From Candidatus Nanopelagicales bacterium (GTDB lineage: Bacteria > Actinomycetota > Actinomycetes > S36-B12): DNA of 64,000 nucleotides. Positions 1-64,000 of the stretch are shown here, piece after piece. Both the position numbers and the translations under genes were made by a program. The stretch spans positions 1,865 through 65,864 of the forward strand of contig JAFMDS010000005.1 of assembly GCA_017857175.1 (NCBI GenBank). The letters are read 5' to 3'. Each line of letters begins with the position of its first letter. Within the stretch, counting starts at the first letter, position 1. The notes under the pieces were generated by a model. The model did not search any database. It was not told the DNA's origin and worked only from the letters and a program-made list of their open reading frames with translations.

Positions 1-1105
1 TTGCAAGATCAACATTGAATGCATCGACCCTGGTACTCGGTAGCGACAATGATGTTTGGGTCTTCTCATACCGGTCTGCCAGATTTCGGGCGACATCAGC
101 GATTTCTGAGTGATCGGCGCTGGATAGCGACAAGAGCCCGACCTCTTCAAAGCCCGTCTTGCACAAACCATTTTCCACCATGTCCGCGATGCCGGTGATG
201 CTGCGCTCACGCACTGGTCTGGTAATCATGCCTGCCTGACAGAACCTGCACCCGCGGGTACACCCTCGGAAAATTTCAACGCTCATGCGCTCGTGAACTG
301 TTTCAGCGAGTGGCACAAGTGGTGCTTTGGGGTAGGGCCAAGCATCGAGGTCCATCAATGTGAACTTGGTAATCCTCCATGGAACGTCAGGGCGATTGGG
401 AACTACTCGTTGAATACGGCCGTCTGGCAGGTATTCGACGTCATAAAAACGTGGAACATAAATGCACCCCGTTTTGGCCAGTTCCAGGAGAACACCTTCA
501 CGGCCTCCGGGACGACCAGCAAGAATCCAGGTGCGCACGATTTCAGTGATTAAAAGTACTGCTTCTTCACCATCGCCCAGCACAGCAGCATCAATGAATT
601 GCGAGATTGGCTCGGGATTAAATGCGGCATGGCCACCAGCGATCACGATCGGATGCTCATCGCGCTGATCAGCGTGTAGTGGGATACCCGCAAGGTCGAG
701 AGCGGTCAACATGTTTGTGTAGCCAAGTTCAGTGCTAAATGACAACCCCAAGAGATCAAAGTCGCCAACACTTCGGTGGGCATCGACGGTGAATTGCGGC
801 ACACCGTTCTCGCGCATCAGTGTTTCGAGGTCAGGCCAGACGGCATATGTGCGTTCGGCCAGAACACGATTTTGTTCGTTGAGTACTTCATAGAGGATTT
901 GAACGCCTTGGTTGGGTGCACCTACTTCATAGGCATCCGGGTACATGAGAGCCCAGTGGACATCGGCGTCATTCCACTCTTTGGTCACCGCGTTGAGCTC
1001 GCCGCCAACGTATTGGATTGGCTTTCCCACAAAAGGAAGGAGCATTTCGAGCTCGCTAAAGACACTGTCGCCGCGAAGGCGGTGATCCAAGGCTTGGGAA
1101 GTCAT
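1..1105 (-). CDS. Radical SAM protein (large B12-binding-like/radical SAM fusion family), partial; C-terminus lies off the window
   Basis: Absent from the ORF track because no stop lies inside the window. My own minus-strand translation from ATG 1105-1103 gives MTSQALDHRLRGDSVFSELEMLLPFVGKPIQYVGGELN... and runs open to nt 1. It contains FRGCTRGCRFCQAGM (a CxxxCxxC 4Fe-4S/SAM motif) at about nt 230-270. Confidence 0.8.
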   Translation of the reverse strand, partial: MTSQALDHRLRGDSVFSELEMLLPFVGKPIQYVGGELNAVTKEWNDADVHWALMYPDAYEVGAPNQGVQILYEVLNEQNRVLAERTYAVWPDLETLMRENGVPQFTVDAHRSVGDFDLLGLSFSTELGYTNMLTALDLAGIPLHADQRDEHPIVIAGGHAAFNPEPISQFIDAAVLGDGEEAVLLITEIVRTWILAGRPGGREGVLLELAKTGCIYVPRFYDVEYLPDGRIQRVVPNRPDVPWRITKFTLMDLDAWPYPKAPLVPLAETVHERMSVEIFRGCTRGCRFCQAGMITRPVRERSITGIADMVENGLCKTGFEEVGLLSLSSADHSEIADVARNLADRYEKTQTSLSLPSTRVDAFNVDLA

Positions 1106-1136
1106 GCCGAAAGGTTACCCAACCCACAAACTTTCG

Positions 1137-2321
1137 CTACATGGCAGCACGAGCCTCATGCAAACGTACGGTTTGCAGCAGCCCAATTGCTATCCATACA
1201 GCCATCATTGACGTCCCACCCGCAGAAACAAAGGGCAGTGGAATACCTGTGATCGGCATAATGCCCAAGGTCATTCCGATATTTTCAAACATTTGGAAAG
1301 CAAGCCAAGCCAGTACGCCCGTCGCCACTAGGCGGCCATAGCGATCGTCGGCCTTCCAAGCGATAACCGCAGCGCGCCACAGGATTATTCCTAGGAGCGC
1401 AATGAGGAGAAATGAACCAATAAAACCGAGTTCCTCTCCGCTGACGGTAAAAATGAAATCGCTCTCGTTGACCGGGACAAACTTGCCTTGGGTCTGCGGC
1501 CCTTCGAATAAGCCCGCTCCACTCCACCCACCACCGCCAATTGCAATGCGTGCCTGATTAGCGTTATATGCGGTGGCGCCGATATCAGAATCAGGTGAAA
1601 TGAACGAAGTCAGCCGCGCTACTTGATACTCCTTGAGCAGCCCCAACTGAACGGCAATCAGGATTCCCATGACCGAACCACCAATCAGCCCGACAAGCCA
1701 GCGGGTTCGAACACCTGACACGGCAATAATCGAAACCGCAACGGATCCGAGAATGAGAACCGTTCCAGTGTCATTTTGAATCAAAATAATTCCAATGGGA
1801 ACAGCTGCCACGGCAAGCGCCAGTAGGACATCTCTGGCAGATGGCTCACTCTCGATATCAACTTTCTCGGAGAGCAATACCGACATCATTAAAATGACCG
1901 CAATCTTCATAAACTCGGATGGTTGCAAGGTGAATCCGCCGGGCACATCAATCCAGGCTCGGGCACCAGCGATGGTCACACCTACGCCTGGGATAAATGG
2001 CATGACGAGCAGTACGAGCGAGAGGCCATAAAGGATCGGTGTGTAAGCACGCAGCCAGCGATAATTCAGGCGCGATGCGATGTACCCCAATGCCAATGCG
2101 AGAGCCACGTTGATCAGGTGGCGTTTGAGGTAGGACTGCGGATCATTCTCGGATGCAAGATCGGCCCGACTCGCTGACCACACCAAGACCGATCCAAGTG
2201 TCGTGAGAGCAATGGCAGCAATGAGCAAAACCCAATCAATATCGCGCCAGTATGCAATCCTGCGATCGGCCTGTCCTGCCATGGGCGCGTCGTTGACGGT
2301 AGATGCGTAGAACCGCGCCAT
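1137..2321 (-). CDS. rodA: Rod shape-determining SEDS glycosyltransferase RodA
   Basis: 394-aa polytopic FtsW/RodA-family sequence (..NESDFIFTVSGEELGFIGS..). Its start overlaps the PBP2 stop, and it is the last gene of the mreBCD-pbp2-rodA block. Confidence 0.9.
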   Translation of the reverse strand: MARFYASTVNDAPMAGQADRRIAYWRDIDWVLLIAAIALTTLGSVLVWSASRADLASENDPQSYLKRHLINVALALALGYIASRLNYRWLRAYTPILYGLSLVLLVMPFIPGVGVTIAGARAWIDVPGGFTLQPSEFMKIAVILMMSVLLSEKVDIESEPSARDVLLALAVAAVPIGIILIQNDTGTVLILGSVAVSIIAVSGVRTRWLVGLIGGSVMGILIAVQLGLLKEYQVARLTSFISPDSDIGATAYNANQARIAIGGGGWSGAGLFEGPQTQGKFVPVNESDFIFTVSGEELGFIGSFLLIALLGIILWRAAVIAWKADDRYGRLVATGVLAWLAFQMFENIGMTLGIMPITGIPLPFVSAGGTSMMAVWIAIGLLQTVRLHEARAAM

Positions 2322-4465
2322 TAGTTGCTCGCTCCTCGTGCCGTCACTGTGCCCGACTCCTTGCCCTTGGGGGTCACGGCTGTGCCATCGGGGCGAATAA
2401 CAGGCAACTTCTTGGACGGTGTGCCATCAACCAGAACGCTGTTGCTCGGGTTCACTTTCGTGCCGTTTACTCCAAAGAGTGCTTCATAGATCTTTCGAAC
2501 ACTCGGTCCACTTGTCTTGGACCCCGTCCCACCTTGTGTGATCATCATGACGACGGCGTAGCGAGGTTTATTTGCAGGTGCATAAGACGCAAACCACGAA
2601 GTTGAAACTTTGTCGCCCGTTACCTGCGCAGAACCTGTCTTAGAAGCAACCGGAATTTGATCCAACGGAAAACCCAAGAACGGTGTTTTACCTGAGCCAT
2701 CAGATGTCACACCTGGTAACGTCTTTTTCAAGAAATTAATTGTTGACTTGGGAACATCAAGAGTTGACTTGACCACCGGCGTATTTCGCTCAACCACTGA
2801 GCCATCAGCAGCCATCACTGCTTTGACCAAACTTGGCTCGTACACGGTGCCACCGTTTGCAATAGCGGCATAAGCCATGGCCATCTGGAGCGGCGTGACT
2901 GCTGTATCTCCCTGACCGATGGCCGCATTGAGCGCATCACCTTCGCGCCAACGGAAACCGTCGGCGCAGTTTTCCTTGTCCAGAGCTGTGAAATAGTCGG
3001 CCAACTTCGGATCCGTTTTTCGAGTTTCAGGGTAGCCTGCAACCGCGTTAGCGCACCAAGTGTCACGCTTGGCTTCCCAGTTTTGAACCTTGAATGCACG
3101 TGAAGAAACACGACCCGAAGACTCACCCGGCAAGTCAATCCCAGTGGCGCTACCAAATCCAAACATTTGGGCTGCCTCTGCGATTGGATCAGGCGAGTCG
3201 CGTGTTCCATCATTTCCACCCGCTTGCTCCCACATGCGGTCAGCAATGCCATAGAAAACTGTGTTGCACGAAACCTCTAGGGCGCGGGCCAAACTAATTC
3301 GACCGTATGCCGACGACTCGTAATTTCTAAAGACCTGAGTTCCAAGTTTCACATTCTTGGGGCAGCTGTAATCTGAATAGAGCGAATATCCTTCTTTGCC
3401 TGCCGCCGCAGTGCTCACGACTTTGTAGGTTGACCCTGGAGCGAACAAACCCTGTGTGGCATTGGATGACAATGAATCACTCTTGATCAAGGACTTGTAC
3501 TGCTTCTGAGTTACACCGCCAACCCAAATACTCGGGTCATAGGTGGGATAACTAGCCATCGCAAGGATATGACCGTTACGCACATCAACAACTACCGCGG
3601 CGCCTGAATCGCCTGGGTAACCTTGCGCCTGCGCTCGCTGAACAGCCGAAACCAACTGCTTTTCCACCACCGACTGCAATTTGGCGTCAATCGTTGAAAC
3701 CAAATAGTTCCCCGCAACCGCAGGCAACTGATCTAATGTCCCCGTGACTTGACCTGAGGTGTCGACTTCAAGTGTTGTCACACTGGGCTTTCCACGCAAT
3801 TGTTCATCGTAAAATTTTTCAAGTCCAGACCGCCCGACCACATCAGTCTTGCGCAAACGATCAAATGCATCACTGCCTTCTTGCTGCGCCAACTGTTCCT
3901 CGGTCACAGGCCCCAAGTAACCCAGAATATGCGCGGCATTTACTCCGAAGGGAGCGCTGTATTCGCGCACTGCTTCGAGCTTTGCAGAAACACCTGGATA
4001 CTCCGACCGCTTCTCCATGATGGTGAGCGCCGTTTGCGCATCAACATCCGTGGCAACCGGCACTACCTGATAGGTCGAGCCATTCCAGCAAATTGGTGGC
4101 TTGGGGGCCCCTTCAGTGCCGCACGGCATGAGGCGCTCCGAAATCGAATCGGGCGTCACACCTAGTATCTTGGCCAATCGACTCAAGACTTTTTCACCGT
4201 CATCAGCCTCAGAACGCAATTCTTGCCTGTCAATGGTCACGACGATGGACGTTCTATTGGAAACCAATGGACGACCTGCTTGATCGAGGATCAGTCCGCG
4301 CACTGCTGGATCAACAACCTCACGAACGGTGTTGTTCGCTGCCGCAACCCGATATTCCTCACCCGTTACAACTTGGAGGTAGAAAAGACGGGCAACAAGA
4401 GTCGCAAGGAGGGAAAAAATTAGGATTCCAAGGATGGCAAGGCGCAGGTTTGAACGATCGGTCAC
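2321..4465 (-). CDS. mrdA: Penicillin-binding protein 2 (elongasome class B transpeptidase)
   Basis: N-terminal TM anchor. Transpeptidase motifs are SxxK (STYK), SxN (SCN) and KTG (KTGSA). GTG start with a GGAGG RBS 5 nt upstream. Confidence 0.9.
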   Translation of the reverse strand: MTDRSNLRLAILGILIFSLLATLVARLFYLQVVTGEEYRVAAANNTVREVVDPAVRGLILDQAGRPLVSNRTSIVVTIDRQELRSEADDGEKVLSRLAKILGVTPDSISERLMPCGTEGAPKPPICWNGSTYQVVPVATDVDAQTALTIMEKRSEYPGVSAKLEAVREYSAPFGVNAAHILGYLGPVTEEQLAQQEGSDAFDRLRKTDVVGRSGLEKFYDEQLRGKPSVTTLEVDTSGQVTGTLDQLPAVAGNYLVSTIDAKLQSVVEKQLVSAVQRAQAQGYPGDSGAAVVVDVRNGHILAMASYPTYDPSIWVGGVTQKQYKSLIKSDSLSSNATQGLFAPGSTYKVVSTAAAGKEGYSLYSDYSCPKNVKLGTQVFRNYESSAYGRISLARALEVSCNTVFYGIADRMWEQAGGNDGTRDSPDPIAEAAQMFGFGSATGIDLPGESSGRVSSRAFKVQNWEAKRDTWCANAVAGYPETRKTDPKLADYFTALDKENCADGFRWREGDALNAAIGQGDTAVTPLQMAMAYAAIANGGTVYEPSLVKAVMAADGSVVERNTPVVKSTLDVPKSTINFLKKTLPGVTSDGSGKTPFLGFPLDQIPVASKTGSAQVTGDKVSTSWFASYAPANKPRYAVVMMITQGGTGSKTSGPSVRKIYEALFGVNGTKVNPSNSVLVDGTPSKKLPVIRPDGTAVTPKGKESGTVTARGASN

Positions 4466-4622
4466 CTAACCTCCTTGTGGGTTCGACCTCTGGGTGAAAT
4501 CTACGACGCCACCCACTGTGCGAGGCTCCATTATGCGCATATGCGCTCTCACCCGATGGGATCGCCATGAAGCGCAAAGTGGGCCACCCTGCTCAGACGC
4601 GGCCCAAGCCCCACGCGTTCCC

Positions 4623-5135
4623 TCAGGAAAAGGACATTTCGGGTGTTACCTTCTTGACCAGCCACCCTACGAACGGGACAACGATCGGCGTGAGTAGTAA
4701 GCCGTACAGGGCAGCACTCAAGGTGATCCAGGGAACCTCCGCCCAGTTCACCCTTGATCCCCCCAACAATGTGTCCACCGCAGCGGTGGCAAATGCCGCG
4801 CCCCCTGTACTGAGCGAGGTGATGCCCATGATGATGATCAAAGTTCGATCCCGTGGGTCAACCCAATACCCAGCGATGAAGCCTATGACTAAATAAATGA
4901 TTGCGTTGACGCCCACCAACGTGTCAGATGGTGGGGATAAGTCAATCAGCACTCCAGCTGCAAACCCTGCACTTGCTCCCTGCAATGGGCCCATGGCTAG
5001 TGCAATGGCAACCACAGTCACAACGACAAGGTCTGGGGTAGCACCGGGAATGCCTAATCGACTGAGCAGGGTTAACTCCACCACCACCGCAATAAAGATG
5101 CAGGTCCCAATAACAATCCCCTGACGATAGATCAC
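4623..5135 (-). CDS. mreD: Rod shape-determining protein MreD
   Basis: 170-aa protein with about 5 TM segments, immediately after mreC, in the expected gene order. Confidence 0.8.
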   Translation of the reverse strand: MIYRQGIVIGTCIFIAVVVELTLLSRLGIPGATPDLVVVTVVAIALAMGPLQGASAGFAAGVLIDLSPPSDTLVGVNAIIYLVIGFIAGYWVDPRDRTLIIIMGITSLSTGGAAFATAAVDTLLGGSRVNWAEVPWITLSAALYGLLLTPIVVPFVGWLVKKVTPEMSFS

Positions 5136-5143
5136 GAGTCGAC

Positions 5144-6133
5144 CTAGTTCCCAGGTTCCGCAGGTGCCGGAGTTGCAGCTTTTTCATCCTCTTGGACTAC
5201 TTCTGGTTTAGATGTTGCGTCGGGAGTTGGGTCCGTTGTTTGGGGTGCAACTGGCGCCCGAGTTGGTGCTACGGCGGGTGCACTCGGCAAAACTGAATCT
5301 CTCGGGTCCTCGCGTGGTGGTCGTACGACCACACCAACGACACTCAATTGTGAAACATCGGCGTAGGGACTGACTGTCGCAACGCGCGCAAGTGCCCCAG
5401 CGGTTCCCGAGACATCGACTACCTCACCGATGGGCAGACCGGGAGCAAAGGGGCGCCCACCTTTTGACCCAAAGGTGACGATTGCATCGCCAGCATTTAC
5501 TTCACCGAGTGGATCAAGCAGTTGGAACTGCAGTGAATTCTGTCGCCCCGTGCCCGACACGATCCCTATTTCCTGCGAACCGGCAACGCGCCCGCCAACT
5601 GAAGACTCTGGGTCAACCAGTAATACAACGGTCGCTGTGCTGTTGTACACCTTGAGAACTCGGCCCACCAATCCATCGCCATTAATAACCGTCATGTCTT
5701 CCTCGACACCGTCGAGTGTTCCAGCATCAATAGTGACCGTCCAAGAAAAATCCTGTGCAGGGCCAACGGCGATAACTTCAGCAGGCACAACCCTGTAACG
5801 ACCCACACTGGCCACTCGGAGCAGAGCATCCAATTCATTTGCGCGCGCGATGTCATTCTCTGCCTCGACAAGTTGAGTGCTCAACAACGCATTGTCGTCT
5901 GTCAACGTTCTAATCTGCCCGGATTGATCAACCTGCGTACCCCACCACTCACTAAAACCTGTCACCGGGGAGAAGACTGTCGCCGCGCCTCTTTGAACCC
6001 CACCGAGGACAGAACTCACAGCTGCACGCGCACTGGAAAATGGACCGTCTCCCCCACGCAAATCAAGAATGACAAAAGTGAGTGACGCAACAACGAGTGT
6101 TGCCAAAATGATCTTTGTTCGACGCGACAGCAT
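5144..6133 (-). CDS. mreC: Rod shape-determining protein MreC
   Basis: N-terminal TM, a coiled-coil segment (LLSTQLVEAENDIARANELDALL), beta-rich domains and a Pro/Ala/Thr-rich tail. It lies 2 nt after the mreB stop. Confidence 0.88.
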   Translation of the reverse strand: MLSRRTKIILATLVVASLTFVILDLRGGDGPFSSARAAVSSVLGGVQRGAATVFSPVTGFSEWWGTQVDQSGQIRTLTDDNALLSTQLVEAENDIARANELDALLRVASVGRYRVVPAEVIAVGPAQDFSWTVTIDAGTLDGVEEDMTVINGDGLVGRVLKVYNSTATVVLLVDPESSVGGRVAGSQEIGIVSGTGRQNSLQFQLLDPLGEVNAGDAIVTFGSKGGRPFAPGLPIGEVVDVSGTAGALARVATVSPYADVSQLSVVGVVVRPPREDPRDSVLPSAPAVAPTRAPVAPQTTDPTPDATSKPEVVQEDEKAATPAPAEPGN

Positions 6134-6135
6134 TG

Positions 6136-7173
6136 TTACCTGCGCGGTTCAGACACCAGCACCTGTTGCAGTGCATCAAATTCCTCAACGCATTTGCCCG
6201 AGCCCAAGGCAACACAGTCGAGTGGCCGATCAGCAATAACGATCGGCATTCCAGTTTCATGGCGAAGCCGTTCATCGAGACCTGTGAGCAGGGCGCCACC
6301 ACCCGTGAGCACAATGCCACGATCCATGATGTCACCTGAAAGTTCCGGTGGTGTGCGATCCAATGTTGACTTGACTGCATTGACGATTGCATTAACTGGT
6401 TCATCGATTGCCCTACGAACTTCCTCAGCGGAGACAACAATTGTTCGAGGCAATCCCGTGATCAAATCGCGGCCACGAATTTCAGCGTGTGGTTCATCTG
6501 GCATGGGGAACGCAGAACCAATGGCAATCTTTATTTCTTCAGCCGTTCGTTCACCCAGCAGCAGGGAGTATTCCTTTTTGATGTACTGGATGATGGCGTT
6601 GTCGAGTTCATCGCCACCAACGCGAACTGACAAACTCGTGACGATTCCGCCAAGGGAAATAACGGCAACTTCAGAGGTGCCACCACCAATGTCGACAACC
6701 ATGTTGCCTGTTGGTTCATGCACGGGCAAACCCGCACCAATTGCTGCAGCCATAGGTTCTTCGATGATAAAAACTTTACGAGCACCTGCTGCATAGCCCG
6801 CGTCCTTCACCGCGCGTTGCTCAACACCCGTAATACCTGAGGGCACACAAACAATGAGCCGCGGCTTTGCCAAATGCCGACGACGATGCACCTTTTGAAT
6901 AAAGTAGCGCAACATGCGCTCGGTAGTGTCAAAGTCTGCGATCACGCCATCTTTTAGAGGTCTAATGGCGACAATGTTTCCTGGGGTTCGTCCAATCATC
7001 TGCTTGGCTTCGGATCCCACCGCGAGGATGCCGCCTGACGTGCTGTTAATCGCGACCACGGAGGGCTCGTTCAGAACAATTCCACGACCCCGCACGTAGA
7101 CCAGAGTATTTGCCGTTCCAAGGTCAACCGCCATATCGCGGCCAACAAATGAGGAACTTGCGGCAAAACTCAC
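6136..7173 (-). CDS. mreB: Actin-like rod shape-determining protein MreB
   Basis: [25 protein letters not shown] and the rest match the MreB family. I moved the start to GTG 7173, which has a TGGAGG RBS 7 nt upstream. The track start at 7245 adds 24 non-conserved residues. Confidence 0.93.
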
Positions 7174-7254
7174 TCTGATACCTCCAATCGGCCGGGGAAG
7201 GGACACGACAGTCGCGGAGGCAGGCGCCTTGCGAACTCTGCCCAATGGTAGCCC

Positions 7255-8601
7255 TCAGGCAAGGGGTTCAATCCTTTGGGCGCGCGCGACCTCTGCCCTG
7301 CGTAATTGAACCTCTAGCAGGTGCGACTGGTCAGGTGTCGGGTCGAAACCGAATGCACGCGTGGCCACAACACCCAAATCTGCTCGATAATCATGACCCA
7401 AACTCTGGAAATCACCAGGTTTCACGTCGGTGGCAAAGATCGTATCCACGAGAACCGTCGCCCAAGTTACCCAAGGCAACCAGGCCATGGCTTCAGGAAT
7501 ATTGCGACCTCGGGGGGGCGCGGCCAACCAGTAGGGCTTGCTCCACGCGATCTCTGGTCGAAAGCGAACAACCGGATCTCCATCATGTTCAAGGAACCAC
7601 ACGCGAAAATCTGCACCCTCGGGGATGAGTTCCGGTCGGTCGATGGTGATGGAATCATTGGAGCAAAGCAGGTGGAATGCATCGGAGACTTTGCCTCCCG
7701 GTGTCCCCACCCACAGCGCTCGATCAATGCCAAATCGATCAAGATCAACGCTGCCGAGTGGCACCGCATACTGCTGAACCTTGGCGCCAAGACTCTCGCC
7801 ATACAGCAAGAGCCGTGGAAACGACTTACCTGCCCGTTCACGCGCGAGTCTTTGCTCCGCGATGCCATCAAGGAGTGCGCGCTGTGTTTGCCCTGCAAGT
7901 TCGACTTTGGTGAGTGAAAGAAAACTCGGCAGGAATCCATAGGAGATTGCAACACTGGCGCAGTTTCCACCAGAGAGTATTTCAAGAACATCTATCGGAG
8001 TTGAGTTTGCATATCCTGATCCAGCCGGTGCTTGAATGAGTAGGTATTCGCGGTCAAAGGCTTCTGTGCGTACTAGCTCCCTCAATGCGAGGTCAACGCG
8101 CGCCGCAATGGACTGCGCATTGGCCACACTGACATAGGCCCGAATCGGATCCATTGTGCGATCAATCCCCACGGCCAAAGAATCGCCGGCCGTGGTCACA
8201 CTGTGAACAAATCTGGCACCCTCCCTACCGATTTCTGGGTAATCCACTAATGAATCGGCACTGCCGCTCACATGGGGATGAACTGGAGCCTCGACCAATG
8301 CCGAATCTAATTGCGCGCCCTCACTGGCAATGGATGCAAGTTGTTTGCGCGCGAAAAAGTAACCGGCCGTGCCTGCGACCAATAAACCCGCTGTTGCATA
8401 GGTGACATGTCTGGCCCGCATGCGTGGAGCCCCAGAAACCGCAGCTGTTGTCGCACCCGAAATCGACCCAATAACTATGGGGAATGCCCTACGCACCGAA
8501 TCCGGCCAAGGCACAAGACTTTGTCCCTTGGATGTGATCGCCGTTGTAGCACCGGCGGTGAGTGCACTGGTGAGCCCAGCGATCCACGGCGAGGTGCGCA
8601 A
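7255..8601 (-). CDS. Membrane-anchored alpha/beta-hydrolase family protein (Abhydrolase_9-like)
   Basis: N-terminal TM helices followed by a hydrolase fold with a GxSxG nucleophile elbow (YGESLGA). The family assignment is from memory of similar actinobacterial proteins. Confidence 0.6.
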   Translation of the reverse strand: MRTSPWIAGLTSALTAGATTAITSKGQSLVPWPDSVRRAFPIVIGSISGATTAAVSGAPRMRARHVTYATAGLLVAGTAGYFFARKQLASIASEGAQLDSALVEAPVHPHVSGSADSLVDYPEIGREGARFVHSVTTAGDSLAVGIDRTMDPIRAYVSVANAQSIAARVDLALRELVRTEAFDREYLLIQAPAGSGYANSTPIDVLEILSGGNCASVAISYGFLPSFLSLTKVELAGQTQRALLDGIAEQRLARERAGKSFPRLLLYGESLGAKVQQYAVPLGSVDLDRFGIDRALWVGTPGGKVSDAFHLLCSNDSITIDRPELIPEGADFRVWFLEHDGDPVVRFRPEIAWSKPYWLAAPPRGRNIPEAMAWLPWVTWATVLVDTIFATDVKPGDFQSLGHDYRADLGVVATRAFGFDPTPDQSHLLEVQLRRAEVARAQRIEPLA

Positions 8602-8602
8602 A

Positions 8603-9016
8603 TTACTTGCTCAGGTTGGGAAAGAACAAAGCGATTTCGCGCGCTGCTGACTCTGGTGAGTCCGAACCGTGCGTCACATTGTTTTGCATCTCCGTTGCAA
8701 GATCCCCGCGAATAGTTCCCGGAGTTGCGGCAACTGGATTGGTGGCGCCCATCATGGTGCGCCACTGCGAAATTGCATCGGGCCCTTCAATGACTGCGGC
8801 TACAAGTGGTCCGCCAGTAATGAACTCAACAAGATCCTTGAAAAATGGTTTATCCGCGTGCTCCCCATAATGGGTTTCAGCAACCTCAACAGAAACGTTC
8901 ATGAGTTCAAGCGCAGCAAATGTGAACCCTTTGCGCTCAATCCGAGCAACGACCTCACCGATCAATCCACGGGCAACGCCGTCTGGCTTGATCAATACGA
9001 GGGTGCGTTCAGACAT
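8603..9016 (-). CDS. ndk: Nucleoside diphosphate kinase
   Basis: [14 protein letters not shown]... and the NVTHGSDS active-site His motif. ATG at 9016 is preceded by an AAGGAG RBS. The longer track ORF (to 9064) is rejected. Confidence 0.95.
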
Positions 9017-9095
9017 GGGGACTCCTTTGTGAATGTGATTGCGAAGTGTGTAAATGCGTGTCACTTCTTACTGTGTGCCCTCCGATGGTAGGGGC

Positions 9096-9431
9096 TCACC
9101 CTTCTGTCGCTTCACCCAACTCCCGCGCCCTGTCCACGCGGGTGCCATTTTTGACGGCGAAGTACCAGAGAATTGCGAAAATCCCTCCCACAACGAACAT
9201 GGTCGGGACGATGAACCCCGATGCGATGGCGAAACCTTGAACAATCCAGCCCAATGGGATGGCGATTGGTTTGGTGATTATCCCGATGATGACGAACATG
9301 AAGAACGCAACACCGAAACCAACTCCAATGGCAAGCCCCGCATTCACATTAGCGTTATTGACGGCAATCGGGATGGCCAACAAAATCACAATTGCCTCAA
9401 GCGCCAACACGCTGGACCCAAGGACTCTCAT
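9096..9431 (-). CDS. DUF4233 family small membrane protein
   Basis: 111 aa with 3-4 TM segments. It sits in the conserved position between folC and ndk seen in many Actinomycetota (recalled), and overlaps the folC stop by 4 nt. Confidence 0.7.
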   Translation of the reverse strand: MRVLGSSVLALEAIVILLAIPIAVNNANVNAGLAIGVGFGVAFFMFVIIGIITKPIAIPLGWIVQGFAIASGFIVPTMFVVGGIFAILWYFAVKNGTRVDRARELGEATEG

Positions 9432-10783
9432 GACTGGATTTTCTTATCGATGGCCCTGAGTACGTCACCAACAAGCACGACAGAACCTGTTACAACGACT
9501 CCCATGCCTGAGTATTCACCAGACTGATCTGCCAAATTAATGGCGAGGTCCAAGGCATGTGGAGCAGATTCGGCTTCACTGACTTTTTGGTCGCCCAGAA
9601 TTTCCCTGGCAATGCGGGCAAGATCCCGGACTGGAAGCGCTCTGGGTGATTGGGGTTGCGTGACGATCGCGTGACTGATCACGGGCGCAAGACTCTCAAC
9701 GAAACCGACAGCATCCTTGTCGCCCAAAAGTCCGATCACGGCGATCACTCCGACAAAGTCAAAGGAACTTTCCAGCGCTGCACGAAGTGCACGAGCACCA
9801 TGTGGGTTATGGGCAACGTCAACCAGCACCGTTGGGCCTGATCGAATAATTTCCAGTCGCCCTGCCGATGTCACAGAGGCAAATCCTTCTCGCACTGCGT
9901 CGATGTCCAAAGGCTCCGATGAGGATGCACCCAAGAAGGACTCACATGCGGCCAGTGCCATGGCAGCATTAACACCTTGATGCTCACCAAAGAGTGGCAA
10001 GAAAATTTCGTTATAGGTTCCTCGCAGACCATGCAGGTTGAGAAGCTGCCCACCAACGGCCAGGTTCTGCGCATCAATCCCGAACTCCACTGCAAATCGG
10101 GATGGAATGATTCCCGCCGACACGCATTTCGCCATCAGGATCGATGCCGCCGCGGGCATTTGAGGGCCAAGTACCGCAGCACTTGAGTTCTGAATGATCC
10201 CCGCTTTTTCAGCAGCGATGAGCTCGATCGTGTCACCGAGATATTCCTGATGATCCAAATCAATGGGTGTCACCACCGCAACTGCCGGCTGACAGATGCT
10301 GGTTGCATCCCATGTTCCACCCAATCCAACCTCAATAATCGCAACATCGACCGGTGCATCGGCAAACACTGAGTAGGCCAATGTTGTGAGTGCCTCGAAA
10401 TACGACATTCGGGGTCCACCGTCTGCGACCGAATTGGAATCGACCACATCTATATAAGGTGCAATTTCATTCCATACTTCAACAGCCCGCGCAGCCGCAA
10501 TTGGCTCACCATTGATTTGGATGCGTTCTGTGGGATCCACCAGATGCGGAGAGGTGAATAGTCCGGTGCGCAATCCAAATGAGCGCAGGACCGATTCGAC
10601 CATGCGTGCCGTGGAACTCTTGCCGTTGGTTCCAGCAATCTGAATCACCGGATACGTCAATTGCGGGTCATTGAGAAGCGCGGCAGCCGAGGCCATCCGC
10701 GTTAGCGATGGCTCAATAATGTTCTCGGGCCACCGGGAATCAAGTTGGCTCCACAGGTCCTCAGGGGTTAGGGCAACAGGCAT
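9428..10783 (-). CDS. folC: Bifunctional folylpolyglutamate synthase / dihydrofolate synthase
   Basis: Mur-ligase family P-loop (AGTNGKSST) and overall FolC-like sequence. Confidence 0.9.
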   Translation of the reverse strand: MPVALTPEDLWSQLDSRWPENIIEPSLTRMASAAALLNDPQLTYPVIQIAGTNGKSSTARMVESVLRSFGLRTGLFTSPHLVDPTERIQINGEPIAAARAVEVWNEIAPYIDVVDSNSVADGGPRMSYFEALTTLAYSVFADAPVDVAIIEVGLGGTWDATSICQPAVAVVTPIDLDHQEYLGDTIELIAAEKAGIIQNSSAAVLGPQMPAAASILMAKCVSAGIIPSRFAVEFGIDAQNLAVGGQLLNLHGLRGTYNEIFLPLFGEHQGVNAAMALAACESFLGASSSEPLDIDAVREGFASVTSAGRLEIIRSGPTVLVDVAHNPHGARALRAALESSFDFVGVIAVIGLLGDKDAVGFVESLAPVISHAIVTQPQSPRALPVRDLARIAREILGDQKVSEAESAPHALDLAINLADQSGEYSGMGVVVTGSVVLVGDVLRAIDKKIQS

Positions 10784-10835
10784 GCTGGCAGTCTAAGGCG
10801 ATCGGCTCACTGTGGCCTCAATAGACTTCGTGACC

Positions 10836-13400
10836 ATGTCCACCAGTCAGAAGTCCACCGCTCCCGTAAGCGTCCCCGACAAGCCCAGTCTTGATGGAAT
10901 TGAAGTCAAGTGGGCAGCTGCTTGGAATGAACAGGGTCTTTACAACTTTGACCGCACCAAGACGCGAGATCAAGTCTTTTCAATAGATACCCCGCCCCCC
11001 ACGGTGAGCGGCTCATTGCACGTGGGGCACGTTTTCAGCTATACCCACACCGATTGCATCGCGCGCTACAAGCGGATGCGCGGATTTGAAGTGTTCTATC
11101 CCATGGGATGGGATGACAACGGGCTCCCCACCGAGCGTCGGGTGCAGAACTACTTTGGCGTTCGTTGTGATCCAAGTTTGCCGTACAAGCCCGATTACAC
11201 TCCCCCTGCAAATCCTGATCCCAAGAAGCAGGAACCGATCTCACGTCGCAACTTCATCGAACTGTGCGAGAAACTCACGGTCGAGGATGAAGTTGTCTTT
11301 GAAGACCTGTGGCGGCGCATGGGTCTGTCTATCGATTGGAACCAGACTTACCAAACGATTGATGGCAATGCCCAACGCGTGAGTCAACTCGCTTTCCTTC
11401 GCAACCTTGCCCGCGGTGAGGCGTATCAATCTGAAGCCCCCACGCTCTGGGATGTCACATTCCGCACGGCGGTCGCTCAAGCAGAATTAGAGGACAGGGA
11501 ACGCCCTGGCGCCTATCACCGAATCGCATTTAAACGCGCGGAGAACCCAAGCGAAAAAGTCTTCATTGAAACAACTCGTCCGGAACTTCTCGCGGCCTGC
11601 GTAGCGCTTGTTGCCCACCCAGATGATGAGCGTTACCAGCCACTTTTTGGCACAAATGTTGTCACACCAGTTTTCGGTGTTGAAGTTCCCGTGATGGCGC
11701 ACACCTTGGCTGATCCTGATAAAGGTTCTGGAATTGCAATGGTTTGTACTTTTGGTGATCTGGCAGACGTCACCTGGTGGCGTGAACTGCAACTTCCCAC
11801 TCGTCCGATCATTGGGTGGGATGGTCGAGTGACTTCAGAGACACCCGCCTGGATCACCACTAAAGCAGGCAAGGATCGCTTCGCGGCCATTGCAGGAACA
11901 ACAAGCTTCACGGCGAAGGCGAACATGGTGGAGGTGTTGCGCGAGTCAGGCGACATGGAAGGTGAGCCCAAGCCAATTACTCACCCCGTTAAATTTTTTG
12001 AAAAAGGCGATAAGCCCCTCGAGATCGTGACCACACGCCAGTGGTACCTGACCAATGGTGGCCGCAACGCAGAGTTGCGTGAAGAACTCCTTGCCCGCGG
12101 CAAGGAACTCATATGGCACCCAGCCCACATGGCAGTGCGCTATGACAACTGGGTGGACGGACTCAATGGAGACTGGCTGGTTTCCCGACAGCGTTTCTTT
12201 GGCGTTCCCATTCCCGTGTGGTACCCGCTCGATGCAGATGGCAACCCTGACTACAACTCGGTGATTGTTCCTACTGAGGATCAACTCCCCATTGATCCCA
12301 GTAGCCAGTGCCCCGACGGTTACACCGAGGACCAGCGCAATCAACCTGACGGATTCATGGGGGATCCCGACGTCATGGACACCTGGGCCACCAGTTCACT
12401 GACCCCACAAATTGCTGGCGGCTGGGAGCGCGACGAGGATCTATTCAACCGCGTATTCCCCATGGACATGCGACCCCAAGCCCACGAAATCATCAGGACG
12501 TGGCTGTTCTCCTCTGTCGTTCGCGCTCATTTAGAAAACAAGGAACTGCCTTGGGCGCATGCCGCGATCTCCGGTTGGATCCTTGACCCCGATCGCAAGA
12601 AAATGAGCAAGTCCAAGGGCAACGTTGTTACGCCCATGGAGATGCTCGATGAATACAGCTCGGATGCCGTTCGTTATTGGGCTGCCTCTGGTCGCCCGGG
12701 AACTGATACCGCATTTGATGTTGGCCAGATGAAAATCGGTCGCAGGCTCGCCATTAAGTTGCTCAATGCCACAAAATTTGTTCTCACAATTAGCCAGGGC
12801 GGAAATATTGAGAGCATCACCGAACCCGTTGATCAAGCGTTAATGGTGAAGCTCTCTGCAACCGTTGATGCCGCAACAAAGGCCTTTGAAGAATTCAATT
12901 ACGCCAAAGCACTCGATGTCGCTGAAACCTTCTTTTGGGAGTTCACCGATGACTACGTGGAATTAGTCAAGGAACGAGCCTACGGAGAGAAGGACGGTGT
13001 AAACACGGAGAGCGCACGCTCTGCCCTCTACATTTCGCTCACCACGCTGTTGCGCCTCTTTGCGCCTTTCCTGCCGTTCACGACGGAGGAAACATGGTCA
13101 TGGTTCAACTCAGACTCGGTTCACGCACAAGAATGGCCCGACGCAATGGCACTTGAAAGTGATGCCGATGCCGCAGTATTTACCGATGCTCAAACAGCAC
13201 TTGGTTTAATTCGCAAGGCAAAATCGGAGGCAAAGGTTTCCATGAAGGCTGAGGTCGCTACTGCCAGCCTCAGCGGTTCAACTGAACACGTTGAGCGCTT
13301 GAAGCTAGTTGAGAGTGACTTGGCCGCCGCAGGAAATGTGACCAGCTTGCTGTTCCAAACCTCAGGTGAGGAAATTCAGGCAGAAATTCAGCTCGCCTAA
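10836..13400 (+). CDS. valS: Valine--tRNA ligase (actinobacterial-type)
   Basis: HIGH motif (SLHVGHV), KMSKS motif, and an editing-domain-sized insert. The start is uncertain: ATG 10836 versus GTG 10812. It is divergent from folC with only about 50 nt between the two starts. Confidence 0.93.
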   Translation: MSTSQKSTAPVSVPDKPSLDGIEVKWAAAWNEQGLYNFDRTKTRDQVFSIDTPPPTVSGSLHVGHVFSYTHTDCIARYKRMRGFEVFYPMGWDDNGLPTERRVQNYFGVRCDPSLPYKPDYTPPANPDPKKQEPISRRNFIELCEKLTVEDEVVFEDLWRRMGLSIDWNQTYQTIDGNAQRVSQLAFLRNLARGEAYQSEAPTLWDVTFRTAVAQAELEDRERPGAYHRIAFKRAENPSEKVFIETTRPELLAACVALVAHPDDERYQPLFGTNVVTPVFGVEVPVMAHTLADPDKGSGIAMVCTFGDLADVTWWRELQLPTRPIIGWDGRVTSETPAWITTKAGKDRFAAIAGTTSFTAKANMVEVLRESGDMEGEPKPITHPVKFFEKGDKPLEIVTTRQWYLTNGGRNAELREELLARGKELIWHPAHMAVRYDNWVDGLNGDWLVSRQRFFGVPIPVWYPLDADGNPDYNSVIVPTEDQLPIDPSSQCPDGYTEDQRNQPDGFMGDPDVMDTWATSSLTPQIAGGWERDEDLFNRVFPMDMRPQAHEIIRTWLFSSVVRAHLENKELPWAHAAISGWILDPDRKKMSKSKGNVVTPMEMLDEYSSDAVRYWAASGRPGTDTAFDVGQMKIGRRLAIKLLNATKFVLTISQGGNIESITEPVDQALMVKLSATVDAATKAFEEFNYAKALDVAETFFWEFTDDYVELVKERAYGEKDGVNTESARSALYISLTTLLRLFAPFLPFTTEETWSWFNSDSVHAQEWPDAMALESDADAAVFTDAQTALGLIRKAKSEAKVSMKAEVATASLSGSTEHVERLKLVESDLAAAGNVTSLLFQTSGEEIQAEIQLA

Positions 13401-13828
13401 TTGTCAAAATCTTCGAGTTCTTTGAGCAACCCGATGTGGACAGACTTATTGTCTGAATGAATCCCGGGCGAATAATCCTCACCTTGCGGTTGACCCTTTT
13501 TGGCTTTTTCATTCCCAACTGAAACGTCAGGGGTTTCATTTTCAAGTGCTGCCAACTCAGGGGCATACATGCGAACGAGATCCAAGCCCGCTGCCTTGAT
13601 CACGGGAGATTCAGCGCCTGATTCAGTTATTTGCAACTCAGGGGCGGTTTCAAGAAGGCTTGCTCCGCTGGTTGCTGCAGCGGCAAACCACTCGGGGGAA
13701 TGCGCCTCAGCACTCACAAACTCACCGCGCTCGCTACCCGCGGCAATGTCTGTGAGATCAAGTTCCTGCTGCAAAGCGAATAAGGCGAATGCAGTCGCAC
13801 CGATTGAGGTATCCGAATTGTCAGCCAT
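13397..13828 (-). CDS. Hypothetical acidic protein, last gene of the pilus operon
   Basis: 143 aa, strongly acidic, no TM, no recognisable motif. It lies 12 nt downstream of the ParA-like gene. Its stop codon overlaps the valS stop on the other strand (CTAA at 13397-13400). Confidence 0.55.
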   Translation of the reverse strand: MADNSDTSIGATAFALFALQQELDLTDIAAGSERGEFVSAEAHSPEWFAAAATSGASLLETAPELQITESGAESPVIKAAGLDLVRMYAPELAALENETPDVSVGNEKAKKGQPQGEDYSPGIHSDNKSVHIGLLKELEDFDN

Positions 13829-13840
13829 CTCACTATCTCA

Positions 13841-15412
13841 CTATCTGCGCAGGAATCCGCGTTTTTTTGAATCCGAACCGGAACCTGCACTATTTGACCC
13901 AGTCTGAGATTGCGTCATTGCGGTACTTGTGTCGGGACTGGAATCACTGTTTCGTGACACGGGAGCTACCCATGGTGCCAACTCATGATTAGGCATGCAG
14001 GCAATTGCTAAATCGTTGTAGGCGGCGCCCAGGGTCGTGTGTTCCAAGAGCTTGTGCATTTGAATGAGATTCGTTGCGGTCAAAACATCCTTCGTTGCAA
14101 GTGGAATCACCCCCACTACTGGTATACCAAGACCTGCAGCGAGCACCTGATCTGTTTCCATGCCCACATTTGCCACTGACTGGTTGACAATAATTCCGAG
14201 CTTTTCACGCGGAATACCCAACCCTGATTCATCTACCGGCGCCGTGATCTCGCGCAATGCGCGGGCCATACCCTGTACTGCGGTTGATGCCAGGCTGGTA
14301 ACAAAAAGAATTTCATCTGCTTCGACGAGTGCTACCTCAGCGATCAATGGATCCAGATACTGGACGCTCGTGTCCATGACCACAACGTCATACATGCGCT
14401 GCAAGCTGCGAACAATCGATCGATAGAAATCCGGACCCACCGTTTCAGCCGTTCGGGGTCGAATCGGAGCTAACAAAGTGTCAATTTCCAAACCCTCCGC
14501 ATGAACCAAGTTGCGGCGAATTCGTTCTTCATCCCAGATCGGTTGAATCCGAATATTGAGGGCCGTCGGCATGAACTGGCCAATCATTGAGGCAACCTGA
14601 CCATCCCGCGTGTCAAGATCAACCAGGCATACCGACAGGGGCTTGCCCGCTTTGCGCGAGGCGCTGGCAATCGAGGCAGCCAAAAGAATTGATGCTGTGG
14701 ATTTGCCCGACCCACCCTTGCTTGACGTGACTGTGATCGTGGTTTGGCCGGGCAATCGCGGCTTGCTCAATAATTCTCTGGATTCGTGGTTTTCTACATC
14801 GAGCGCGGGCCCTTGCGAAACCCGAGGACTCGTGTTGGATGCAGCGCGCGATTTCCCAATTGGGGGCAACGCAGGAATAGACGGAATACCAAACCCTGAG
14901 CGCTCAACTTCTACTGTCTGCACGACTTCTGATGCACCAGCGGAATCGGGCCTCACCCCGAATTCGACGAAGGAGTTGACAACACTCTGAATTGCGGGGA
15001 CCACATGGTCGCCAGGGGCATCTTTTGCGTCGATTTCAATGCATGTGATCCCCATGTTCAAAGCGCCGGGACCGCTGAGGTCAGCTAGGTGCCCTGAAAT
15101 AGTTTCACGGGCACTGACGGAGCCCGAGATATGGAAAACACTGGCTCCGGCATCGTTCATCGCGGTCATTGCCCTAGCAATTGCTAGAAGTTCGGATTCT
15201 TGGACTGGCGTGCCATCGGGGTTGAAATCGGTGAAGATCACAATTCGCGATCCAGAGTCAACGCGTCCACCCGATAGTGACTCCCACATGTGCGCGACAT
15301 TTTTTTGCAGAGACTGAACCGACCACTGGGCTGGAGCCTGCGAAATAAGCACGTGGATACGTGGGTCACCCACGACAATGACGCCAGGTAGTGAACTCTC
15401 GCCTGTCATCAT
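13841..15412 (-). CDS. ParA/MinD-family ATPase, CpaE/TadZ-like, with an about 230-aa non-canonical N-terminal region
   Basis: Deviant Walker A (TSSKGGSGKSTAS), Walker A' (CLVDLDTRDGQ) and Walker B-like (DVVVMDTS). C-terminal Ser/Thr-rich tail. The start is set at ATG 15412 (GAAAGG 8 nt upstream). The track GTG at 15460 has no RBS. Confidence 0.75.
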   Translation of the reverse strand: MMTGESSLPGVIVVGDPRIHVLISQAPAQWSVQSLQKNVAHMWESLSGGRVDSGSRIVIFTDFNPDGTPVQESELLAIARAMTAMNDAGASVFHISGSVSARETISGHLADLSGPGALNMGITCIEIDAKDAPGDHVVPAIQSVVNSFVEFGVRPDSAGASEVVQTVEVERSGFGIPSIPALPPIGKSRAASNTSPRVSQGPALDVENHESRELLSKPRLPGQTTITVTSSKGGSGKSTASILLAASIASASRKAGKPLSVCLVDLDTRDGQVASMIGQFMPTALNIRIQPIWDEERIRRNLVHAEGLEIDTLLAPIRPRTAETVGPDFYRSIVRSLQRMYDVVVMDTSVQYLDPLIAEVALVEADEILFVTSLASTAVQGMARALREITAPVDESGLGIPREKLGIIVNQSVANVGMETDQVLAAGLGIPVVGVIPLATKDVLTATNLIQMHKLLEHTTLGAAYNDLAIACMPNHELAPWVAPVSRNSDSSPDTSTAMTQSQTGSNSAGSGSDSKKRGFLRR

Positions 15413-15479
15413 CCCTTGTGCCTTTCTGCTGGGGAATGCAACTTTCCCCGACGCTGTCACGGAAAAGGCATCGTGCCAC

Positions 15480-15514
15480 TTGCTGCAAGCCTAAAACTAG
15501 TTGCTGCAAGCCTA
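15480..15514. promoter_or_regulatory. Two perfect 14-bp direct repeats (TTGCTGCAAGCCTA) with a 21-bp period upstream of the ParA-like gene
   Basis: Copies lie at 15480-15493 and 15501-15514. Each contains the near-palindrome TTGC-N-GCAA. They sit in the only sizeable gap (15413-15581) in this part of the operon. Confidence 0.4.
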
Positions 15515-15581
15515 GAGCCATATGCACGACGCCTCGCGACAAGGTTACCCCCCGAGCCTCAGCTAAAGGGCAAAAATGCGG

Positions 15582-15914
15582 TTATCGACTCACTCCTGCT
15601 GGTCCACGCAGAATGAATGCATTTCGGGCATCGCGCCCGGTCGGCACTGCCTCGGTGAAGGTCACTCGCTCCGCAGGTGTCGCAACATGTACGGGTGATC
15701 GTGAACTGTTCCCGGGCGCCTGACCAACGAGGGCCTGCACTCCTGCATTGAATGTGCGCGCAGCATTATGACTCTCACTGCGCAAGCTTTCATCGAAAAA
15801 TGTGCTGTTGTCATCATCAGCGGTGGTTTGCTCAATCTTGGCAACTATCGCTTTCTGATTCACCTTGGCAAAAACCGATTGTGGGCGCTGCGGATCACTT
15901 GGAGTCGCTGTCAT
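15582..15914 (-). CDS. Hypothetical protein (pilus-locus orphan)
   Basis: 110 aa, low complexity, no TM or motif recognised. Its start overlaps the upstream gene's stop by 4 nt. Confidence 0.45.
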   Translation of the reverse strand: MTATPSDPQRPQSVFAKVNQKAIVAKIEQTTADDDNSTFFDESLRSESHNAARTFNAGVQALVGQAPGNSSRSPVHVATPAERVTFTEAVPTGRDARNAFILRGPAGVSR

Positions 15915-16324
15915 AGTGACTCACGCGATGGAAACTCCACAGGCTCCGCAACCTGGGAGGGAATGCGTTCCAAGGCCACCAATTGGGCCGTAGCGTCAGT
16001 ATCAAGATCCAAATCAACAATTGAGACATGGCCCGGTACCCATGAGTGCCGATGCCACTGAATTTCCCAATTCACCGACTCTCCATTCTCGAGTGCGGCG
16101 ACGGCTGCTCCGTGCAGGAATGAACCCGCTGATACCTGCGCTCGTGCCGTGAATCTAATTGAGCGGGCAAAACCTCGAGGGCTCACGCAGTCGATTTCAA
16201 CGCGATGGAGTGCAAAAGCGTCATCGAGATCAGGGATACCAATAGGTTCCACCGCGGTGATGCGTCCCTCACCGGCGCGAACAAGATAATTGACTCCATC
16301 AGTTGATTCAAGCCATGACTTCAT
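15911..16324 (-). CDS. Hypothetical protein (pilus-locus orphan)
   Basis: 137 aa from ATG 16324, with a strong GGAGGTG RBS at 16328-16334. The track's TTG start at 16342 is rejected. No family recognised. Confidence 0.55.
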   Translation of the reverse strand: MKSWLESTDGVNYLVRAGEGRITAVEPIGIPDLDDAFALHRVEIDCVSPRGFARSIRFTARAQVSAGSFLHGAAVAALENGESVNWEIQWHRHSWVPGHVSIVDLDLDTDATAQLVALERIPSQVAEPVEFPSRESL

Positions 16325-16439
16325 GTTCACCTCCATGCTCAATCACATGCAACACTAAATTAATGGAATTTTTTTGCTGACTTTTTCCACGCTGTAGTTA
16401 ACGTATCGGCTCGATATCTGTTCTGCAAGACCAAAATCC

Positions 16440-17291
16440 CTACCGTGAAAGGCCAATAATTCCGAGATAACTGTCCCAGACCGATGACCCGAAAATCAGT
16501 CCGAAAAAGAATCCGAGAATCAAGTAGGGGCCAAATGCAATTTTCGCCCGAGCACCAGCCCGACCAGTGATGATGAGAAATAGCCCTACTCCTGCTCCTA
16601 GGACAAAGGCCGCAAGGAGTCCAATCGCTGCACTGGACAGGCTGCCCCATCCCAGTATTACGCCGAGAATGGGTGCCAGTTTGACATCGCCAAGGCCCAT
16701 GGCCCTTCCTCGAGTGGCAAGCCACAAACCCCCAATAACTCCCACCCACAGCGCCGCTCCCCCTAACGCGCTTACTGCAAGATTCGGAAACTCAGACCAA
16801 TCCCCGCCGAGTGCGAGCGCAATGAGTAAACCAACAATCGTGGTCGGATAAAGAAAATAGACAATCTCATTAGGCAGCTTGTACCAGCGCACATCGATCG
16901 CGAAAAGTGCAATAAGCGCTGAAGCCACAGTAATCAATAGCGGTAGCAGTGGGTTCACGAGTGAATCTTCAGGTGCCGTGACAAGTGCCCAGCCGGTGAT
17001 AACAATCCACATAATTCCCGTTAACGCCTCAATTACCGGGTATTGAATGGAAATCCGAGCAGAACAATGACGGCACCGCCCACGCAACAAAATCCAAGAG
17101 ACAATCGGAATGTTGTCACCTGAACTGATCTCAGAATCACATTGGATGCACCGAGAGCGAGGCCGCACAATGGACCGTTTCTCCGGCACTCGAGCGATCA
17201 CAACATTGAGAAATGAACCAACAATGGTCCCAATAATTCCCACGGTGAGTAGCAACCAAATGGTCACAACCGTTTGATCGTTTGACATCAC
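16440..17291 (-). CDS. pilD: Prepilin peptidase / N-methyltransferase (A24 family)
   Basis: N-terminal CxxC...CxxC cluster (RCIQCDS..GRCRHCS), polytopic membrane core, and the catalytic Asp motif GLGDVKL. Confidence 0.9.
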   Translation of the reverse strand: MMSNDQTVVTIWLLLTVGIIGTIVGSFLNVVIARVPEKRSIVRPRSRCIQCDSEISSGDNIPIVSWILLRGRCRHCSARISIQYPVIEALTGIMWIVITGWALVTAPEDSLVNPLLPLLITVASALIALFAIDVRWYKLPNEIVYFLYPTTIVGLLIALALGGDWSEFPNLAVSALGGAALWVGVIGGLWLATRGRAMGLGDVKLAPILGVILGWGSLSSAAIGLLAAFVLGAGVGLFLIITGRAGARAKIAFGPYLILGFFFGLIFGSSVWDSYLGIIGLSR

Positions 17292-18346
17292 TGTGGTGTG
17301 AAGGGACTCTGTGATTGGTCAGTCCATGCGTCAAGCACAATCGGTTCCAAATCGTGCGACGGGGTATAAGAAATCGAAGCCCGCTGGCCAAGTTCAGAGT
17401 TTTCTGCATCACCTAATACCCCCGGAATCGCGATGCTCGCCAAGGACCAGTCCCGGGAACTACATTCCTCGGGAACCATCAACTGATGTTTGCCTCGCAC
17501 TTCAGCACTGTGATCATCATCGTTGGAGCAAGAAACCACGGTGACCAAACCCTGACTAGCCAGTGAGCGTGCAATGTGTACGGCCTCAGCTCGGGTAAAA
17601 CCGCAATGTCCGGCTAGTTCATCGAGACTGCGAACTCCATCGGCACCATTAAGCATTGCAAGGATTTCTGGGATCGCGGAGTCCATGCGGCTCACCTGAG
17701 CCGCGGAAAGGACCTCATTTCGATCTAAAACAACTGAACCAGGATGATCACATGCCACGCTCACATGCTCCTGAGGAGTGTCATGTGAAAGGGCGGCTGC
17801 GTCCTGGGCCATTCTCCTGTACCGGACTTCAATCATTCCCAGTATCTGATTGAGATCGAGCGGCAACGTACAGACACTTGAAGTTATTCGACCACTATCT
17901 GGGACCACCTCTGCCTGATGTAATAAAAGTAATGACCCAACACTCGCAACGACGAACTCCTGATGTACGGCCGCAAGTTGGTCGACACTCACCAAACCGG
18001 ATTCAACTACTGCCACAGACAATGAATTGAGTCGTGCCTCTAGTTCGAGAATTTCGGCACTATCGCCCAAGGTGATGAGCTCGGATGACATGAGTCGAGC
18101 AAGGACTCCCGGCTCAAAACCATCAATCGCAGCCGCATAAATTCGACCTTCAAAAAAGTACAGATCGCCCAGACTCGAGTCGCCGTGGCTGACAATTCGA
18201 AGGGATCCAGTGAACGAAAGATCACGGGCACGGATTGCATGTTCAAGAATCGTGGAATTGACTGGAAGCTGCGATCCCGTCAGAGGTCCTTCTACTTTGG
18301 ATGTTGGCCCGGGATCGGCACTATTCGCCTGTTGGCGCCGAAACAT
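17288..18346 (-). CDS. PATAN/DUF4388-like domain protein with a possible C-terminal winged-helix
   Basis: The segment LTGSQLPVNSTILEHAIRARDLSFTGSLRIVSHGDSSLGDLYFFEGRIYAAA resembles the DUF4388 consensus as I recall it (G.L..f.l..ll......tG.L.v.....g.iyf.dG.iv.A). Start moved to ATG 18346, with an AAGGAGGTG RBS at 18352-18360. Confidence 0.45.
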   Translation of the reverse strand: MFRRQQANSADPGPTSKVEGPLTGSQLPVNSTILEHAIRARDLSFTGSLRIVSHGDSSLGDLYFFEGRIYAAAIDGFEPGVLARLMSSELITLGDSAEILELEARLNSLSVAVVESGLVSVDQLAAVHQEFVVASVGSLLLLHQAEVVPDSGRITSSVCTLPLDLNQILGMIEVRYRRMAQDAAALSHDTPQEHVSVACDHPGSVVLDRNEVLSAAQVSRMDSAIPEILAMLNGADGVRSLDELAGHCGFTRAEAVHIARSLASQGLVTVVSCSNDDDHSAEVRGKHQLMVPEECSSRDWSLASIAIPGVLGDAENSELGQRASISYTPSHDLEPIVLDAWTDQSQSPFTPQ

Positions 18347-18436
18347 CACAACACCTCCTTTAACTGCCTCATAGGTTTTCCGCACCCATTTGAGGGACAG
18401 GTCCGACAAAGGCCCGTTTCCATGAGTATCGGCTCA

Positions 18437-19159
18437 TTAGCCCAAGAGGTGCTCTGGAATTCCAATCTCGTGCAGCGGACAGCGGGCAGCCCCCGCGTGA
18501 TCGACCGTTCCTGGCATGAAACCAGCCTTGCCGGTGCACCCAGGGCGTGGATCTTCACGATACGTGCGGCCGATACCGCTATAGGCATCGATGTAGGTCA
18601 CAGCCCTGGCCTGCTCTGCTATTTCAGATCGATTGGTTATGGCGAGAACATGCTCCGGAACAATTTCATAGGCACCCTCAGCGGCCGTAACGATCCACCG
18701 ATACCCCGAAACGTCAAAATCCCCCACGACCGTTCGATTCTGGCCTCCGGCGATTACCACGGTAACCGTGCACTTGGTCCCGATCAAAGGGCTCACATCG
18801 AGACTTTGGCCATTGGACAATTCGTAGGTGAATGCCTGAGTCCCCGAGTAGCGGCGGTAACCCAATGACTTGTCGTAGCACTTGCCCATGTGTTCACGAA
18901 TGAGCAGTTCAGATTGCTCAAACGAGGCGCTGTCTCCCTCAATGAGTAATCGAGGTGCTCCTTGGTGAAGCCGAATACGATCAGATAATTCCCAATGATA
19001 CGAGCGCACGAACCGACGACCCTCGAGATCAGATGTCTCCGCAGGGACCTCGGTGCCCCTAATGCGCGCGACAAAATGATCGGTCGCCCACATCCATAGG
19101 AGCACTCCGGGAGAATCGGTAAAGCTCCAAGGAATTGGTACAGCTTCTGGAGCGCTCAT
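18437..19159 (-). CDS. Hypothetical protein (pilus-locus orphan)
   Basis: 240 aa, soluble, no family recognised. A C-terminal Cys/His cluster (CTGKAGFMPGTVDHAGAARCPLHE) may bind metal. It overlaps the sigma-like gene's stop by 4 nt. Confidence 0.5.
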   Translation of the reverse strand: MSAPEAVPIPWSFTDSPGVLLWMWATDHFVARIRGTEVPAETSDLEGRRFVRSYHWELSDRIRLHQGAPRLLIEGDSASFEQSELLIREHMGKCYDKSLGYRRYSGTQAFTYELSNGQSLDVSPLIGTKCTVTVVIAGGQNRTVVGDFDVSGYRWIVTAAEGAYEIVPEHVLAITNRSEIAEQARAVTYIDAYSGIGRTYREDPRPGCTGKAGFMPGTVDHAGAARCPLHEIGIPEHLLG

Positions 19160-20328
19160 GTGCCATTCGCAGGATCCACGAGTCCACCTTCAATGGACTC
19201 CGCATCAATTTTCTCAAGAGTCCGGCTCAAGGCCGCCGACACTGTTTTGGGCACCACACCCAATTGCCGTGCAACTTCCGCTCTGCCCAGACCCTCCCAG
19301 AACGTGAGATAGGTGGCTGCCAGTGCCAATGGGTCCTGACTCTTTCTCGAGGCCGAGGACGGATCGTTGACGGCATCAAAGATCGCCTTGGTTAGCGCAG
19401 CATCTCTACTACGTGTGAGTGCTTCTTCAGAAACATCCGTGTCCGCCGGTATTTGGGTTGTCGAGCCAAATGGTTCATCAAATGCGCCGCTCGAAATCAT
19501 GTCTGGGCGGCGAACCTGGGCCAACTGCGAAATGGCGGCCTCACGGCGCCGCAATTCCGTGACACTGACTCCCAATGCATCCGCTCTGTCAACAATACTC
19601 ATTGGAGGACCACCATCAGCCTGGCTTGATTCGCTGATGCGACCTAACGCCACTCGATCCTCTACCAAGGACCTGCCATATGTGGCGCGCGCCAGATCTT
19701 GCGGCCAAGTTTTGAGTTTTCCGAACGCAAAGGCCGTGAAATTGAGTGTTCCATTTCGTCCAGTGCGCTGGGAATCAAAACGATCCGCCAAGTCATGTAC
19801 AAAGAGATACATCATCCCTTTGATGTCATCATGGTCAACACCATCGAGCTCGATCGCGACTCTTTGTCTGACGGAGAATGAGCGGGGATAGAGCCACTCC
19901 ACGCAGGATCCGATCAACTCGCCCACCAGGCCCGGTTCAATGGAGTCGAGGTCACGAAAAGGAACGTCTCGTTCAATTCTCAAGTTGATGGGGTCATTCC
20001 CCTGCTCGAGACACAGGGCCCGGATCTCTTCGCGTGCCACTTCCCCACTGCCCGCGGTAACCCAGATTCGATGTTGCCCGTCACTCCATTGCCGCGTAAA
20101 TACTTCTACCAAGCTGGGGTTGCGACCGGGTAAAGATTCAATGATCTGTCGAATATCAAGTGGCTCGTGGGTATCCCAATGGATGCGATCGCAGCGTCTG
20201 GGTTGCGCCTGATTAAGAATCTCCGTTTCGTGGAGACCTCGAACATAGATATCGGGGACTTTTCGTCCAGATCTATTTGTTGAAGTCGTTATAAATTCAT
20301 CTTCTGATTTTTCATCCTCGGAATTCAT
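19156..20328 (-). CDS. Divergent sigma-70-family-like protein with an about 150-aa N-terminal extension
   Basis: Region-2-like DIKGMMYLFVHDLADRFDSQRTGRNGTLNFTAFAFGKL (RFD...F.A.A pattern). Region-3-like SIVDRADALGVSVTELRR. Region-4 HTH-like LAATYLTFWEGLGRAEVARQLGVVPKTVSAALSRTLEKI. Confidence 0.5.
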   Translation of the reverse strand: MNSEDEKSEDEFITTSTNRSGRKVPDIYVRGLHETEILNQAQPRRCDRIHWDTHEPLDIRQIIESLPGRNPSLVEVFTRQWSDGQHRIWVTAGSGEVAREEIRALCLEQGNDPINLRIERDVPFRDLDSIEPGLVGELIGSCVEWLYPRSFSVRQRVAIELDGVDHDDIKGMMYLFVHDLADRFDSQRTGRNGTLNFTAFAFGKLKTWPQDLARATYGRSLVEDRVALGRISESSQADGGPPMSIVDRADALGVSVTELRRREAAISQLAQVRRPDMISSGAFDEPFGSTTQIPADTDVSEEALTRSRDAALTKAIFDAVNDPSSASRKSQDPLALAATYLTFWEGLGRAEVARQLGVVPKTVSAALSRTLEKIDAESIEGGLVDPANGT

Positions 20329-20333
20329 GGCGA

Positions 20334-20768
20334 TTAGCCAACGAGGTGAAGGACGCGTGCGTCGCCCACGATACTTGCGGGCTCCATTGCAAGAAACGCT
20401 TGAGCCGCCTCGGCCTCAGCGGATCCACGTGCAGGTAGTGCAGCGAGGACAGGCTCACATGAACTTAATCGTTGAATGATCTGTGACATGAGGTTCATTG
20501 CAGAGATCGCTCGCGGTGATGCGTTCCTGATCTCCTCGAGGGTACCCAGGGTGATGGAAAAGGTGACGCTCAGCGCTTGATCATCGTGACTCAACCCGAC
20601 AAGGCTTACCGGTACCGATTCCGCAGCATCAAAGATAGCTGTCAACGCCTTGGCCACGGGTGCGAATTTCTCCAACGAACTTGTCAACTTAAGTCCGACA
20701 TCAAGCTGCGTGCTCAGGCCCGCGAAATCGTCGAGGAAAGAGTCTGGTGCAATTTCGTTGCTACTCAT
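20334..20768 (-). CDS. Hypothetical protein (pilus-locus orphan), first gene after the pilA gap
   Basis: 144 aa, no TM, no motif recognised. Strong GAAGGAGGAG RBS upstream of ATG 20768. Only 5 nt separate its stop from the sigma-like gene's start. Confidence 0.55.
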   Translation of the reverse strand: MSSNEIAPDSFLDDFAGLSTQLDVGLKLTSSLEKFAPVAKALTAIFDAAESVPVSLVGLSHDDQALSVTFSITLGTLEEIRNASPRAISAMNLMSQIIQRLSSCEPVLAALPARGSAEAEAAQAFLAMEPASIVGDARVLHLVG

Positions 20769-20831
20769 GAACTCCTCCTTCGACTCTAAATATTATGAGA
20801 ACTGTACTACGTCCCATATCGAACTACTTAC

Positions 20832-20862
20832 TTATGAAAGATCCTGGTTATGAGAGATCCTG
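20832..20862. repeat. Imperfect 15-bp direct repeat pair (TTATGARAGATCCTG, 16-bp period) in the gap after pilA
   Basis: Copies lie at 20832-20846 and 20848-20862, with 14/15 identical. The pair lies between the pilA stop (20933) and the next start (20768). Confidence 0.4.
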
Positions 20863-20932
20863 AAAATGAGTATGTTGGTCGACGAATTCCTCCGCCGACC
20901 AACACTCAAATGACACGATTTCAGGTCTCGAA

Positions 20933-21367
20933 CTACGACCCTGCCACAACCACGATGCCTGCAGAGGGGCACGTTTGCGTCGTTGGAGTAACGAACCCAC
21001 CCTGCGAGGAGTCGTACACGTAAACTTCCTGTGATTCGGCGTTGCAACCGACAATCGCATATGAACTGGTGTTGTTCGTAACTGAGATCCCATTGCCCTG
21101 CGAAATTGCTGCTCCATAGGGGGCGGTGGTGAGGTCTACCCCAGCGGCTGGGTACACGCCATTTTGTGTGTACGCAGTTTCGAGAACAGTTGCGACGTTG
21201 CGCAAATCCGATTCCACGGAGGCATTGCGGGCCGTGTTGCGCTGGTTGAGGAATACCGGAATAGCAATGGCGGCCAAAATACCGATGATGGCAACCACCA
21301 CGAGCAATTCGATGAGGGTGAACCCCGACTCGCGCTGGTCTCGTGGGGTGTAGATGCGAGATAGCAT
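20933..21367 (-). CDS. pilA: Type IV major pilin (prepilin with class III signal peptide)
   Basis: Leader MLSRIYTPRDQRESG followed by FTLIELLVVVAIIGILAAIAIP (G/F cleavage site, Glu+5). Two Cys near the C-terminus could form a D-region disulfide. CAGGAG RBS. Confidence 0.9.
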   Translation of the reverse strand: MLSRIYTPRDQRESGFTLIELLVVVAIIGILAAIAIPVFLNQRNTARNASVESDLRNVATVLETAYTQNGVYPAAGVDLTTAPYGAAISQGNGISVTNNTSSYAIVGCNAESQEVYVYDSSQGGFVTPTTQTCPSAGIVVVAGS

Positions 21368-21500
21368 GTTGAACTCCTGTCGAAGGACCCCTCATTGCTT
21401 CGGGGTAGCCCACCCACTCTGGGTAGACATTGAGGGTTTCGGACCAAAAAGACCAACAGATACCCGTCGTCGCGGAAAATTGTTAAAAATTTCTTCCCAA

Positions 21501-22718
21501 TTACCGAATGAGCTCGAAAATATTGAAAATCGGCAAATACAAGGCGATAATCATGCCTCCTACCAAGCCCCCTAGGACCACAATCATGATGGGCTCAATG
21601 AGGGCCATGAGTTGCTCGGTGGTGGCTTCGACCTCTTGGTCATAGAAATCGGCAATTTTGCCCAACATGTCGTCCAGGGCACCTGTTTCCTCGCCAACGG
21701 CGATCATTTGGACCACCATGTCGGGGAACACCGGGTGCTCGGTGAGTGGCTTCGCCATTCCGCTGCCTTGTCGGACGCTCTCTTTGACTGCCTCAACAGC
21801 ACGCGAAACAACCACATTCCCTGACGTATCGCCCACGATGTCCAGCGATGTGAGTATTGGAACACCTGCCTTAAGGAGCGCGGAGAAATTTCGCGAAAAA
21901 CGAGCGAGGGCCACTTTTTGGAACAAGTTACCAAAAACTGGAATCCTGAATTTTAACGGATCGACCACATTGCGAACGGCCAGCGATGTTCGGTTGCGTC
22001 GATACCAGATGACAAGTCCAGCCGTTATCGCAATCGTGGGGAGGAAAAAGATGGGATTCTTAAAGAGGTTCGAGAGGTTGACCAAGAGTTGAGTTGGAGC
22101 CGGCAAGCTTCCACCGAATGAGGCAAAAAGGTCAGAGAAAATGGGAACGACAAAAATGAGCATTCCAATTGTGATCGCAACCGCGATCACAGCCACGGCA
22201 ACCGGATATGTCAAAGCCGACTTGATCTTTCCACGAAGTCTGACATCAGCCTCTAACGATTCAGAAATCTCAATCATTGTGGTGTCAAGAAATCCACCAA
22301 CCTCGCCGGCCCTTGTCATGCTCACCATCAGAGGGGGGAATTCCTTGCGTTTGGACATGCACTCGGACAATGAGGAGCCTTTTTCAACCTCAAACTTAAT
22401 TTCCAACAGGATTTCTTGCAGCCGCACACTCTCGGTCTGCTCAGAGAGAATTGATAAGGAACGAAGGATAGGCAGCCCCGAGGAGAGCATAGTGGCAAAT
22501 TGTCGGGAAAAAATAGCAAGATCTTTGAGCTTTACTCGCCCTTTTCCTATTCTGATTTCCTTGTTAAATCCAGCGTTTGTGATCTCAACGGCAATCGGCG
22601 TCAATCCCAGTTGACGTATGCGTGAGACAGCCTCGGCTTCGGTTGAAGCTTTGATCTTTTGTTCAACCAAACGCCCTTGTCGCGACCGAGCTTTAACAAG
22701 GTAATCAGTTTGCGGCAT
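21501..22718 (-). CDS. pilC: Type IV pilus platform protein (GspF/PilC family)
   Basis: 405 aa with the duplicated T2SS-F domain architecture and 3 TM segments. Its start overlaps the pilT stop. Confidence 0.9.
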   Translation of the reverse strand: MPQTDYLVKARSRQGRLVEQKIKASTEAEAVSRIRQLGLTPIAVEITNAGFNKEIRIGKGRVKLKDLAIFSRQFATMLSSGLPILRSLSILSEQTESVRLQEILLEIKFEVEKGSSLSECMSKRKEFPPLMVSMTRAGEVGGFLDTTMIEISESLEADVRLRGKIKSALTYPVAVAVIAVAITIGMLIFVVPIFSDLFASFGGSLPAPTQLLVNLSNLFKNPIFFLPTIAITAGLVIWYRRNRTSLAVRNVVDPLKFRIPVFGNLFQKVALARFSRNFSALLKAGVPILTSLDIVGDTSGNVVVSRAVEAVKESVRQGSGMAKPLTEHPVFPDMVVQMIAVGEETGALDDMLGKIADFYDQEVEATTEQLMALIEPIMIVVLGGLVGGMIIALYLPIFNIFELIR

Positions 22719-23970
22719 CGTTGGTCACTCCCAATAATTGGTTGAGCTCTGAAAGATCCGAACTCTTTTCCGCTGCAACCCGGTATTCAACGGTGCCGTC
22801 AGACACTAAGCGCGCCAAATCCTGATTAAGGGTATGCATGCCTGATTTGGAACCCGTCTGCAGCGACGATGCAATGGACTGTAATTTACCTTCTCTGATC
22901 AAGTTGCGGATCGCAGGCGTCGCAATCATGATCTCCGTGGCGGCAACACGTCCCTTGCCATCGGACGTCTTGCACAAGGTTTGGCACACCACGGCTTCCA
23001 GTGAATTCGAAAGTTGGGTTCGCACCTGTGACTGTTGCTCGGGCGGAAATACATCGATAATCCTGTCAATCGTGCTTGCAGCGGAGCTGGTGTGCAAAGT
23101 TCCCAAGACGAGGTGACCGGTCTCAGCCGCCGTCAACGCAATGGAAATAGTCTCAAGGTCCCGCATTTCGCCCACGAGGATGATGTCTGGGTCCTGTCGC
23201 AGTGCATGCTTGAGCGCGTTGGCAAATGACCAAGTGTCCTGGCCCACCTCTCGTTGGCTCACCACACTCTGCCTGTGTTTGTGCACAAATTCAATAGGGT
23301 CCTCGATCGTCACGATGTGACTTTTTCGAGTTCGATTCGCCCTGTCCACTATTGCGGCAAGTGTGGTGGACTTGCCTGAACCAGTGGGTCCTGTCACGAG
23401 GACTAGACCCCGCGGCAAGCTCGACAGGTCCGCTAATTGTCCAGGCATATTGAGCGCCTCCAGTGGAAGAATCTCCCATGGAATTGTGCGAAACACCGCC
23501 CCCATGGATCCTTGCTGCTGCATTAAGTTGACACGAAATCTTGCAGCGCCTGGCAGTTCGTAGGCAAAGTCCAATTCTTTGTTCTCTTCAAATATTTGCT
23601 TTTGATGATCGGTGAGAATCGAATACACCGCCTCTTGTAATTGCCGTGGAGTGAGTGCCGAAGAAGCCGATGCTTGAGTGATCGGTTCAAGTTCACCGTT
23701 AATTCGAATCATGGGTGGTGAATTGACACTGAGGTGCAGATCGGATCCACCAACCTCGAGCAGGTGCAGCAATATGGAGTCCAGTGATAATTCGCGAATA
23801 TGAGCGCGCGGATCCCCTGGATGTAGCGCAATGATCCCTTGTTCAGAAGTGCCCGAGGGAATACTGGGAGCAAAATCTTGGGAACTGGAAACGGCTGACT
23901 GTGAGCCCGCAGATGGGTCTGCTACCGGCAAGGAGAAATCTTTGTTATTCACTGTGTCCGCCTCACGCAA
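22705..23970 (-). CDS. pilT: Type IV pilus retraction ATPase PilT (canonical), with an about 70-aa Ser-rich N-terminal extension
   Basis: Walker A GPTGSGKST, Walker B ILVGEMRD, His box TGHLVLGTLHT, and the PilT-specific AIRNLIREGK motif. Start uncertain: TTG 23970 versus GTG 23952, the latter with GAGG upstream. Confidence 0.88.
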   Translation of the reverse strand: MREADTVNNKDFSLPVADPSAGSQSAVSSSQDFAPSIPSGTSEQGIIALHPGDPRAHIRELSLDSILLHLLEVGGSDLHLSVNSPPMIRINGELEPITQASASSALTPRQLQEAVYSILTDHQKQIFEENKELDFAYELPGAARFRVNLMQQQGSMGAVFRTIPWEILPLEALNMPGQLADLSSLPRGLVLVTGPTGSGKSTTLAAIVDRANRTRKSHIVTIEDPIEFVHKHRQSVVSQREVGQDTWSFANALKHALRQDPDIILVGEMRDLETISIALTAAETGHLVLGTLHTSSAASTIDRIIDVFPPEQQSQVRTQLSNSLEAVVCQTLCKTSDGKGRVAATEIMIATPAIRNLIREGKLQSIASSLQTGSKSGMHTLNQDLARLVSDGTVEYRVAAEKSSDLSELNQLLGVTNDAAN

Positions 23971-25633
23971 TAATTCTTAGGACTTCGGGGATTGTGGTCA
24001 ATCCTTGAGCGACTTTAAGCCAACCATCTTGACGCAGAGTACGCATGCCCTGCTCTACCGCCAAAGCTTTGACTTCATCAGATGTGGCATTACGAACTGC
24101 CAATGCCGCTAAGCCATCGCTCATGGTCATAACTTCATGCAGGCCAACCCGTCCACGGAATCCCGTATCAGCGCACCGACTGCAACCGACCGGCTCAAAA
24201 AATGTTGCTTCAACATCTGGTGAATATTCAAACCCAACGGCCGCAAGTTCGTTCGGCGAAATTTTCACCGGACGCTTACAAGCCGGGCACAATCGTCGCG
24301 CAAGTCGTTGGCCTGAAGCGCAGGCCAATGCCGATGAAACCAGGAAAGGTTCAATTCCCATTTCAGTTAATCGAGTCAGGACACTTGGCGCATCATTGGT
24401 GTGCAAGGTGGTGAGGACCATATGACCGGTCAACGCTGATTCAATGGCAATGCGCGCTGTCTCATGGTCACGTATTTCTCCGATCAGGATGATGTCGGGA
24501 TCCGCTCGCAGGATTGATCTCAAAGAGGATGCAAATGTCAAGCCTGCCTTGGAATTAGTTTGAACCTGGTTAATCCCCGGTATTCGATATTCGACCGGAT
24601 CCTCGACAGTCACGATGTTTACTTCGGGTCGAACCATCGAATTGAGCGTTGCGTATAACGTGGTGGACTTTCCCGACCCAGTTGGCCCACTCACAATCAC
24701 CATGCCGTACGGACGGGTATATGACTCCCTCCACCGGAGGAGATTTTCCGGAGAGAAGCCAAGATCTGATAACTCCATCTGTGCAGCCGTGTTATCAAGA
24801 ATTCGCATGACAATTTTTTCACCCCACACGGTGGGGATTGAATTTACTCGGAGGTCAACCTTCTTTTTGTTGACCACAATTGTCAGGCGACCATCCTGTG
24901 GGATTCGCCGTTCAGCGATATCCATGTCTGAAATGATTTTGAGTCGTGAGATGAGCGCCGACTGCACTTCCTTTGGAGCAGGTGCGACTTCTTTCAGTAC
25001 ACCATCAATTCGATAACGAATTCGGATGTAGTCCTCTGACGGCTCGACGTGGATATCCGAGGCATTGTCCGAGATCGCTTGACTCAACAGCAGATTGACG
25101 TAACGAACCAGAGGAGCATCGGTGGTCGATGCAACTGGCGCAAGAATGTCGATTGCCTGTTCCTCGTGAAGCATGTCTTTGACAAGTTCGCCCAACTCTG
25201 TTTCGGCGCGGTACTCCATGTTGATTCGCGATGCAATCTCGGCCTTCATGCCACAAACAAAAGTGACCGGGTGTCGAGTTATGGCCTGTAGGTCATCCCT
25301 TATTTGCCAGTCGGCAGCAGTCTGCGAATCGGTCGCGATTAATAGTGCGTCGCCCGCAAAATCAATTGGAATTGCACCATATTTTCTGGCTTGATCTCCG
25401 GAGAGCAGTCCAGATGCGCTTGGATTAATTGTGAGGTCCATGATCTCAACAAACTGCAATCCCGCTGCTTCGACTGTCGCTTTAACAACTTGCCTCTTAG
25501 AAATGGCACCCATCGCCACAAGTGATTTGAGCGGATTGTCACCCTCGCGTCTTGAGTGGGAGATAACTTCATCGGCCTGATTTTGGGTGATCAAGCCTTG
25601 CCTGATTATTACGTCTAGAACCGACTCACTCAT
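23963..25633 (-). CDS. pilB: Type IV pilus assembly (extension) ATPase PilB/GspE family
   Basis: N-terminal T2SSE_N-like domain, Walker A GPTGSGKST, and a tetracysteine zinc motif (CPACK...CSRCADTGFRGR). The start is set at ATG 25633 (MSESVLDV..), which overlaps the upstream stop by 8 nt. Confidence 0.9.
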   Translation of the reverse strand: MSESVLDVIIRQGLITQNQADEVISHSRREGDNPLKSLVAMGAISKRQVVKATVEAAGLQFVEIMDLTINPSASGLLSGDQARKYGAIPIDFAGDALLIATDSQTAADWQIRDDLQAITRHPVTFVCGMKAEIASRINMEYRAETELGELVKDMLHEEQAIDILAPVASTTDAPLVRYVNLLLSQAISDNASDIHVEPSEDYIRIRYRIDGVLKEVAPAPKEVQSALISRLKIISDMDIAERRIPQDGRLTIVVNKKKVDLRVNSIPTVWGEKIVMRILDNTAAQMELSDLGFSPENLLRWRESYTRPYGMVIVSGPTGSGKSTTLYATLNSMVRPEVNIVTVEDPVEYRIPGINQVQTNSKAGLTFASSLRSILRADPDIILIGEIRDHETARIAIESALTGHMVLTTLHTNDAPSVLTRLTEMGIEPFLVSSALACASGQRLARRLCPACKRPVKISPNELAAVGFEYSPDVEATFFEPVGCSRCADTGFRGRVGLHEVMTMSDGLAALAVRNATSDEVKALAVEQGMRTLRQDGWLKVAQGLTTIPEVLRIIA

Positions 25634-26789
25634 GTAGACCTCTATACCCAGATTGTTTAAGTGACAATCGGAAGTCACTCATGGATGTAATAACACTTTC
25701 AGCTGACTCGAGGGAAACATCTCCCGCCAACACGCGTCGCACAGCGTCCTGTTGCAATGTAAACATTCCATAAAAATCGCCCTCCTGCATGATCTCAAAA
25801 AGCTGGGATGTTTTTTCTGGATTACTAATTGCCTGCTTCACCCTGGGTGTCGTAACGGCAATTTCTAGCAGCAAAGACCGCTTATCTGGGGTGCTAGATG
25901 CAACTAGGCGTTGGCTGATCACGCACTGGAGAACCTCCGCCAACACATTGCGAGCGTGTACCTGCTCCTCTTGTGGAAAGAGATCAATTGCCCGCTGAAC
26001 CGCATCAACCACGGATGCCGCATGAATACTCGCAAGAACCAAATGCCCCGTCTCAGCAGCTTGAAGCGCAATGGACATGGTCTCGAGATCTCTGATCTCA
26101 CCGATGACTATGACATCTGGGTCTTGGCGCAATCCCGACCGTAATGCGGAAGCAAAATCGGAAGTATCAATGCGCACCTCGCGTTGACTCACCGAAGAAA
26201 GCTGATCCGCGTGAAGGAACTCAATCGGGTCCTCGATCGTGAGAATATGAAAGGCGCGCTCAGCGTTGATAAGCCCCACCATCGCAGCTAACGTGGTGGA
26301 TTTACCTGAACCTGTTGGACCACAGATGAGGACCAAGCCGCTTGCCGCAAGTGCGCCTTGGCGTGCTGTCGCGGGAAGCCCCAGTTCCTCCAACGTGGGG
26401 ATCTGCTCACGCACATGCCGTAACACCATGGAGTCGAGCCCACGGGAACGATAAGCATTCACTCGGAACCTGCCCACGCCCGGAACATGTAGTGCAAAAT
26501 CGTGGTCACCACGAGCCACATAATCCGCTTGTGCCTCTGGCGTGCCGAGAGAGTTGTGCACACAATCAGCCGCCCAGTCAGCGTCGACCACTGGAAAATT
26601 GAGAGGCTGCAGTGCGCCACCAATTCGCGCCAACGGTGGCTTGCCCACCCTGAGGTGAATATCCGACGCTCGATGGTCCACGGCCTCGCTAAGGATTAAA
26701 TCGAGAGCCAAATCAGGCCGCCCCTGCTCAGAAGTGAAAAGTGGATCCACGCTCACCGGCGCCCATTGATCCACGACAGGAAGTTCCAT
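25626..26789 (-). CDS. Second PilT/PilU-family hexameric ATPase (lacks the AIRNLIRE motif)
   Basis: Walker A GPTGSGKST, Walker B VIVIGEIRD, His box TGHLVLASIHA. The position equivalent to AIRNLIRE reads PRVKQAISNPEK. It is the first gene of the long operon. Confidence 0.8.
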   Translation of the reverse strand: MELPVVDQWAPVSVDPLFTSEQGRPDLALDLILSEAVDHRASDIHLRVGKPPLARIGGALQPLNFPVVDADWAADCVHNSLGTPEAQADYVARGDHDFALHVPGVGRFRVNAYRSRGLDSMVLRHVREQIPTLEELGLPATARQGALAASGLVLICGPTGSGKSTTLAAMVGLINAERAFHILTIEDPIEFLHADQLSSVSQREVRIDTSDFASALRSGLRQDPDVIVIGEIRDLETMSIALQAAETGHLVLASIHAASVVDAVQRAIDLFPQEEQVHARNVLAEVLQCVISQRLVASSTPDKRSLLLEIAVTTPRVKQAISNPEKTSQLFEIMQEGDFYGMFTLQQDAVRRVLAGDVSLESAESVITSMSDFRLSLKQSGYRGLHE

Positions 26790-26910
26790 AGTGGGTGTTT
26801 CGGCTTAAAAGGGGGGCGAGTGGTCCTTAGTGCACGAAAATTCAAAAAAAATCACTAAAACGTGCCGCCGAGCGGTCACGCCATCCCAATTGGGCCGATA
26901 CCAACCCTAG

Positions 26911-26944
26911 GAAGTGACCAACTGACCGAAGTGACCAACTGACC
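26911..26944. promoter_or_regulatory. Perfect 17-bp tandem direct repeat (GAAGTGACCAACTGACC x2, giving four phased TGACC boxes) upstream of pilM
   Basis: Copies lie at 26911-26927 and 26928-26944. TGACC boxes start at 26915, 26923, 26932 and 26940. The repeat sits 35 nt upstream of the pilM ATG, inside the 189-nt divergent gap. Confidence 0.45.
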
Positions 26945-26978
26945 TAAGCGGCCGCGAAGCGAGGAGACGAACCTACCC

Positions 26979-28148
26979 ATGACTGGGACATCTCTCTCAC
27001 AAACGCGTTCAAAAACGGCCCACCGCATGGTGGGACTAGACCTTGGGACCAGCGGTATCCGGGCGGCCGAACTGCGCCACAACCGAACAACCAATACCTA
27101 CGAGGTCGCCCGCGTTGCCAGTGTTGAACTTCCTCATGGGGCGGTTCACAATGGTGAGTTCGTCGACATCAAAATGGTGACCAAAGCTTTGAAAAAACTG
27201 TGGAAGCAAGGGAGATTCTCCACTCGTAAAGTGACCTTCGGCATTAGTGATTCCAGCGTAATCACCCGACAATTGGACTTACCTTGGATGCCACCTGCGG
27301 ATTTCGCACAGGCTTTGCCCTATCAAGTGAATGAGGCACTCCCCGTGGAGACTTCCACCGTTGAAATGGACTATCACCTACTGCGCCAACTCCCAGGAAA
27401 AGATTCACAAGGTCAGGAGATGACACTTAACCGCGTCCTCATCGTGGCCTCAAATCGGGATTCAGTCACCGCCGAAGCACAATTAATAAGGAAATCCCAC
27501 CTGATTCCGTTAGCAGCCGACTCCGCACCCTTTGCACTTATTCGAGCAGCCTGCCAAGGAAAAGTTCCCCACGATGATCGAATGCGCGTCATTGCTGACC
27601 TAGGTTCTGAGCAGCTCACCGTGATTGTTCACCAAAACGGTCAACCGCGTTTCATCCGAACTATTTCGAACTTTGGCGGCGACTCGGCTACTCACGCTAT
27701 CGCTAATTTCCTTGACCTGAGTCAAGATGCTGCGGAGGAACTTAAAAAGTCCACGGGTCTCAATGGGCCTATCCAAGAAGTTGCCGCAATTCCTGAGTCC
27801 ACCGTGTTTCGCAGTATTGTCACTCCTGCGCAAGAAATATTGGACCCTGCGACTCAGGCCACCATCAATTTGCTCAATCCTTGGGCGACCACATTAATCA
27901 AAGAATTACGCGACTCCATCGATTACTTTGTTTCTTCGACCCCGGGCACGGTAATTTCTGATGTCACCTTATGCGGTCGCAGCACTCACCTAGCTGGCTT
28001 GCAGGAGAGAATTGCAACGGAGTTGCCATATCCCGTTGCAATGATGGAACCTCTTCTTGGCCTGGAATCATCAAATAAGGTGTCCGCACATCCCCCAACC
28101 GACACAACTTATGCCGTGGCCATCGGGTTAGCGATGGGTGCGCAATGA
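26979..28148 (+). CDS. pilM: Type IV pilus assembly protein PilM (actin-like ATPase fold)
   Basis: VGLDLGTSGIRAAEL phosphate-1-like motif, 389 aa, followed by the pilN/pilO-like genes. GAGGAG RBS. Confidence 0.85.
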   Translation: MTGTSLSQTRSKTAHRMVGLDLGTSGIRAAELRHNRTTNTYEVARVASVELPHGAVHNGEFVDIKMVTKALKKLWKQGRFSTRKVTFGISDSSVITRQLDLPWMPPADFAQALPYQVNEALPVETSTVEMDYHLLRQLPGKDSQGQEMTLNRVLIVASNRDSVTAEAQLIRKSHLIPLAADSAPFALIRAACQGKVPHDDRMRVIADLGSEQLTVIVHQNGQPRFIRTISNFGGDSATHAIANFLDLSQDAAEELKKSTGLNGPIQEVAAIPESTVFRSIVTPAQEILDPATQATINLLNPWATTLIKELRDSIDYFVSSTPGTVISDVTLCGRSTHLAGLQERIATELPYPVAMMEPLLGLESSNKVSAHPPTDTTYAVAIGLAMGAQ

Positions 28149-29008
28149 CATCAACCTTGGGAAATCTGCGCGAGAAACTAAATTCGCTCGGTAAGGCAAA
28201 GGAGCCATCCTCAGGGGTGCGGCGAGACGATGTCACACCCCATTTTGCCAATGAAGAAGTCTCGTTACCCCGCGTCAACCTCTTGCCCCAAAGTGTCAGG
28301 GATTCAATTCGCATTGGCGCTTTGCTCAGAAGGGCAGGAATTACTGCTGTCGCATTAATTGTGGTTACAGCTGTTATCTGGATCTTTCAAGGTCCGACTA
28401 TCGATCAAGCACAGGGCAAGCTCGACCAAGCACAGTCGGACAATCAAACATTAAACACGCAAATTAAGTCACTGTCTCCTATTGGCGAGCTCTACTCTGC
28501 TTTAACACGACAACAGGAATTCGTTCAGGACACACTGGCTGCATCTCCCACCGCCTCAGAAATATTTATCAGACTCCAGGATGCTGCATCGGATACCGGC
28601 AAAACCCCCGTTCAAATTACAAGCGCATCCATTGCCTATCACGGCATTCCCGAGTCGGGGGATACTCTGAATCCGTGCCCCAACCCCGATCCATTCAACG
28701 AATCAATCACATTTGGCTGCTTAAGCTTTAATGCGAGTGCAAGTTCTCGAGACCAGATTTCGAGTTTCTTGAACAATATTGCGACCGACCCACTCTTTGT
28801 TGGGGCTTATGTTGACTCTTCAGTTGTCAACCCATCGATAACTGACGGCAATCAGAGCAAAGAGAACCAAGTTACCTTTTCAGGTAGCGTCGGGGTCACC
28901 CTTGAAGGTCTCCAAACCCCGTTGACGCCCGAAGAAATAATGGAAATCATCACTCCAGCGCCTGATACAACAACTGATCCCAATGCAACCACAGATGAGG
29001 TGAACTGA
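28145..29008 (+). CDS. pilN: PilN-like pilus assembly protein with an extended C-terminal domain
   Basis: 4-nt overlap with the pilM stop. Cytoplasmic N-terminus with an NLLP motif (VNLLPQSV), a single TM helix and a coiled-coil. It is about 100 aa longer than typical PilN and has a Thr/Pro-rich tail. Confidence 0.6.
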   Translation: MTSTLGNLREKLNSLGKAKEPSSGVRRDDVTPHFANEEVSLPRVNLLPQSVRDSIRIGALLRRAGITAVALIVVTAVIWIFQGPTIDQAQGKLDQAQSDNQTLNTQIKSLSPIGELYSALTRQQEFVQDTLAASPTASEIFIRLQDAASDTGKTPVQITSASIAYHGIPESGDTLNPCPNPDPFNESITFGCLSFNASASSRDQISSFLNNIATDPLFVGAYVDSSVVNPSITDGNQSKENQVTFSGSVGVTLEGLQTPLTPEEIMEIITPAPDTTTDPNATTDEVN

Positions 29009-29010
29009 CC

Positions 29011-29691
29011 GTGCTCAGAGATCGCATTCGCCTCGTCACAGTTAGTCTGATTTTGGGTCTAATAGGCCTTACCGCAGTCTTGTGGTTTGTCGTCATTTCA
29101 CCTCGCCTTTCTATTGCAGGTGAATTGGAATTAAAGAGCGCCGACATCGAGCTGACTAACCTTGGCTTGTTAAAGCGACAGCGCGATTTTCTCGATTTAG
29201 CCGATCGCGCACCACAAGCCGCGGCTGAGGCTCAAATTCTGTTTTCACGGATGCCGGAAACAGCCCAGTTGCCTTCCCTTCTCGATCAAATCGGTCAAGC
29301 AGCCCTAGAGGCCGGGATCAGCCCCAGCAGCATTCAGGTGATCAATGCTTCCATTCCAGTAAGTACAACGGAAGCCACCCAAGGGAGTGCCAGTGAAACT
29401 CAGAAAGCTCTCGGAGTGCAGTTGGCCACTCTTGAATTGGACATGACCGTTGACGGATCCCAAGCAAATCTCCTTACTTTCATGGACAATCTGCAGGAAC
29501 TTGATCGCGCTTTACTTATCACCTCGACAGACCTCGTTGATCTCCCGCTGCAGGTCGAAGGGAGCGAACAAACATTGACCATTTCCGCCACATTATTTGT
29601 GCTGGAATCAAGCCTTCCTGACTTAGTCACGAACGCTCAGGCAATAATCGATCGAGCACAAGCTGAGTCCGGCGTAGCACAAGCTTCTTGA
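29011..29691 (+). CDS. pilO: PilO-like pilus assembly protein
   Basis: GTG start 2 nt after the pilN stop. Single N-terminal TM, a coiled-coil, then an alpha/beta region. The call rests on architecture and position only. Confidence 0.5.
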   Translation: MLRDRIRLVTVSLILGLIGLTAVLWFVVISPRLSIAGELELKSADIELTNLGLLKRQRDFLDLADRAPQAAAEAQILFSRMPETAQLPSLLDQIGQAALEAGISPSSIQVINASIPVSTTEATQGSASETQKALGVQLATLELDMTVDGSQANLLTFMDNLQELDRALLITSTDLVDLPLQVEGSEQTLTISATLFVLESSLPDLVTNAQAIIDRAQAESGVAQAS

Positions 29692-29717
29692 GTTAACAGT
29701 CTTACGATCGAACGAAA

Positions 29718-30515
29718 CTAAACAGCCGGCAGGACCGCTCTTAGGCGTACAGCATCCGCATCCCCCATGAATTGGGTTATTGCGGCTCGCACTAAGTGTG
29801 CGGCTGCCGCAAAGTCCTGCGGCAGTTCATCGATCAATGACGCGCAGTGGGTAGCAAGCTCCCATCGAATTTGAACCGTGAATAGATTACGGTCCCCCGC
29901 AGCATGCGCCGATTCGACCAAATAGGCATCAAGGGCAGTGAAGTCGCTCGCGAACATCAAATTAATTGCCTGCTCAATATTTCCAGAACTATGCGCAGTG
30001 AAAGCCTGCACGCTCAATGTCGAGGCTGCCTGCATTTGCTTTCGAGCATAACTCTGCGGGGTCATTCCTTCAAGCCGCTGTGCCGCGTGCGCGGCGATAG
30101 CGTCACTCGATGGAAAAGCAATGTTGTCAAAAGGTTCGACGTCAAGCATTAACGCCTGGAATCCCTGAATGCCAACGTTACTCAGAATCGGCTCAACTTG
30201 TGAACGTACAGCGAGAAGTGCCTGGGCGATAGACAAATTTGGCTCAGCCGTGGGTTCTGAGCATGCGCGTGCAATTTCTTCACCTAACTGAAAATACTTG
30301 CGGTATGAAGTACCCGCGCTGACAATCAGTGCTTCCCACAAGGCACCTTGTATTCGCATCAAATCGCTACCCAGCGCACATGAGAGTGCGCCGACCAGGT
30401 CTCCCGAAGCTCCCTTGCTCACCGCAATCGTTCTGAGAATTTCCGAGCCCTGAGTGCATAGGTCTACAAAATTCTGGCTGTCAGGACTCGAGCCCGCTTG
30501 TGACACCGTGCTCAC
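29718..30515 (-). CDS. Hypothetical all-helical protein, last gene of the minor-pilin operon
   Basis: 265 aa, no TM or signal peptide, Ala/Leu-rich helical composition. GTG start with an AGGAG RBS. No family recognised. Confidence 0.5.
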   Translation of the reverse strand: MSTVSQAGSSPDSQNFVDLCTQGSEILRTIAVSKGASGDLVGALSCALGSDLMRIQGALWEALIVSAGTSYRKYFQLGEEIARACSEPTAEPNLSIAQALLAVRSQVEPILSNVGIQGFQALMLDVEPFDNIAFPSSDAIAAHAAQRLEGMTPQSYARKQMQAASTLSVQAFTAHSSGNIEQAINLMFASDFTALDAYLVESAHAAGDRNLFTVQIRWELATHCASLIDELPQDFAAAAHLVRAAITQFMGDADAVRLRAVLPAV

Positions 30516-30564
30516 CCATTTCTCCTGACGCTGACTGACTCGATACTTCTGGCTGAGGAAAACT

Positions 30565-32718
30565 CTATCCTTCTACCACAATTACGAGCCGCCTGATCTC
30601 TTCAACTCCCCCAGAGATCACCGTGTAGCGCACCACAACCTGACCGGGCTCACTCGCCGTCACCGTGAGTTCCCCAGCAACGTTGGTCACCGTGGCGTTC
30701 CCGAACACTACTTCGGGGTTGAAAAGTTGAGCTCCCCCCGGGTAATTCGCCAGGAGTTCGTAGGTGCTGGATCCAGTCTGCTGGAAGTTCACATTGACTT
30801 CTGCGAAGCGCTTCACTTCCCACGGCTCCCCAAATAGGGATGTCATATAAGGAGGGACCAAAAAAGTTAGGCGCTCGTCATAGGAATATCTCTTTGAGTA
30901 CCCGCCGTAATAACCCACAACGCATCGGTATTTCTGGGACAAAGATCCCCAAAGGTAGATGTAGCCATTTCTGTACCCGTAAGACGGATCCTGAGCGCCA
31001 AAGCACGCGTCAACTGCCAGCATGGCCACGTTGAACACGGGGTTGTCGGCATTCGACTCTTTCCAGTCGCGAACCCACCTTCGCCTGTTATCAAATGGAC
31101 GGTAAATGTAGGTGAAGCGACCAGAAACAGAGCCTAAGATCGTTTGCGAGGCTGGATCCGGTTTGCCGTACGTTGCACCTGGTGTTGTTGAAGACGTCGC
31201 ATCTCGCAGGGAACTAGTTAGAATCACATTATTTTCCGCTGCAATTGTGACCTGACCCATCACATCACCTTCAACGTAAATGTCCCCTTTGGTGCAGCTA
31301 TCGCCATACCAAGGATTATTCACATCAGCGTAGTAAGACGGAAATCCTTTTGGAGCGCTCGATGAATAGAAGCCACTGTTTTCTTCAGAATCGCTCGGGA
31401 CGACGAATGGGTACTTGTTTGAACTATTCGAGCCGTATTTCCTGGCACAGGATGGCGCAGTGCCCGAGGGCCACACATTATTTGTGTCATAGTCGTTATT
31501 GGGATCGTCCACTCCTGAGGATGGAAGATCTTGAACATAGATCACCAAGTCCTCGAAATCAGAAATGGTGATCGTGCCGGTTGTGTGTGGCTGACTCGTG
31601 TCCTGCAACACTCCACCGCAATTCGCTCCCGACTGTTTGGTATCGGGGCTCGTTACCTTGATAACTCCCACTCCGCCTTGCACCGCAAACCTCAATCGAG
31701 TGGGTCCCGTGAACACGCACCCAAAGTCGCTTGCCTTCTCTTTCATGAGGGCGGCCGTGGCCGATGCTGAGGGGAGTTCCAGAACCGGTTCATAACGCGG
31801 GTTGCGATTGGTAATGTCGCTGCCTGTTGGACCAAACGAATTGCCTTGAAAGCCCGTGCTCGAATTCCACGTCGCGCCATCAATTGCATTGGAATACAAA
31901 GGTTCAGTGGTCGTGAGATAGCGATGATCGGCCGGGCAGCCAATCTCACCCGGAGAGAGTCCTTCCTCCTCGCTTCGACATGACGAGGAAATGGCTCCAG
32001 CGTCAATTGATCCAGATAGGTTAGTGGCTTGAAGGCGCCACACGTCGTTCGTGTGAATTTTTCCAGCGATGCGCTCCGAACTGTAGATTCCCGCCCACTG
32101 ACAGAAATTCAGGTTTCGCTGGTTACCAACACCGCCCGTGGGGTCAACATCGCCCGATTCATACCAGTATCGCGAGCACAGTTGATTTGCAAGTGCTTGA
32201 CTGGTGAGCCCAGTTCGACCGCCTGAGTTGGAGCTCTGTGAGTAGGCGCCGGGAACATCCGGAGAGGGTGTTTCAATGTCACTGAGATAGACGTAGTCCA
32301 GTGTGGAGCGCTTGGTCAGGACTGCCTCAACGGTATGGGTGACATCACCAGACTTGCCAGTGGAATACACGTGAATCTCACCGCCTGCACCAGCTCGCGA
32401 TGTATCGACAGAGTAGGTGTAGGTGCCTGCGGAATCACCGCCAGACACATTCACATAATCAAAGAACGCCGGATTCTCAAGATCAAGTTCTTCTTCATAT
32501 CCCGGCTGTTGAATTCGAACCAGATAGTCCTGGATCCCAGCTTCTGCTGCCGCAAGGGCAGCATATGAGCGCTCGCTGCGATCAGAAGGCACGATCTGCT
32601 GCACAGCGACCTGGGTAACGACCAGCACCAAGAGCACGAGCACGACACTCCAGGCGAGAACAAAGATCATTGCCGCACCACTGTCATCTGATCTCCGGAC
32701 GTTGTCTAACTTCATCAC
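30565..32718 (-). CDS. Large pilus-associated protein with a PilX-N-like hydrophobic N-terminus (candidate tip protein or adhesin)
   Basis: 717 aa. The N-terminus SDDSGAAMIFVLAWSVVLVLLVLVVTQ resembles the PilX_N pattern but lacks Glu+5. A large beta-rich, Gly/Ser/Tyr/Asn-rich extracellular part with several Cys pairs follows. The start overlaps the upstream minor pilin's stop by 4 nt. Confidence 0.5.
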   Translation of the reverse strand: MMKLDNVRRSDDSGAAMIFVLAWSVVLVLLVLVVTQVAVQQIVPSDRSERSYAALAAAEAGIQDYLVRIQQPGYEEELDLENPAFFDYVNVSGGDSAGTYTYSVDTSRAGAGGEIHVYSTGKSGDVTHTVEAVLTKRSTLDYVYLSDIETPSPDVPGAYSQSSNSGGRTGLTSQALANQLCSRYWYESGDVDPTGGVGNQRNLNFCQWAGIYSSERIAGKIHTNDVWRLQATNLSGSIDAGAISSSCRSEEEGLSPGEIGCPADHRYLTTTEPLYSNAIDGATWNSSTGFQGNSFGPTGSDITNRNPRYEPVLELPSASATAALMKEKASDFGCVFTGPTRLRFAVQGGVGVIKVTSPDTKQSGANCGGVLQDTSQPHTTGTITISDFEDLVIYVQDLPSSGVDDPNNDYDTNNVWPSGTAPSCARKYGSNSSNKYPFVVPSDSEENSGFYSSSAPKGFPSYYADVNNPWYGDSCTKGDIYVEGDVMGQVTIAAENNVILTSSLRDATSSTTPGATYGKPDPASQTILGSVSGRFTYIYRPFDNRRRWVRDWKESNADNPVFNVAMLAVDACFGAQDPSYGYRNGYIYLWGSLSQKYRCVVGYYGGYSKRYSYDERLTFLVPPYMTSLFGEPWEVKRFAEVNVNFQQTGSSTYELLANYPGGAQLFNPEVVFGNATVTNVAGELTVTASEPGQVVVRYTVISGGVEEIRRLVIVVEG

Positions 32719-33398
32719 AACAGGTTCACCAACCTCACCTGTTGTCGTACTGAATTCAGTGGATCAGTGGTTGCCCCAAGAACAATGGTGACATATTGCG
32801 GGACCTCGCCCTCGTCGAGTGATAACGCACCAGCTGACAGAGGTGTGACATTGCGCATGCTGGCATTGCAATCACCCTCTGTTTGACAAGCCCAAATTTC
32901 CATGGAGATGGGCGGATCAGATTCACTAGGGGTGGTCAGCAGGAACCTCCTCGTCGCACCAAGGGGAATACCCGTGCTAGACCAGTCTCCCGACCACTGC
33001 CACTCGCCATCGATGAGTGTTCCCTGTGCGACATCTGAAATTACATCGGTTGTTCCGTCAAGCTGCGGCAAAGTCATGACCCGCACTTTGTAGGGGATGT
33101 CGCTGCGCTGGCCTGTGCCTGAGTATGAATACAGCACGATTGACTCTGGGCTAGCTTGGACTATCGCCGAGTCACTTCCCACAGGAATGGCCGCATAACG
33201 CACTAATCTCGAAACCCATTCCGCAGCATTTTGCGCTTGTGACAATTCATTCGACTGAGACGTCACTTGCCTGATCCCTGAAAAAATATTCAGCATTGCC
33301 GTCGCGCTAATGATTGCCAAAATGCTGAAAACAGCCAACGACACCATGAGTTCGATGACGGTGTACCCACCGTCCTTTGAAAAATTACGCCCGCTCAC
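32715..33398 (-). CDS. Minor pilin / pseudopilin (PilW-like)
   Basis: Prepilin N-terminus MSGRNFSKDGG followed by YTVIELMVSLAVFSILAIISA (G/Y cleavage site, Glu+5). 227 aa. Confidence 0.75.
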   Translation of the reverse strand: MSGRNFSKDGGYTVIELMVSLAVFSILAIISATAMLNIFSGIRQVTSQSNELSQAQNAAEWVSRLVRYAAIPVGSDSAIVQASPESIVLYSYSGTGQRSDIPYKVRVMTLPQLDGTTDVISDVAQGTLIDGEWQWSGDWSSTGIPLGATRRFLLTTPSESDPPISMEIWACQTEGDCNASMRNVTPLSAGALSLDEGEVPQYVTIVLGATTDPLNSVRQQVRLVNLL

Positions 33399-34708
33399 GG
33401 AATTTCCTCAACCGGAGTCAGCGCAAATGCCACGACAGTGACTCCTGCGGGATCACCATTTTCCGGTGGTGTCAGCGGCCCAACAGGCGTAATCGGCCCA
33501 ACGCCTTGCGCGGTGAAATCCCAGGAGCCAAAAGGTAGCGCAATTTGCAACACACCCTCGGAATCTGCAGGACCCACGTTGAATGACTCAAGACCACATG
33601 CCCCATCTGAGCCGGTGTAGGTCACCTCTACTACCCCAGCGGGCTCCAGCCCTTCAAACCTGACATAAGCCGACGGTAGCCCGACAGAGACCACACTCCC
33701 TGACACCAATCCAAAGCCCGTTGCGGACGATCCAAGAGCGCTCGGATCTTGATCGGCACACGTTCCCAGCCATGCTTCGAAGCCCGCAGTCGATGGCCAT
33801 AGACCGGCTACTGCCTCGCCGACCGGCGTTTGCCTCGTTGCAGCTCCCGTCACCAATTCCTGCCACGTGACATTCAGTGAGGCAGGCAGTTGAAATTCTT
33901 CATTGGATGCACCAAAAATCACCGATGCAGCCGGCGCGTACTCGAAAGCAACACGGCTCACTTCCTGGGAATTGATCTGTACTTGATCTGTATCTCCGCC
34001 ACTACTGCGGGGAACATAGGTAACACCGGACTGATTCTTTTCGATAGATACATATAACGTGCCGCTTGGTGCAAGGTTTGGTAGAAAAACGCACCCGTCA
34101 ATACCCGTGAGTACTTGAAAATTGTTTTCTGGGTGTGAGGCATCCCGCCCAGTAACGACTACATCGGTCACCGGCTGCGCGTATTGATCACCCACTTGGA
34201 CAGTAATCGCCCCTTCAATTCCCGTTCGAGGAACGCCATCAGAGCTGATGACTGCGTCGATAACCTGTGGGGCTCCCAGAGTGCGGCCCAATACTTCGAC
34301 ATTGACACGCAGATAGTCCTGACCTGGCTCGGCTGTTGAACAAGCACTCACCCGCTGATTGACCCCCACCCAGTTGGCCGTGGTCCGCACTGTGAATCCA
34401 GATTGCACAGTTTCAGTCAATCCAATGGCAACATTGGATGCCCCCACTACACGAAGACTCTCAACGTGTGAGCGCGCAACATTCGCGGCAAGCACCCTGT
34501 CCGAATTTTCTCGGACGGTGGCCAACGCCAGGAGAAGAATCGTGATGGTCGCTGCGGAGACTGCAATGAATATTCCTAAGGCCACGATCACTTCAACCAA
34601 AGTGAAGCCCCCATCCGAGGAACATGACGCACTCGAGCAGGTGGAATTCGAGCAGGTGGCACGCGTGCGGCAGGTCAAGACTCGGGTCCGCTCAACATCA
34701 ACTGTCAT
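33395..34708 (-). CDS. Large minor pilin (PilV-like) with a long Cys-rich leader
   Basis: Prepilin motif SSDGG followed by FTLVEVIVALGIFIAVSAA. The start is set at ATG 34708 (437 aa). The track start at 34909 would place about 100 residues in front of the cleavage site. Confidence 0.7.
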   Translation of the reverse strand: MTVDVERTRVLTCRTRATCSNSTCSSASCSSDGGFTLVEVIVALGIFIAVSAATITILLLALATVRENSDRVLAANVARSHVESLRVVGASNVAIGLTETVQSGFTVRTTANWVGVNQRVSACSTAEPGQDYLRVNVEVLGRTLGAPQVIDAVISSDGVPRTGIEGAITVQVGDQYAQPVTDVVVTGRDASHPENNFQVLTGIDGCVFLPNLAPSGTLYVSIEKNQSGVTYVPRSSGGDTDQVQINSQEVSRVAFEYAPAASVIFGASNEEFQLPASLNVTWQELVTGAATRQTPVGEAVAGLWPSTAGFEAWLGTCADQDPSALGSSATGFGLVSGSVVSVGLPSAYVRFEGLEPAGVVEVTYTGSDGACGLESFNVGPADSEGVLQIALPFGSWDFTAQGVGPITPVGPLTPPENGDPAGVTVVAFALTPVEEIP

Positions 34709-34818
34709 TGTTTTCACCGCCCACAATCTCGATTCACCGTGCGCCGGCCGGGCACGTCTGAACGTGAGGTCTAACTCATAATGAACAGGCCTCACTGAGA
34801 GTTTCGGCCCAAAGCCCC

Positions 34819-34865
34819 CAATGAGGGCGCGAAAACACTTACTTTTGAGTGCCCGCGCCTCATTG
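34819..34865. promoter_or_regulatory. 12/13-bp GC-rich inverted repeat (CAATGAGGGCGCG-N22-CGCGCCTCATTG) in the divergent gap between the minor-pilin operon and the GGDEF-EAL gene
   Basis: Arms lie at 34819-34831 and 34854-34865. The element is 60 nt upstream of the 34925 start. Confidence 0.35.
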
Positions 34866-34924
34866 ACCTCGGTGGATACACTCGGCTTAACAGCAATACA
34901 GCCCAGCACCGACGGAAAGGCAAC

Positions 34925-37606
34925 ATGAGCTCATTTCTGCGCATGGTCGGTAAAAAGGTTTACCCGTCCACCACCTACCGGAATAACAGCCCAGCCGCAC
35001 GTTCACTCCAAGTTCGAGCCGGCTTGGTAACCGTCTTTTGTGTGGTCACAGGAGTCCTGGCTGTGGCATATGCCGTCGCCATCGTGTTCAACACCGATAT
35101 CACCTCGAACAACTCTCCTGATCTGAACGCAACCCAGCTCATCTCAGCCCTGGCTCTTGCCATTTTCAGTGTTTTTCTCCCCCAGGCCATTTTTCGAACC
35201 AGAAATGCAGCCAGCACTCGAGAAATACTTGACAACCCCACGGCGCCCGCCCGCCCGTGGCGCACCACCACAATAACTTTCAGCGCAGTACTCGTCGGGG
35301 CAATGCTCGCGGGGCTGCAATTTCAAGCTCCATTAGCCCTAACATTCTTTGGTCTTGCGTTGATGGCAAAGTTGGTTTTCACTAATCGCCGAGCACTGAC
35401 CACGGATCCCAATGCCCGATTCCATGGACTGGTGGAGGCTTGGACATCCGCGGCTATCGCAATTGCCGCATTTTCGATTGTACGCCCGCTCTCTGCATTA
35501 GTCGTAGAACACAATTCAATATGGCCTTTAGTGTTCGCCGCACTCGTGGCCATGTATCTCGGTCTGGCATTCAACGCTGTTGAGCGATGGATAATCTCAG
35601 AAAAAGCGCCCTGGGCCTTTGCGCAGGACAGCATTGACACCCGACGTGTTGTGGTAGCCCTGGTCAGTGCACTCATCACATGGACAGTCGTGTTCGCGAG
35701 CGATCGTGTGGGCGGCTTTACCGTTGCCGCAAATCAAATTACTCAAAATAGTGTGGGCTTTGGCGTATTTATCGCATTCTGGCTACTCCTGTGGTTCACG
35801 TCGATTCGGATGTGGCGATATGAAGCACGCCGAACGTTGCGCATGTGGCGAGAACATCAAGCTGAAATTCTTATTCGCCTGTCACATGGCACGCTCAATG
35901 CCGAACTTGCGCGGAAAGCTGCCTTGTCCACCACCGCTCGCTTGGCACTCAGCGTGTTTGCCGCAACTCGCAGCATGGTCATCATGCGAGTCCCTGAAGG
36001 AGCCACGGATTCTTGTATTGCTTCGCGGGGCGTGTTTGAGAATTCATCTCCCGCCAAGGCGAAGGACATGGTCATTAGGCCCAATCTCCATATCCCTTTG
36101 AATTCGACTCCCAACCAAACGGAGAACAGCAGCATTGTAATTTCCGGTTGGCTTTGGCCCGGCTCATTCATGACGCGTTCGCATCGCTTGGTCAGCGAAT
36201 TCGCGGCTCTCGCGAACACCGCACTTTTTGTTCCAGCACTTGCCGCACATGAAGAGCCCAAGTCAATTGCATTTGACAGACTTTTTGACTCCATCTATCA
36301 GTGGCCTAATCTTGATGCCTTCGAAGAAGCTGTTGAGCGGCTCCAGATTCGAGTTGATTCCGCGCCACAGAGTAGCTCTCTACTCATTGGCTGCTATGCC
36401 ATTGATGATTTTGGTGCACTTGCCGGCGGAAAATTTGAGCAGGCAGCCCTTGCACAAATTCATCGGCTCATTCAGGGGTATAAAGACTTTGCAGGGCACG
36501 ATCTATTTGTTGCCTACGAAACCCCAGGCAGAATCTGGCTTGCACTGTCCAGCGGCCCTATCATCAGGACAGGCATTGACCTGCTCAATAGCCTCCAAAC
36601 ACGAATCAATGAGAGCGGCTCCGCTCCGTCGCACAAAGTGGACCTTGAAGTCCATGTCAGTGTCTCCTTTGGCTATTCAGTGCATCAGGTCGACGCAATA
36701 TCCCTCACGGACTTAATGGCTGCATGCCGAGAAAGACTCAATAAAGACATTTCACTGCGAAACTCATTTGATCCAAGTGAGCTATTACCCATAGATATCA
36801 GCCCAGAAGATTTTGCGGCACCAGGACCCGATGCAGTTTCATCGGGCAATGTCCTCGTTGAATTTCGAAATGCGCGCGATGCAGGTGCCAAGAATTTCAC
36901 ATCATGGCTCTACCCCCTAACCGGAAATAGCGGTGACAAAACACACGGAATTTTTGTCGAGCTTGGTTGGGATCACACCGTTGGGCAGTCATCATTCCTA
37001 GATCCGCAAAGTTTTATGTCTCTTGTCAATAGACAGGTTGAATTGGCCGCGGACACTGCGCTGCTTGCCTGTGAAAAACTCGCAGGAGTCATCAGTGAAT
37101 TGGACACCCTGGGTCACTTCAACATCCCTGTAGTGACACGAATGCCATCAATTTTGCTTAATCCAGAGTCGGGTTTATATGCACTCCCCAATATTCTCGG
37201 CAGAGCACTTGACAGAAGACAGGCCTCTCGCACGGTGGTTGTGTTGGATTCCATCCCCCGTGGCGCCGGCCAAGCAGTGCGGCTCTTGTGCGACCGAGGG
37301 ATCAGCGTTGCTGTGACTTCTAGTGCCGCAATCGGTGCTGATCCTGTTGATTTGGATAACTGGCACCGATGGGCAATTATTTTTCCCCCAACACTGGTTA
37401 ATGGCCACGATGGCCTCGACTCCCTAATTGTTCAACAAACATCACTGGCCATCGCATCAACGGACACACGCCTCATGGCGATTGTGAACGAAATGACAGA
37501 CCAACAAAGCCTCAGCGAAGGACCCATTAATTGGTTCATCGACCAATCTGTCGGCTACGGGAGCGTAGATCAGGTAATGGAAATTCAGACTTCGAAATCG
37601 AGCTGA
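34925..37606 (+). CDS. Polytopic membrane protein with degenerate GGDEF-like and EAL-like cytoplasmic domains
   Basis: About 330-aa N-terminal multi-TM region. The GGDEF-like block is [24 protein letters not shown]...[17 protein letters not shown], with GGDEF replaced by ETPGR. The EAL-like block is [16 protein letters not shown]...VVVLDSI...[18 protein letters not shown], with EAL, ExxE and DDFG residues not conserved. Confidence 0.55.
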
Positions 37607-37609
37607 TTA

Positions 37610-38899
37610 TCAGGCAGATTTTTCGCGAGGAGCGCGCTTAGGCGCTTCGCGCGGCACCAATGTCGGGTTCACGCTATTGCGCACGACTTCTTCAGAGATG
37701 ACAACTTTGGCAACATCGTCGCGGCTCGGTACGTCATACATCACATTGAGCAAAACTTCTTCGAGGATTGCCCGCAATCCCCGAGCTCCCGTGCCCCGCA
37801 GAAGTGCTAGGTCAGCGATTTCATCGAGTGCGGAATCGCTAAATTCAAGTTCAACGTTGTCCAATTCGAAAAGTTTTTGGTACTGCTTGATCAGCGCATT
37901 TTTGGGCTCCCGGAGGACGGCAACGAGTGCCTCACGATCCAACTTGTTCACTGAAGTGAACACTGGAAGGCGACCAATAAATTCGGGGATCATGCCAAAT
38001 TTCAGTAGATCCTCCGGCATGACGTGAGAGAACGGATCTGCTGACACATCAGTGGACTCGGTGCGCTCGCCCTCAACAAGATCAAATGTGAACCCGAGGT
38101 TTTTCTTGCCCAGCCGCTGCTCAACAATTTTGTCGAGACCTGCGAAAGCGCCTCCCACGATAAACAATACGTTCGTGGTGTCGATCTGAATGAATTCCTG
38201 GTGGGGATGCTTGCGTCCACCCTGCGGTGGCACAGAAGCAGTCGTGCCCTCGAGAATCTTTAGCAGGGCCTGTTGAACGCCCTCACCGGAAACGTCCCGG
38301 GTGATGGATGGGTTTTCACTCTTGCGGGCAACTTTATCGATTTCATCGATGTAAATGATTCCCATTTCAGCGCGCTTGGTATCAAACTCAGCGGCCTGAA
38401 TGAGTTTCAAAAGGATATTTTCAACATCCTCGCCAACGTAGCCAGCCTCGGTCAATGCTGTTGCGTCAGCGATTGCGAACGGAACGTTGAGCAGGCGGGC
38501 CAAAGTCTGGGCAAGAAGTGTCTTGCCGGAGCCAGTGGGACCGAGAAGCAAGATATTGGACTTGGCCAACTCAACCGAGTCTTCTTTGCCCTTGTGGTTC
38601 GCACCGGCCTGAACGCGCTTGTAGTGGTTGTAGACCGCAACTGATAGGGATTTCTTTGCACTATCTTGACCAATGACGTACTCATCAAGGAATGCGTAAA
38701 TTTCGCGGGGTTTGGGCAACTCGCCAAAGTCTGAGGTACTGGCCTCGGTCAGTTCCTCTTCGATGATCTCATTACACAGGTCAATGCATTCGTCACAGAT
38801 ATAGACACCAGGGCCAGCAATGAGCTTCTTAACCTGCTTCTGGCTCTTCCCACAGAAAGAACACTTAAGCAGGTCGCCACTTTCACCGATGCGTGCCAC
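37610..38899 (-). CDS. clpX: ATP-dependent Clp protease ATP-binding subunit ClpX
   Basis: N-terminal zinc finger (CSFCGKS...CDECIDLC), Walker A GPTGSGKT, and overall ClpX sequence. Confidence 0.97.
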
Positions 38900-39048
38900 G
38901 ACGCCCCTTTACCCTGATTTTGAACGCTTCCACATGAACCCATGAACCGTACCCCGAAAAAGGACCCAATGACGAGTTATTCACACGGTGGCGCGGGAGA
39001 AAGTCTCAATACTTACTCGAGACTCTCTTGGACACACTCGATGCGCAA

Positions 39049-39663
39049 TTACCCCTTGCGCGAAGAGATTACCGAGTCAATGACACCAAAATCCTTGGCC
39101 ATATCGGCCGTCAGGATCTTGTCTCGCTCAATGTCCTTTTCAATCTGCTCAATAGAACGACCGGTGTGCTTGGACAGAATGCCTTCCATCTCCTTGCGCA
39201 TCCGAATGATTTCATTGGCTTGGATCTCAATATCTGAGCCCTGGCCACCACCTTCGGTGTAGGGCTGGTGGATCAGGATCCGTGAATGCGGGAGTGCGAA
39301 ACGCTTGCCGGGTGTTCCAGCCGCCAGCAATACGGCCGCTGCCGATGCTGCCTGACCAAGGCACACGGTCTGCACCTGTGGCTTCACAAACTGCATGGTG
39401 TCGTAGATAGCGGTCATCGCGGTGTAGGAGCCACCCGGAGAGTTGATGTAGATCTGGATATCACGATCGGGATCCATTGACTCTAGGGTCAAAAGTTGGG
39501 CCATGACATCGTCGGCGGAGGCGTCGTCAATTTGGACACCCAGGAAGATAATGCGCTCTTCGAACAACTTGGTGTAAGGGTTATGAACCCGCTCACCTGT
39601 TGCGGTGCGCTCACGAAATTCTGGCAGAATGTAACGGCTTGTTGGTTGCTGCACGTTCATCAC
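39049..39663 (-). CDS. clpP2: ATP-dependent Clp protease proteolytic subunit 2
   Basis: ClpP family ([11 protein letters not shown] active-site Ser context). It is the second of two tandem clpP genes after tig, as in other Actinomycetota. Confidence 0.93.
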
Positions 39664-40310
39664 TTCTTGTCTCCCTTTGCTGAAGATGTTGGCGGCGCAT
39701 CAGCGGACGTGCTGTACACGTGGTCGATCAATCCGTAGGTGCGTGCTTCCTCAGAAGTGAACCACCTGTCGCGATCAGAGTCTTTCTCGATCTGCTCCAT
39801 GGTCTGACCGCTGTGCTCCGCGATCAATTCAGCCATGCGCTTTTTGATGTAAAGCATCTGCTCTGCCTGAATCTTGATATCACTTGCCGTTCCCCCAAGG
39901 CCACCTGATGGCTGATGCATCATGATGCGAGTGTTGGGGGTTGCATAGCGTTTTCCAGGTGCCCCAGCGCAGAGCAGGAATTGACCCATGGATGCCGCAA
40001 GACCCATGGCAACCGTGGTGACATCGTTGGGGATCAACTGCATGGTGTCGTAGATGACCATGCCCGCGGTGATTGAACCTCCGGGTGAGTTGATGTACAG
40101 GCTGATGTCCTTTTCGGGATCCTCAGCAGCGAGCACCTGAAGCTGCTTGGCAATTCTGTTGGAGTTGTCATCCATGACCGGACCCTCAAGCCAAATAATG
40201 CGCTCGCGCAGCAGGCGTTCATCGAGCATGTCGCCGAAACCTGTCATGCCGCCACCTGCACGCATGTCAAGACCGAAAGGCTGGTTCACTTCAAATTGCT
40301 GACTGGACAC
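39660..40310 (-). CDS. clpP1: ATP-dependent Clp protease proteolytic subunit 1
   Basis: ClpP family ([11 protein letters not shown]). 4-nt overlap with clpP2. Confidence 0.93.
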
Positions 40311-40454
40311 CGAGTCTCCTCGCGTTGGGTAATTCCGCCTTCTGGTTGACGCGGAATTCGGGTTTGCTCCGTAGTGATGACTGAACTCTAACCCGCACGT
40401 GCGGCAAAGACCCGACTAAATGTGTCGAGTTCGCCCATAGCCGAACCGAGGGAT

Positions 40455-41747
40455 CTACTCCCCAGCAGCCAGTGCAGCCATTTCAGCATCGAGTGCGGCC
40501 AGGTCGACAACAGTGCCTTCCGTGTCAACGACCTTGGCGCTCTCCAAGACCTTGGCAAGTGCCTTGGCGCGACGGATATCAGCCATGGCCATGGGAACCT
40601 GCCCTGCTTCCACCAGAGCCTGAGCAAATGCATCCGGTGCCATGCCGTAGCGCGGTGCCTGCTGCACCAGCCAGGCACTTAATTCACTTTCGCCGACAGT
40701 CAGTTCTTCGTCTTCAGCGATCTTGTCAAGGATAAATTGGCTCTTGAGCCCGGTTCGGATCTCTGTTTCAACTTCAGCGCGATGCTCTTCGCCTGAATCG
40801 TGACCGTCTTGGAAGTGCGCTTCGATTTCAGCGGCAATCACACCTTCGGGCAGCGGAATGTCGACCTGCTCAAGAAGGACATCGTGAATTTTATTGCGGG
40901 CTTCATTGCCCTGCTCAATTTTCTTCAACCGTCCAAGACGGTTATCAATGTCAGCGCGCAGTTCCTCAACCGTGTCAAACTCTGAGGCCATGCTGACAAA
41001 ATCTGCATCGAGTTCAGGAAGCTCACGTTCGCGCACCGCAACAACCTCAACGGTGACGGTCAACGGGATTCCTGACCAGTCGCCATTTTGAGGAGTGAAT
41101 TCAAATGTGCGTGACTCGCCCTTGGCTGCGCCGCGAACAGCGTCATCAAAACCAGGCAGCATCCCTTCGGTGCCCAACTCGTAAGACATGGCGGAAGCGG
41201 ACAGGTCCTCGACTTCTTCGCCTGTCTCCGTCGCACCCGAAATATTGACCAGTAGGACATCGCCATCGATACTCGCACGATCAATTTCTTTGAGGTTGGC
41301 AAAACGGCCACGGAGCCCATCAATTTGCTCATCAATATCAGCAGCCGACATTGCAACAGGCTCAACCTCAACGGTCAATGAATCAAATGCTGGCAATTCG
41401 AATTCGGGGCGCACATCTACTTCAGCGGTGAAAGCCAACTTGTCGCCGTCAGCGATCTCGGTGACCTCAACTTCTGGCTGACCGATTGGGCGGATTTTGT
41501 TCTCACGAATAATGTCGTCGTAAACCTTGGGCAGGGCATCGTTGATGGCTTCATCGAGCACAGCTGCCCGACCAACCCGCTGCTCAACAACCCGGGCAGG
41601 AACTTTGCCTTTGCGGAACCCAGGAATGTTGATCTGCTTGCCAATCTTGATCAGCGCTGCGTCAACACTGGGCTGGAGGTCTTCAAAGGGAACCTCAACG
41701 ACCATTTTGATGCGGGTTGGGCTGAGGGTTTCGATTTCGGTTTTCAC
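40455..41747 (-). CDS. tig: Trigger factor
   Basis: MKTEIETLSPTRIKMVVEVPFEDL..., with an FKBP-type central domain. GTG start with a GGAG RBS. Confidence 0.95.
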   Translation of the reverse strand: MKTEIETLSPTRIKMVVEVPFEDLQPSVDAALIKIGKQINIPGFRKGKVPARVVEQRVGRAAVLDEAINDALPKVYDDIIRENKIRPIGQPEVEVTEIADGDKLAFTAEVDVRPEFELPAFDSLTVEVEPVAMSAADIDEQIDGLRGRFANLKEIDRASIDGDVLLVNISGATETGEEVEDLSASAMSYELGTEGMLPGFDDAVRGAAKGESRTFEFTPQNGDWSGIPLTVTVEVVAVRERELPELDADFVSMASEFDTVEELRADIDNRLGRLKKIEQGNEARNKIHDVLLEQVDIPLPEGVIAAEIEAHFQDGHDSGEEHRAEVETEIRTGLKSQFILDKIAEDEELTVGESELSAWLVQQAPRYGMAPDAFAQALVEAGQVPMAMADIRRAKALAKVLESAKVVDTEGTVVDLAALDAEMAALAAGE

Positions 41748-41813
41748 AAAAACTCCAGATAGTTGATTATTGACATACTGATCATGGTGCAGGGGTATTG
41801 CCGGTGAAACTTG

Positions 41814-41889
41814 TGGTCGGGGCGGGGAGATTCGAACTCCCGGTCTCCTGCTCCCAAAGCAGGCGCGCTAGCCACTACGCTACGCCCCG
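41814..41889 (-). tRNA. tRNA-Pro (anticodon TGG), CCA encoded
   Basis: Hand-folded cloverleaf. Acceptor CGGGGCG/CGCCCCG, anticodon arm CCTGC-TTTGGGA-GCAGG, T arm GGGAG-TTCGAAT-CTCCC, discriminator A, then CCA. 76 nt. Confidence 0.9.
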
Positions 41890-42054
41890 CGCTGGCCTCG
41901 CAGAGTCTAGACGTACGGCATTCTGCCCGTGTAGTGGCATGCAACTTGAACTGCGATCCGGGATTGCATATTCGAATCTCAACGGTCAGGAATGTGAAAA
42001 AGAACGCCGATTTTTAATGAACCGAGGGCAATGAGTAGCATTAGCCCGCACCTC

Positions 42055-42125
42055 GCGGGTGTAGCTCAATGGTAGAGCCCCAGCCTTCCAAGCTGGTCAT
42101 GCCGGTTCGATCCCGGTCACCCGCT
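42055..42125 (+). tRNA. tRNA-Gly (anticodon TCC), CCA not encoded
   Basis: Hand-folded cloverleaf. Acceptor GCGGGTG/CACCCGC, D arm GCTC-AATGGTA-GAGC, anticodon arm CCAGC-CTTCCAA-GCTGG, T arm GCCGG-TTCGATC-CCGGT. 71 nt. Confidence 0.9.
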
Positions 42126-42224
42126 CTCACCCTCGGATTGTGTCTACTCGGACAGCCGCCACCATGTCCAGGACAGGGAACAAACATTTGATGGCAGGCA
42201 ATTCAGCGCGCAATCGGGCCCAAA

Positions 42225-42956
42225 ATGTGTTCCTATTCTCATATGAAAGTTCCTGGAAGCAGCTCGCAAAACGGTGCACCCGTGGGCCGCAGGGTCGTAA
42301 TGGGCATGTTGGGTCTGGGTGCACTAGGCGTGGTTTTTGGCCGCCAACTCAATTCCGCGGTGACATCTACGGTAAATGCCACCATTCCTGGTCTTGGTTC
42401 GGTGCTTCCCGCAGCCGGTGGCTTTCGAATTTACACGGTGACCAATGGATACCCTGAAATGTCGGAGGCCGATTACACGCTGACAATTTCCGGAGCAGTT
42501 TCCAGTCCCATGACTCTTAGTTTCGCTGACTTACAAACACTGCCGCAAACGTCAATGACAAAAGACTTTCAATGCGTCACGGGTTGGAGAGTTGACGATG
42601 TCCCTTGGACGGGGGTTCTTTTAAGCGATTTATTGGAGTTAGCAGGTGCTTCTCCCACGGCTACCGCGCTGGCCATTGATTCATTTGATGGCGCCTATAC
42701 CGAGTCACTCACCATGGAGCAAGCGATGCGGCCTGACATGCTCGTTGCCATGTCGATGTATGGGGAACCGATAACAACGCCGCATGGTGGTCCGGTGCGG
42801 CTATACACGGCGCCCATGTATGGATACAAATCTCTCAAGTGGCTTTCGCGCATTGATGTGGTGGATCAAGTAATCCCCGGGTACTGGGAACAGCGGGGCT
42901 ATGACATTGATGCCTGGATTGGACAATCCAATGGTCGTAACGATGAACCTGTTTAA
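42225..42956 (+). CDS. Molybdopterin-dependent oxidoreductase (sulfite oxidase/YedY-like fold), probable Tat substrate
   Basis: Twin-arginine-like N-terminus (GRRVVMGMLGLGALGVVFG) and an oxidoreductase molybdopterin-binding-like core (..FQCVTGWRVDDVPWTGV..). The start could instead be ATG 42243. Confidence 0.7.
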   Translation: MCSYSHMKVPGSSSQNGAPVGRRVVMGMLGLGALGVVFGRQLNSAVTSTVNATIPGLGSVLPAAGGFRIYTVTNGYPEMSEADYTLTISGAVSSPMTLSFADLQTLPQTSMTKDFQCVTGWRVDDVPWTGVLLSDLLELAGASPTATALAIDSFDGAYTESLTMEQAMRPDMLVAMSMYGEPITTPHGGPVRLYTAPMYGYKSLKWLSRIDVVDQVIPGYWEQRGYDIDAWIGQSNGRNDEPV

Positions 42957-42979
42957 GAAACTCAGGTAATGGAGACTTC

Positions 42980-43669
42980 ATGTCTATAAAACGGTTCAGC
43001 AAAGCGGAGCGCTACACGCATCGCTCCATTGCCGTTCTTATGGGAATTCTGATTGCAACAGCCGCCGCGCTCTATATTCCTGATATCAGCACAGTTATTG
43101 GCAACCGCGAATTGGTCAAGACCATTCACTCGTATTCCGGTTTTCTCCTGCCCATACCCATTGTGATAGCGCTTTTTTCACTTGCGTTCCGCCGGGATGC
43201 TCAAGAACTCAATCGGTTTCACCCACATGATTGGGCCTGGCTTAAACGGGAAGCAAAACCCGATGTTGTTTCCATTCCCGTAAATAGTCCAACTGACTAC
43301 GGCAAATTTAACGCGGGGCAAAAACTCAATGCTGCGTTCACTACCGGAGCAATTGCTGTCATGTTTATTACCGGGTCAATGATGTTTTTTAGTTCATTGT
43401 TCACCGATGACTTGCGAACCGGTGCCACGTTTGTTCATGACTGGCTAGCCCTAGCCATGGTGATCGTGCTGACAGGGCACACCTACATGGCCTTCAAGGA
43501 CACTTCAGCGCGCGCTGGCATGCGCACCGGCGAAGTTCCCTATGGTTGGGCTAACCAGCACCACCCTGAGTGGGTATTAGCCGTTACCCAGCCAGAAATC
43601 CATCCAGCGGATAAAAATCAAGGTGATGATCAAAACAAAGGTCAAGGAAATGAAGATCCATCTCAGTGA
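42980..43669 (+). CDS. Cytochrome b-type membrane subunit (b561 / Ni-hydrogenase cytochrome b family)
   Basis: Four TM helices with conserved-looking His ligands (YTHRSIA, TIHSYSG, FVHDWLA, TGHTYMA). Paired with the upstream Mo-enzyme. Confidence 0.6.
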   Translation: MSIKRFSKAERYTHRSIAVLMGILIATAAALYIPDISTVIGNRELVKTIHSYSGFLLPIPIVIALFSLAFRRDAQELNRFHPHDWAWLKREAKPDVVSIPVNSPTDYGKFNAGQKLNAAFTTGAIAVMFITGSMMFFSSLFTDDLRTGATFVHDWLALAMVIVLTGHTYMAFKDTSARAGMRTGEVPYGWANQHHPEWVLAVTQPEIHPADKNQGDDQNKGQGNEDPSQ

Positions 43670-44206
43670 ATAAACAACTTCAGAGACAACTCCTGGACTG
43701 CCCGAACGGGTAAATCTCCCCTGAGCCGCATTCTCCGCGGTGGTGATCCAGAAAATAAATATCGTTCCAACCCAGGCAACCATGCACCACGGGCATAGCG
43801 CCCCAATGACATAAAGACTTTGGAAGGCCAGCCACACAATGAAGGCCATTCCACCGAGTGCACCTAGGTTTAGTCCCAACCACACCCACTTCGGGATTGT
43901 GACGCGGGAGACCAACAGAACCGCAAGGGTGATAACCACGGAATAGCTTGTCAGGCCGATCAGCGGATTGGGAAAGCCAAACACTGAAGCCTGCTCCGTG
44001 ACAATTACAGAGCCGCATGAGAGAACCGGATTGATATTACAACTTGGAATATAATTCGGATCGGACAAAATCTGAATTTTGTCCACCGTCAATTCAAAGG
44101 CAGCAATCAGCCCAATGACTCCCCCAAACAGCAGGAGCCACGGAGTAGACGAGTAACGCACGTGCGGCTTCAGGCCCGCTTCAATGCTTTGATCAGGTGT
44201 TGTCAC
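43577..44206 (-). CDS. Vitamin K epoxide reductase (VKOR) family protein
   Basis: Loop Cys pair (CNINPVLSCGSV) plus a CxxC (CPWC) in a TM helix. 4-5 TM segments. Confidence 0.8.
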   Translation of the reverse strand: MTTPDQSIEAGLKPHVRYSSTPWLLLFGGVIGLIAAFELTVDKIQILSDPNYIPSCNINPVLSCGSVIVTEQASVFGFPNPLIGLTSYSVVITLAVLLVSRVTIPKWVWLGLNLGALGGMAFIVWLAFQSLYVIGALCPWCMVAWVGTIFIFWITTAENAAQGRFTRSGSPGVVSEVVYSLRWIFISLTFVLIITLIFIRWMDFWLGNG

Positions 44207-45026
44207 GTTTCACATCCCACCATAGGGTCGCAATGGGCCGGGGTTTGGCATCCTGTTCTTGGAGAAGTGCGGCAGCGACTTCGGCGTCTCGATCCTCGGT
44301 CAGGCACAGTCTTACTCGCGAATGTTTAATTCGATCAGCCTGAGGCATGTTCACCCGTGCACCCCAAGTTTCGTCGTCCCAGATATCGAGGACAGCGGGA
44401 AAACCCATGGCCACCGCAATTGCTTGCAGCAAATAAGGCGTTGGCTCAGTTGGTCGATCAAGATCCCAGAACTTTTTCCAGAGTGCGTTCATGTTGCTCA
44501 TTGGGTGCGTCATGGGAATCTCAAGAACAACACGCTTTGTTGCATGATCATTGAGTGCCTGAAGGAAGGGCACAATGTCAGCCACGTTGTAGGCCACGTG
44601 GTGGCATACAACGACGTCAACCTCAGGAACTAAATCGGCAACGTTGGGCCAATCACCTAAATAGGTGTGGGCGATAACACCGCGTGCTTTCGCAGCATTG
44701 GTGAATTCATCGAGCATGCCCTGTTGGTGATCCACGGCAACCAACATGCCTGCAGGCGGAGAAATTGCCATGGATGCGCGGCCGCCGCCCGAGCCGACAT
44801 CTAGGACCGAACCATTATTGGGAAGGGCCTCGCGGGCCCGCTGGTGGGAAATCGAATCGGGCACTTCATCAGATACGGTGAACATTGCCACGGGATGTGA
44901 CCACGGAGGCTCCGGTGCCTGGTCCAAGATCTCCGAAGGGATCGCCCAGGATTGTAGGTCCGCTTTCCATTGGTTTGCCAAACGTGTCAAGCGATCGGGG
45001 TCGGTCTCGGTAATAGCCACCCCCAA
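44193..45026 (-). CDS. Class I SAM-dependent methyltransferase
   Basis: Motif I VLDVGSGGGRAS and a post-I acidic residue (VAVD). Confidence 0.75.
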   Translation of the reverse strand: MGVAITETDPDRLTRLANQWKADLQSWAIPSEILDQAPEPPWSHPVAMFTVSDEVPDSISHQRAREALPNNGSVLDVGSGGGRASMAISPPAGMLVAVDHQQGMLDEFTNAAKARGVIAHTYLGDWPNVADLVPEVDVVVCHHVAYNVADIVPFLQALNDHATKRVVLEIPMTHPMSNMNALWKKFWDLDRPTEPTPYLLQAIAVAMGFPAVLDIWDDETWGARVNMPQADRIKHSRVRLCLTEDRDAEVAAALLQEQDAKPRPIATLWWDVKRDNT

Positions 45027-45106
45027 ACTCTAACGCCGCTCAGATCCCCAACCCCTGCCGACAGAGTGTCTGAAAAAGTGATAGCTGTCACCGTTAATCT
45101 ACGTGG

Positions 45107-45778
45107 GTGACACCACCCGAGTCAGCCGCCCAGCACGCGGGAAACTCCCACCCGCTGGCAGCACTCATTGGTGGGCCCCGGGGAGCGCTCGAGTCCATGC
45201 TGCCACCCGTTGCCTTTGTTGTTGTCTATCTCGCAACTAACAGCAATCTGTCAGCCGCGGTCATTACAGCCTTAGTAATCGGGTTTGGACTCGCCGGACT
45301 GCGGCTTCGGCGTGGTGAGAAACCCGTTCGCGTGACGGGAGCATTGCTCGTTGTCGTTTTAGCCGCGCTCGTTGCCTACTACACCGGCAGCGCCGCTGCC
45401 TACTTTTGGCCGCTCGTCCTTGCCAACATCGCATCAGCCCTGGCATTTGCTTTCTCGATCTTGATTCGCTGGCCACTCCTTGGCGTGATTGTTGGACCAA
45501 TCACAGGGACGGGGATGCGCTGGCGCAAAGATCCAGATCTATTGCGTGCCTATTCACGCGCTTCATGGCTCTGGGTACTGCTCAACGTGGTTCGCGCAGC
45601 CGTTCAAGTCCCCCTCATCCAAGGTGAGGACCTTTGGGCACTGGCTGCAGTCCGCCCGGTTTTTTATCTCATGGTGATCGGCGTTGTCTTGTGGTCCTGG
45701 CGCGTGATCAAGAAAGCTCTGCCAGCAGACCATCCCGGAATCCGTTCACCACGCATTCCAGGCGAGGTCCAGAACTAA
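45107..45778 (+). CDS. DUF3159 family membrane protein
   Basis: 223 aa with about 6 TM segments. The sequence pattern (..RWPLLGVIVGPITG..RWRKDPDLLRAY..) matches my recollection of actinobacterial DUF3159. Confidence 0.6.
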   Translation: MTPPESAAQHAGNSHPLAALIGGPRGALESMLPPVAFVVVYLATNSNLSAAVITALVIGFGLAGLRLRRGEKPVRVTGALLVVVLAALVAYYTGSAAAYFWPLVLANIASALAFAFSILIRWPLLGVIVGPITGTGMRWRKDPDLLRAYSRASWLWVLLNVVRAAVQVPLIQGEDLWALAAVRPVFYLMVIGVVLWSWRVIKKALPADHPGIRSPRIPGEVQN

Positions 45779-45780
45779 TC

Positions 45781-46581
45781 TCACTTCTGGCACTGGGGGC
45801 ACCAAAAAAGATTTCTCCCTAGCATTGAGGTCATCAGAATTTCACTTCCGCAGACGTGACATGGCTGGCCATCCCTGCGGTACACATAAACCTCTCCCCC
45901 GTGACGATCTTCACGAGCTTTACGCTTCATGGCGCGTGGTTCATGTTCGGGATACACAGTGTCAATGCGACCGGTCCGGACACCTGCTTTCATGAGCACA
46001 CACAGGTCTTCCCACACGGCATTAAAAGTTTCATTGGTGAGTGATCTTCCCTGGTCATTCGGGTTGATGTTGTGACGAAACAAGACTTCAGCGCGGTAAA
46101 TATTGCCCACTCCTGCGAATAACTTCTGATCCATGAGCAGCGCACCGATCGGCGCTGAGCTGGAAAGAACTTTGTCACGAGTGGTGCTGGGGTCATCACG
46201 CCTAATGGGGTCGGGCCCAATCCGCTTTCGCACTTCTTTCGATTCCGCGCTCGTGAGCAGCGAACAAGCATTCGGACCTCTCAACTCGGCACAAGCCCCC
46301 GGCGTGATAAGTCGAAGCCTGATGAGCCCTTTAGGCTCGGGAGGCGATTCGAGAAACGTCCATTTGCCGTACAGCCCTAGATGCACATGAATCTCACTGG
46401 AGTCCGTGAACTTAATAAAAAGGTGCTTGCCGCGGGCCTCAGCCTTGGTTAACACGGAGCCTGTTATTTGCTTAGCGGAATCACTGAATCGACCCTGTGG
46501 GCTATCAACGGCAACCTGTTGCCGGCTAAAGAGTCTCGTAATCTCTTTGGCCTGTCGGTGAACAACGTGCCCTTCAGGCAC
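45781..46581 (-). CDS. nei: Fpg/Nei-family DNA glycosylase (endonuclease VIII-like)
   Basis: N-terminal (M)PEGHVV catalytic Pro2/Glu3, an H2TH region, and a C-terminal zinc finger (CHVCGS-x16-CPQC). GTG start overlaps the upstream stop by 1 nt. Confidence 0.85.
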   Translation of the reverse strand: MPEGHVVHRQAKEITRLFSRQQVAVDSPQGRFSDSAKQITGSVLTKAEARGKHLFIKFTDSSEIHVHLGLYGKWTFLESPPEPKGLIRLRLITPGACAELRGPNACSLLTSAESKEVRKRIGPDPIRRDDPSTTRDKVLSSSAPIGALLMDQKLFAGVGNIYRAEVLFRHNINPNDQGRSLTNETFNAVWEDLCVLMKAGVRTGRIDTVYPEHEPRAMKRKAREDRHGGEVYVYRRDGQPCHVCGSEILMTSMLGRNLFWCPQCQK

Positions 46582-47648
46582 TAACCGGCCATTGCCTTTT
46601 CAATGTCAGCGACAAACAGATCAATGTCATTGGGCTTGGTATCCCATGAGCACATCCAGCGCACAAGATCCGGTGCATCCCACGTGTAGAAACGCCACTT
46701 GGTTTGGAGTCGCTCAACAACATCAGCCGGCATCCGAGCAAAAACCGCATTGGCATCCACGGTAGAGGCGAGTGTGATGCCTCTGATGCCTTCTACTTTC
46801 TCCGCCAAATACTGCGCCATCTCATTGGCGTGCCGTGCACTGCGAAGCCATAGGTCATCGCTGAGCATGGCAATCATTTGCGCTGATGCAAAACGCATCT
46901 TGCTGTTGAGCTGCATGAAAGATTTTCTAAAGTACTCGACACCCTGCACAACATCCGGGTTCAGCACGACAATGACTTCACCCATCAGCATCCCATTCTT
47001 TGTCCCACCGAAGGAAAGAATGTCAATACCTGCGTTGATGGTCATGTCAGCAACGGAGCAATTCAGCGACACCACTGCGTTTGCCAAACGAGCGCCATCC
47101 ATGTGAACGCGAAGCCCCAACTCATGTGCGCAATCACTGAGGGCTGTGACTTCCTCGATCGAATAGACAGACCCCAACTCAGTTGATTGCGCGATGGTGA
47201 TTGCCCCGGGTTGCGCGTAATGCACGAAACCGAAGTCATGCGCTGCCGAACGTATTGCGTCGGGGGTGAGCTTTCCATTGACCTCAGGCACTGTCCAAAG
47301 TTTGATTCCTGCGACCTTTTCCGGTGCGCCACCTTCATCCATGTTGACATGGGCCGTCTTTGTGCAAATCACGGCTTCCCACTGTCGAGTGATTGAAGAA
47401 AGCGCAACAACATTGGCGCCCGTCCCGTTAAACACGGGGTAAACACCCACCTCTTGTCCAAAGAGTCCAACCATGCGCTCATGGAGTTCCGCGGTGATCA
47501 GGTCGTCACCATAGGCAACTTGATGACCTGAGTTCACTCGAACCAATGCTTTGAGAACTTCGGGGTGCACACCTGCATAGTTGTCACTGGCAAACCCTCG
47601 CCAGGCCTGTGTCGTGATGGATTCTGATGTGCCTTCTGAGTTACTCAT
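46581..47648 (-). CDS. Threonine aldolase / beta-eliminating lyase family PLP enzyme
   Basis: RGFASDNYAGVHPEVL... and FGGTKNG (PLP-Lys context). The start is set at ATG 47648, forming an ATGA overlap with the upstream stop. Confidence 0.8.
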   Translation of the reverse strand: MSNSEGTSESITTQAWRGFASDNYAGVHPEVLKALVRVNSGHQVAYGDDLITAELHERMVGLFGQEVGVYPVFNGTGANVVALSSITRQWEAVICTKTAHVNMDEGGAPEKVAGIKLWTVPEVNGKLTPDAIRSAAHDFGFVHYAQPGAITIAQSTELGSVYSIEEVTALSDCAHELGLRVHMDGARLANAVVSLNCSVADMTINAGIDILSFGGTKNGMLMGEVIVVLNPDVVQGVEYFRKSFMQLNSKMRFASAQMIAMLSDDLWLRSARHANEMAQYLAEKVEGIRGITLASTVDANAVFARMPADVVERLQTKWRFYTWDAPDLVRWMCSWDTKPNDIDLFVADIEKAMAG

Positions 47649-48055
47649 GTGCTGCAGTATTCCCGAGTCGGAATTCGCCAGCGATTCCGAGCCACCCAAC
47701 GGTATGTAGCCTCCGCCGCGGGCAAAACGACAGGCGCGGCAATCAGAGTCCCCAGGATACGCATCTTGCTTACCTTCAGGATTTGAGAAACAGCGAGAGC
47801 TCCCCCGTAAACGTGTTGGTCCGAATCAACGAAAACCACTTCACGAGCACACCGTTCTGCCGTCACCCCTGCAGGTTGAACTGCAAAATCGATTGACTGG
47901 GAGGTGACGAACTCGCAGCGAGCACCAACTTTCATCGCAAGTCGCACAGACTTGCGGCAGATACCACATTGGCCGTCGAATATGCAGGTTCCATGAAAAC
48001 CTGACGTGGATTTAATCAAAGGATGGACCTTCGGTGCGCGTGCGCTTAAGTTCAT
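47645..48055 (-). CDS. Thiol-disulfide oxidoreductase DCC family (DUF393)
   Basis: IFDGQCGICRKSVRL (DxxCxxC motif) and a C-terminal YRWVARNRWRIP. The start is uncertain: ATG 48055 or TTG 48019. Either overlaps the upstream gene's end. Confidence 0.75.
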   Translation of the reverse strand: MNLSARAPKVHPLIKSTSGFHGTCIFDGQCGICRKSVRLAMKVGARCEFVTSQSIDFAVQPAGVTAERCAREVVFVDSDQHVYGGALAVSQILKVSKMRILGTLIAAPVVLPAAEATYRWVARNRWRIPTREYCST

Positions 48056-48629
48056 AGAACCCTGGAACTGAGGCCACCAGCACAGCTCCATCCCACAAAG
48101 TGCCAGCCTGCTCACCCACAGGAATCGGAGTAATCACCGGGCCAAAGAATGAAATCGGGTTGCCATCAGGACCGGGAAGTGAAATCACCGGTGTACCCAC
48201 ATCACTGCCCACCAGGTTGATTCCCCGTGCATGGCTCTCGCGCAGTTGACCATCGAATTCTGTTGAACCTGCAGCGGACTCAAGTTCGGATGGCAAACCC
48301 GCCTCAGCTAGCGACTCGGAAATTATCTGGTCGAAGTCTTTGCGCCCTTGCCTGTGAATGCGAGTTCCCAACGCCGTATAAAGGGCATCAAGCACACTCG
48401 TACCAAACTGTTCCTGTGCGGCAATGCACACCCGCACGGGACCCCACGCCGTCTTCATGAGTGCTACATATTCTTCAGGGAGATCTTTCCCCTCATTAAG
48501 AACCGCCAGGGCCATGACGCTCCATGTGACCTTGACGTCGCGAACTATTTCAACTTCTTTCATCCACCGGGAAGTAATCCATGCCCATGGGCAAAGCGGA
48601 TCGAACCAGAATTCAACGTCGGTGGCCAT
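48012..48629 (-). CDS. DsbA-fold protein of the Rv2466c (mycothiol-dependent reductase) family, CPWA variant
   Basis: Near full-length similarity to the Rv2466c sequence as I recall it (FWFDPLCPW.WITSRW...WGPVRV.IAA...FFGPV...YELKRTRTE.P.FD). The active-site motif reads CPWA rather than CPWC. Confidence 0.8.
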   Translation of the reverse strand: MATDVEFWFDPLCPWAWITSRWMKEVEIVRDVKVTWSVMALAVLNEGKDLPEEYVALMKTAWGPVRVCIAAQEQFGTSVLDALYTALGTRIHRQGRKDFDQIISESLAEAGLPSELESAAGSTEFDGQLRESHARGINLVGSDVGTPVISLPGPDGNPISFFGPVITPIPVGEQAGTLWDGAVLVASVPGFYELKRTRTEGPSFD

Positions 48630-48690
48630 GCGGGCATTCTTTCACCCCACGCCCCGAGTTCCAACGTGCGTGCCATGCAAAGATTTGGTC

Positions 48691-51267
48691 ATGAATGACA
48701 CCCAGGCACTTGATTCCCGCTCCGAGAACATCACACGCGCTGAAGCAGCACTGCGATCGCAATTGATTTCGGTGACTTCCTACGACGTTGTTCTCGATGT
48801 CACTTCAACCGGCCCGACCTTCCCCACCGAGACAACAGTGGTGTTTGCCTGCAACGAGCCCGGTGCCTCAACTTGGATAGATCTCATTGCCCCTGAGGTG
48901 AATTCAGTGGTCCTCAACGGGACACCCCTCGACGTCAGTTCGGTGGTTAAGGGTGCACGGATTGAATTGCCCAACCTTGAGGCAATGAACACGGCGGTCA
49001 TCAGCGCCCAAGGAAAGTTCATGAACACAGGCGAAGGGCTGCACCGATTTGTCGACCCCGTGGATAACGAGACCTATCTATACACCCAATTTGAATCTGC
49101 TGATGCACGCCGCATGTATGCCTGCTTTGAACAACCAGACTTAAAGGCCACGTTCACATTGACAGTGACAGCTCCGGAGCACTGGAAAGTGATCAGTAAC
49201 TCCCCCATGGCCCAGGTTGTTGATGGTGGGAACACACAGACATGGTCATTTGAACCAACCCCAACAATTTCGACCTACATCACAGCATTGGTCGCAGGAC
49301 CCTACTTTGAAGTTCGTGATGAATACTCGGGCCCTTACGGCACCTACCCGCTGGGGATTTTCTGCCGACAGTCACTTTCTCAGTATTTGGATTCAGATGA
49401 AATTTTCCAAGTCACAAAACAAGGTTTCGCATTCTTCGAAGACCAATTCAAGGTGGGCTACCCATTTGCCAAGTATGACCAGCTTTTTGTCCCTGAATTC
49501 AATGCGGGCGCAATGGAAAATGCTGGGTGTGTCACTTTCCTCGAAGACCTGATCTTTCGCAGTCGCGTGACGATCGCCGCATATGAACAACGCGCCAACA
49601 CGATTCTTCATGAACTTGCCCACATGTGGTTTGGCAACTTGGTCACCATGAGTTGGTGGGATGATCTCTGGCTCAACGAGTCATTCGCGGAGTGGGCCGC
49701 CCACCATGCCAATGTGCACGCTACTCGTTACAACGACGCGTGGACAACGTTTGCAAACTTGCGCAAAGCGTGGGCATACCGTCAAGACCAACTGCCATCA
49801 ACACACCCAATTGCGGCTGACATGTATGACCTCGATGCCGTTCGAGTCAATTTCGATGGAATCACCTATGCCAAGGGTGCTTCAGCATTGCGCCAACTCG
49901 TAGCGTGGGTGGGTGAGCCCGAATTCATGGCTGGCATTGGCGTGTACTTCAACAAGCATGCCTGGGGCAATACCCAACTCAGTGATCTATTGACCGAACT
50001 TGAAGCTACCAGCGGTCGCGATCTTTCAGATTGGACCCGCCAATGGTTGCAAACAAGTGGTGTGAACTTGCTGCGCCCACTGGTTGAAGTCGATAGCCAT
50101 GGCAATTACACCAGGGTCGCAATTGAGCAAGAACCACCGAGCGCCCCTGAAGGCGTTGAGCAGACTCTGCGGTCCCACCGCGTTGGCTTGGGCCTTTATG
50201 ACCTGCAGGATGGAGCGCTCATTCGTCGCGACTTTATTTCCATCGATGTCACCGGTGCAATCACCGAAGTCGAAGAACTCTCGGGAGCCCAACAGCCAGA
50301 TCTGTTATTGGTCAACGATGGTGACCTCACATTCGCCAAAGTTCGACTCGATACAAAGTCATGGACAACAGCTACCAAGCACCTCGGCGGAATCTCAGAC
50401 TCCCTTGCACGCGCCGTCATTTGGAGCGCAGCCTGGGACATGACGCGCGACGCCGAGGTCAGCACCGGAGAATTCCTCGCTCTCGTGCTTTCAGGAATTG
50501 AAAGTGAATCTGATGTCGGCGTTGTTTCCGGTGTCTTACGCCAATTGAGTCTTGCCATCGATCAATTTGCTGATCCCAAGCACCGCGAGGAATACCGCCT
50601 TCGTCTCGCTGAGGCGTGCGAGCGATTTGCGGCTGCCGCTGAAGCCGGCAGCGATCACCAACTTGCATTCACCAAGGTATTCATTGGTAATGCAACAACC
50701 AATGCCCAGCTCGAAACTGTTGCAGCCTTGCTCGATGGAACTACCACGTGGCCGGGAATCGTTGTTGACACCGATTTGCGGTGGAGCATGTTGCAAGCTC
50801 TGGTCGCAGCAGGTGACCGCGGCGAGGTCGAAATCGATGCCGAACTTGAAAGCGACAACACCGCAACTGGGAAGCGTCAAGCGACCATGGCTTTGGCCTC
50901 GCGCCCAACACGAAGCGCCAAAGATGCAGCCTGGGATGCAGTGTTCAACAACATCGAACTGCCCAACACGATCATTGAAGCGACCATCGGTGGATTCCAA
51001 GATCCAGATCAGCCTGAACTCATGGGCGCATTTGTAGATCGCTACTTTGAGCAACTCCCTGAGCTCTGGAACAAGCAGACCATGGAAATGGCTCAAGTGA
51101 TTACATCGGGAATGTATCCGGTATTTGTTCCATCAACGGATTTAATCGAGAAAACCAATGCATTCCTCAAGTCCACAACCATGCCAACAATGATTCGCCT
51201 CGTTACCGAGTCCCGCGATGGCGTTGAGCGGGCGTTGCGAGCGCAGGCGAAAGACGCGAGCGAATAA
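48691..51267 (+). CDS. pepN: Aminopeptidase N (M1 family)
   Basis: GAMEN exopeptidase motif (NAGAMENAG), and HELAHMWFGN with WLNESFAEW (HExxH-x18-E). Start moved to ATG 48691. The track start at 48424 runs antisense through the neighbouring gene. Confidence 0.93.
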   Translation: MNDTQALDSRSENITRAEAALRSQLISVTSYDVVLDVTSTGPTFPTETTVVFACNEPGASTWIDLIAPEVNSVVLNGTPLDVSSVVKGARIELPNLEAMNTAVISAQGKFMNTGEGLHRFVDPVDNETYLYTQFESADARRMYACFEQPDLKATFTLTVTAPEHWKVISNSPMAQVVDGGNTQTWSFEPTPTISTYITALVAGPYFEVRDEYSGPYGTYPLGIFCRQSLSQYLDSDEIFQVTKQGFAFFEDQFKVGYPFAKYDQLFVPEFNAGAMENAGCVTFLEDLIFRSRVTIAAYEQRANTILHELAHMWFGNLVTMSWWDDLWLNESFAEWAAHHANVHATRYNDAWTTFANLRKAWAYRQDQLPSTHPIAADMYDLDAVRVNFDGITYAKGASALRQLVAWVGEPEFMAGIGVYFNKHAWGNTQLSDLLTELEATSGRDLSDWTRQWLQTSGVNLLRPLVEVDSHGNYTRVAIEQEPPSAPEGVEQTLRSHRVGLGLYDLQDGALIRRDFISIDVTGAITEVEELSGAQQPDLLLVNDGDLTFAKVRLDTKSWTTATKHLGGISDSLARAVIWSAAWDMTRDAEVSTGEFLALVLSGIESESDVGVVSGVLRQLSLAIDQFADPKHREEYRLRLAEACERFAAAAEAGSDHQLAFTKVFIGNATTNAQLETVAALLDGTTTWPGIVVDTDLRWSMLQALVAAGDRGEVEIDAELESDNTATGKRQATMALASRPTRSAKDAAWDAVFNNIELPNTIIEATIGGFQDPDQPELMGAFVDRYFEQLPELWNKQTMEMAQVITSGMYPVFVPSTDLIEKTNAFLKSTTMPTMIRLVTESRDGVERALRAQAKDASE

Positions 51268-51339
51268 ACACGAGCGCAGGCGAAAGACGCGAGCGAATAA
51301 ACACGAGCGCAGGCGAAAGACGCGAGCGAATAAACCCGA
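51241..51339. repeat. 33-bp tandem repeat x3 that triplicates the pepN 3' end including its TAA stop
   Basis: Unit GCGCAGGCGAAAGACGCGAGCGAATAAACACGA lies at 51241-51273, 51274-51306 and 51307-51339. The third copy has one mismatch at 51336. Confidence 0.95.
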
Positions 51340-51356
51340 AGAATTTGCTCGGGGAG

Positions 51357-51734
51357 TTAGGCCGGTTCGTCGAGGTGATAAACCTTGGGCTTGCGGGCAT
51401 GCTCGGCAAGAACCGCGAGGGCTTCGCGGACTCCGCCGACGATGTCATCCGCGGTCATGCATGACTGGAACGCAAGGATGGCAAACTCACAGGAACGATC
51501 ATCGAGCACCACGTGCGCTTCCGATCCTGTGATGATGTCCAAGGTTCGGGCTTGCGGGTCCAGTGCAAGGAGTACTGACGACTCCGGGGTTGGAAGTTCA
51601 GCGAGGCGTGCAAGCGCGGAATCGCGGCCGTTGGCCAATTCACCGATGTAAACACCGAAGGACAGACCCGAGATTTCTCGAGCAAGTGCTACGGCGCGCT
51701 TGATTTCACTTCGGGAGGCGTTACCAATTTGCAT
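51357..51734 (-). CDS. Conserved actinobacterial protein (DUF5130/TPM-like, tentative)
   Basis: 125 aa from ATG 51734, with a GGAGGTG RBS just upstream. Its position next to pepN matches remembered actinobacterial synteny. The family call is tentative. Confidence 0.5.
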   Translation of the reverse strand: MQIGNASRSEIKRAVALAREISGLSFGVYIGELANGRDSALARLAELPTPESSVLLALDPQARTLDIITGSEAHVVLDDRSCEFAILAFQSCMTADDIVGGVREALAVLAEHARKPKVYHLDEPA

Positions 51735-51978
51735 GTGCACCTCCACGGGTCAACACAGCTGCTTGCGCCGATATCTCAGCAGGGACAATCGAGGGATTTG
51801 GGGCTGCTGAATCGCTGACAATGAATACAGCATCCGCGCTGGTGGCGCCATCGAGATCAGTGGTCGCGTTCCCTCTGCTATTCCGAGTCCATGATGGGGC
51901 GGCTGCGATCACATAAATGATTGCTGCGAGGAGTAGAGGGATTCCAAGAAAAATAAGGATTGCCTGGCCTGAAGTCAC
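51721..51978 (-). CDS. Small membrane protein, hypothetical
   Basis: 85 aa with one N-terminal TM (AILIFLGIPLLLAAIIYVIAAA). GTG start. Overlaps the downstream gene by 14 nt. Confidence 0.45.
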   Translation of the reverse strand: MTSGQAILIFLGIPLLLAAIIYVIAAAPSWTRNSRGNATTDLDGATSADAVFIVSDSAAPNPSIVPAEISAQAAVLTRGGAHANW

Positions 51979-52026
51979 AGTCCAAGCCTAATGCGGGCAA
52001 ATCTTGGCAGCGCGTACGGTGGTCAC

Positions 52027-54147
52027 ATGGAAACTGTTCGCCCCGAGTACCCCAGCCTCCCCGATTCCGGAATCATCGATGACTTTCACGGTACACCGGT
52101 TCCGGATCCCTTTCGATACCTTGAGGACCCCACAGACCCTCGAACAGTGGAATGGCTGGCGTCTCAGAACGACCTGATGGCGACTGAGCGAGCCACCTGG
52201 ACCACTCGCGAACAATTTGGCAAACGTGTGGGCGAACTCTTGGGATCAGGCGCGATTTCCCCGCCGTATATTCGCGGAGAGCGCACCTTTTACACAAAAC
52301 GGAATCCTGGCCAACAATTCGCAGTTCTTTACGTCCGCGAGAGCTCAGACGACCACAGCAACCCAACCACCGAACGGGTGCTCATTGACCCGATTGCATT
52401 AGACCCTGCAGGACACACGACTCTCGATAGTTGGCAGCCTTCCAAAGAAGGCGATCTGATCGCCTACCAACTGAGCGAGGGCGGCGACGAAGAATCATCC
52501 ATTTATGTCATGAAAGTGGACACCGGCGAAATCGTCGAAGGACCCATTGACCGTTGTCGCTATTCACCCATTGCATGGTTACTGGGAGGTTCCGCCTACT
52601 ACTACGTACGGCGAATTGCCCCAGAGTTGCTGCCAGAAAGCGAACGGCACTTCCACCGAAGGGTGTACCTGCATCGTGTGGGCGCCGACCCCGACACTGA
52701 TGAACTTGTATTCGGCGCCGGCATGACCATGACCAACTATTACGGCGTATCAGTTTCACGCGATGGGCGCTGGCTTGAGATCTCTGCATCCGAAGGGACA
52801 GAACCGCGCAACGACCTGTGGGTCGCGGACCTCACCAAATCTGATCCATCTAGTCCACAACTAGAACTGGTCCAAGGCGATGTCGATGCTCAAACATCAA
52901 TCAGTTTTGGTCGCGATGGGCGGGCGTACATTGTCACCGATCGCGATGCTCCCCGCGGAACAATCTTGGTCACCGAATTGGGACACTGGAATCCAAATTC
53001 ATGGAAAACGCTGATCCCTGAAGACGATGATTCAGTACTTGAGTCCGTCACATTGCTGGACTCTCCTGAGTTGAATGAGGACCAGCTTCTCGTTGTTCGC
53101 ACCCGCCATGGCGTCGCAGAAATGTCGGTGCTGAAAGCGAGTAACGGTGAATTCATGTATCAGGTCGAACTCCCCGGCGCGGGAACCATCGGTGGACCTG
53201 TTGAACACATCGATGGTGGACCAATCACCTGGATTGTTTACACCGATCACACCACTGTCCCTCAGGTGTATGAGTTTGACGCACGAACGCGCTCACTGAC
53301 ACTGTTCGCGACACCTCCAGGCACCGTTGAAACCCCCAAGGTTTACTCACGTCAAGTCGAGTACTCATCCAAGGATGGCACGGTAGTTCGCATGTTCGTG
53401 ATTTCACCAACTGAATCACCAACGAATCCACGACCAACAATCCTTTATGGCTACGGCGGCTTTGGCATTCCACTGCAACCCGGGTTTAGTGCCGCGATCC
53501 TTGCCTGGGTTGAAGCAGGGGGCGTGTGGGCGATTGCGAACCTTCGCGGCGGTGGCGAGGAGGGTGAAGACTGGCATCGCGCAGGAATGTTGGCCAATAA
53601 GCAAAATGTGTTTGATGACTTCCACGCCGCTGCCGAATTCCTTGTTGCCCAAGGCTGGACCAGCAGCCAGCAACTGGGAATTTACGGTGGCTCAAATGGC
53701 GGACTCCTTGTTGGAGCGGCAATGACACAGCGACCTGAGCTCTATAACGCCGTCGTGTGCGTTGCTCCACTATTGGACATGATTCGCTATGTTGAAAGTG
53801 AACTTGGACCCACTTGGACTGTTGAGTATGGAGATCCGGCCGACGCAGAGCAATTCGGCTGGTTGCATGCCTACTCCCCTTACCATCGGGTCAAGCCCGA
53901 TACGGACTACCCAGCAACCATGTTTGCAATTTTTGATAATGACACTAGAACCGATCCAATGCATGGGCGCAAAATGGCCGCAATGGTTCAGCGTGAGACA
54001 AACGGCACCCGACCGATTTTGGTGCGCACGGAACAAAATGTTGGTCATGGAGCGCGTGCGCTCAATAAGTCAGTTGAGGAAAGTGCCGACACCTTGGCGT
54101 TTATGGCTCAGTGGACCGGTCTGACACAATCAGAAACGCAACTTTAG
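52027..54147 (+). CDS. Prolyl oligopeptidase (S9A family)
   Basis: N-terminal DPFRYLEDP motif, a beta-propeller-sized middle region, catalytic GGSNGGLL Ser, and a C-terminal GHG His. Start ATG 52027 is preferred over 51991. Confidence 0.88.
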   Translation: METVRPEYPSLPDSGIIDDFHGTPVPDPFRYLEDPTDPRTVEWLASQNDLMATERATWTTREQFGKRVGELLGSGAISPPYIRGERTFYTKRNPGQQFAVLYVRESSDDHSNPTTERVLIDPIALDPAGHTTLDSWQPSKEGDLIAYQLSEGGDEESSIYVMKVDTGEIVEGPIDRCRYSPIAWLLGGSAYYYVRRIAPELLPESERHFHRRVYLHRVGADPDTDELVFGAGMTMTNYYGVSVSRDGRWLEISASEGTEPRNDLWVADLTKSDPSSPQLELVQGDVDAQTSISFGRDGRAYIVTDRDAPRGTILVTELGHWNPNSWKTLIPEDDDSVLESVTLLDSPELNEDQLLVVRTRHGVAEMSVLKASNGEFMYQVELPGAGTIGGPVEHIDGGPITWIVYTDHTTVPQVYEFDARTRSLTLFATPPGTVETPKVYSRQVEYSSKDGTVVRMFVISPTESPTNPRPTILYGYGGFGIPLQPGFSAAILAWVEAGGVWAIANLRGGGEEGEDWHRAGMLANKQNVFDDFHAAAEFLVAQGWTSSQQLGIYGGSNGGLLVGAAMTQRPELYNAVVCVAPLLDMIRYVESELGPTWTVEYGDPADAEQFGWLHAYSPYHRVKPDTDYPATMFAIFDNDTRTDPMHGRKMAAMVQRETNGTRPILVRTEQNVGHGARALNKSVEESADTLAFMAQWTGLTQSETQL

Positions 54148-54156
54148 GAGTTCTTG

Positions 54157-55089
54157 ATGGATCTTGATTCAATAACGAATTTCATCGACGAGTTCAACAA
54201 AGGTCCCTGGGATGCGCCATTCAAAATCATCCTGATAATTCTTATTTCCCTCGCAGCGTCATCAATTGCAGGGCGCACGATCCGCCGACTGGTAAACCAT
54301 GCGGTGTCCAATGCGCACCATGTTGGACCCTCCCAGTTGAGAAATCTTGAAGACACTCAAGCATTGTCTTCAACGTTACTTGAGAATCGCACATCACAAC
54401 GGGCCCATGCACTCGGCTCACTAGCCCGCAGCGCAACCATCATCTTTATTTGGTCCGTGGCCGTCTTGATGATTCTCTCGGAGTTGGGGTTGAATTTGGG
54501 CCCACTACTTGCAAGCGCCGGAGTACTTGGCGTCGTTCTTGGATTTGGTGCTCAAACATTAGTAGCGGACTACCTCGCAGGCGTTTCCATGACTCTCGAG
54601 GACCAACTGGGAGTTGGCGACGTTGTTGACTGCGGTGTAGTTCTTGGAACCGTAGAAGAGGTGGCACTCCGGTATACGCGAATTCGAGACTTCTATGGTG
54701 TCGTTTGGTACGTGCGTAACGGAACAATCTCCTATATTGCCAATCAATCCCAAGGCTGGACCTACGCCGTTGTTGACATAGCACTCCCTTATGACGCAGA
54801 CCTTGCTGTTGTTGCTCACGTGATTAACACGGCTGGCGAACAGATGGCCGCTGATACGTCGCTAGACAAAATTCTCCTGGACACGCCGGTCTATGCCGGC
54901 ATGGAAGAGGCTCGGGGCGACGCGGTCGTCGTACGAGTCATGGCAAAGGCTGTGCCTGAACAGCAATTTGTGGCTGCCCGCCTCATTCGTGAGCGCGTAA
55001 AAATCTCTTTAGATCGACAGGGGATACATATCCCCCTCAATCACATCACGATCACCGAGCAGCAACCCTCCAGCGCGCCAAATTCCTGA
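54157..55089 (+). CDS. Mechanosensitive ion channel (MscS family)
   Basis: 3 TM segments followed by an MscS beta-domain pattern (..DYLAGVSMTLEDQLGVGDVVD..GTVEEVALRYTRIRD..). ATG 54157 has an AGGAG RBS 6 nt upstream. Confidence 0.85.
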   Translation: MDLDSITNFIDEFNKGPWDAPFKIILIILISLAASSIAGRTIRRLVNHAVSNAHHVGPSQLRNLEDTQALSSTLLENRTSQRAHALGSLARSATIIFIWSVAVLMILSELGLNLGPLLASAGVLGVVLGFGAQTLVADYLAGVSMTLEDQLGVGDVVDCGVVLGTVEEVALRYTRIRDFYGVVWYVRNGTISYIANQSQGWTYAVVDIALPYDADLAVVAHVINTAGEQMAADTSLDKILLDTPVYAGMEEARGDAVVVRVMAKAVPEQQFVAARLIRERVKISLDRQGIHIPLNHITITEQQPSSAPNS

Positions 55090-55109
55090 ACTCACGCCAC
55101 ACTATTGTC

Positions 55110-56639
55110 ATGTCCGCCGTGAACGATGATCGTCCCATCTATCTGGTCACAGGTGCCACCGGTTATGTAGGTGGGCGCCTTGTGGGGTACTTGATCAGTG
55201 AGGGTGCCAGAGTTCGGGTACTTGCACGCCACCCAGAACGCTTACGAGACTTCCCTTGGGCTGACCAGATCGAGGTCGCGGTAGGAGATGCAGGTGACCC
55301 TGAATCTCTCCGCGCAGCCATGGCGGGTGTCAATGTCGCCTACTACCTGCTGCACTCCCTGCAGGAAGGCAAACAACTCGAATACGAAGAGGGCCGAATT
55401 TCACAGAATTTTGCCAACTGCGCTAAAGAAGCCGGTGTACAGCGGATCGTTTACCTTGGCGGCTTGGCGCCCGATATTGCCGCACACAAGATGTCACCGC
55501 ACATGCGATCACGGGTTGATGTTGGCCGCATTCTCGGTGAATCTGGGATTCCTACAATTGAATTAAGAGCCGCAATCATTATCGGCTCAGGTTCGGCGTC
55601 ATTTGAAATGCTGCGTTATCTGACAGAGCGTTTGCCCGCCATGATCACACCTCGCTGGGTTCGGACAAAAACTCAGCCAATTGCAGTCAGAGACGTTTTG
55701 CGGTATCTGGTCAAAGCAGCACAACTGCCGCCGGAGATCAGCCGCACCTTTGATATTGGCGGGCCCGATGTGTTGAGTTACCAAGACATGATGCAGGGCT
55801 ATGCCCGCGCGGCGGGACTCCCCGCCCGACTCATTTTGCCCATCAACCTGCTTTCACCACGCTTGTCAAGTCACTGGGTTGGCCTCGTCACGCCTGTTCC
55901 CCGCGCAATCGCACGTCCGCTGGTTCGTTCCTTGAAACATCCCGCGATCTGTCGCGAAGATGACATTAAGCAATACATCCCTGACCCTCCAGACGGCCTA
56001 ATCCCCTTCGAGAAAGCGGTCAGCCTCGCCCTGACACGGGTGCGCGAGGCTCAAGTCGCAACCCGCTGGTCCAGTGCCAGTACACCAGGGGCGCCAAGTG
56101 AGCCTCTTTCAAGTGACCCCGGTTGGGCCGGTGGAACCCTCTATGAAGATGTCCGCGTACTCGATACCACGGCCACTCCCGAGCAATTGTGGGCGGCTGT
56201 CGACCGGATTGGTGGCGCTAATGGCTGGTATTCAGCCAGCTTGCTCTGGGAGGTACGCGGGCTCATCGATCGCGCCTTTGGCGGGGTGGGCTTGCGCCGC
56301 GGTCGGCGCGATCCCAATCACCTCATGGTGGGCGAGGCAGTTGATTTCTGGAGGGTTGAAGAGCGCATTGTTCCTAAACAACTGCGCTTACGCGCCGAAA
56401 TGAAAATGCCAGGCCGAGCATGGCTGGAATTCAACGTCAGCGCCAACGAGTCTGGTGGATCTACGCTTACCCAACGGGCCGTTTATTGGCCAAAGGGCCT
56501 AACCGGACATATGTATTGGTGGTCCGTCGCGCCATTCCATGCTTTTGTCTTCCCGCCCATGACCCGCCATTTGGTGGAGAGCGCTGAGTCAACACCGCTG
56601 ACACATGCAACAAAGGAATCAGACACAATCGGGTTGTGA
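55110..56639 (+). CDS. NAD(P)-binding (NmrA/SDR-like) protein fused to a DUF2867-like C-terminal domain
   Basis: Rossmann motif VTGATGYVGGRL at the N-terminus. The C-terminal half resembles DUF2867 (recalled). 509 aa. Confidence 0.65.
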   Translation: MSAVNDDRPIYLVTGATGYVGGRLVGYLISEGARVRVLARHPERLRDFPWADQIEVAVGDAGDPESLRAAMAGVNVAYYLLHSLQEGKQLEYEEGRISQNFANCAKEAGVQRIVYLGGLAPDIAAHKMSPHMRSRVDVGRILGESGIPTIELRAAIIIGSGSASFEMLRYLTERLPAMITPRWVRTKTQPIAVRDVLRYLVKAAQLPPEISRTFDIGGPDVLSYQDMMQGYARAAGLPARLILPINLLSPRLSSHWVGLVTPVPRAIARPLVRSLKHPAICREDDIKQYIPDPPDGLIPFEKAVSLALTRVREAQVATRWSSASTPGAPSEPLSSDPGWAGGTLYEDVRVLDTTATPEQLWAAVDRIGGANGWYSASLLWEVRGLIDRAFGGVGLRRGRRDPNHLMVGEAVDFWRVEERIVPKQLRLRAEMKMPGRAWLEFNVSANESGGSTLTQRAVYWPKGLTGHMYWWSVAPFHAFVFPPMTRHLVESAESTPLTHATKESDTIGL

Positions 56640-57076
56640 CCGATAACACCAGCGCACCCGAACCCAGCCCTTACGACCTGTTCGGGGGGCACGAATTCTT
56701 TCAAAGCTTGGTGCACAACTTCTACCAACGCGTGCCCAACGACCCTGTTTTGAGTGCGATGTACCCCTCACAGGATTACGAGGGAGCCGAATGGCGACTT
56801 CGGTCATTTCTCGAGCAGTACTGGGGCGGGCCCACAACCTACAGCGAAGAACGTGGTCACCCACGGCTGCGTATGCGGCACGCAGGCTTCCACATTGATG
56901 GTGAAGCTCGTGACCGCTGGCTGGCGGTAATGGCAGCTGCCGTTCAGGAACAGGGGATGCCTGCGCACTTGGAAGCCGAGTTGTGGAAGTATCTGGTGGC
57001 TGCCGCTTACGGCATGCAAAATGTGCCAGACGAATCACCAGAAATCCAGCAAGAAATACCTATCTCGGAGGTTTAA
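56636..57076 (+). CDS. glbO: Group II truncated haemoglobin
   Basis: About 145 aa, with FFQSLVHNFYQRVPNDPVL..MYP...RLRMRH typical of trHbO. GTGA start/stop overlap with the upstream gene. Confidence 0.85.
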   Translation: MTDNTSAPEPSPYDLFGGHEFFQSLVHNFYQRVPNDPVLSAMYPSQDYEGAEWRLRSFLEQYWGGPTTYSEERGHPRLRMRHAGFHIDGEARDRWLAVMAAAVQEQGMPAHLEAELWKYLVAAAYGMQNVPDESPEIQQEIPISEV

Positions 57077-57078
57077 TC

Positions 57079-58773
57079 GTGCCCTCAGGTGCCAATCAGT
57101 GGTGGCGTGACGCTGTCATTTATCAGGTCTACCCACGCTCATTTGCAGACTCCGATGGCGATGGTCTGGGCGACATTCCCGGCATCGTGAGCCGACTGGA
57201 TTACCTTCAGAATCTCGGTGTCGATGCAGTCTGGATCTCGCCGTTCTATGAATCCCCCTTGCTCGACGGCGGGTACGACGTCACCGACTACCGCATGGTG
57301 GATAGCCGCCTGGGTAGCGTTAACGACATTGAAGAACTCATTACATCGGCCCATGATCGTGGCATGAAGGTCTTCATGGACATCGTGCCGAACCATACGA
57401 GTAGTTCGCATGCATGGTTCCAAGAAGTCTTGCATTCGGAGCCTGGATCCGCCGCTTGGGATCGATACGTGATCAGAGAAGGCAAGGGTGAGAACAATGA
57501 ACTCCCACCAACAAACTGGCAGAGCGTTTTTCATGGTGATGCTTGGTCGCCGCTGGTTTTGGCCAACGGGGAAAAAACCAAGTACTGGTATCTCCATATT
57601 TTTGATTCCTCTCAACCAGATGTGAACTGGGAAAACCAAGAGGTTCGCGCGGAATTCCTCGACATTCTGCGTTTCTGGTTCGATCTCGGCATTGACGGTT
57701 TCCGAATTGACGTCGCGCACGGCCTCATCAAGGACCAAAGCTTCCCTGATGTCGATTACGACTCCATTCCCGAGCAAGAATTACTCGGTGACCCAATTTT
57801 CAGCCCATTCTGGGATCAAGACGGAGTTCATGAGGTGTATCGCGAGTGGCGCAAACTCGCCGACACTTATGAACCACCACGAGTTTTCTGTGGCGAGACA
57901 TGGGCACCAACTCCGGAACGTCTAGCGCTGTACCAGCGTCCGGATGAACTCCATACTTCATTCAACTTTGATTATCTGCGGGCAGGTTTTGACGCAGCAA
58001 AGTTGCAGGAGTCAGTTGATTCCACGCTCATCAATCACAAGAAAGTCGGCGCACCAGCCACCTGGGTACTGTCCAATCACGACATTGTTCGACATGCAAC
58101 TCGTTTAGCACCTGGCCAGAGTGAGCATCCAACCGCGCAACCAACACCAGATGCCGCCAATCACGGATTGGCACGCGCTCGCGCCGCAACTCTGTTCACC
58201 CTCGGATTGCCTGGTTCAACATACCTCTATCAGGGAGAAGAACTTGGTCTGCCCGAAGTCCTCGATCTCCCAGGTGATGCCCGACAGGATCCCCTCTGGT
58301 TTCGCAGCAAGGGCAAAGAAATCGGCCGCGATGGGTGCCGAGTGCCTATCCCATGGTCAGGCGATATTCCTTCTTATGGTTTTGGCCCTGGTGAACAATC
58401 TTGGCTGCCGCAGCCAGAGTTATGGGCCAGCCTGAGTGTGCAGGCTCAGGAATCCGATGACACCACTCTGAACTTCTACCGCAGTGCATTGGCCCGGCGC
58501 CGCCAAGAGCCATCGACTGGCGACGGCGACTTTGAGTGGCGCGATCCCAGTGGCGAGGATGACGGAGTGCTCAAGGTGATCGCCTATCGGCGTCCAGATT
58601 CGAAGCTACCGTTAACGTGCGTTCTTAATACCAGCGAGCGCAACTTCTCACTTCCCGTCGACTTCGGAACGGAATTGCTTCAGGCATCAGGGCCCGAGGT
58701 GGCTCTGGTCGACTCTGATGATGGAGAACACCTTGTGCTTGGACCAGAGACTTGCATCTGGATTCGCGGCTAA
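57079..58773 (+). CDS. GH13 alpha-glucosidase / oligo-1,6-glucosidase family
   Basis: WWRDAVIYQVYPRSFADSDGDGLGD, DAVWISPF, GFRIDVAHG (region II) and other GH13 blocks. GTG 57079 has a GGAGG RBS directly after the glbO stop. The track start at 56983 overlaps glbO. Confidence 0.88.
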   Translation: MPSGANQWWRDAVIYQVYPRSFADSDGDGLGDIPGIVSRLDYLQNLGVDAVWISPFYESPLLDGGYDVTDYRMVDSRLGSVNDIEELITSAHDRGMKVFMDIVPNHTSSSHAWFQEVLHSEPGSAAWDRYVIREGKGENNELPPTNWQSVFHGDAWSPLVLANGEKTKYWYLHIFDSSQPDVNWENQEVRAEFLDILRFWFDLGIDGFRIDVAHGLIKDQSFPDVDYDSIPEQELLGDPIFSPFWDQDGVHEVYREWRKLADTYEPPRVFCGETWAPTPERLALYQRPDELHTSFNFDYLRAGFDAAKLQESVDSTLINHKKVGAPATWVLSNHDIVRHATRLAPGQSEHPTAQPTPDAANHGLARARAATLFTLGLPGSTYLYQGEELGLPEVLDLPGDARQDPLWFRSKGKEIGRDGCRVPIPWSGDIPSYGFGPGEQSWLPQPELWASLSVQAQESDDTTLNFYRSALARRRQEPSTGDGDFEWRDPSGEDDGVLKVIAYRRPDSKLPLTCVLNTSERNFSLPVDFGTELLQASGPEVALVDSDDGEHLVLGPETCIWIRG

Positions 58774-58785
58774 CTCAGAGAGAGC

Positions 58786-59436
58786 TCAATTCACAATTCG
58801 CAGACCCGTGCGGGCTGCAGGTCCCGTGGCGTACGCGAACACTTGTCCCCGCGGAGTGCTGAGCCGTTTCCATGGACCACATGTGGCCGCGCTCACCTTG
58901 ACCGGCTCATTCCAGAGCAGTTGAAGGCGAACGGCAGCGTGCAGCATTCGCACTGGCAGCCCGGCCCAGCCTGGACGCTCCCAGATTTCATCCGCTAAGT
59001 CAGACATTCCCCGCTCGCCCAAGCCCTTACTGCGACGGTCGAATTCTTCTGCTGCCTCGTTAACAATTGGGACAATGTCGCTAGCCAGAGCTGTCATGGG
59101 AATCTGCCAACCATTTGTTGGTGGCATTTCGACCAGGGATGTTCCCGCTAATGATTCAACAGCTTCAAGGGCGTTGAGGTCAATCTTCGGGCTTTGGTCA
59201 TTCATCAACAGATTTAACAACGAACTTGCATGAACGATTCGATCAAAAGGTGCAGCGCCACCAATTGTGGCTGGCATAGCGATAAATACATGAACATCAA
59301 GTGGTAGCGCGGAATAGAAACCAACGGCAGAGGGAGATGTCACTACTCGAAGTACGAGCGATGGTTTCCACTCAATCTGTTTTTCGATGAGACCAACGAG
59401 CGTGCGTCGCTCGGTGGCTCCTAGTTCAATCTGCAC
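58786..59436 (-). CDS. Conserved hypothetical protein
   Basis: 216 aa, soluble, no motif recognised. It lies 3 nt after the thioesterase stop. Confidence 0.5.
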   Translation of the reverse strand: MQIELGATERRTLVGLIEKQIEWKPSLVLRVVTSPSAVGFYSALPLDVHVFIAMPATIGGAAPFDRIVHASSLLNLLMNDQSPKIDLNALEAVESLAGTSLVEMPPTNGWQIPMTALASDIVPIVNEAAEEFDRRSKGLGERGMSDLADEIWERPGWAGLPVRMLHAAVRLQLLWNEPVKVSAATCGPWKRLSTPRGQVFAYATGPAARTGLRIVN

Positions 59437-59439
59437 GAA

Positions 59440-59838
59440 TTACTCCAGTTCAGCGACGGCGAGAAGTGCTTCGCGCATCTTAGGTGGAATGGGCACTGCT
59501 TTGTCATTATCAAAGCACACCATGACACTTTCCGCCTCTGCATTAAGAATTCCCTGCTCATTGATGATTCGGTAATTCAGATGATATGACGTACGTCCAA
59601 TGGCACTTACCCACACTTCAATGGTCAAAGGTTCCAACGAGTAATGAATTGGTTTGCGAAAATCAATTGATTGGTGGGCCATCACTTGACTGAAGTTGAC
59701 GACTTCGAGGTACCCGATTTCGTGCAACGCCCTGATTCGAGCTTCCTGCAAATAATCAAGGAACACGGTGTTGTTGACATGGCCCAACGGATCCAAATCA
59801 CTAAACCTGCGAGCAACATGCGTGATGATTACGGTCAC
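59440..59838 (-). CDS. Acyl-CoA thioesterase (4HBT/YbgC-like hotdog fold)
   Basis: 132 aa. The N-terminal DLDPLGHVNNTVFLDY motif is typical of 4HBT thioesterases. Confidence 0.8.
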   Translation of the reverse strand: MTVIITHVARRFSDLDPLGHVNNTVFLDYLQEARIRALHEIGYLEVVNFSQVMAHQSIDFRKPIHYSLEPLTIEVWVSAIGRTSYHLNYRIINEQGILNAEAESVMVCFDNDKAVPIPPKMREALLAVAELE

Positions 59839-59847
59839 TGGCGTTTC

Positions 59848-61542
59848 CTAATCGCGAGTCAGCTTGCGGTATGTCGCACGATGTGGGCGTGCAGCTTCTT
59901 CACCCAATCGTTCGATCTTGTTCTTTTCATAGGACTCGAAGTTGCCCTCGAACCAGAACCATTGCGAGTCGCCTTCGTAGGCCAGGATGTGTGTGGCGAT
60001 TCGGTCAAGGAACCAGCGGTCATGGGATGTGATCACCGCGCAGCCTGGAAATTCCAGGAGGGCCTTTTCCAAGGAACCAAGGGTCTCAACATCGAGGTCG
60101 TTTGTGGGTTCATCGAGCAGGAGAAGGTTGCCCCCCATCTTCAGTGTGAGTGCGAGGTTCAGTCGGTTTCTTTCACCACCGGACAGAACCTTGGCCTGCT
60201 TTTGCTGATCTGGTCCCTTGAAGCCAAAAACTGAGACGTAAGCGCGCGATGGCATTTCAACATTGCCCACCTTGATCCAGTCCAGACCATCTGAGACAAC
60301 TTCCCAGACATTCTTAGTTGCATCAAGACCTGAACGGGTCTGATCCACGTATGACAGCTTGACCGTCTCCCCCACCTTGATCTCACCTGAAGTTGGCAGA
60401 TTGTCTTTATCAGTGTCACCCGTGGCTGCGGCAACGATCATTTTGAACAGGGTTGTCTTTCCAACACCGTTCGGGCCAATCACACCAACGATGCCATTTC
60501 GCGGGAGGGTAAATGAAAGATTGTCAATGAGGAGACGATCATCAAAGCCTTTGGTTAACCCCTTGGCTTCAACAACAACGGAACCCAGACGCGGGCCTGG
60601 GGGAATCTGGATTTCTTCCATGTCCATCTTCCGAGTTTTTTCAGCCTCTGTTGCCATTTCCTCGTATCGATCCAAACGTGCGCGCGACTTGGTTTGGCGC
60701 GCCTTAGCATTGGACCGAACCCATTCGAGTTCATCAGTCAAACGCTTTTGAAGCTTGACGTCTTTCGCGCCTTCAACCTTCAAACGGGCAGCCTTTGTTT
60801 CCAGATAGGTGGTGTAGTTGCCTTCATAGGGGTAAGCACGGCCGCGATCGAGCTCAAGGATCCATTCAGCCACGTTGTCGAGGAAGTACCGATCGTGCGT
60901 GATTGCAATAACGGTGCCCGGGTATTTTTCTAGGTGTTGCTCTAGCCACTGGACACTCTCGGCATCCAGATGGTTGGTGGGTTCATCGAGCAATAGCAAA
61001 CTTGGCTGGCGAAGCAGTAATTGGCATAAAGCAACGCGGCGCTTCTCGCCACCGGATAGAACTGATATGTCAGCATCGCCCGGTGGGCAACGCAGTGCAT
61101 CCATGGCTTGCTCGAGTTGATTGTCCAAGTCCCATGCATTGCGATGGTCAATTTCCTCCTGCAACTTGCCCATTTCGGCCAACAAGGAGTCGTAGTCAGC
61201 ATCGGGCTCAGCAAGTTCCACGGAAATCTGGTTAAAGCGGTCAACCATTGCCTTGGTCTCTGAAACACCTTCTTGCACATTCTCGAGCACCGATTTTGAC
61301 TCATCAAGCTTGGGTTCCTGCATCAAGATGCCGACCGTGAACCCTTCATGCAATTTGGCCTCACCGTTGGAGACATCGTCAATCCCCGCCATGATCTTTA
61401 ACAGGCTCGACTTTCCCGCGCCATTGGGACCAACGACACCGATCTTGGCGCCCGGCAGGAAGGACAGCGTCACGTTGTCCAAGACAACTTTGTCACCATG
61501 GGCTTTGCGCGCTTTTTGCAAGGTATAAATGAACTCGGCCAT
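59848..61542 (-). CDS. ettA: ABC-F translational throttle EttA
   Basis: MAEFIYTLQKARKAHGDKVVLDNVTLSF.., two Walker A motifs (GPNGAGKSS, GPNGVGKTT) and two LSGGE signatures. 564 aa with no TM domains. Confidence 0.93.
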   Translation of the reverse strand: MAEFIYTLQKARKAHGDKVVLDNVTLSFLPGAKIGVVGPNGAGKSSLLKIMAGIDDVSNGEAKLHEGFTVGILMQEPKLDESKSVLENVQEGVSETKAMVDRFNQISVELAEPDADYDSLLAEMGKLQEEIDHRNAWDLDNQLEQAMDALRCPPGDADISVLSGGEKRRVALCQLLLRQPSLLLLDEPTNHLDAESVQWLEQHLEKYPGTVIAITHDRYFLDNVAEWILELDRGRAYPYEGNYTTYLETKAARLKVEGAKDVKLQKRLTDELEWVRSNAKARQTKSRARLDRYEEMATEAEKTRKMDMEEIQIPPGPRLGSVVVEAKGLTKGFDDRLLIDNLSFTLPRNGIVGVIGPNGVGKTTLFKMIVAAATGDTDKDNLPTSGEIKVGETVKLSYVDQTRSGLDATKNVWEVVSDGLDWIKVGNVEMPSRAYVSVFGFKGPDQQKQAKVLSGGERNRLNLALTLKMGGNLLLLDEPTNDLDVETLGSLEKALLEFPGCAVITSHDRWFLDRIATHILAYEGDSQWFWFEGNFESYEKNKIERLGEEAARPHRATYRKLTRD

Positions 61543-61650
61543 AGCATGAAAGCCTAGTGTGACAACGAATCACAAGCTTCACGCCCTGACTCAACTAACC
61601 AACTGCGACACTAAGGCGTCTATCACACCTCAGTGCCGCAGCGACAAAGG

Positions 61651-62157
61651 TTAAACCGCAATGATTTCGCCTGTTTCGAGGTCAACGGACTCTTCATTTG
61701 ATCCCATTTGATCCAAGTAGTCCACTGCATCTTGGCCCAGGACGTCGGCCAACATACGCCGCTCACTTTCTACGACAGACTCACGCTTCACTCGGGTAAA
61801 CACGGCAGTTCCTCTGGATAGGTCGGGGCCAACGGCAGTTGCCTCAATGTCCACGTAGCGCATCACATGCGTGTGGTCACCGCATTCCTTTTCATGCTCA
61901 CGACTACGCATGCGACCGTTGACGATCACGGGCATGCCTTTCATGAGACTTGCGGAGGCATTGTGAGCCATGTTGCGCCAACAACTTACCGTGAAGTAGT
62001 GGGTATCGCCATCGATCCAACGTTCATTGCCGCGATCAAATCTGCGTGTTGTACTCGCAACCCGAAATGAGGCCACGGCCTCACCCGATGCCGTGAATCG
62101 CAGTTCCACATCATTAACCAAATTTCCCAGAACAGTTATTCCAATATCGTTCATCAC
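61651..62157 (-). CDS. Single-stranded DNA-binding protein paralogue (SsbB-like, no acidic C-terminal tip)
   Basis: OB-fold N-terminus (ITVLGNLVNDVELRFTASGEAVASFRVAST..). It lacks the Gly-rich linker and the D-D-(I/P)-P-F tail. Adjacency to ettA matches actinobacterial synteny as recalled. Confidence 0.75.
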   Translation of the reverse strand: MMNDIGITVLGNLVNDVELRFTASGEAVASFRVASTTRRFDRGNERWIDGDTHYFTVSCWRNMAHNASASLMKGMPVIVNGRMRSREHEKECGDHTHVMRYVDIEATAVGPDLSRGTAVFTRVKRESVVESERRMLADVLGQDAVDYLDQMGSNEESVDLETGEIIAV

Positions 62158-62337
62158 TTACCTCATCTTCCCTTGTAGCACTTTTATAAGTGCGATTAAT
62201 GGAAAGGATCAACTAAAGCGTGGTTCGATTGAACCTCAATACTTGAGCTGTGGATGTGGGACAACAAATTTGCAACGTGTGGATATCCACTCAGTCAATT
62301 GACTCACTGATTAGCGTCCTTTAACAACTGGCACACT

Positions 62338-62766
62338 GTGCATGTGCTCACCACAGTCGGTCGCTTTTCTTTAGGCGTTTTTCTTATTTTTGCTGCGCTC
62401 GGACACTTTATTTCAGCCAATGAATTTCTCGCCCAAGTCCCGCCATGGATGCCTGCCCCAGAACTTGTGGTTCTGCTCTCCGGCGTTATTGAACTCGTGC
62501 TTGGCTGTGCGATCATTTTTTCCCCAAAAAAATGGCTGCCAACGATTGGATGGACAACAGCAGCATTCTTTGTCGCAATTTTCCCTGGAAACCTGTGGCA
62601 ATATTTCGAAGGCCGGGACGCTTTTGGGCTTGATTCAGATACCGCCCGATTTGCACGATTGATCTTCCAGCCATTACTCATTATTTGGGCGCTCTGGGCC
62701 ACCGGGGCCTTTACGTCTCGGCGGAATCAAAAACCACCACATGCTGAACAAGAGCCCAACAGTTGA
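62338..62766 (+). CDS. DoxX-like family small membrane protein
   Basis: 142 aa with 4 TM segments (..LGVFLIFAALGHF..VIELVLGCAIIF..). GTG start. The family call is tentative. Confidence 0.5.
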   Translation: MHVLTTVGRFSLGVFLIFAALGHFISANEFLAQVPPWMPAPELVVLLSGVIELVLGCAIIFSPKKWLPTIGWTTAAFFVAIFPGNLWQYFEGRDAFGLDSDTARFARLIFQPLLIIWALWATGAFTSRRNQKPPHAEQEPNS

Positions 62767-62922
62767 ATTCCTGAGTTAGCCCCGCCATCAGCACGTTGAC
62801 ACCTGAGTCATCTCATTTCCACTTATTTTTGATCTTGAATCTACCCGTTTCATTCACCGGGATTGACATGGAGTTCAGCCGTGTGGGAGCAACCATCAAC
62901 CATAAAGATTCCTGCGGAAAGT

Positions 62923-62957
62923 GAACGACCCGAGTGCTTTAAGCACTCGGGTCGTTC
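62923..62957. terminator. Perfect 15-bp stem / 5-nt loop hairpin between the convergent doxX-like and rhodopsin genes (likely bidirectional terminator)
   Basis: GAACGACCCGAGTGC-TTTAA-GCACTCGGGTCGTTC, every pair checked by hand. A second 7-bp hairpin (62969-62985, CAACACT-TGA-AGTGTTG) follows, then a T-rich run. U-tracts are weak on both strands. Confidence 0.6.
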
Positions 62958-62992
62958 GCGAACCTCAACAACACTTGAAGTGTTGGTCTTTG

Positions 62993-63856
62993 TTACTTGC
63001 TGGACGGTGCTTCTTCCATTTCGTCTGCGCGGAATTCTGGTGAATCCACAGCACTCTTCTCGCGGGCAATCTTGTAGATCAAGAGACCGAAGAGGCACTT
63101 GGCAAGGATGTCAGCGATCGAATAGCCCACTTGTCGAGCCACGAAAGCATCGGCGCCCTCAAATCCGAACATTGGGAACATGTAGGAGATTGGGTAGACA
63201 CCCCATGTGGCGAGCAGCAACCAGCGAAGGCCATTGACGTCCTTGCCGACCTGCTCTGGCTGTGTCTTGGAGGCTCGAGTGAGCTCGACAAAGAGAATGT
63301 AAAGAATGTAGAGGAATGGAATCGTGGAAAGCGCTCCCCAAATTCCCTTTGCCATTGTGTCGGTGGCAAGTTCGCCCGGGTATCCGAGAATGATCATCAA
63401 CGCTGAGGCCGGGATCAGTTTCATCAAAAGGCTCTTACGTGTCTGGCGAGGAAGTGCCAAAACTGCAATTGCTTCAAAGAGCAACAGTGGCACTGTGAGC
63501 AACCAGTCTACGTAGCGGTAGCCCTCGTTGAAGCCCTCACCGTTGACGAGGGCGTAACGCATGGCGTCCGAACTCGCGGCCAGTTCACCCGCGTCAATGG
63601 CGACGAAGCTGTGACGGAATGAATCAAAGATTCTGTAGTAATGGTAGGCCGCAATCAAACACACCATTGCCGAGACGACAAGTGCTTGACGGTACCGTGC
63701 AAGTACGCGACCTTGGACAACCAAGAGAAACACAAAAGTCACCAGCATTGACGCCAATGCGAGTGACAGCACGTTATATACGGTTTGAAATTGGTTATAA
63801 GAGAGTTCAAAAACTTCCATCGAAAAAGCCTCCATTTGTTCGCTATTTGCGTACAT
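62993..63856 (-). CDS. Microbial rhodopsin, DTE-motif outward proton pump (actinorhodopsin/xanthorhodopsin-like)
   Basis: 7 TM segments. Helix C RYVDWLLTVPLLLFE has D, T(+4) and E(+11), corresponding to proteorhodopsin D97/T101/E108. Leu sits at the +8 spectral-tuning position. Helix G SIADILAKCLFGLLI carries the Schiff-base Lys. ATG 63856 with GGAG 6 nt upstream is preferred over GTG 63868. Confidence 0.9.
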   Translation of the reverse strand: MYANSEQMEAFSMEVFELSYNQFQTVYNVLSLALASMLVTFVFLLVVQGRVLARYRQALVVSAMVCLIAAYHYYRIFDSFRHSFVAIDAGELAASSDAMRYALVNGEGFNEGYRYVDWLLTVPLLLFEAIAVLALPRQTRKSLLMKLIPASALMIILGYPGELATDTMAKGIWGALSTIPFLYILYILFVELTRASKTQPEQVGKDVNGLRWLLLATWGVYPISYMFPMFGFEGADAFVARQVGYSIADILAKCLFGLLIYKIAREKSAVDSPEFRADEMEEAPSSK

Positions 63857-64000
63857 GAATTTCTCCACGACTTCTCAGTCGCTTTGCTGCAGGCCAAGCA
63901 TCCACCTCAGCAGTCGCTCCCGCAACCTAAACACGCCGAGTGGGCTAAATGTTCTATTTGCCTGATTTAAGGTGAATTGTGCTTTTTTTATATCATTTGC

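Follow-up and report, generated by a model that had tools for sequence, protein, structure and literature searches.

Introduction

Pili of the type IVa kind (T4aP) have been little studied in Actinomycetota. The closest described systems are type IV pilus (T4P) clusters controlled by WhiG/FliA, namely those of Rubrobacter radiotolerans and R. xylanophilus and those for the zoospore pili of Actinoplanes missouriensis (PMC8325347, PMC13595943). WhiG-type control is known for the clusters of Rubrobacter and Actinoplanes, and five families are predicted to have it (PMC8325347, PMC13595943); Cellulomonadaceae, Jonesiaceae, Sanguibacteraceae, and Cryptosporangiaceae are among the families with predicted WhiG-controlled T4P (PMC13595943). 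Target promoters of WhiG/FliA have the form TAAA-N15/16-GCCGATAA (PMC8325347). FimX and LapD are degenerate GGDEF-EAL receptors of c-di-GMP, the former of which controls the assembly of T4P in Pseudomonas and Xanthomonas. Cultivated freshwater Nanopelagicales have been described with Tad-type pili only (PMC12817590).

Here, we investigated a window of 64,000 nucleotides (the whole stretch of DNA analyzed) from a Candidatus Nanopelagicales bacterium, a freshwater-type actinobacterium. The interval 13397–37606 is probably a type IVa-like pilus system that was acquired long ago, has since been inherited vertically, and is lodged in the variable gap between valS and clpX, with candidate regulators of its own (a sigma factor, promoters, a GGDEF-EAL-fold protein, and a ParA-like ATPase).

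Locus and flanking genes

An earlier note on this DNA had described 13397–37606 as a complete monoderm T4P locus, and every part that it named is present as an intact ORF of a type IVa-like system. The locus is bounded by convergent valS and clpX, with both junctions as the note had given them. Positions 13397–13400 read CTAA, so the stop codons of valS and of the adjoining island gene, g143a, overlap. At the right end, a 3-nt gap (37607–37609) separates the gene of an 893-aa membrane protein from clpX. The housekeeping genes also agree with the earlier description, with mreBCD-pbp2-rodA, ndk, DUF4233, folC, and valS on the left and clpX, clpP, clpP, and tig on the right. The statement that valS is inverted relative to folC has to be corrected, as folC(−)/valS(+) is the universal backbone orientation and there is no local inversion. 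The locus is complete, as claimed, but the note had left conserved non-pilus genes totalling ~8 kb out of account. About one-third of the island consists of genes other than pilus machinery, including a putative, highly divergent sigma factor with two partners, a 7-TM GGDEF-EAL-fold protein, and a ParA/MinD-like ATPase. All island genes are intact, and their order is kept in several related lineages. Elsewhere in the window, the rhodopsin gene mentioned earlier was located at 62993–63868 on the minus strand, and an SSB-family gene lies at 61651–62157, unlinked to the island.

Pilus machinery

The major pilin PilA (20933–21367, minus strand) is a 144-aa protein scoring 33.8 against TIGR02532 (cut-off 16.3). 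It has a class III signal, with a short leader of 15 aa, cleavage at G|F, E5, and a hydrophobic helix (MLSRIYTPRDQRESG|FTLIE; cleavage context RESG|FTLIELLVVVAIIG), and this motif is shared with two minor pilins. Two cysteines, Cys108 and Cys133, lie in its C-terminal part. Directly 3′ of pilA, a strong 15-pair hairpin followed by a T-rich tail forms a likely terminator (20872–20905, minus strand). The prepilin peptidase/N-methyltransferase PilD (16440–17291, minus strand) belongs to family A24, with matches to A24_N_bact (PF06750, E = 8e-34) and Peptidase_A24 (PF01478, E = 2e-9), and its sequence contains CxxC...CxxC and both Asp motifs.

Domain matches and motifs identify a motor operon, pilT2-pilB-pilT1-pilC, at 21501–26789 on the minus strand. 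PilB (23963–25633; true length 556 aa) is a PilB-type extension ATPase with a T2SSE match (E = 7e-136), an MshEN domain, and CPAC...CSRC. Among NCBIfam models, type_IV_pilB scores highest, with 601 bits (equivalog cut-off 676) against 538 bits for GspE. The platform protein PilC (21501–22718) matches T2SSF (E = 6e-66), and its best models are those of T4P PilC. Most HMM scores of the machine proteins lie above curated cut-offs, whereas the best NCBIfam equivalog scores of PilB and PilC lie below them. PilT1 (22705–23970) is a retraction ATPase bearing AIRNLIRE at residues 353–360 and scores 480 against TIGR01420 (cut-off 319); PilT2 (25626–26789) scores 385 against the same model and lacks AIRNLIRE.

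The predicted alignment/platform subcomplex is encoded by pilM-pilN-pilO (26979–29691, plus strand). PilM (26979–28148) matches PilM_2 (E = 1e-46) and TIGR01175 (135 against a cut-off of 133), and PilO (29011–29691) matches PF04350 (25.8 against 22). PilN (28145–29008) gave no match in the HMM search and is putatively assigned from its position, a VNLLP motif, and one TM segment. The minor-pilin operon follows on the minus strand (29718–34711), and its order is identical in five relatives (L081, L083, L084, L085, and L086). The two true minor pilins of the earlier note are both there and carry G|(Y/F)T.(I/V)E. The 227-aa protein at 32715–33398 has an N_methyl match (E = 7.5e-6) that scores above the Pfam cut-off, and the protein at 33395–34711 has the prepilin motif. 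The latter had been read as a 504-aa ORF; its start is most likely at 34711, which gives ~438 aa, and its orthologues are mostly 426–464 aa long. The third product, a 717-aa membrane-anchored protein (30565–32718), has one N-terminal TM segment. The PilX_N HMM did not match it, so its former label, “PilX-N-like,” is a matter of appearance. The operon also encodes a cytoplasmic protein, g265 (29718–30515).

The major pilin, prepilin peptidase, PilB, PilC, two PilT-family ATPases, and PilM/N/O (PilN putatively) were thus all recovered as had been claimed, with signature and catalytic motifs intact, and, again as claimed, no secretin was found in the locus. Judged from its genes alone, the island encodes all of the parts predicted to process (PilD), polymerize (PilB, PilC, PilMNO, and the minor pilins), and retract (PilT1 and a PilT/PilU-family paralogue) a classic short-leader pilin.

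Candidate regulatory genes and promoters

A sigma-28-like −10 motif, (G/T)CCGA(A/T)AC, is conserved ahead of six island operons. Six of the 11 matches to KCCGAWAC in the window fall within ~950 nt of sense-strand intergenic DNA of the island, where ~0.1 would be expected. They precede g143b-g110 (16403–16410), the unit of a winged-HTH gene and pilD (18426–18433), pilA (21436–21443), the motor operon (26797–26804, 7 nt ahead of the pilT2 ATG), pilM (GCCGATAC, 26894–26901, plus strand), and the minor-pilin operon (34801–34808). The copy directed to pilM belongs to a divergent pilT2/pilM control region (26894–26944) that also contains two tandem copies of GGTCAGTTGGTCACTTC (26911–26944, read on the minus strand). 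At orthologous sites upstream of pilA, pilT2, pilM, and g143b, the motif is kept in five to six relatives, and the surrounding DNA has diverged. It is identical at seven of eight positions to the canonical WhiG/FliA −10 element GCCGATAA (PMC8325347). The canonical −35 TAAA is absent from these candidate promoters, in which a weak GGG is seen at −22 to −20.

The sigma-like protein g390 (19156–20328, minus strand) is a putative, divergent member of the WhiG/FliA/SigF-like group (group 3) with an extra N-terminal domain of ~130 aa. A family profile searched against the PDB matched Streptomyces venezuelae WhiG (6PFV_A, E = 5e-17, residues 41–276), FliA (1RP3, E = 1e-12), and SigF, and a profile built from close orthologues only still placed WhiG first (E = 7e-5). 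Distant family members match Pfam Sigma70_r2/r3/r4. Searched alone, g390 of the window gave only a weak Sigma70 r4 match under the cut-off (E = 1e-4), reaching no curated HMM cut-off and no PDB match. The family comprises only 58 clusters among 1.84 billion representatives.

Two partners accompany g390. The translationally coupled g240 (18437–19159, minus strand) is the most conserved island protein lacking a family match (58%–72% identity), with C208, H221, C227, and H230 invariant. None of its 115 homologues has a Pfam domain, and its AF2 model (pLDDT 82) has no significant fold match in the PDB. With its conserved Cys/His cluster and no relative detected by fold, g240 could represent a novel type of anti-sigma. 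The small protein g144 (20334–20768, minus strand) is encoded by the first gene of the g144-sigma-g240 triad, a position kept in all relatives. A g240 homologue comes after a related sigma gene in contig L088 (E = 1e-29), and a g144 homologue comes before one in the unrelated contig L087 (E = 2e-10), where the triad adjoins a prepilin peptidase gene. The L087 arrangement hints that the triad may serve type IV filament loci of Actinomycetota more generally as a regulator module. [quoted passage not shown]

The 893-aa membrane protein (34925–37606, plus strand), whose gene is convergent with clpX, has ~7 TM segments (residues 37–294), a sensor-like domain, and degenerate folds of the GGDEF and EAL types. 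A Foldseek search with its AF2 model (pLDDT 81) returned DosP, MorA, PA0575, RbdA (PA0861), LapD, and FimX-EAL at E = 1e-12 to 1e-5; DosP, MorA, PA0575, RbdA, and LapD (E = 1e-12 to 1e-9, probability 1.0) match the tandem GGDEF and EAL folds. No Pfam model, PF00990 and PF00563 included, matched the protein or any of its 86 homologues. Read against the secondary structure of the model, the catalytic signatures are missing, with ETPGR at the GGDEF place and TSSAA at the DDFGTG place.

The ParA/MinD-like P-loop ATPase (13841–15460, minus strand) has 539 aa, a deviant Walker A motif (SSKGGSGKST), and an extra N-terminal domain of ~230 aa. It matches AAA_31 (E = 2e-10), MinD TIGR01968 (E = 8e-13), and CpaE_hom_Actino TIGR03815 (E = 2e-4, 20.7 bits against a cut-off of 154), and all of its NCBIfam scores are far under cut-offs. 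In the PDB, it is best matched by 8RAY, a protein of the ParA family, and it is 58%–73% conserved in relatives. Three small genes on the minus strand encode conserved cytoplasmic proteins. The 143-aa g143a (13397–13828), the last gene of the left-hand unit, has no Pfam or NCBIfam match, and its orthologues (38%–45% identity) lie directly after valS in L001, L002, and L003. Orthologues of g143b (15911–16342) and g110 (15582–15914) occur in L001, L003/L083, and L081, with a size-matched ORF at the same position in L086. Finally, a 373-aa protein (17288–18409, minus strand), whose gene is translationally coupled to pilD, has a winged-HTH-like segment at about residues 245–295 and a weak DUF4388-like N-terminal region (PATAN/DUF4388, PF14332, 23.1 bits against a cut-off of 25, with a match in only one of five orthologues). 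HTH_IclR or MarR-type matches were found in three of the five orthologues.

From these genes and sites, we infer that the island would form a self-contained regulon. In this proposal, g390, together with the co-inherited g144 and g240, would read the −10 element and drive six units, namely g143b-g110(-parA-g143a), the winged-HTH gene with pilD, pilA, pilT2-pilB-pilT1-pilC, pilMNO, and the minor-pilin operon. By analogy with FimX/LapD elsewhere, the degenerate 7-TM GGDEF-EAL protein may be a membrane sensor or c-di-GMP-type receptor acting on pilus activity, and the ParA/MinD-like ATPase may position or license the machine, as TadZ/CpaE do for Tad pili. We advance only tentatively a control circuit of the pilus's own, of a kind not described before, in which the sigma-28/WhiG-derived g390, inherited with its triad partners (g240 as candidate anti-sigma), would drive every pilus operon from a modified promoter and respond to the GGDEF-EAL input.

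Conservation and origin of the island

We scored presence and absence at the valS-clpX site across 80 other actinobacterial species recovered with ValS. In 29 of the 80, valS(+) and clpX(−) are convergent and 15–6265 nt apart without pil genes; these species include other Nanopelagicales-labelled MAGs, Nocardioides, Marmoricola, Arthrobacter, and Cellulomonas. This direct comparison of loci supports the earlier suggestion of a lineage-specific insertion. In the three closest species (L001–L003; ValS 70%–73% identical), the island follows valS directly. The right junction, where the 893-aa gene and clpX-clpP-clpP-tig converge, persists in relatives whose 893-aa protein is as little as 40% identical, and it is conserved in three further contigs. 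The same island is found at one or both junctions in at least five or six related lineages, and its internal gene order is shared with L081/L082, L083, and L086. Since all contigs recovered with a relative of the island PilB or of the 893-aa protein share this order, the gain would be deep and not species-level.

The insertion had also been called not recent, and the data agree: composition is ameliorated, mobility marks are missing, and island and flank proteins co-diverge. The composition check proposed in the earlier note gave a GC content of 52.6% for the island versus 53.9% for the flanks and a GC3 of 52.7% versus 55.2%; the tetranucleotide correlation is r = 0.92 versus 0.95–0.96 in control segments. 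The motor proteins are 73%–76% identical to those of the same genomes in which ValS is 70%–73% identical. The nearest tRNA/Rfam match is no closer than 41.8 kb, the island ORFs that were scanned contained no integrase domain, and no direct repeat was found at the island edges. The premise of a small genome became doubtful, as a relative carrying the same island has a 3.55-Mb chromosome.

These observations bear on two other histories. A recently acquired mobile genomic island would account for a large contiguous block that is missing from many relatives, yet we found none of the hallmarks of one (integrase/transposase in the ORFs scanned, tRNA or att site, flanking repeats, deviant composition). 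GC, GC3, and tetranucleotide usage are near flank values, and the same junctions recur in lineages where ValS is ~70% and the 893-aa protein 40% identical. We rejected this history as extremely improbable. Alternatively, the island could be ancestral at valS-clpX in this part of Actinomycetes and cleanly deleted in many lineages. T4P clusters do occur in several other actinobacterial families (PMC13595943, PMC8325347), the island lacks a trace of foreign composition, and the gap varies from 0 to 6 kb with unrelated genes, so genes come and go at that site. However, the adjacency without any pil remnant spans 29 species of several orders, the gaps in Cellulomonas, whose family is reported to have T4P clusters, measure 3.7–6.2 kb and hold no pil genes, and one gain is more parsimonious than many independent precise losses. 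Ancestral presence is accordingly quite unlikely. The comparison supports ancient acquisition as a lineage-specific insertion at valS-clpX, probably followed by vertical inheritance, with parsimony favoring gain over precise losses.

Discussion

Which sigma factor reads the promoters, and what the pilus does, each admit another answer. The motif could be read by a canonical WhiG/FliA encoded elsewhere on the chromosome, with g390 either not cognate or a sigma-derived regulator or decoy. The near-identity of the motif to GCCGATAA (PMC8325347), the canonical WhiG sites predicted inside T4P clusters of five families (PMC13595943), and the failure of curated sigma models to detect the strongly divergent g390 would all fit. 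We consider this somewhat unlikely, as g390 lies among the motif-bearing operons and has been inherited together with them in all relatives examined, its nearest structural-sequence relatives over r2–r4 are WhiG and FliA, and the missing −35 TAAA fits an altered region 4. As to function, the main role could be DNA uptake by a competence pilus, as in other monoderms, in place of motility or adhesion. DNA uptake commonly uses retractile T4P (PMC6370729), Tad pili are tied to comEC and comEA in related freshwater Actinobacteria (PMC8591293), and the window contains the SSB-family gene, though unlinked. Against this, comEA, comEC, and dprA were not found in or near the island, the architecture is that of T4aP rather than ComG (PilMNO, two PilT-family ATPases, and a large minor-pilin-associated protein), and ComGA and ComGB models score far below those of PilB and PilC. 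A dedicated competence pilus is therefore unlikely; DNA uptake may still be one function, compatible with these points.

The island does not overturn current understanding. That a rhodopsin-bearing relative has an intact and conserved T4P island, predicted to be retractile, suggests that these bacteria have a side associated with surfaces or particles or given to scavenging DNA. Cleanly present or absent at one chromosomal site, the island is well suited as a marker and offers a natural experiment on how a 24-kb machine is gained. Regulation is the more useful lead, with a compact candidate circuit of sigma factor, partners, motif, and degenerate GGDEF-EAL sensor that could carry the WhiG-c-di-GMP-pilus link of Rubrobacter over to a sigma lineage that is new and far more divergent.

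Compared with the T4aP loci of the Firmicutes Clostridium perfringens and Streptococcus sanguinis, the island likewise brings PilB, PilC, PilD, PilT, PilMNO, and major and minor pilins together at a single locus that lacks PilQ (PMC6916266, PMC3244431). It differs in phylum and in having two PilT-family ATPases, and those loci as described have no counterpart of its ParA-like ATPase, sigma triad, and GGDEF-EAL membrane protein. Like FimX and LapD, the 893-aa protein has tandem GGDEF-EAL folds, lost catalytic signatures, and a genetic tie to a pilus or adhesion system; unlike them, it has no similarity detectable by the Pfam GGDEF and EAL models, and its 7-TM N-terminus is unlike FimX. The ParA-like ATPase resembles TadZ/CpaE and actinobacterial Ssd in its deviant Walker A, its extra N-terminal domain, and its place in a type IV filament locus, although here the locus is of T4aP type instead of Tad.

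The closest likeness is to the actinobacterial WhiG-T4P clusters, which share the monoderm T4aP-type set without a secretin, several operons behind a sigma-28-type −10 element resembling GCCGATAA, and a GGDEF/EAL-type gene within the cluster or linked to it, of which R. xylanophilus dgcX is an example (PMC8325347, PMC13595943). Unlike those clusters, the island contains its own sigma-like gene, far more divergent than canonical WhiG and with an extra N-terminal domain, inherited with two partners. The neighboring proteins scanned have no RsiG-like motif, the promoters lack the −35 TAAA, both signatures of the GGDEF-EAL protein are degenerate, and the valS/clpX site is specific to the clade of this actinobacterium. 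As to novelty, the pilus machine is textbook and such clusters are known, whereas the regulatory module is a variant; with T4P clusters under predicted WhiG control already described in other Actinomycetota, a variant regulatory module is what the island adds.

Gene content of the pilus island

We mapped the open reading frames of the type IV pilus (T4P) gene block between valS and clpX, which spans window positions 13397–37606. Together with profile searches, this map upheld the inventory of pilus genes in the earlier note. Moving rightwards from valS on the minus strand, the island begins with g143a (13397–13828), followed by a 539-aa ParA/MinD-like ATPase (13841–15460), g110 and g143b (15582–16342), PilD with both Asp motifs and Cys pairs intact (16440–17291), and a 373-aa winged-HTH (wHTH) protein (17288–18409). 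Next are g240 (18437–19159), the sigma-factor-like g390 (19156–20328), and g144 (20334–20768); apart from g390, the g-numbered proteins have no assigned function. The pilin PilA (20933–21367; G↓FTLIE intact), PilC (21501–22718), PilT1 (22705–23970; AIRNLIRE present), PilB (23963–25633; Walker A and CPAC...CSRC intact), and PilT2 (25626–26789) complete this stretch. PilT2, the second of two PilT-family ATPases, is without AIRNLIRE and passes the PilT/PilU family model. PilM, PilN, and PilO lie on the plus strand (26979–29691). The minus strand then carries g265 (29718–30515), a 717-aa membrane-anchored protein (30565–32718), and two minor pilins (32715–33398 and 33395–34711), and an 893-aa membrane protein on the plus strand (34925–37606) closes the island.

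All the genes for a retractile, type IVa-like pilus are present and intact in the island, and the machine itself is one more example of a known T4P type. Roughly one third of the island lies outside this machinery and went unmentioned in the earlier note. The true start of PilB lies 15 codons into a 571-aa ORF. The MshEN c-di-GMP motif (RLGxx(L/V/I)(L/V/I)xxG...) was not found in complete form in the PilB sequence; therefore, we do not claim direct c-di-GMP control of PilB. A PDB sequence search with the ParA-like protein, whose N-domain has no assignment, gave nothing beyond generic ParA; by analogy, this ATPase may serve as a positioning factor for the pilus machine. In the 373-aa protein, the winged-HTH segment recurs in its orthologues. 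A DUF4388/PATAN identity found no confirmation, as the DUF4388 match was not reproduced in those orthologues.

The 893-aa protein has approximately seven transmembrane segments. Its confident predicted model (pLDDT 81) matches the sensor-GGDEF-EAL proteins DosP, MorA, RbdA, and LapD and the EAL domain of FimX, with E-values down to 1e-12. The catalytic GGDEF/EAL signatures are replaced, and Pfam GGDEF/EAL models matched neither this protein nor any of 86 homologues. A PDB sequence search with the family profile returned nothing useful. By analogy, this degenerate GGDEF-EAL membrane protein could act as a sensor or receptor.

A probable divergent sigma factor and its neighbors

Searched alone, g390 gave only a sub-threshold match to sigma region 4 and nothing useful against PDB sequences. 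When 1.84 billion representatives were searched exhaustively, just 58 clusters of relatives emerged, and their distant members match Sigma70 r2, r3, and r4. The family profile matched S. venezuelae WhiG (6PFV_A) over nearly its whole length at E=5e-17, then SigF and FliA, and a profile built from close orthologues only again ranked WhiG first (E=7e-5). On these profile matches, g390 is most likely a highly divergent member of the group 3 sigma factors that carries an additional N-terminal domain.

The best conserved of the island proteins without assigned function is g240, which is translationally coupled to g390. A C/H/C/H cluster is invariant in this protein, which has 115 homologues and matches no Pfam domain; a fold search with its confident predicted model gave no significant PDB match. 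The island proteins neighboring the sigma contain neither an RsiG motif nor a ZAS motif (HxxxCxxC). Outside the clade, a related divergent sigma gene is followed by a g240 homologue in locus L088 (1972–4475), and in locus L087 (8838–11574) another is preceded by a g144 homologue and adjoins an A24 prepilin peptidase gene. The g144-sigma-g240 triad therefore looks like an inherited module. It may be a wider regulator module of type IV filaments. By analogy, g144 and g240 may be partners of the sigma.

A shared putative promoter motif

Comparison of intergenic DNA with relatives, and not the search for canonical promoters, exposed an 8-mer, (G/T)CCGA(A/T)AC, that matches the WhiG/FliA -10 element GCCGATAA at 7/8 positions. 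Six transcription units of the island are closely preceded by this motif on the sense strand (16403–16410, 18426–18433, 21436–21443, 26797–26804, 26894–26901, and 34801–34808). These sites, 6 of the 11 matches in the window, fall in ~950 nt of island intergenic DNA. Five or six relatives retain the motif at the orthologous positions amid surrounding DNA that has diverged. At pilT2, 7 nt separate the end of the motif from the ATG, a spacing that points to a leaderless transcript. A scan for sigma-70 promoters and terminators was uninformative except for a terminator hairpin at pilA.

The main alternative to reading of the motif by the island's own sigma is a canonical WhiG encoded elsewhere in the genome. 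No canonical WhiG promoter (TAAA-N13–17-GCCGATAA, ≤2 mismatches) was present upstream of the pil genes, and the canonical -35 TAAA is absent at the motif-bearing island promoters. With moderate confidence, we propose that the island operons belong to a single regulon whose promoters are sigma-28-like, and that the simplest candidate for reading them is the sigma factor encoded in the island itself.

Several direct repeats were also seen in the intergenic DNA. In the divergent pilT2/pilM control region, the 17-mer GGTCAGTTGGTCACTTC is present twice in perfect tandem (26911–26944, read on the minus strand), adjoining the pilM-directed motif. This repeat, which was not seen in relatives, may be an operator. 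On the minus strand, CAGGATCT(C/T)TCATAA occurs twice upstream of the g144-sigma operon (20832–20862), and TAGGCTTGCAGCAA occurs twice upstream of the ParA-like gene (15480–15514). At the position corresponding to the repeat upstream of the g144-sigma operon, the 3.55-Mb chromosome of a relative, OZ257128.1 (locus L083), carries a tandem repeat of another sequence.

Insertion at the valS-clpX site

The earlier description of both junctions was accurate, with CTAA at 13397–13400 and a 3-nt gap at 37607–37609. No flanking repeats were found, and the tRNAs nearest the island lie past tig, at 41.8 kb. We used ValS to retrieve the valS neighborhoods of 80 species (one-genome-per-species contigs) and mapped all window proteins onto them. 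In 29 of the 80, clpX(-)-clpP-clpP-tig lies 15 to 6265 nt beyond valS(+) in convergent orientation with no pil gene, and many of these have the mreBCD-pbp2-rodA, ndk, folC(-), valS(+) backbone upstream. They include the Nanopelagicales-labelled MAGs L006, L008, and L016 as well as Marmoricola, Nocardioides, Arthrobacter, and Cellulomonas species. The folC(-)/valS(+) arrangement is the backbone orientation everywhere, and valS is not locally inverted as had been suggested.

In the three closest species (ValS 70–73% identical), two MAGs labelled Nanopelagicales and OZ257128.1, the island directly follows valS with identical gene order. The right junction was recovered via homologues of the 893-aa protein, whose gene is convergent with clpX-clpP-clpP-tig in contigs at 70% and 40% identity; a third (48%) differs in having a small GerE-type gene in between. 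Internal order was unchanged in PilB-centered loci of relatives. The claim of an insertion is therefore supported: throughout a broad clade the island sits at one chromosomal position, which lacks it in other lineages, and one old gain is the simplest reading. Genes in the gap of island-free relatives have no common identity and no homologue in the window; thus, the gap is a variable spot, and these genes were ruled out as an insertion scar.

Composition is near that of the flank genes, with GC of 52.6% versus 53.9% and GC3 of 52.7% versus 55.2%. In tetranucleotide usage, the island correlates with the remainder of the window at 0.92, versus 0.95–0.96 for equal-size control segments. Within the same genomes, PilB, PilC, and PilT1 are 73–76% identical to those of the window, ValS 70–73%, and accessory island proteins 27–60%; at the sequence level, the island and ValS follow a pattern of vertical co-divergence. 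Composition and conservation both speak against recent horizontal transfer, which was rejected, in line with the first of two options in the earlier note (an insertion that is not recent, or one that has been streamlined).

Relatives differ in a few genes. OZ257128.1 has a transposase gene (rve + HTH_38, possibly IS30-type) inserted between pilC and pilA (L083 14225–15430), and its pilO is followed by two further insertions, a DUF559 gene and a second small gene; its island is otherwise unbroken. In locus L086, pilC and pilA are separated by a 679-aa gene. In two more distant relatives, an extra 532–537-aa gene with a faint NlpC/P60 match, absent from the window, separates the minor-pilin operon from the 893-aa gene (L084 8324–9937, L085 8335–9933).

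Elsewhere in the window, an Abhydrolase_9 family gene (7255–8601, minus strand) between mreB and ndk is shared at that position with the closest relatives L002–L004 only, not other backbone loci. With the island, it is the second addition to the conserved backbone that is specific to this lineage. Beyond tig and two tRNAs, an MsrPQ-like pair (molybdopterin oxidoreductase and cytochrome b561) and a VKOR gene (42225–44206) keep their order in relatives and are ordinary backbone. ARAGORN called a 92-nt tRNA-Arg(GCG) at 45268–45359 (plus strand) inside a DUF3159 gene (45107–45778); it is probably a false positive, since Rfam did not report it at gathering threshold.

Comparison with known systems

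The bacterium does carry a rhodopsin, as previously remarked (a bacteriorhodopsin-family gene at 62993–63868, minus strand; PF01036, E=4e-39). Cultivated Nanopelagicales are reported to have Tad-type pilus genes only and genomes of 1.2–1.6 Mb with 40–51% GC (PMC12817590). The window lineage has 53% GC and a relative with a 3.55-Mb chromosome, which makes the earlier premise of a small-genome planktonic organism doubtful.

None of the papers that our literature search found describes this island or its sigma triad. WhiG/FliA-family control has been described for T4P clusters of Actinoplanes and of Rubrobacter, the latter with a DGC/PDE gene within the cluster (PMC8325347), and WhiG sites have been predicted in T4P clusters of Cellulomonadaceae, Jonesiaceae, Sanguibacteraceae, Cryptosporangiaceae, and Rubrobacteraceae (PMC13595943). 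Alongside these systems, the sigma triad within the island, together with the modified promoter and the putative sensor with its degenerate GGDEF-EAL folds, would make up a variant regulatory layer that is worth an experiment.
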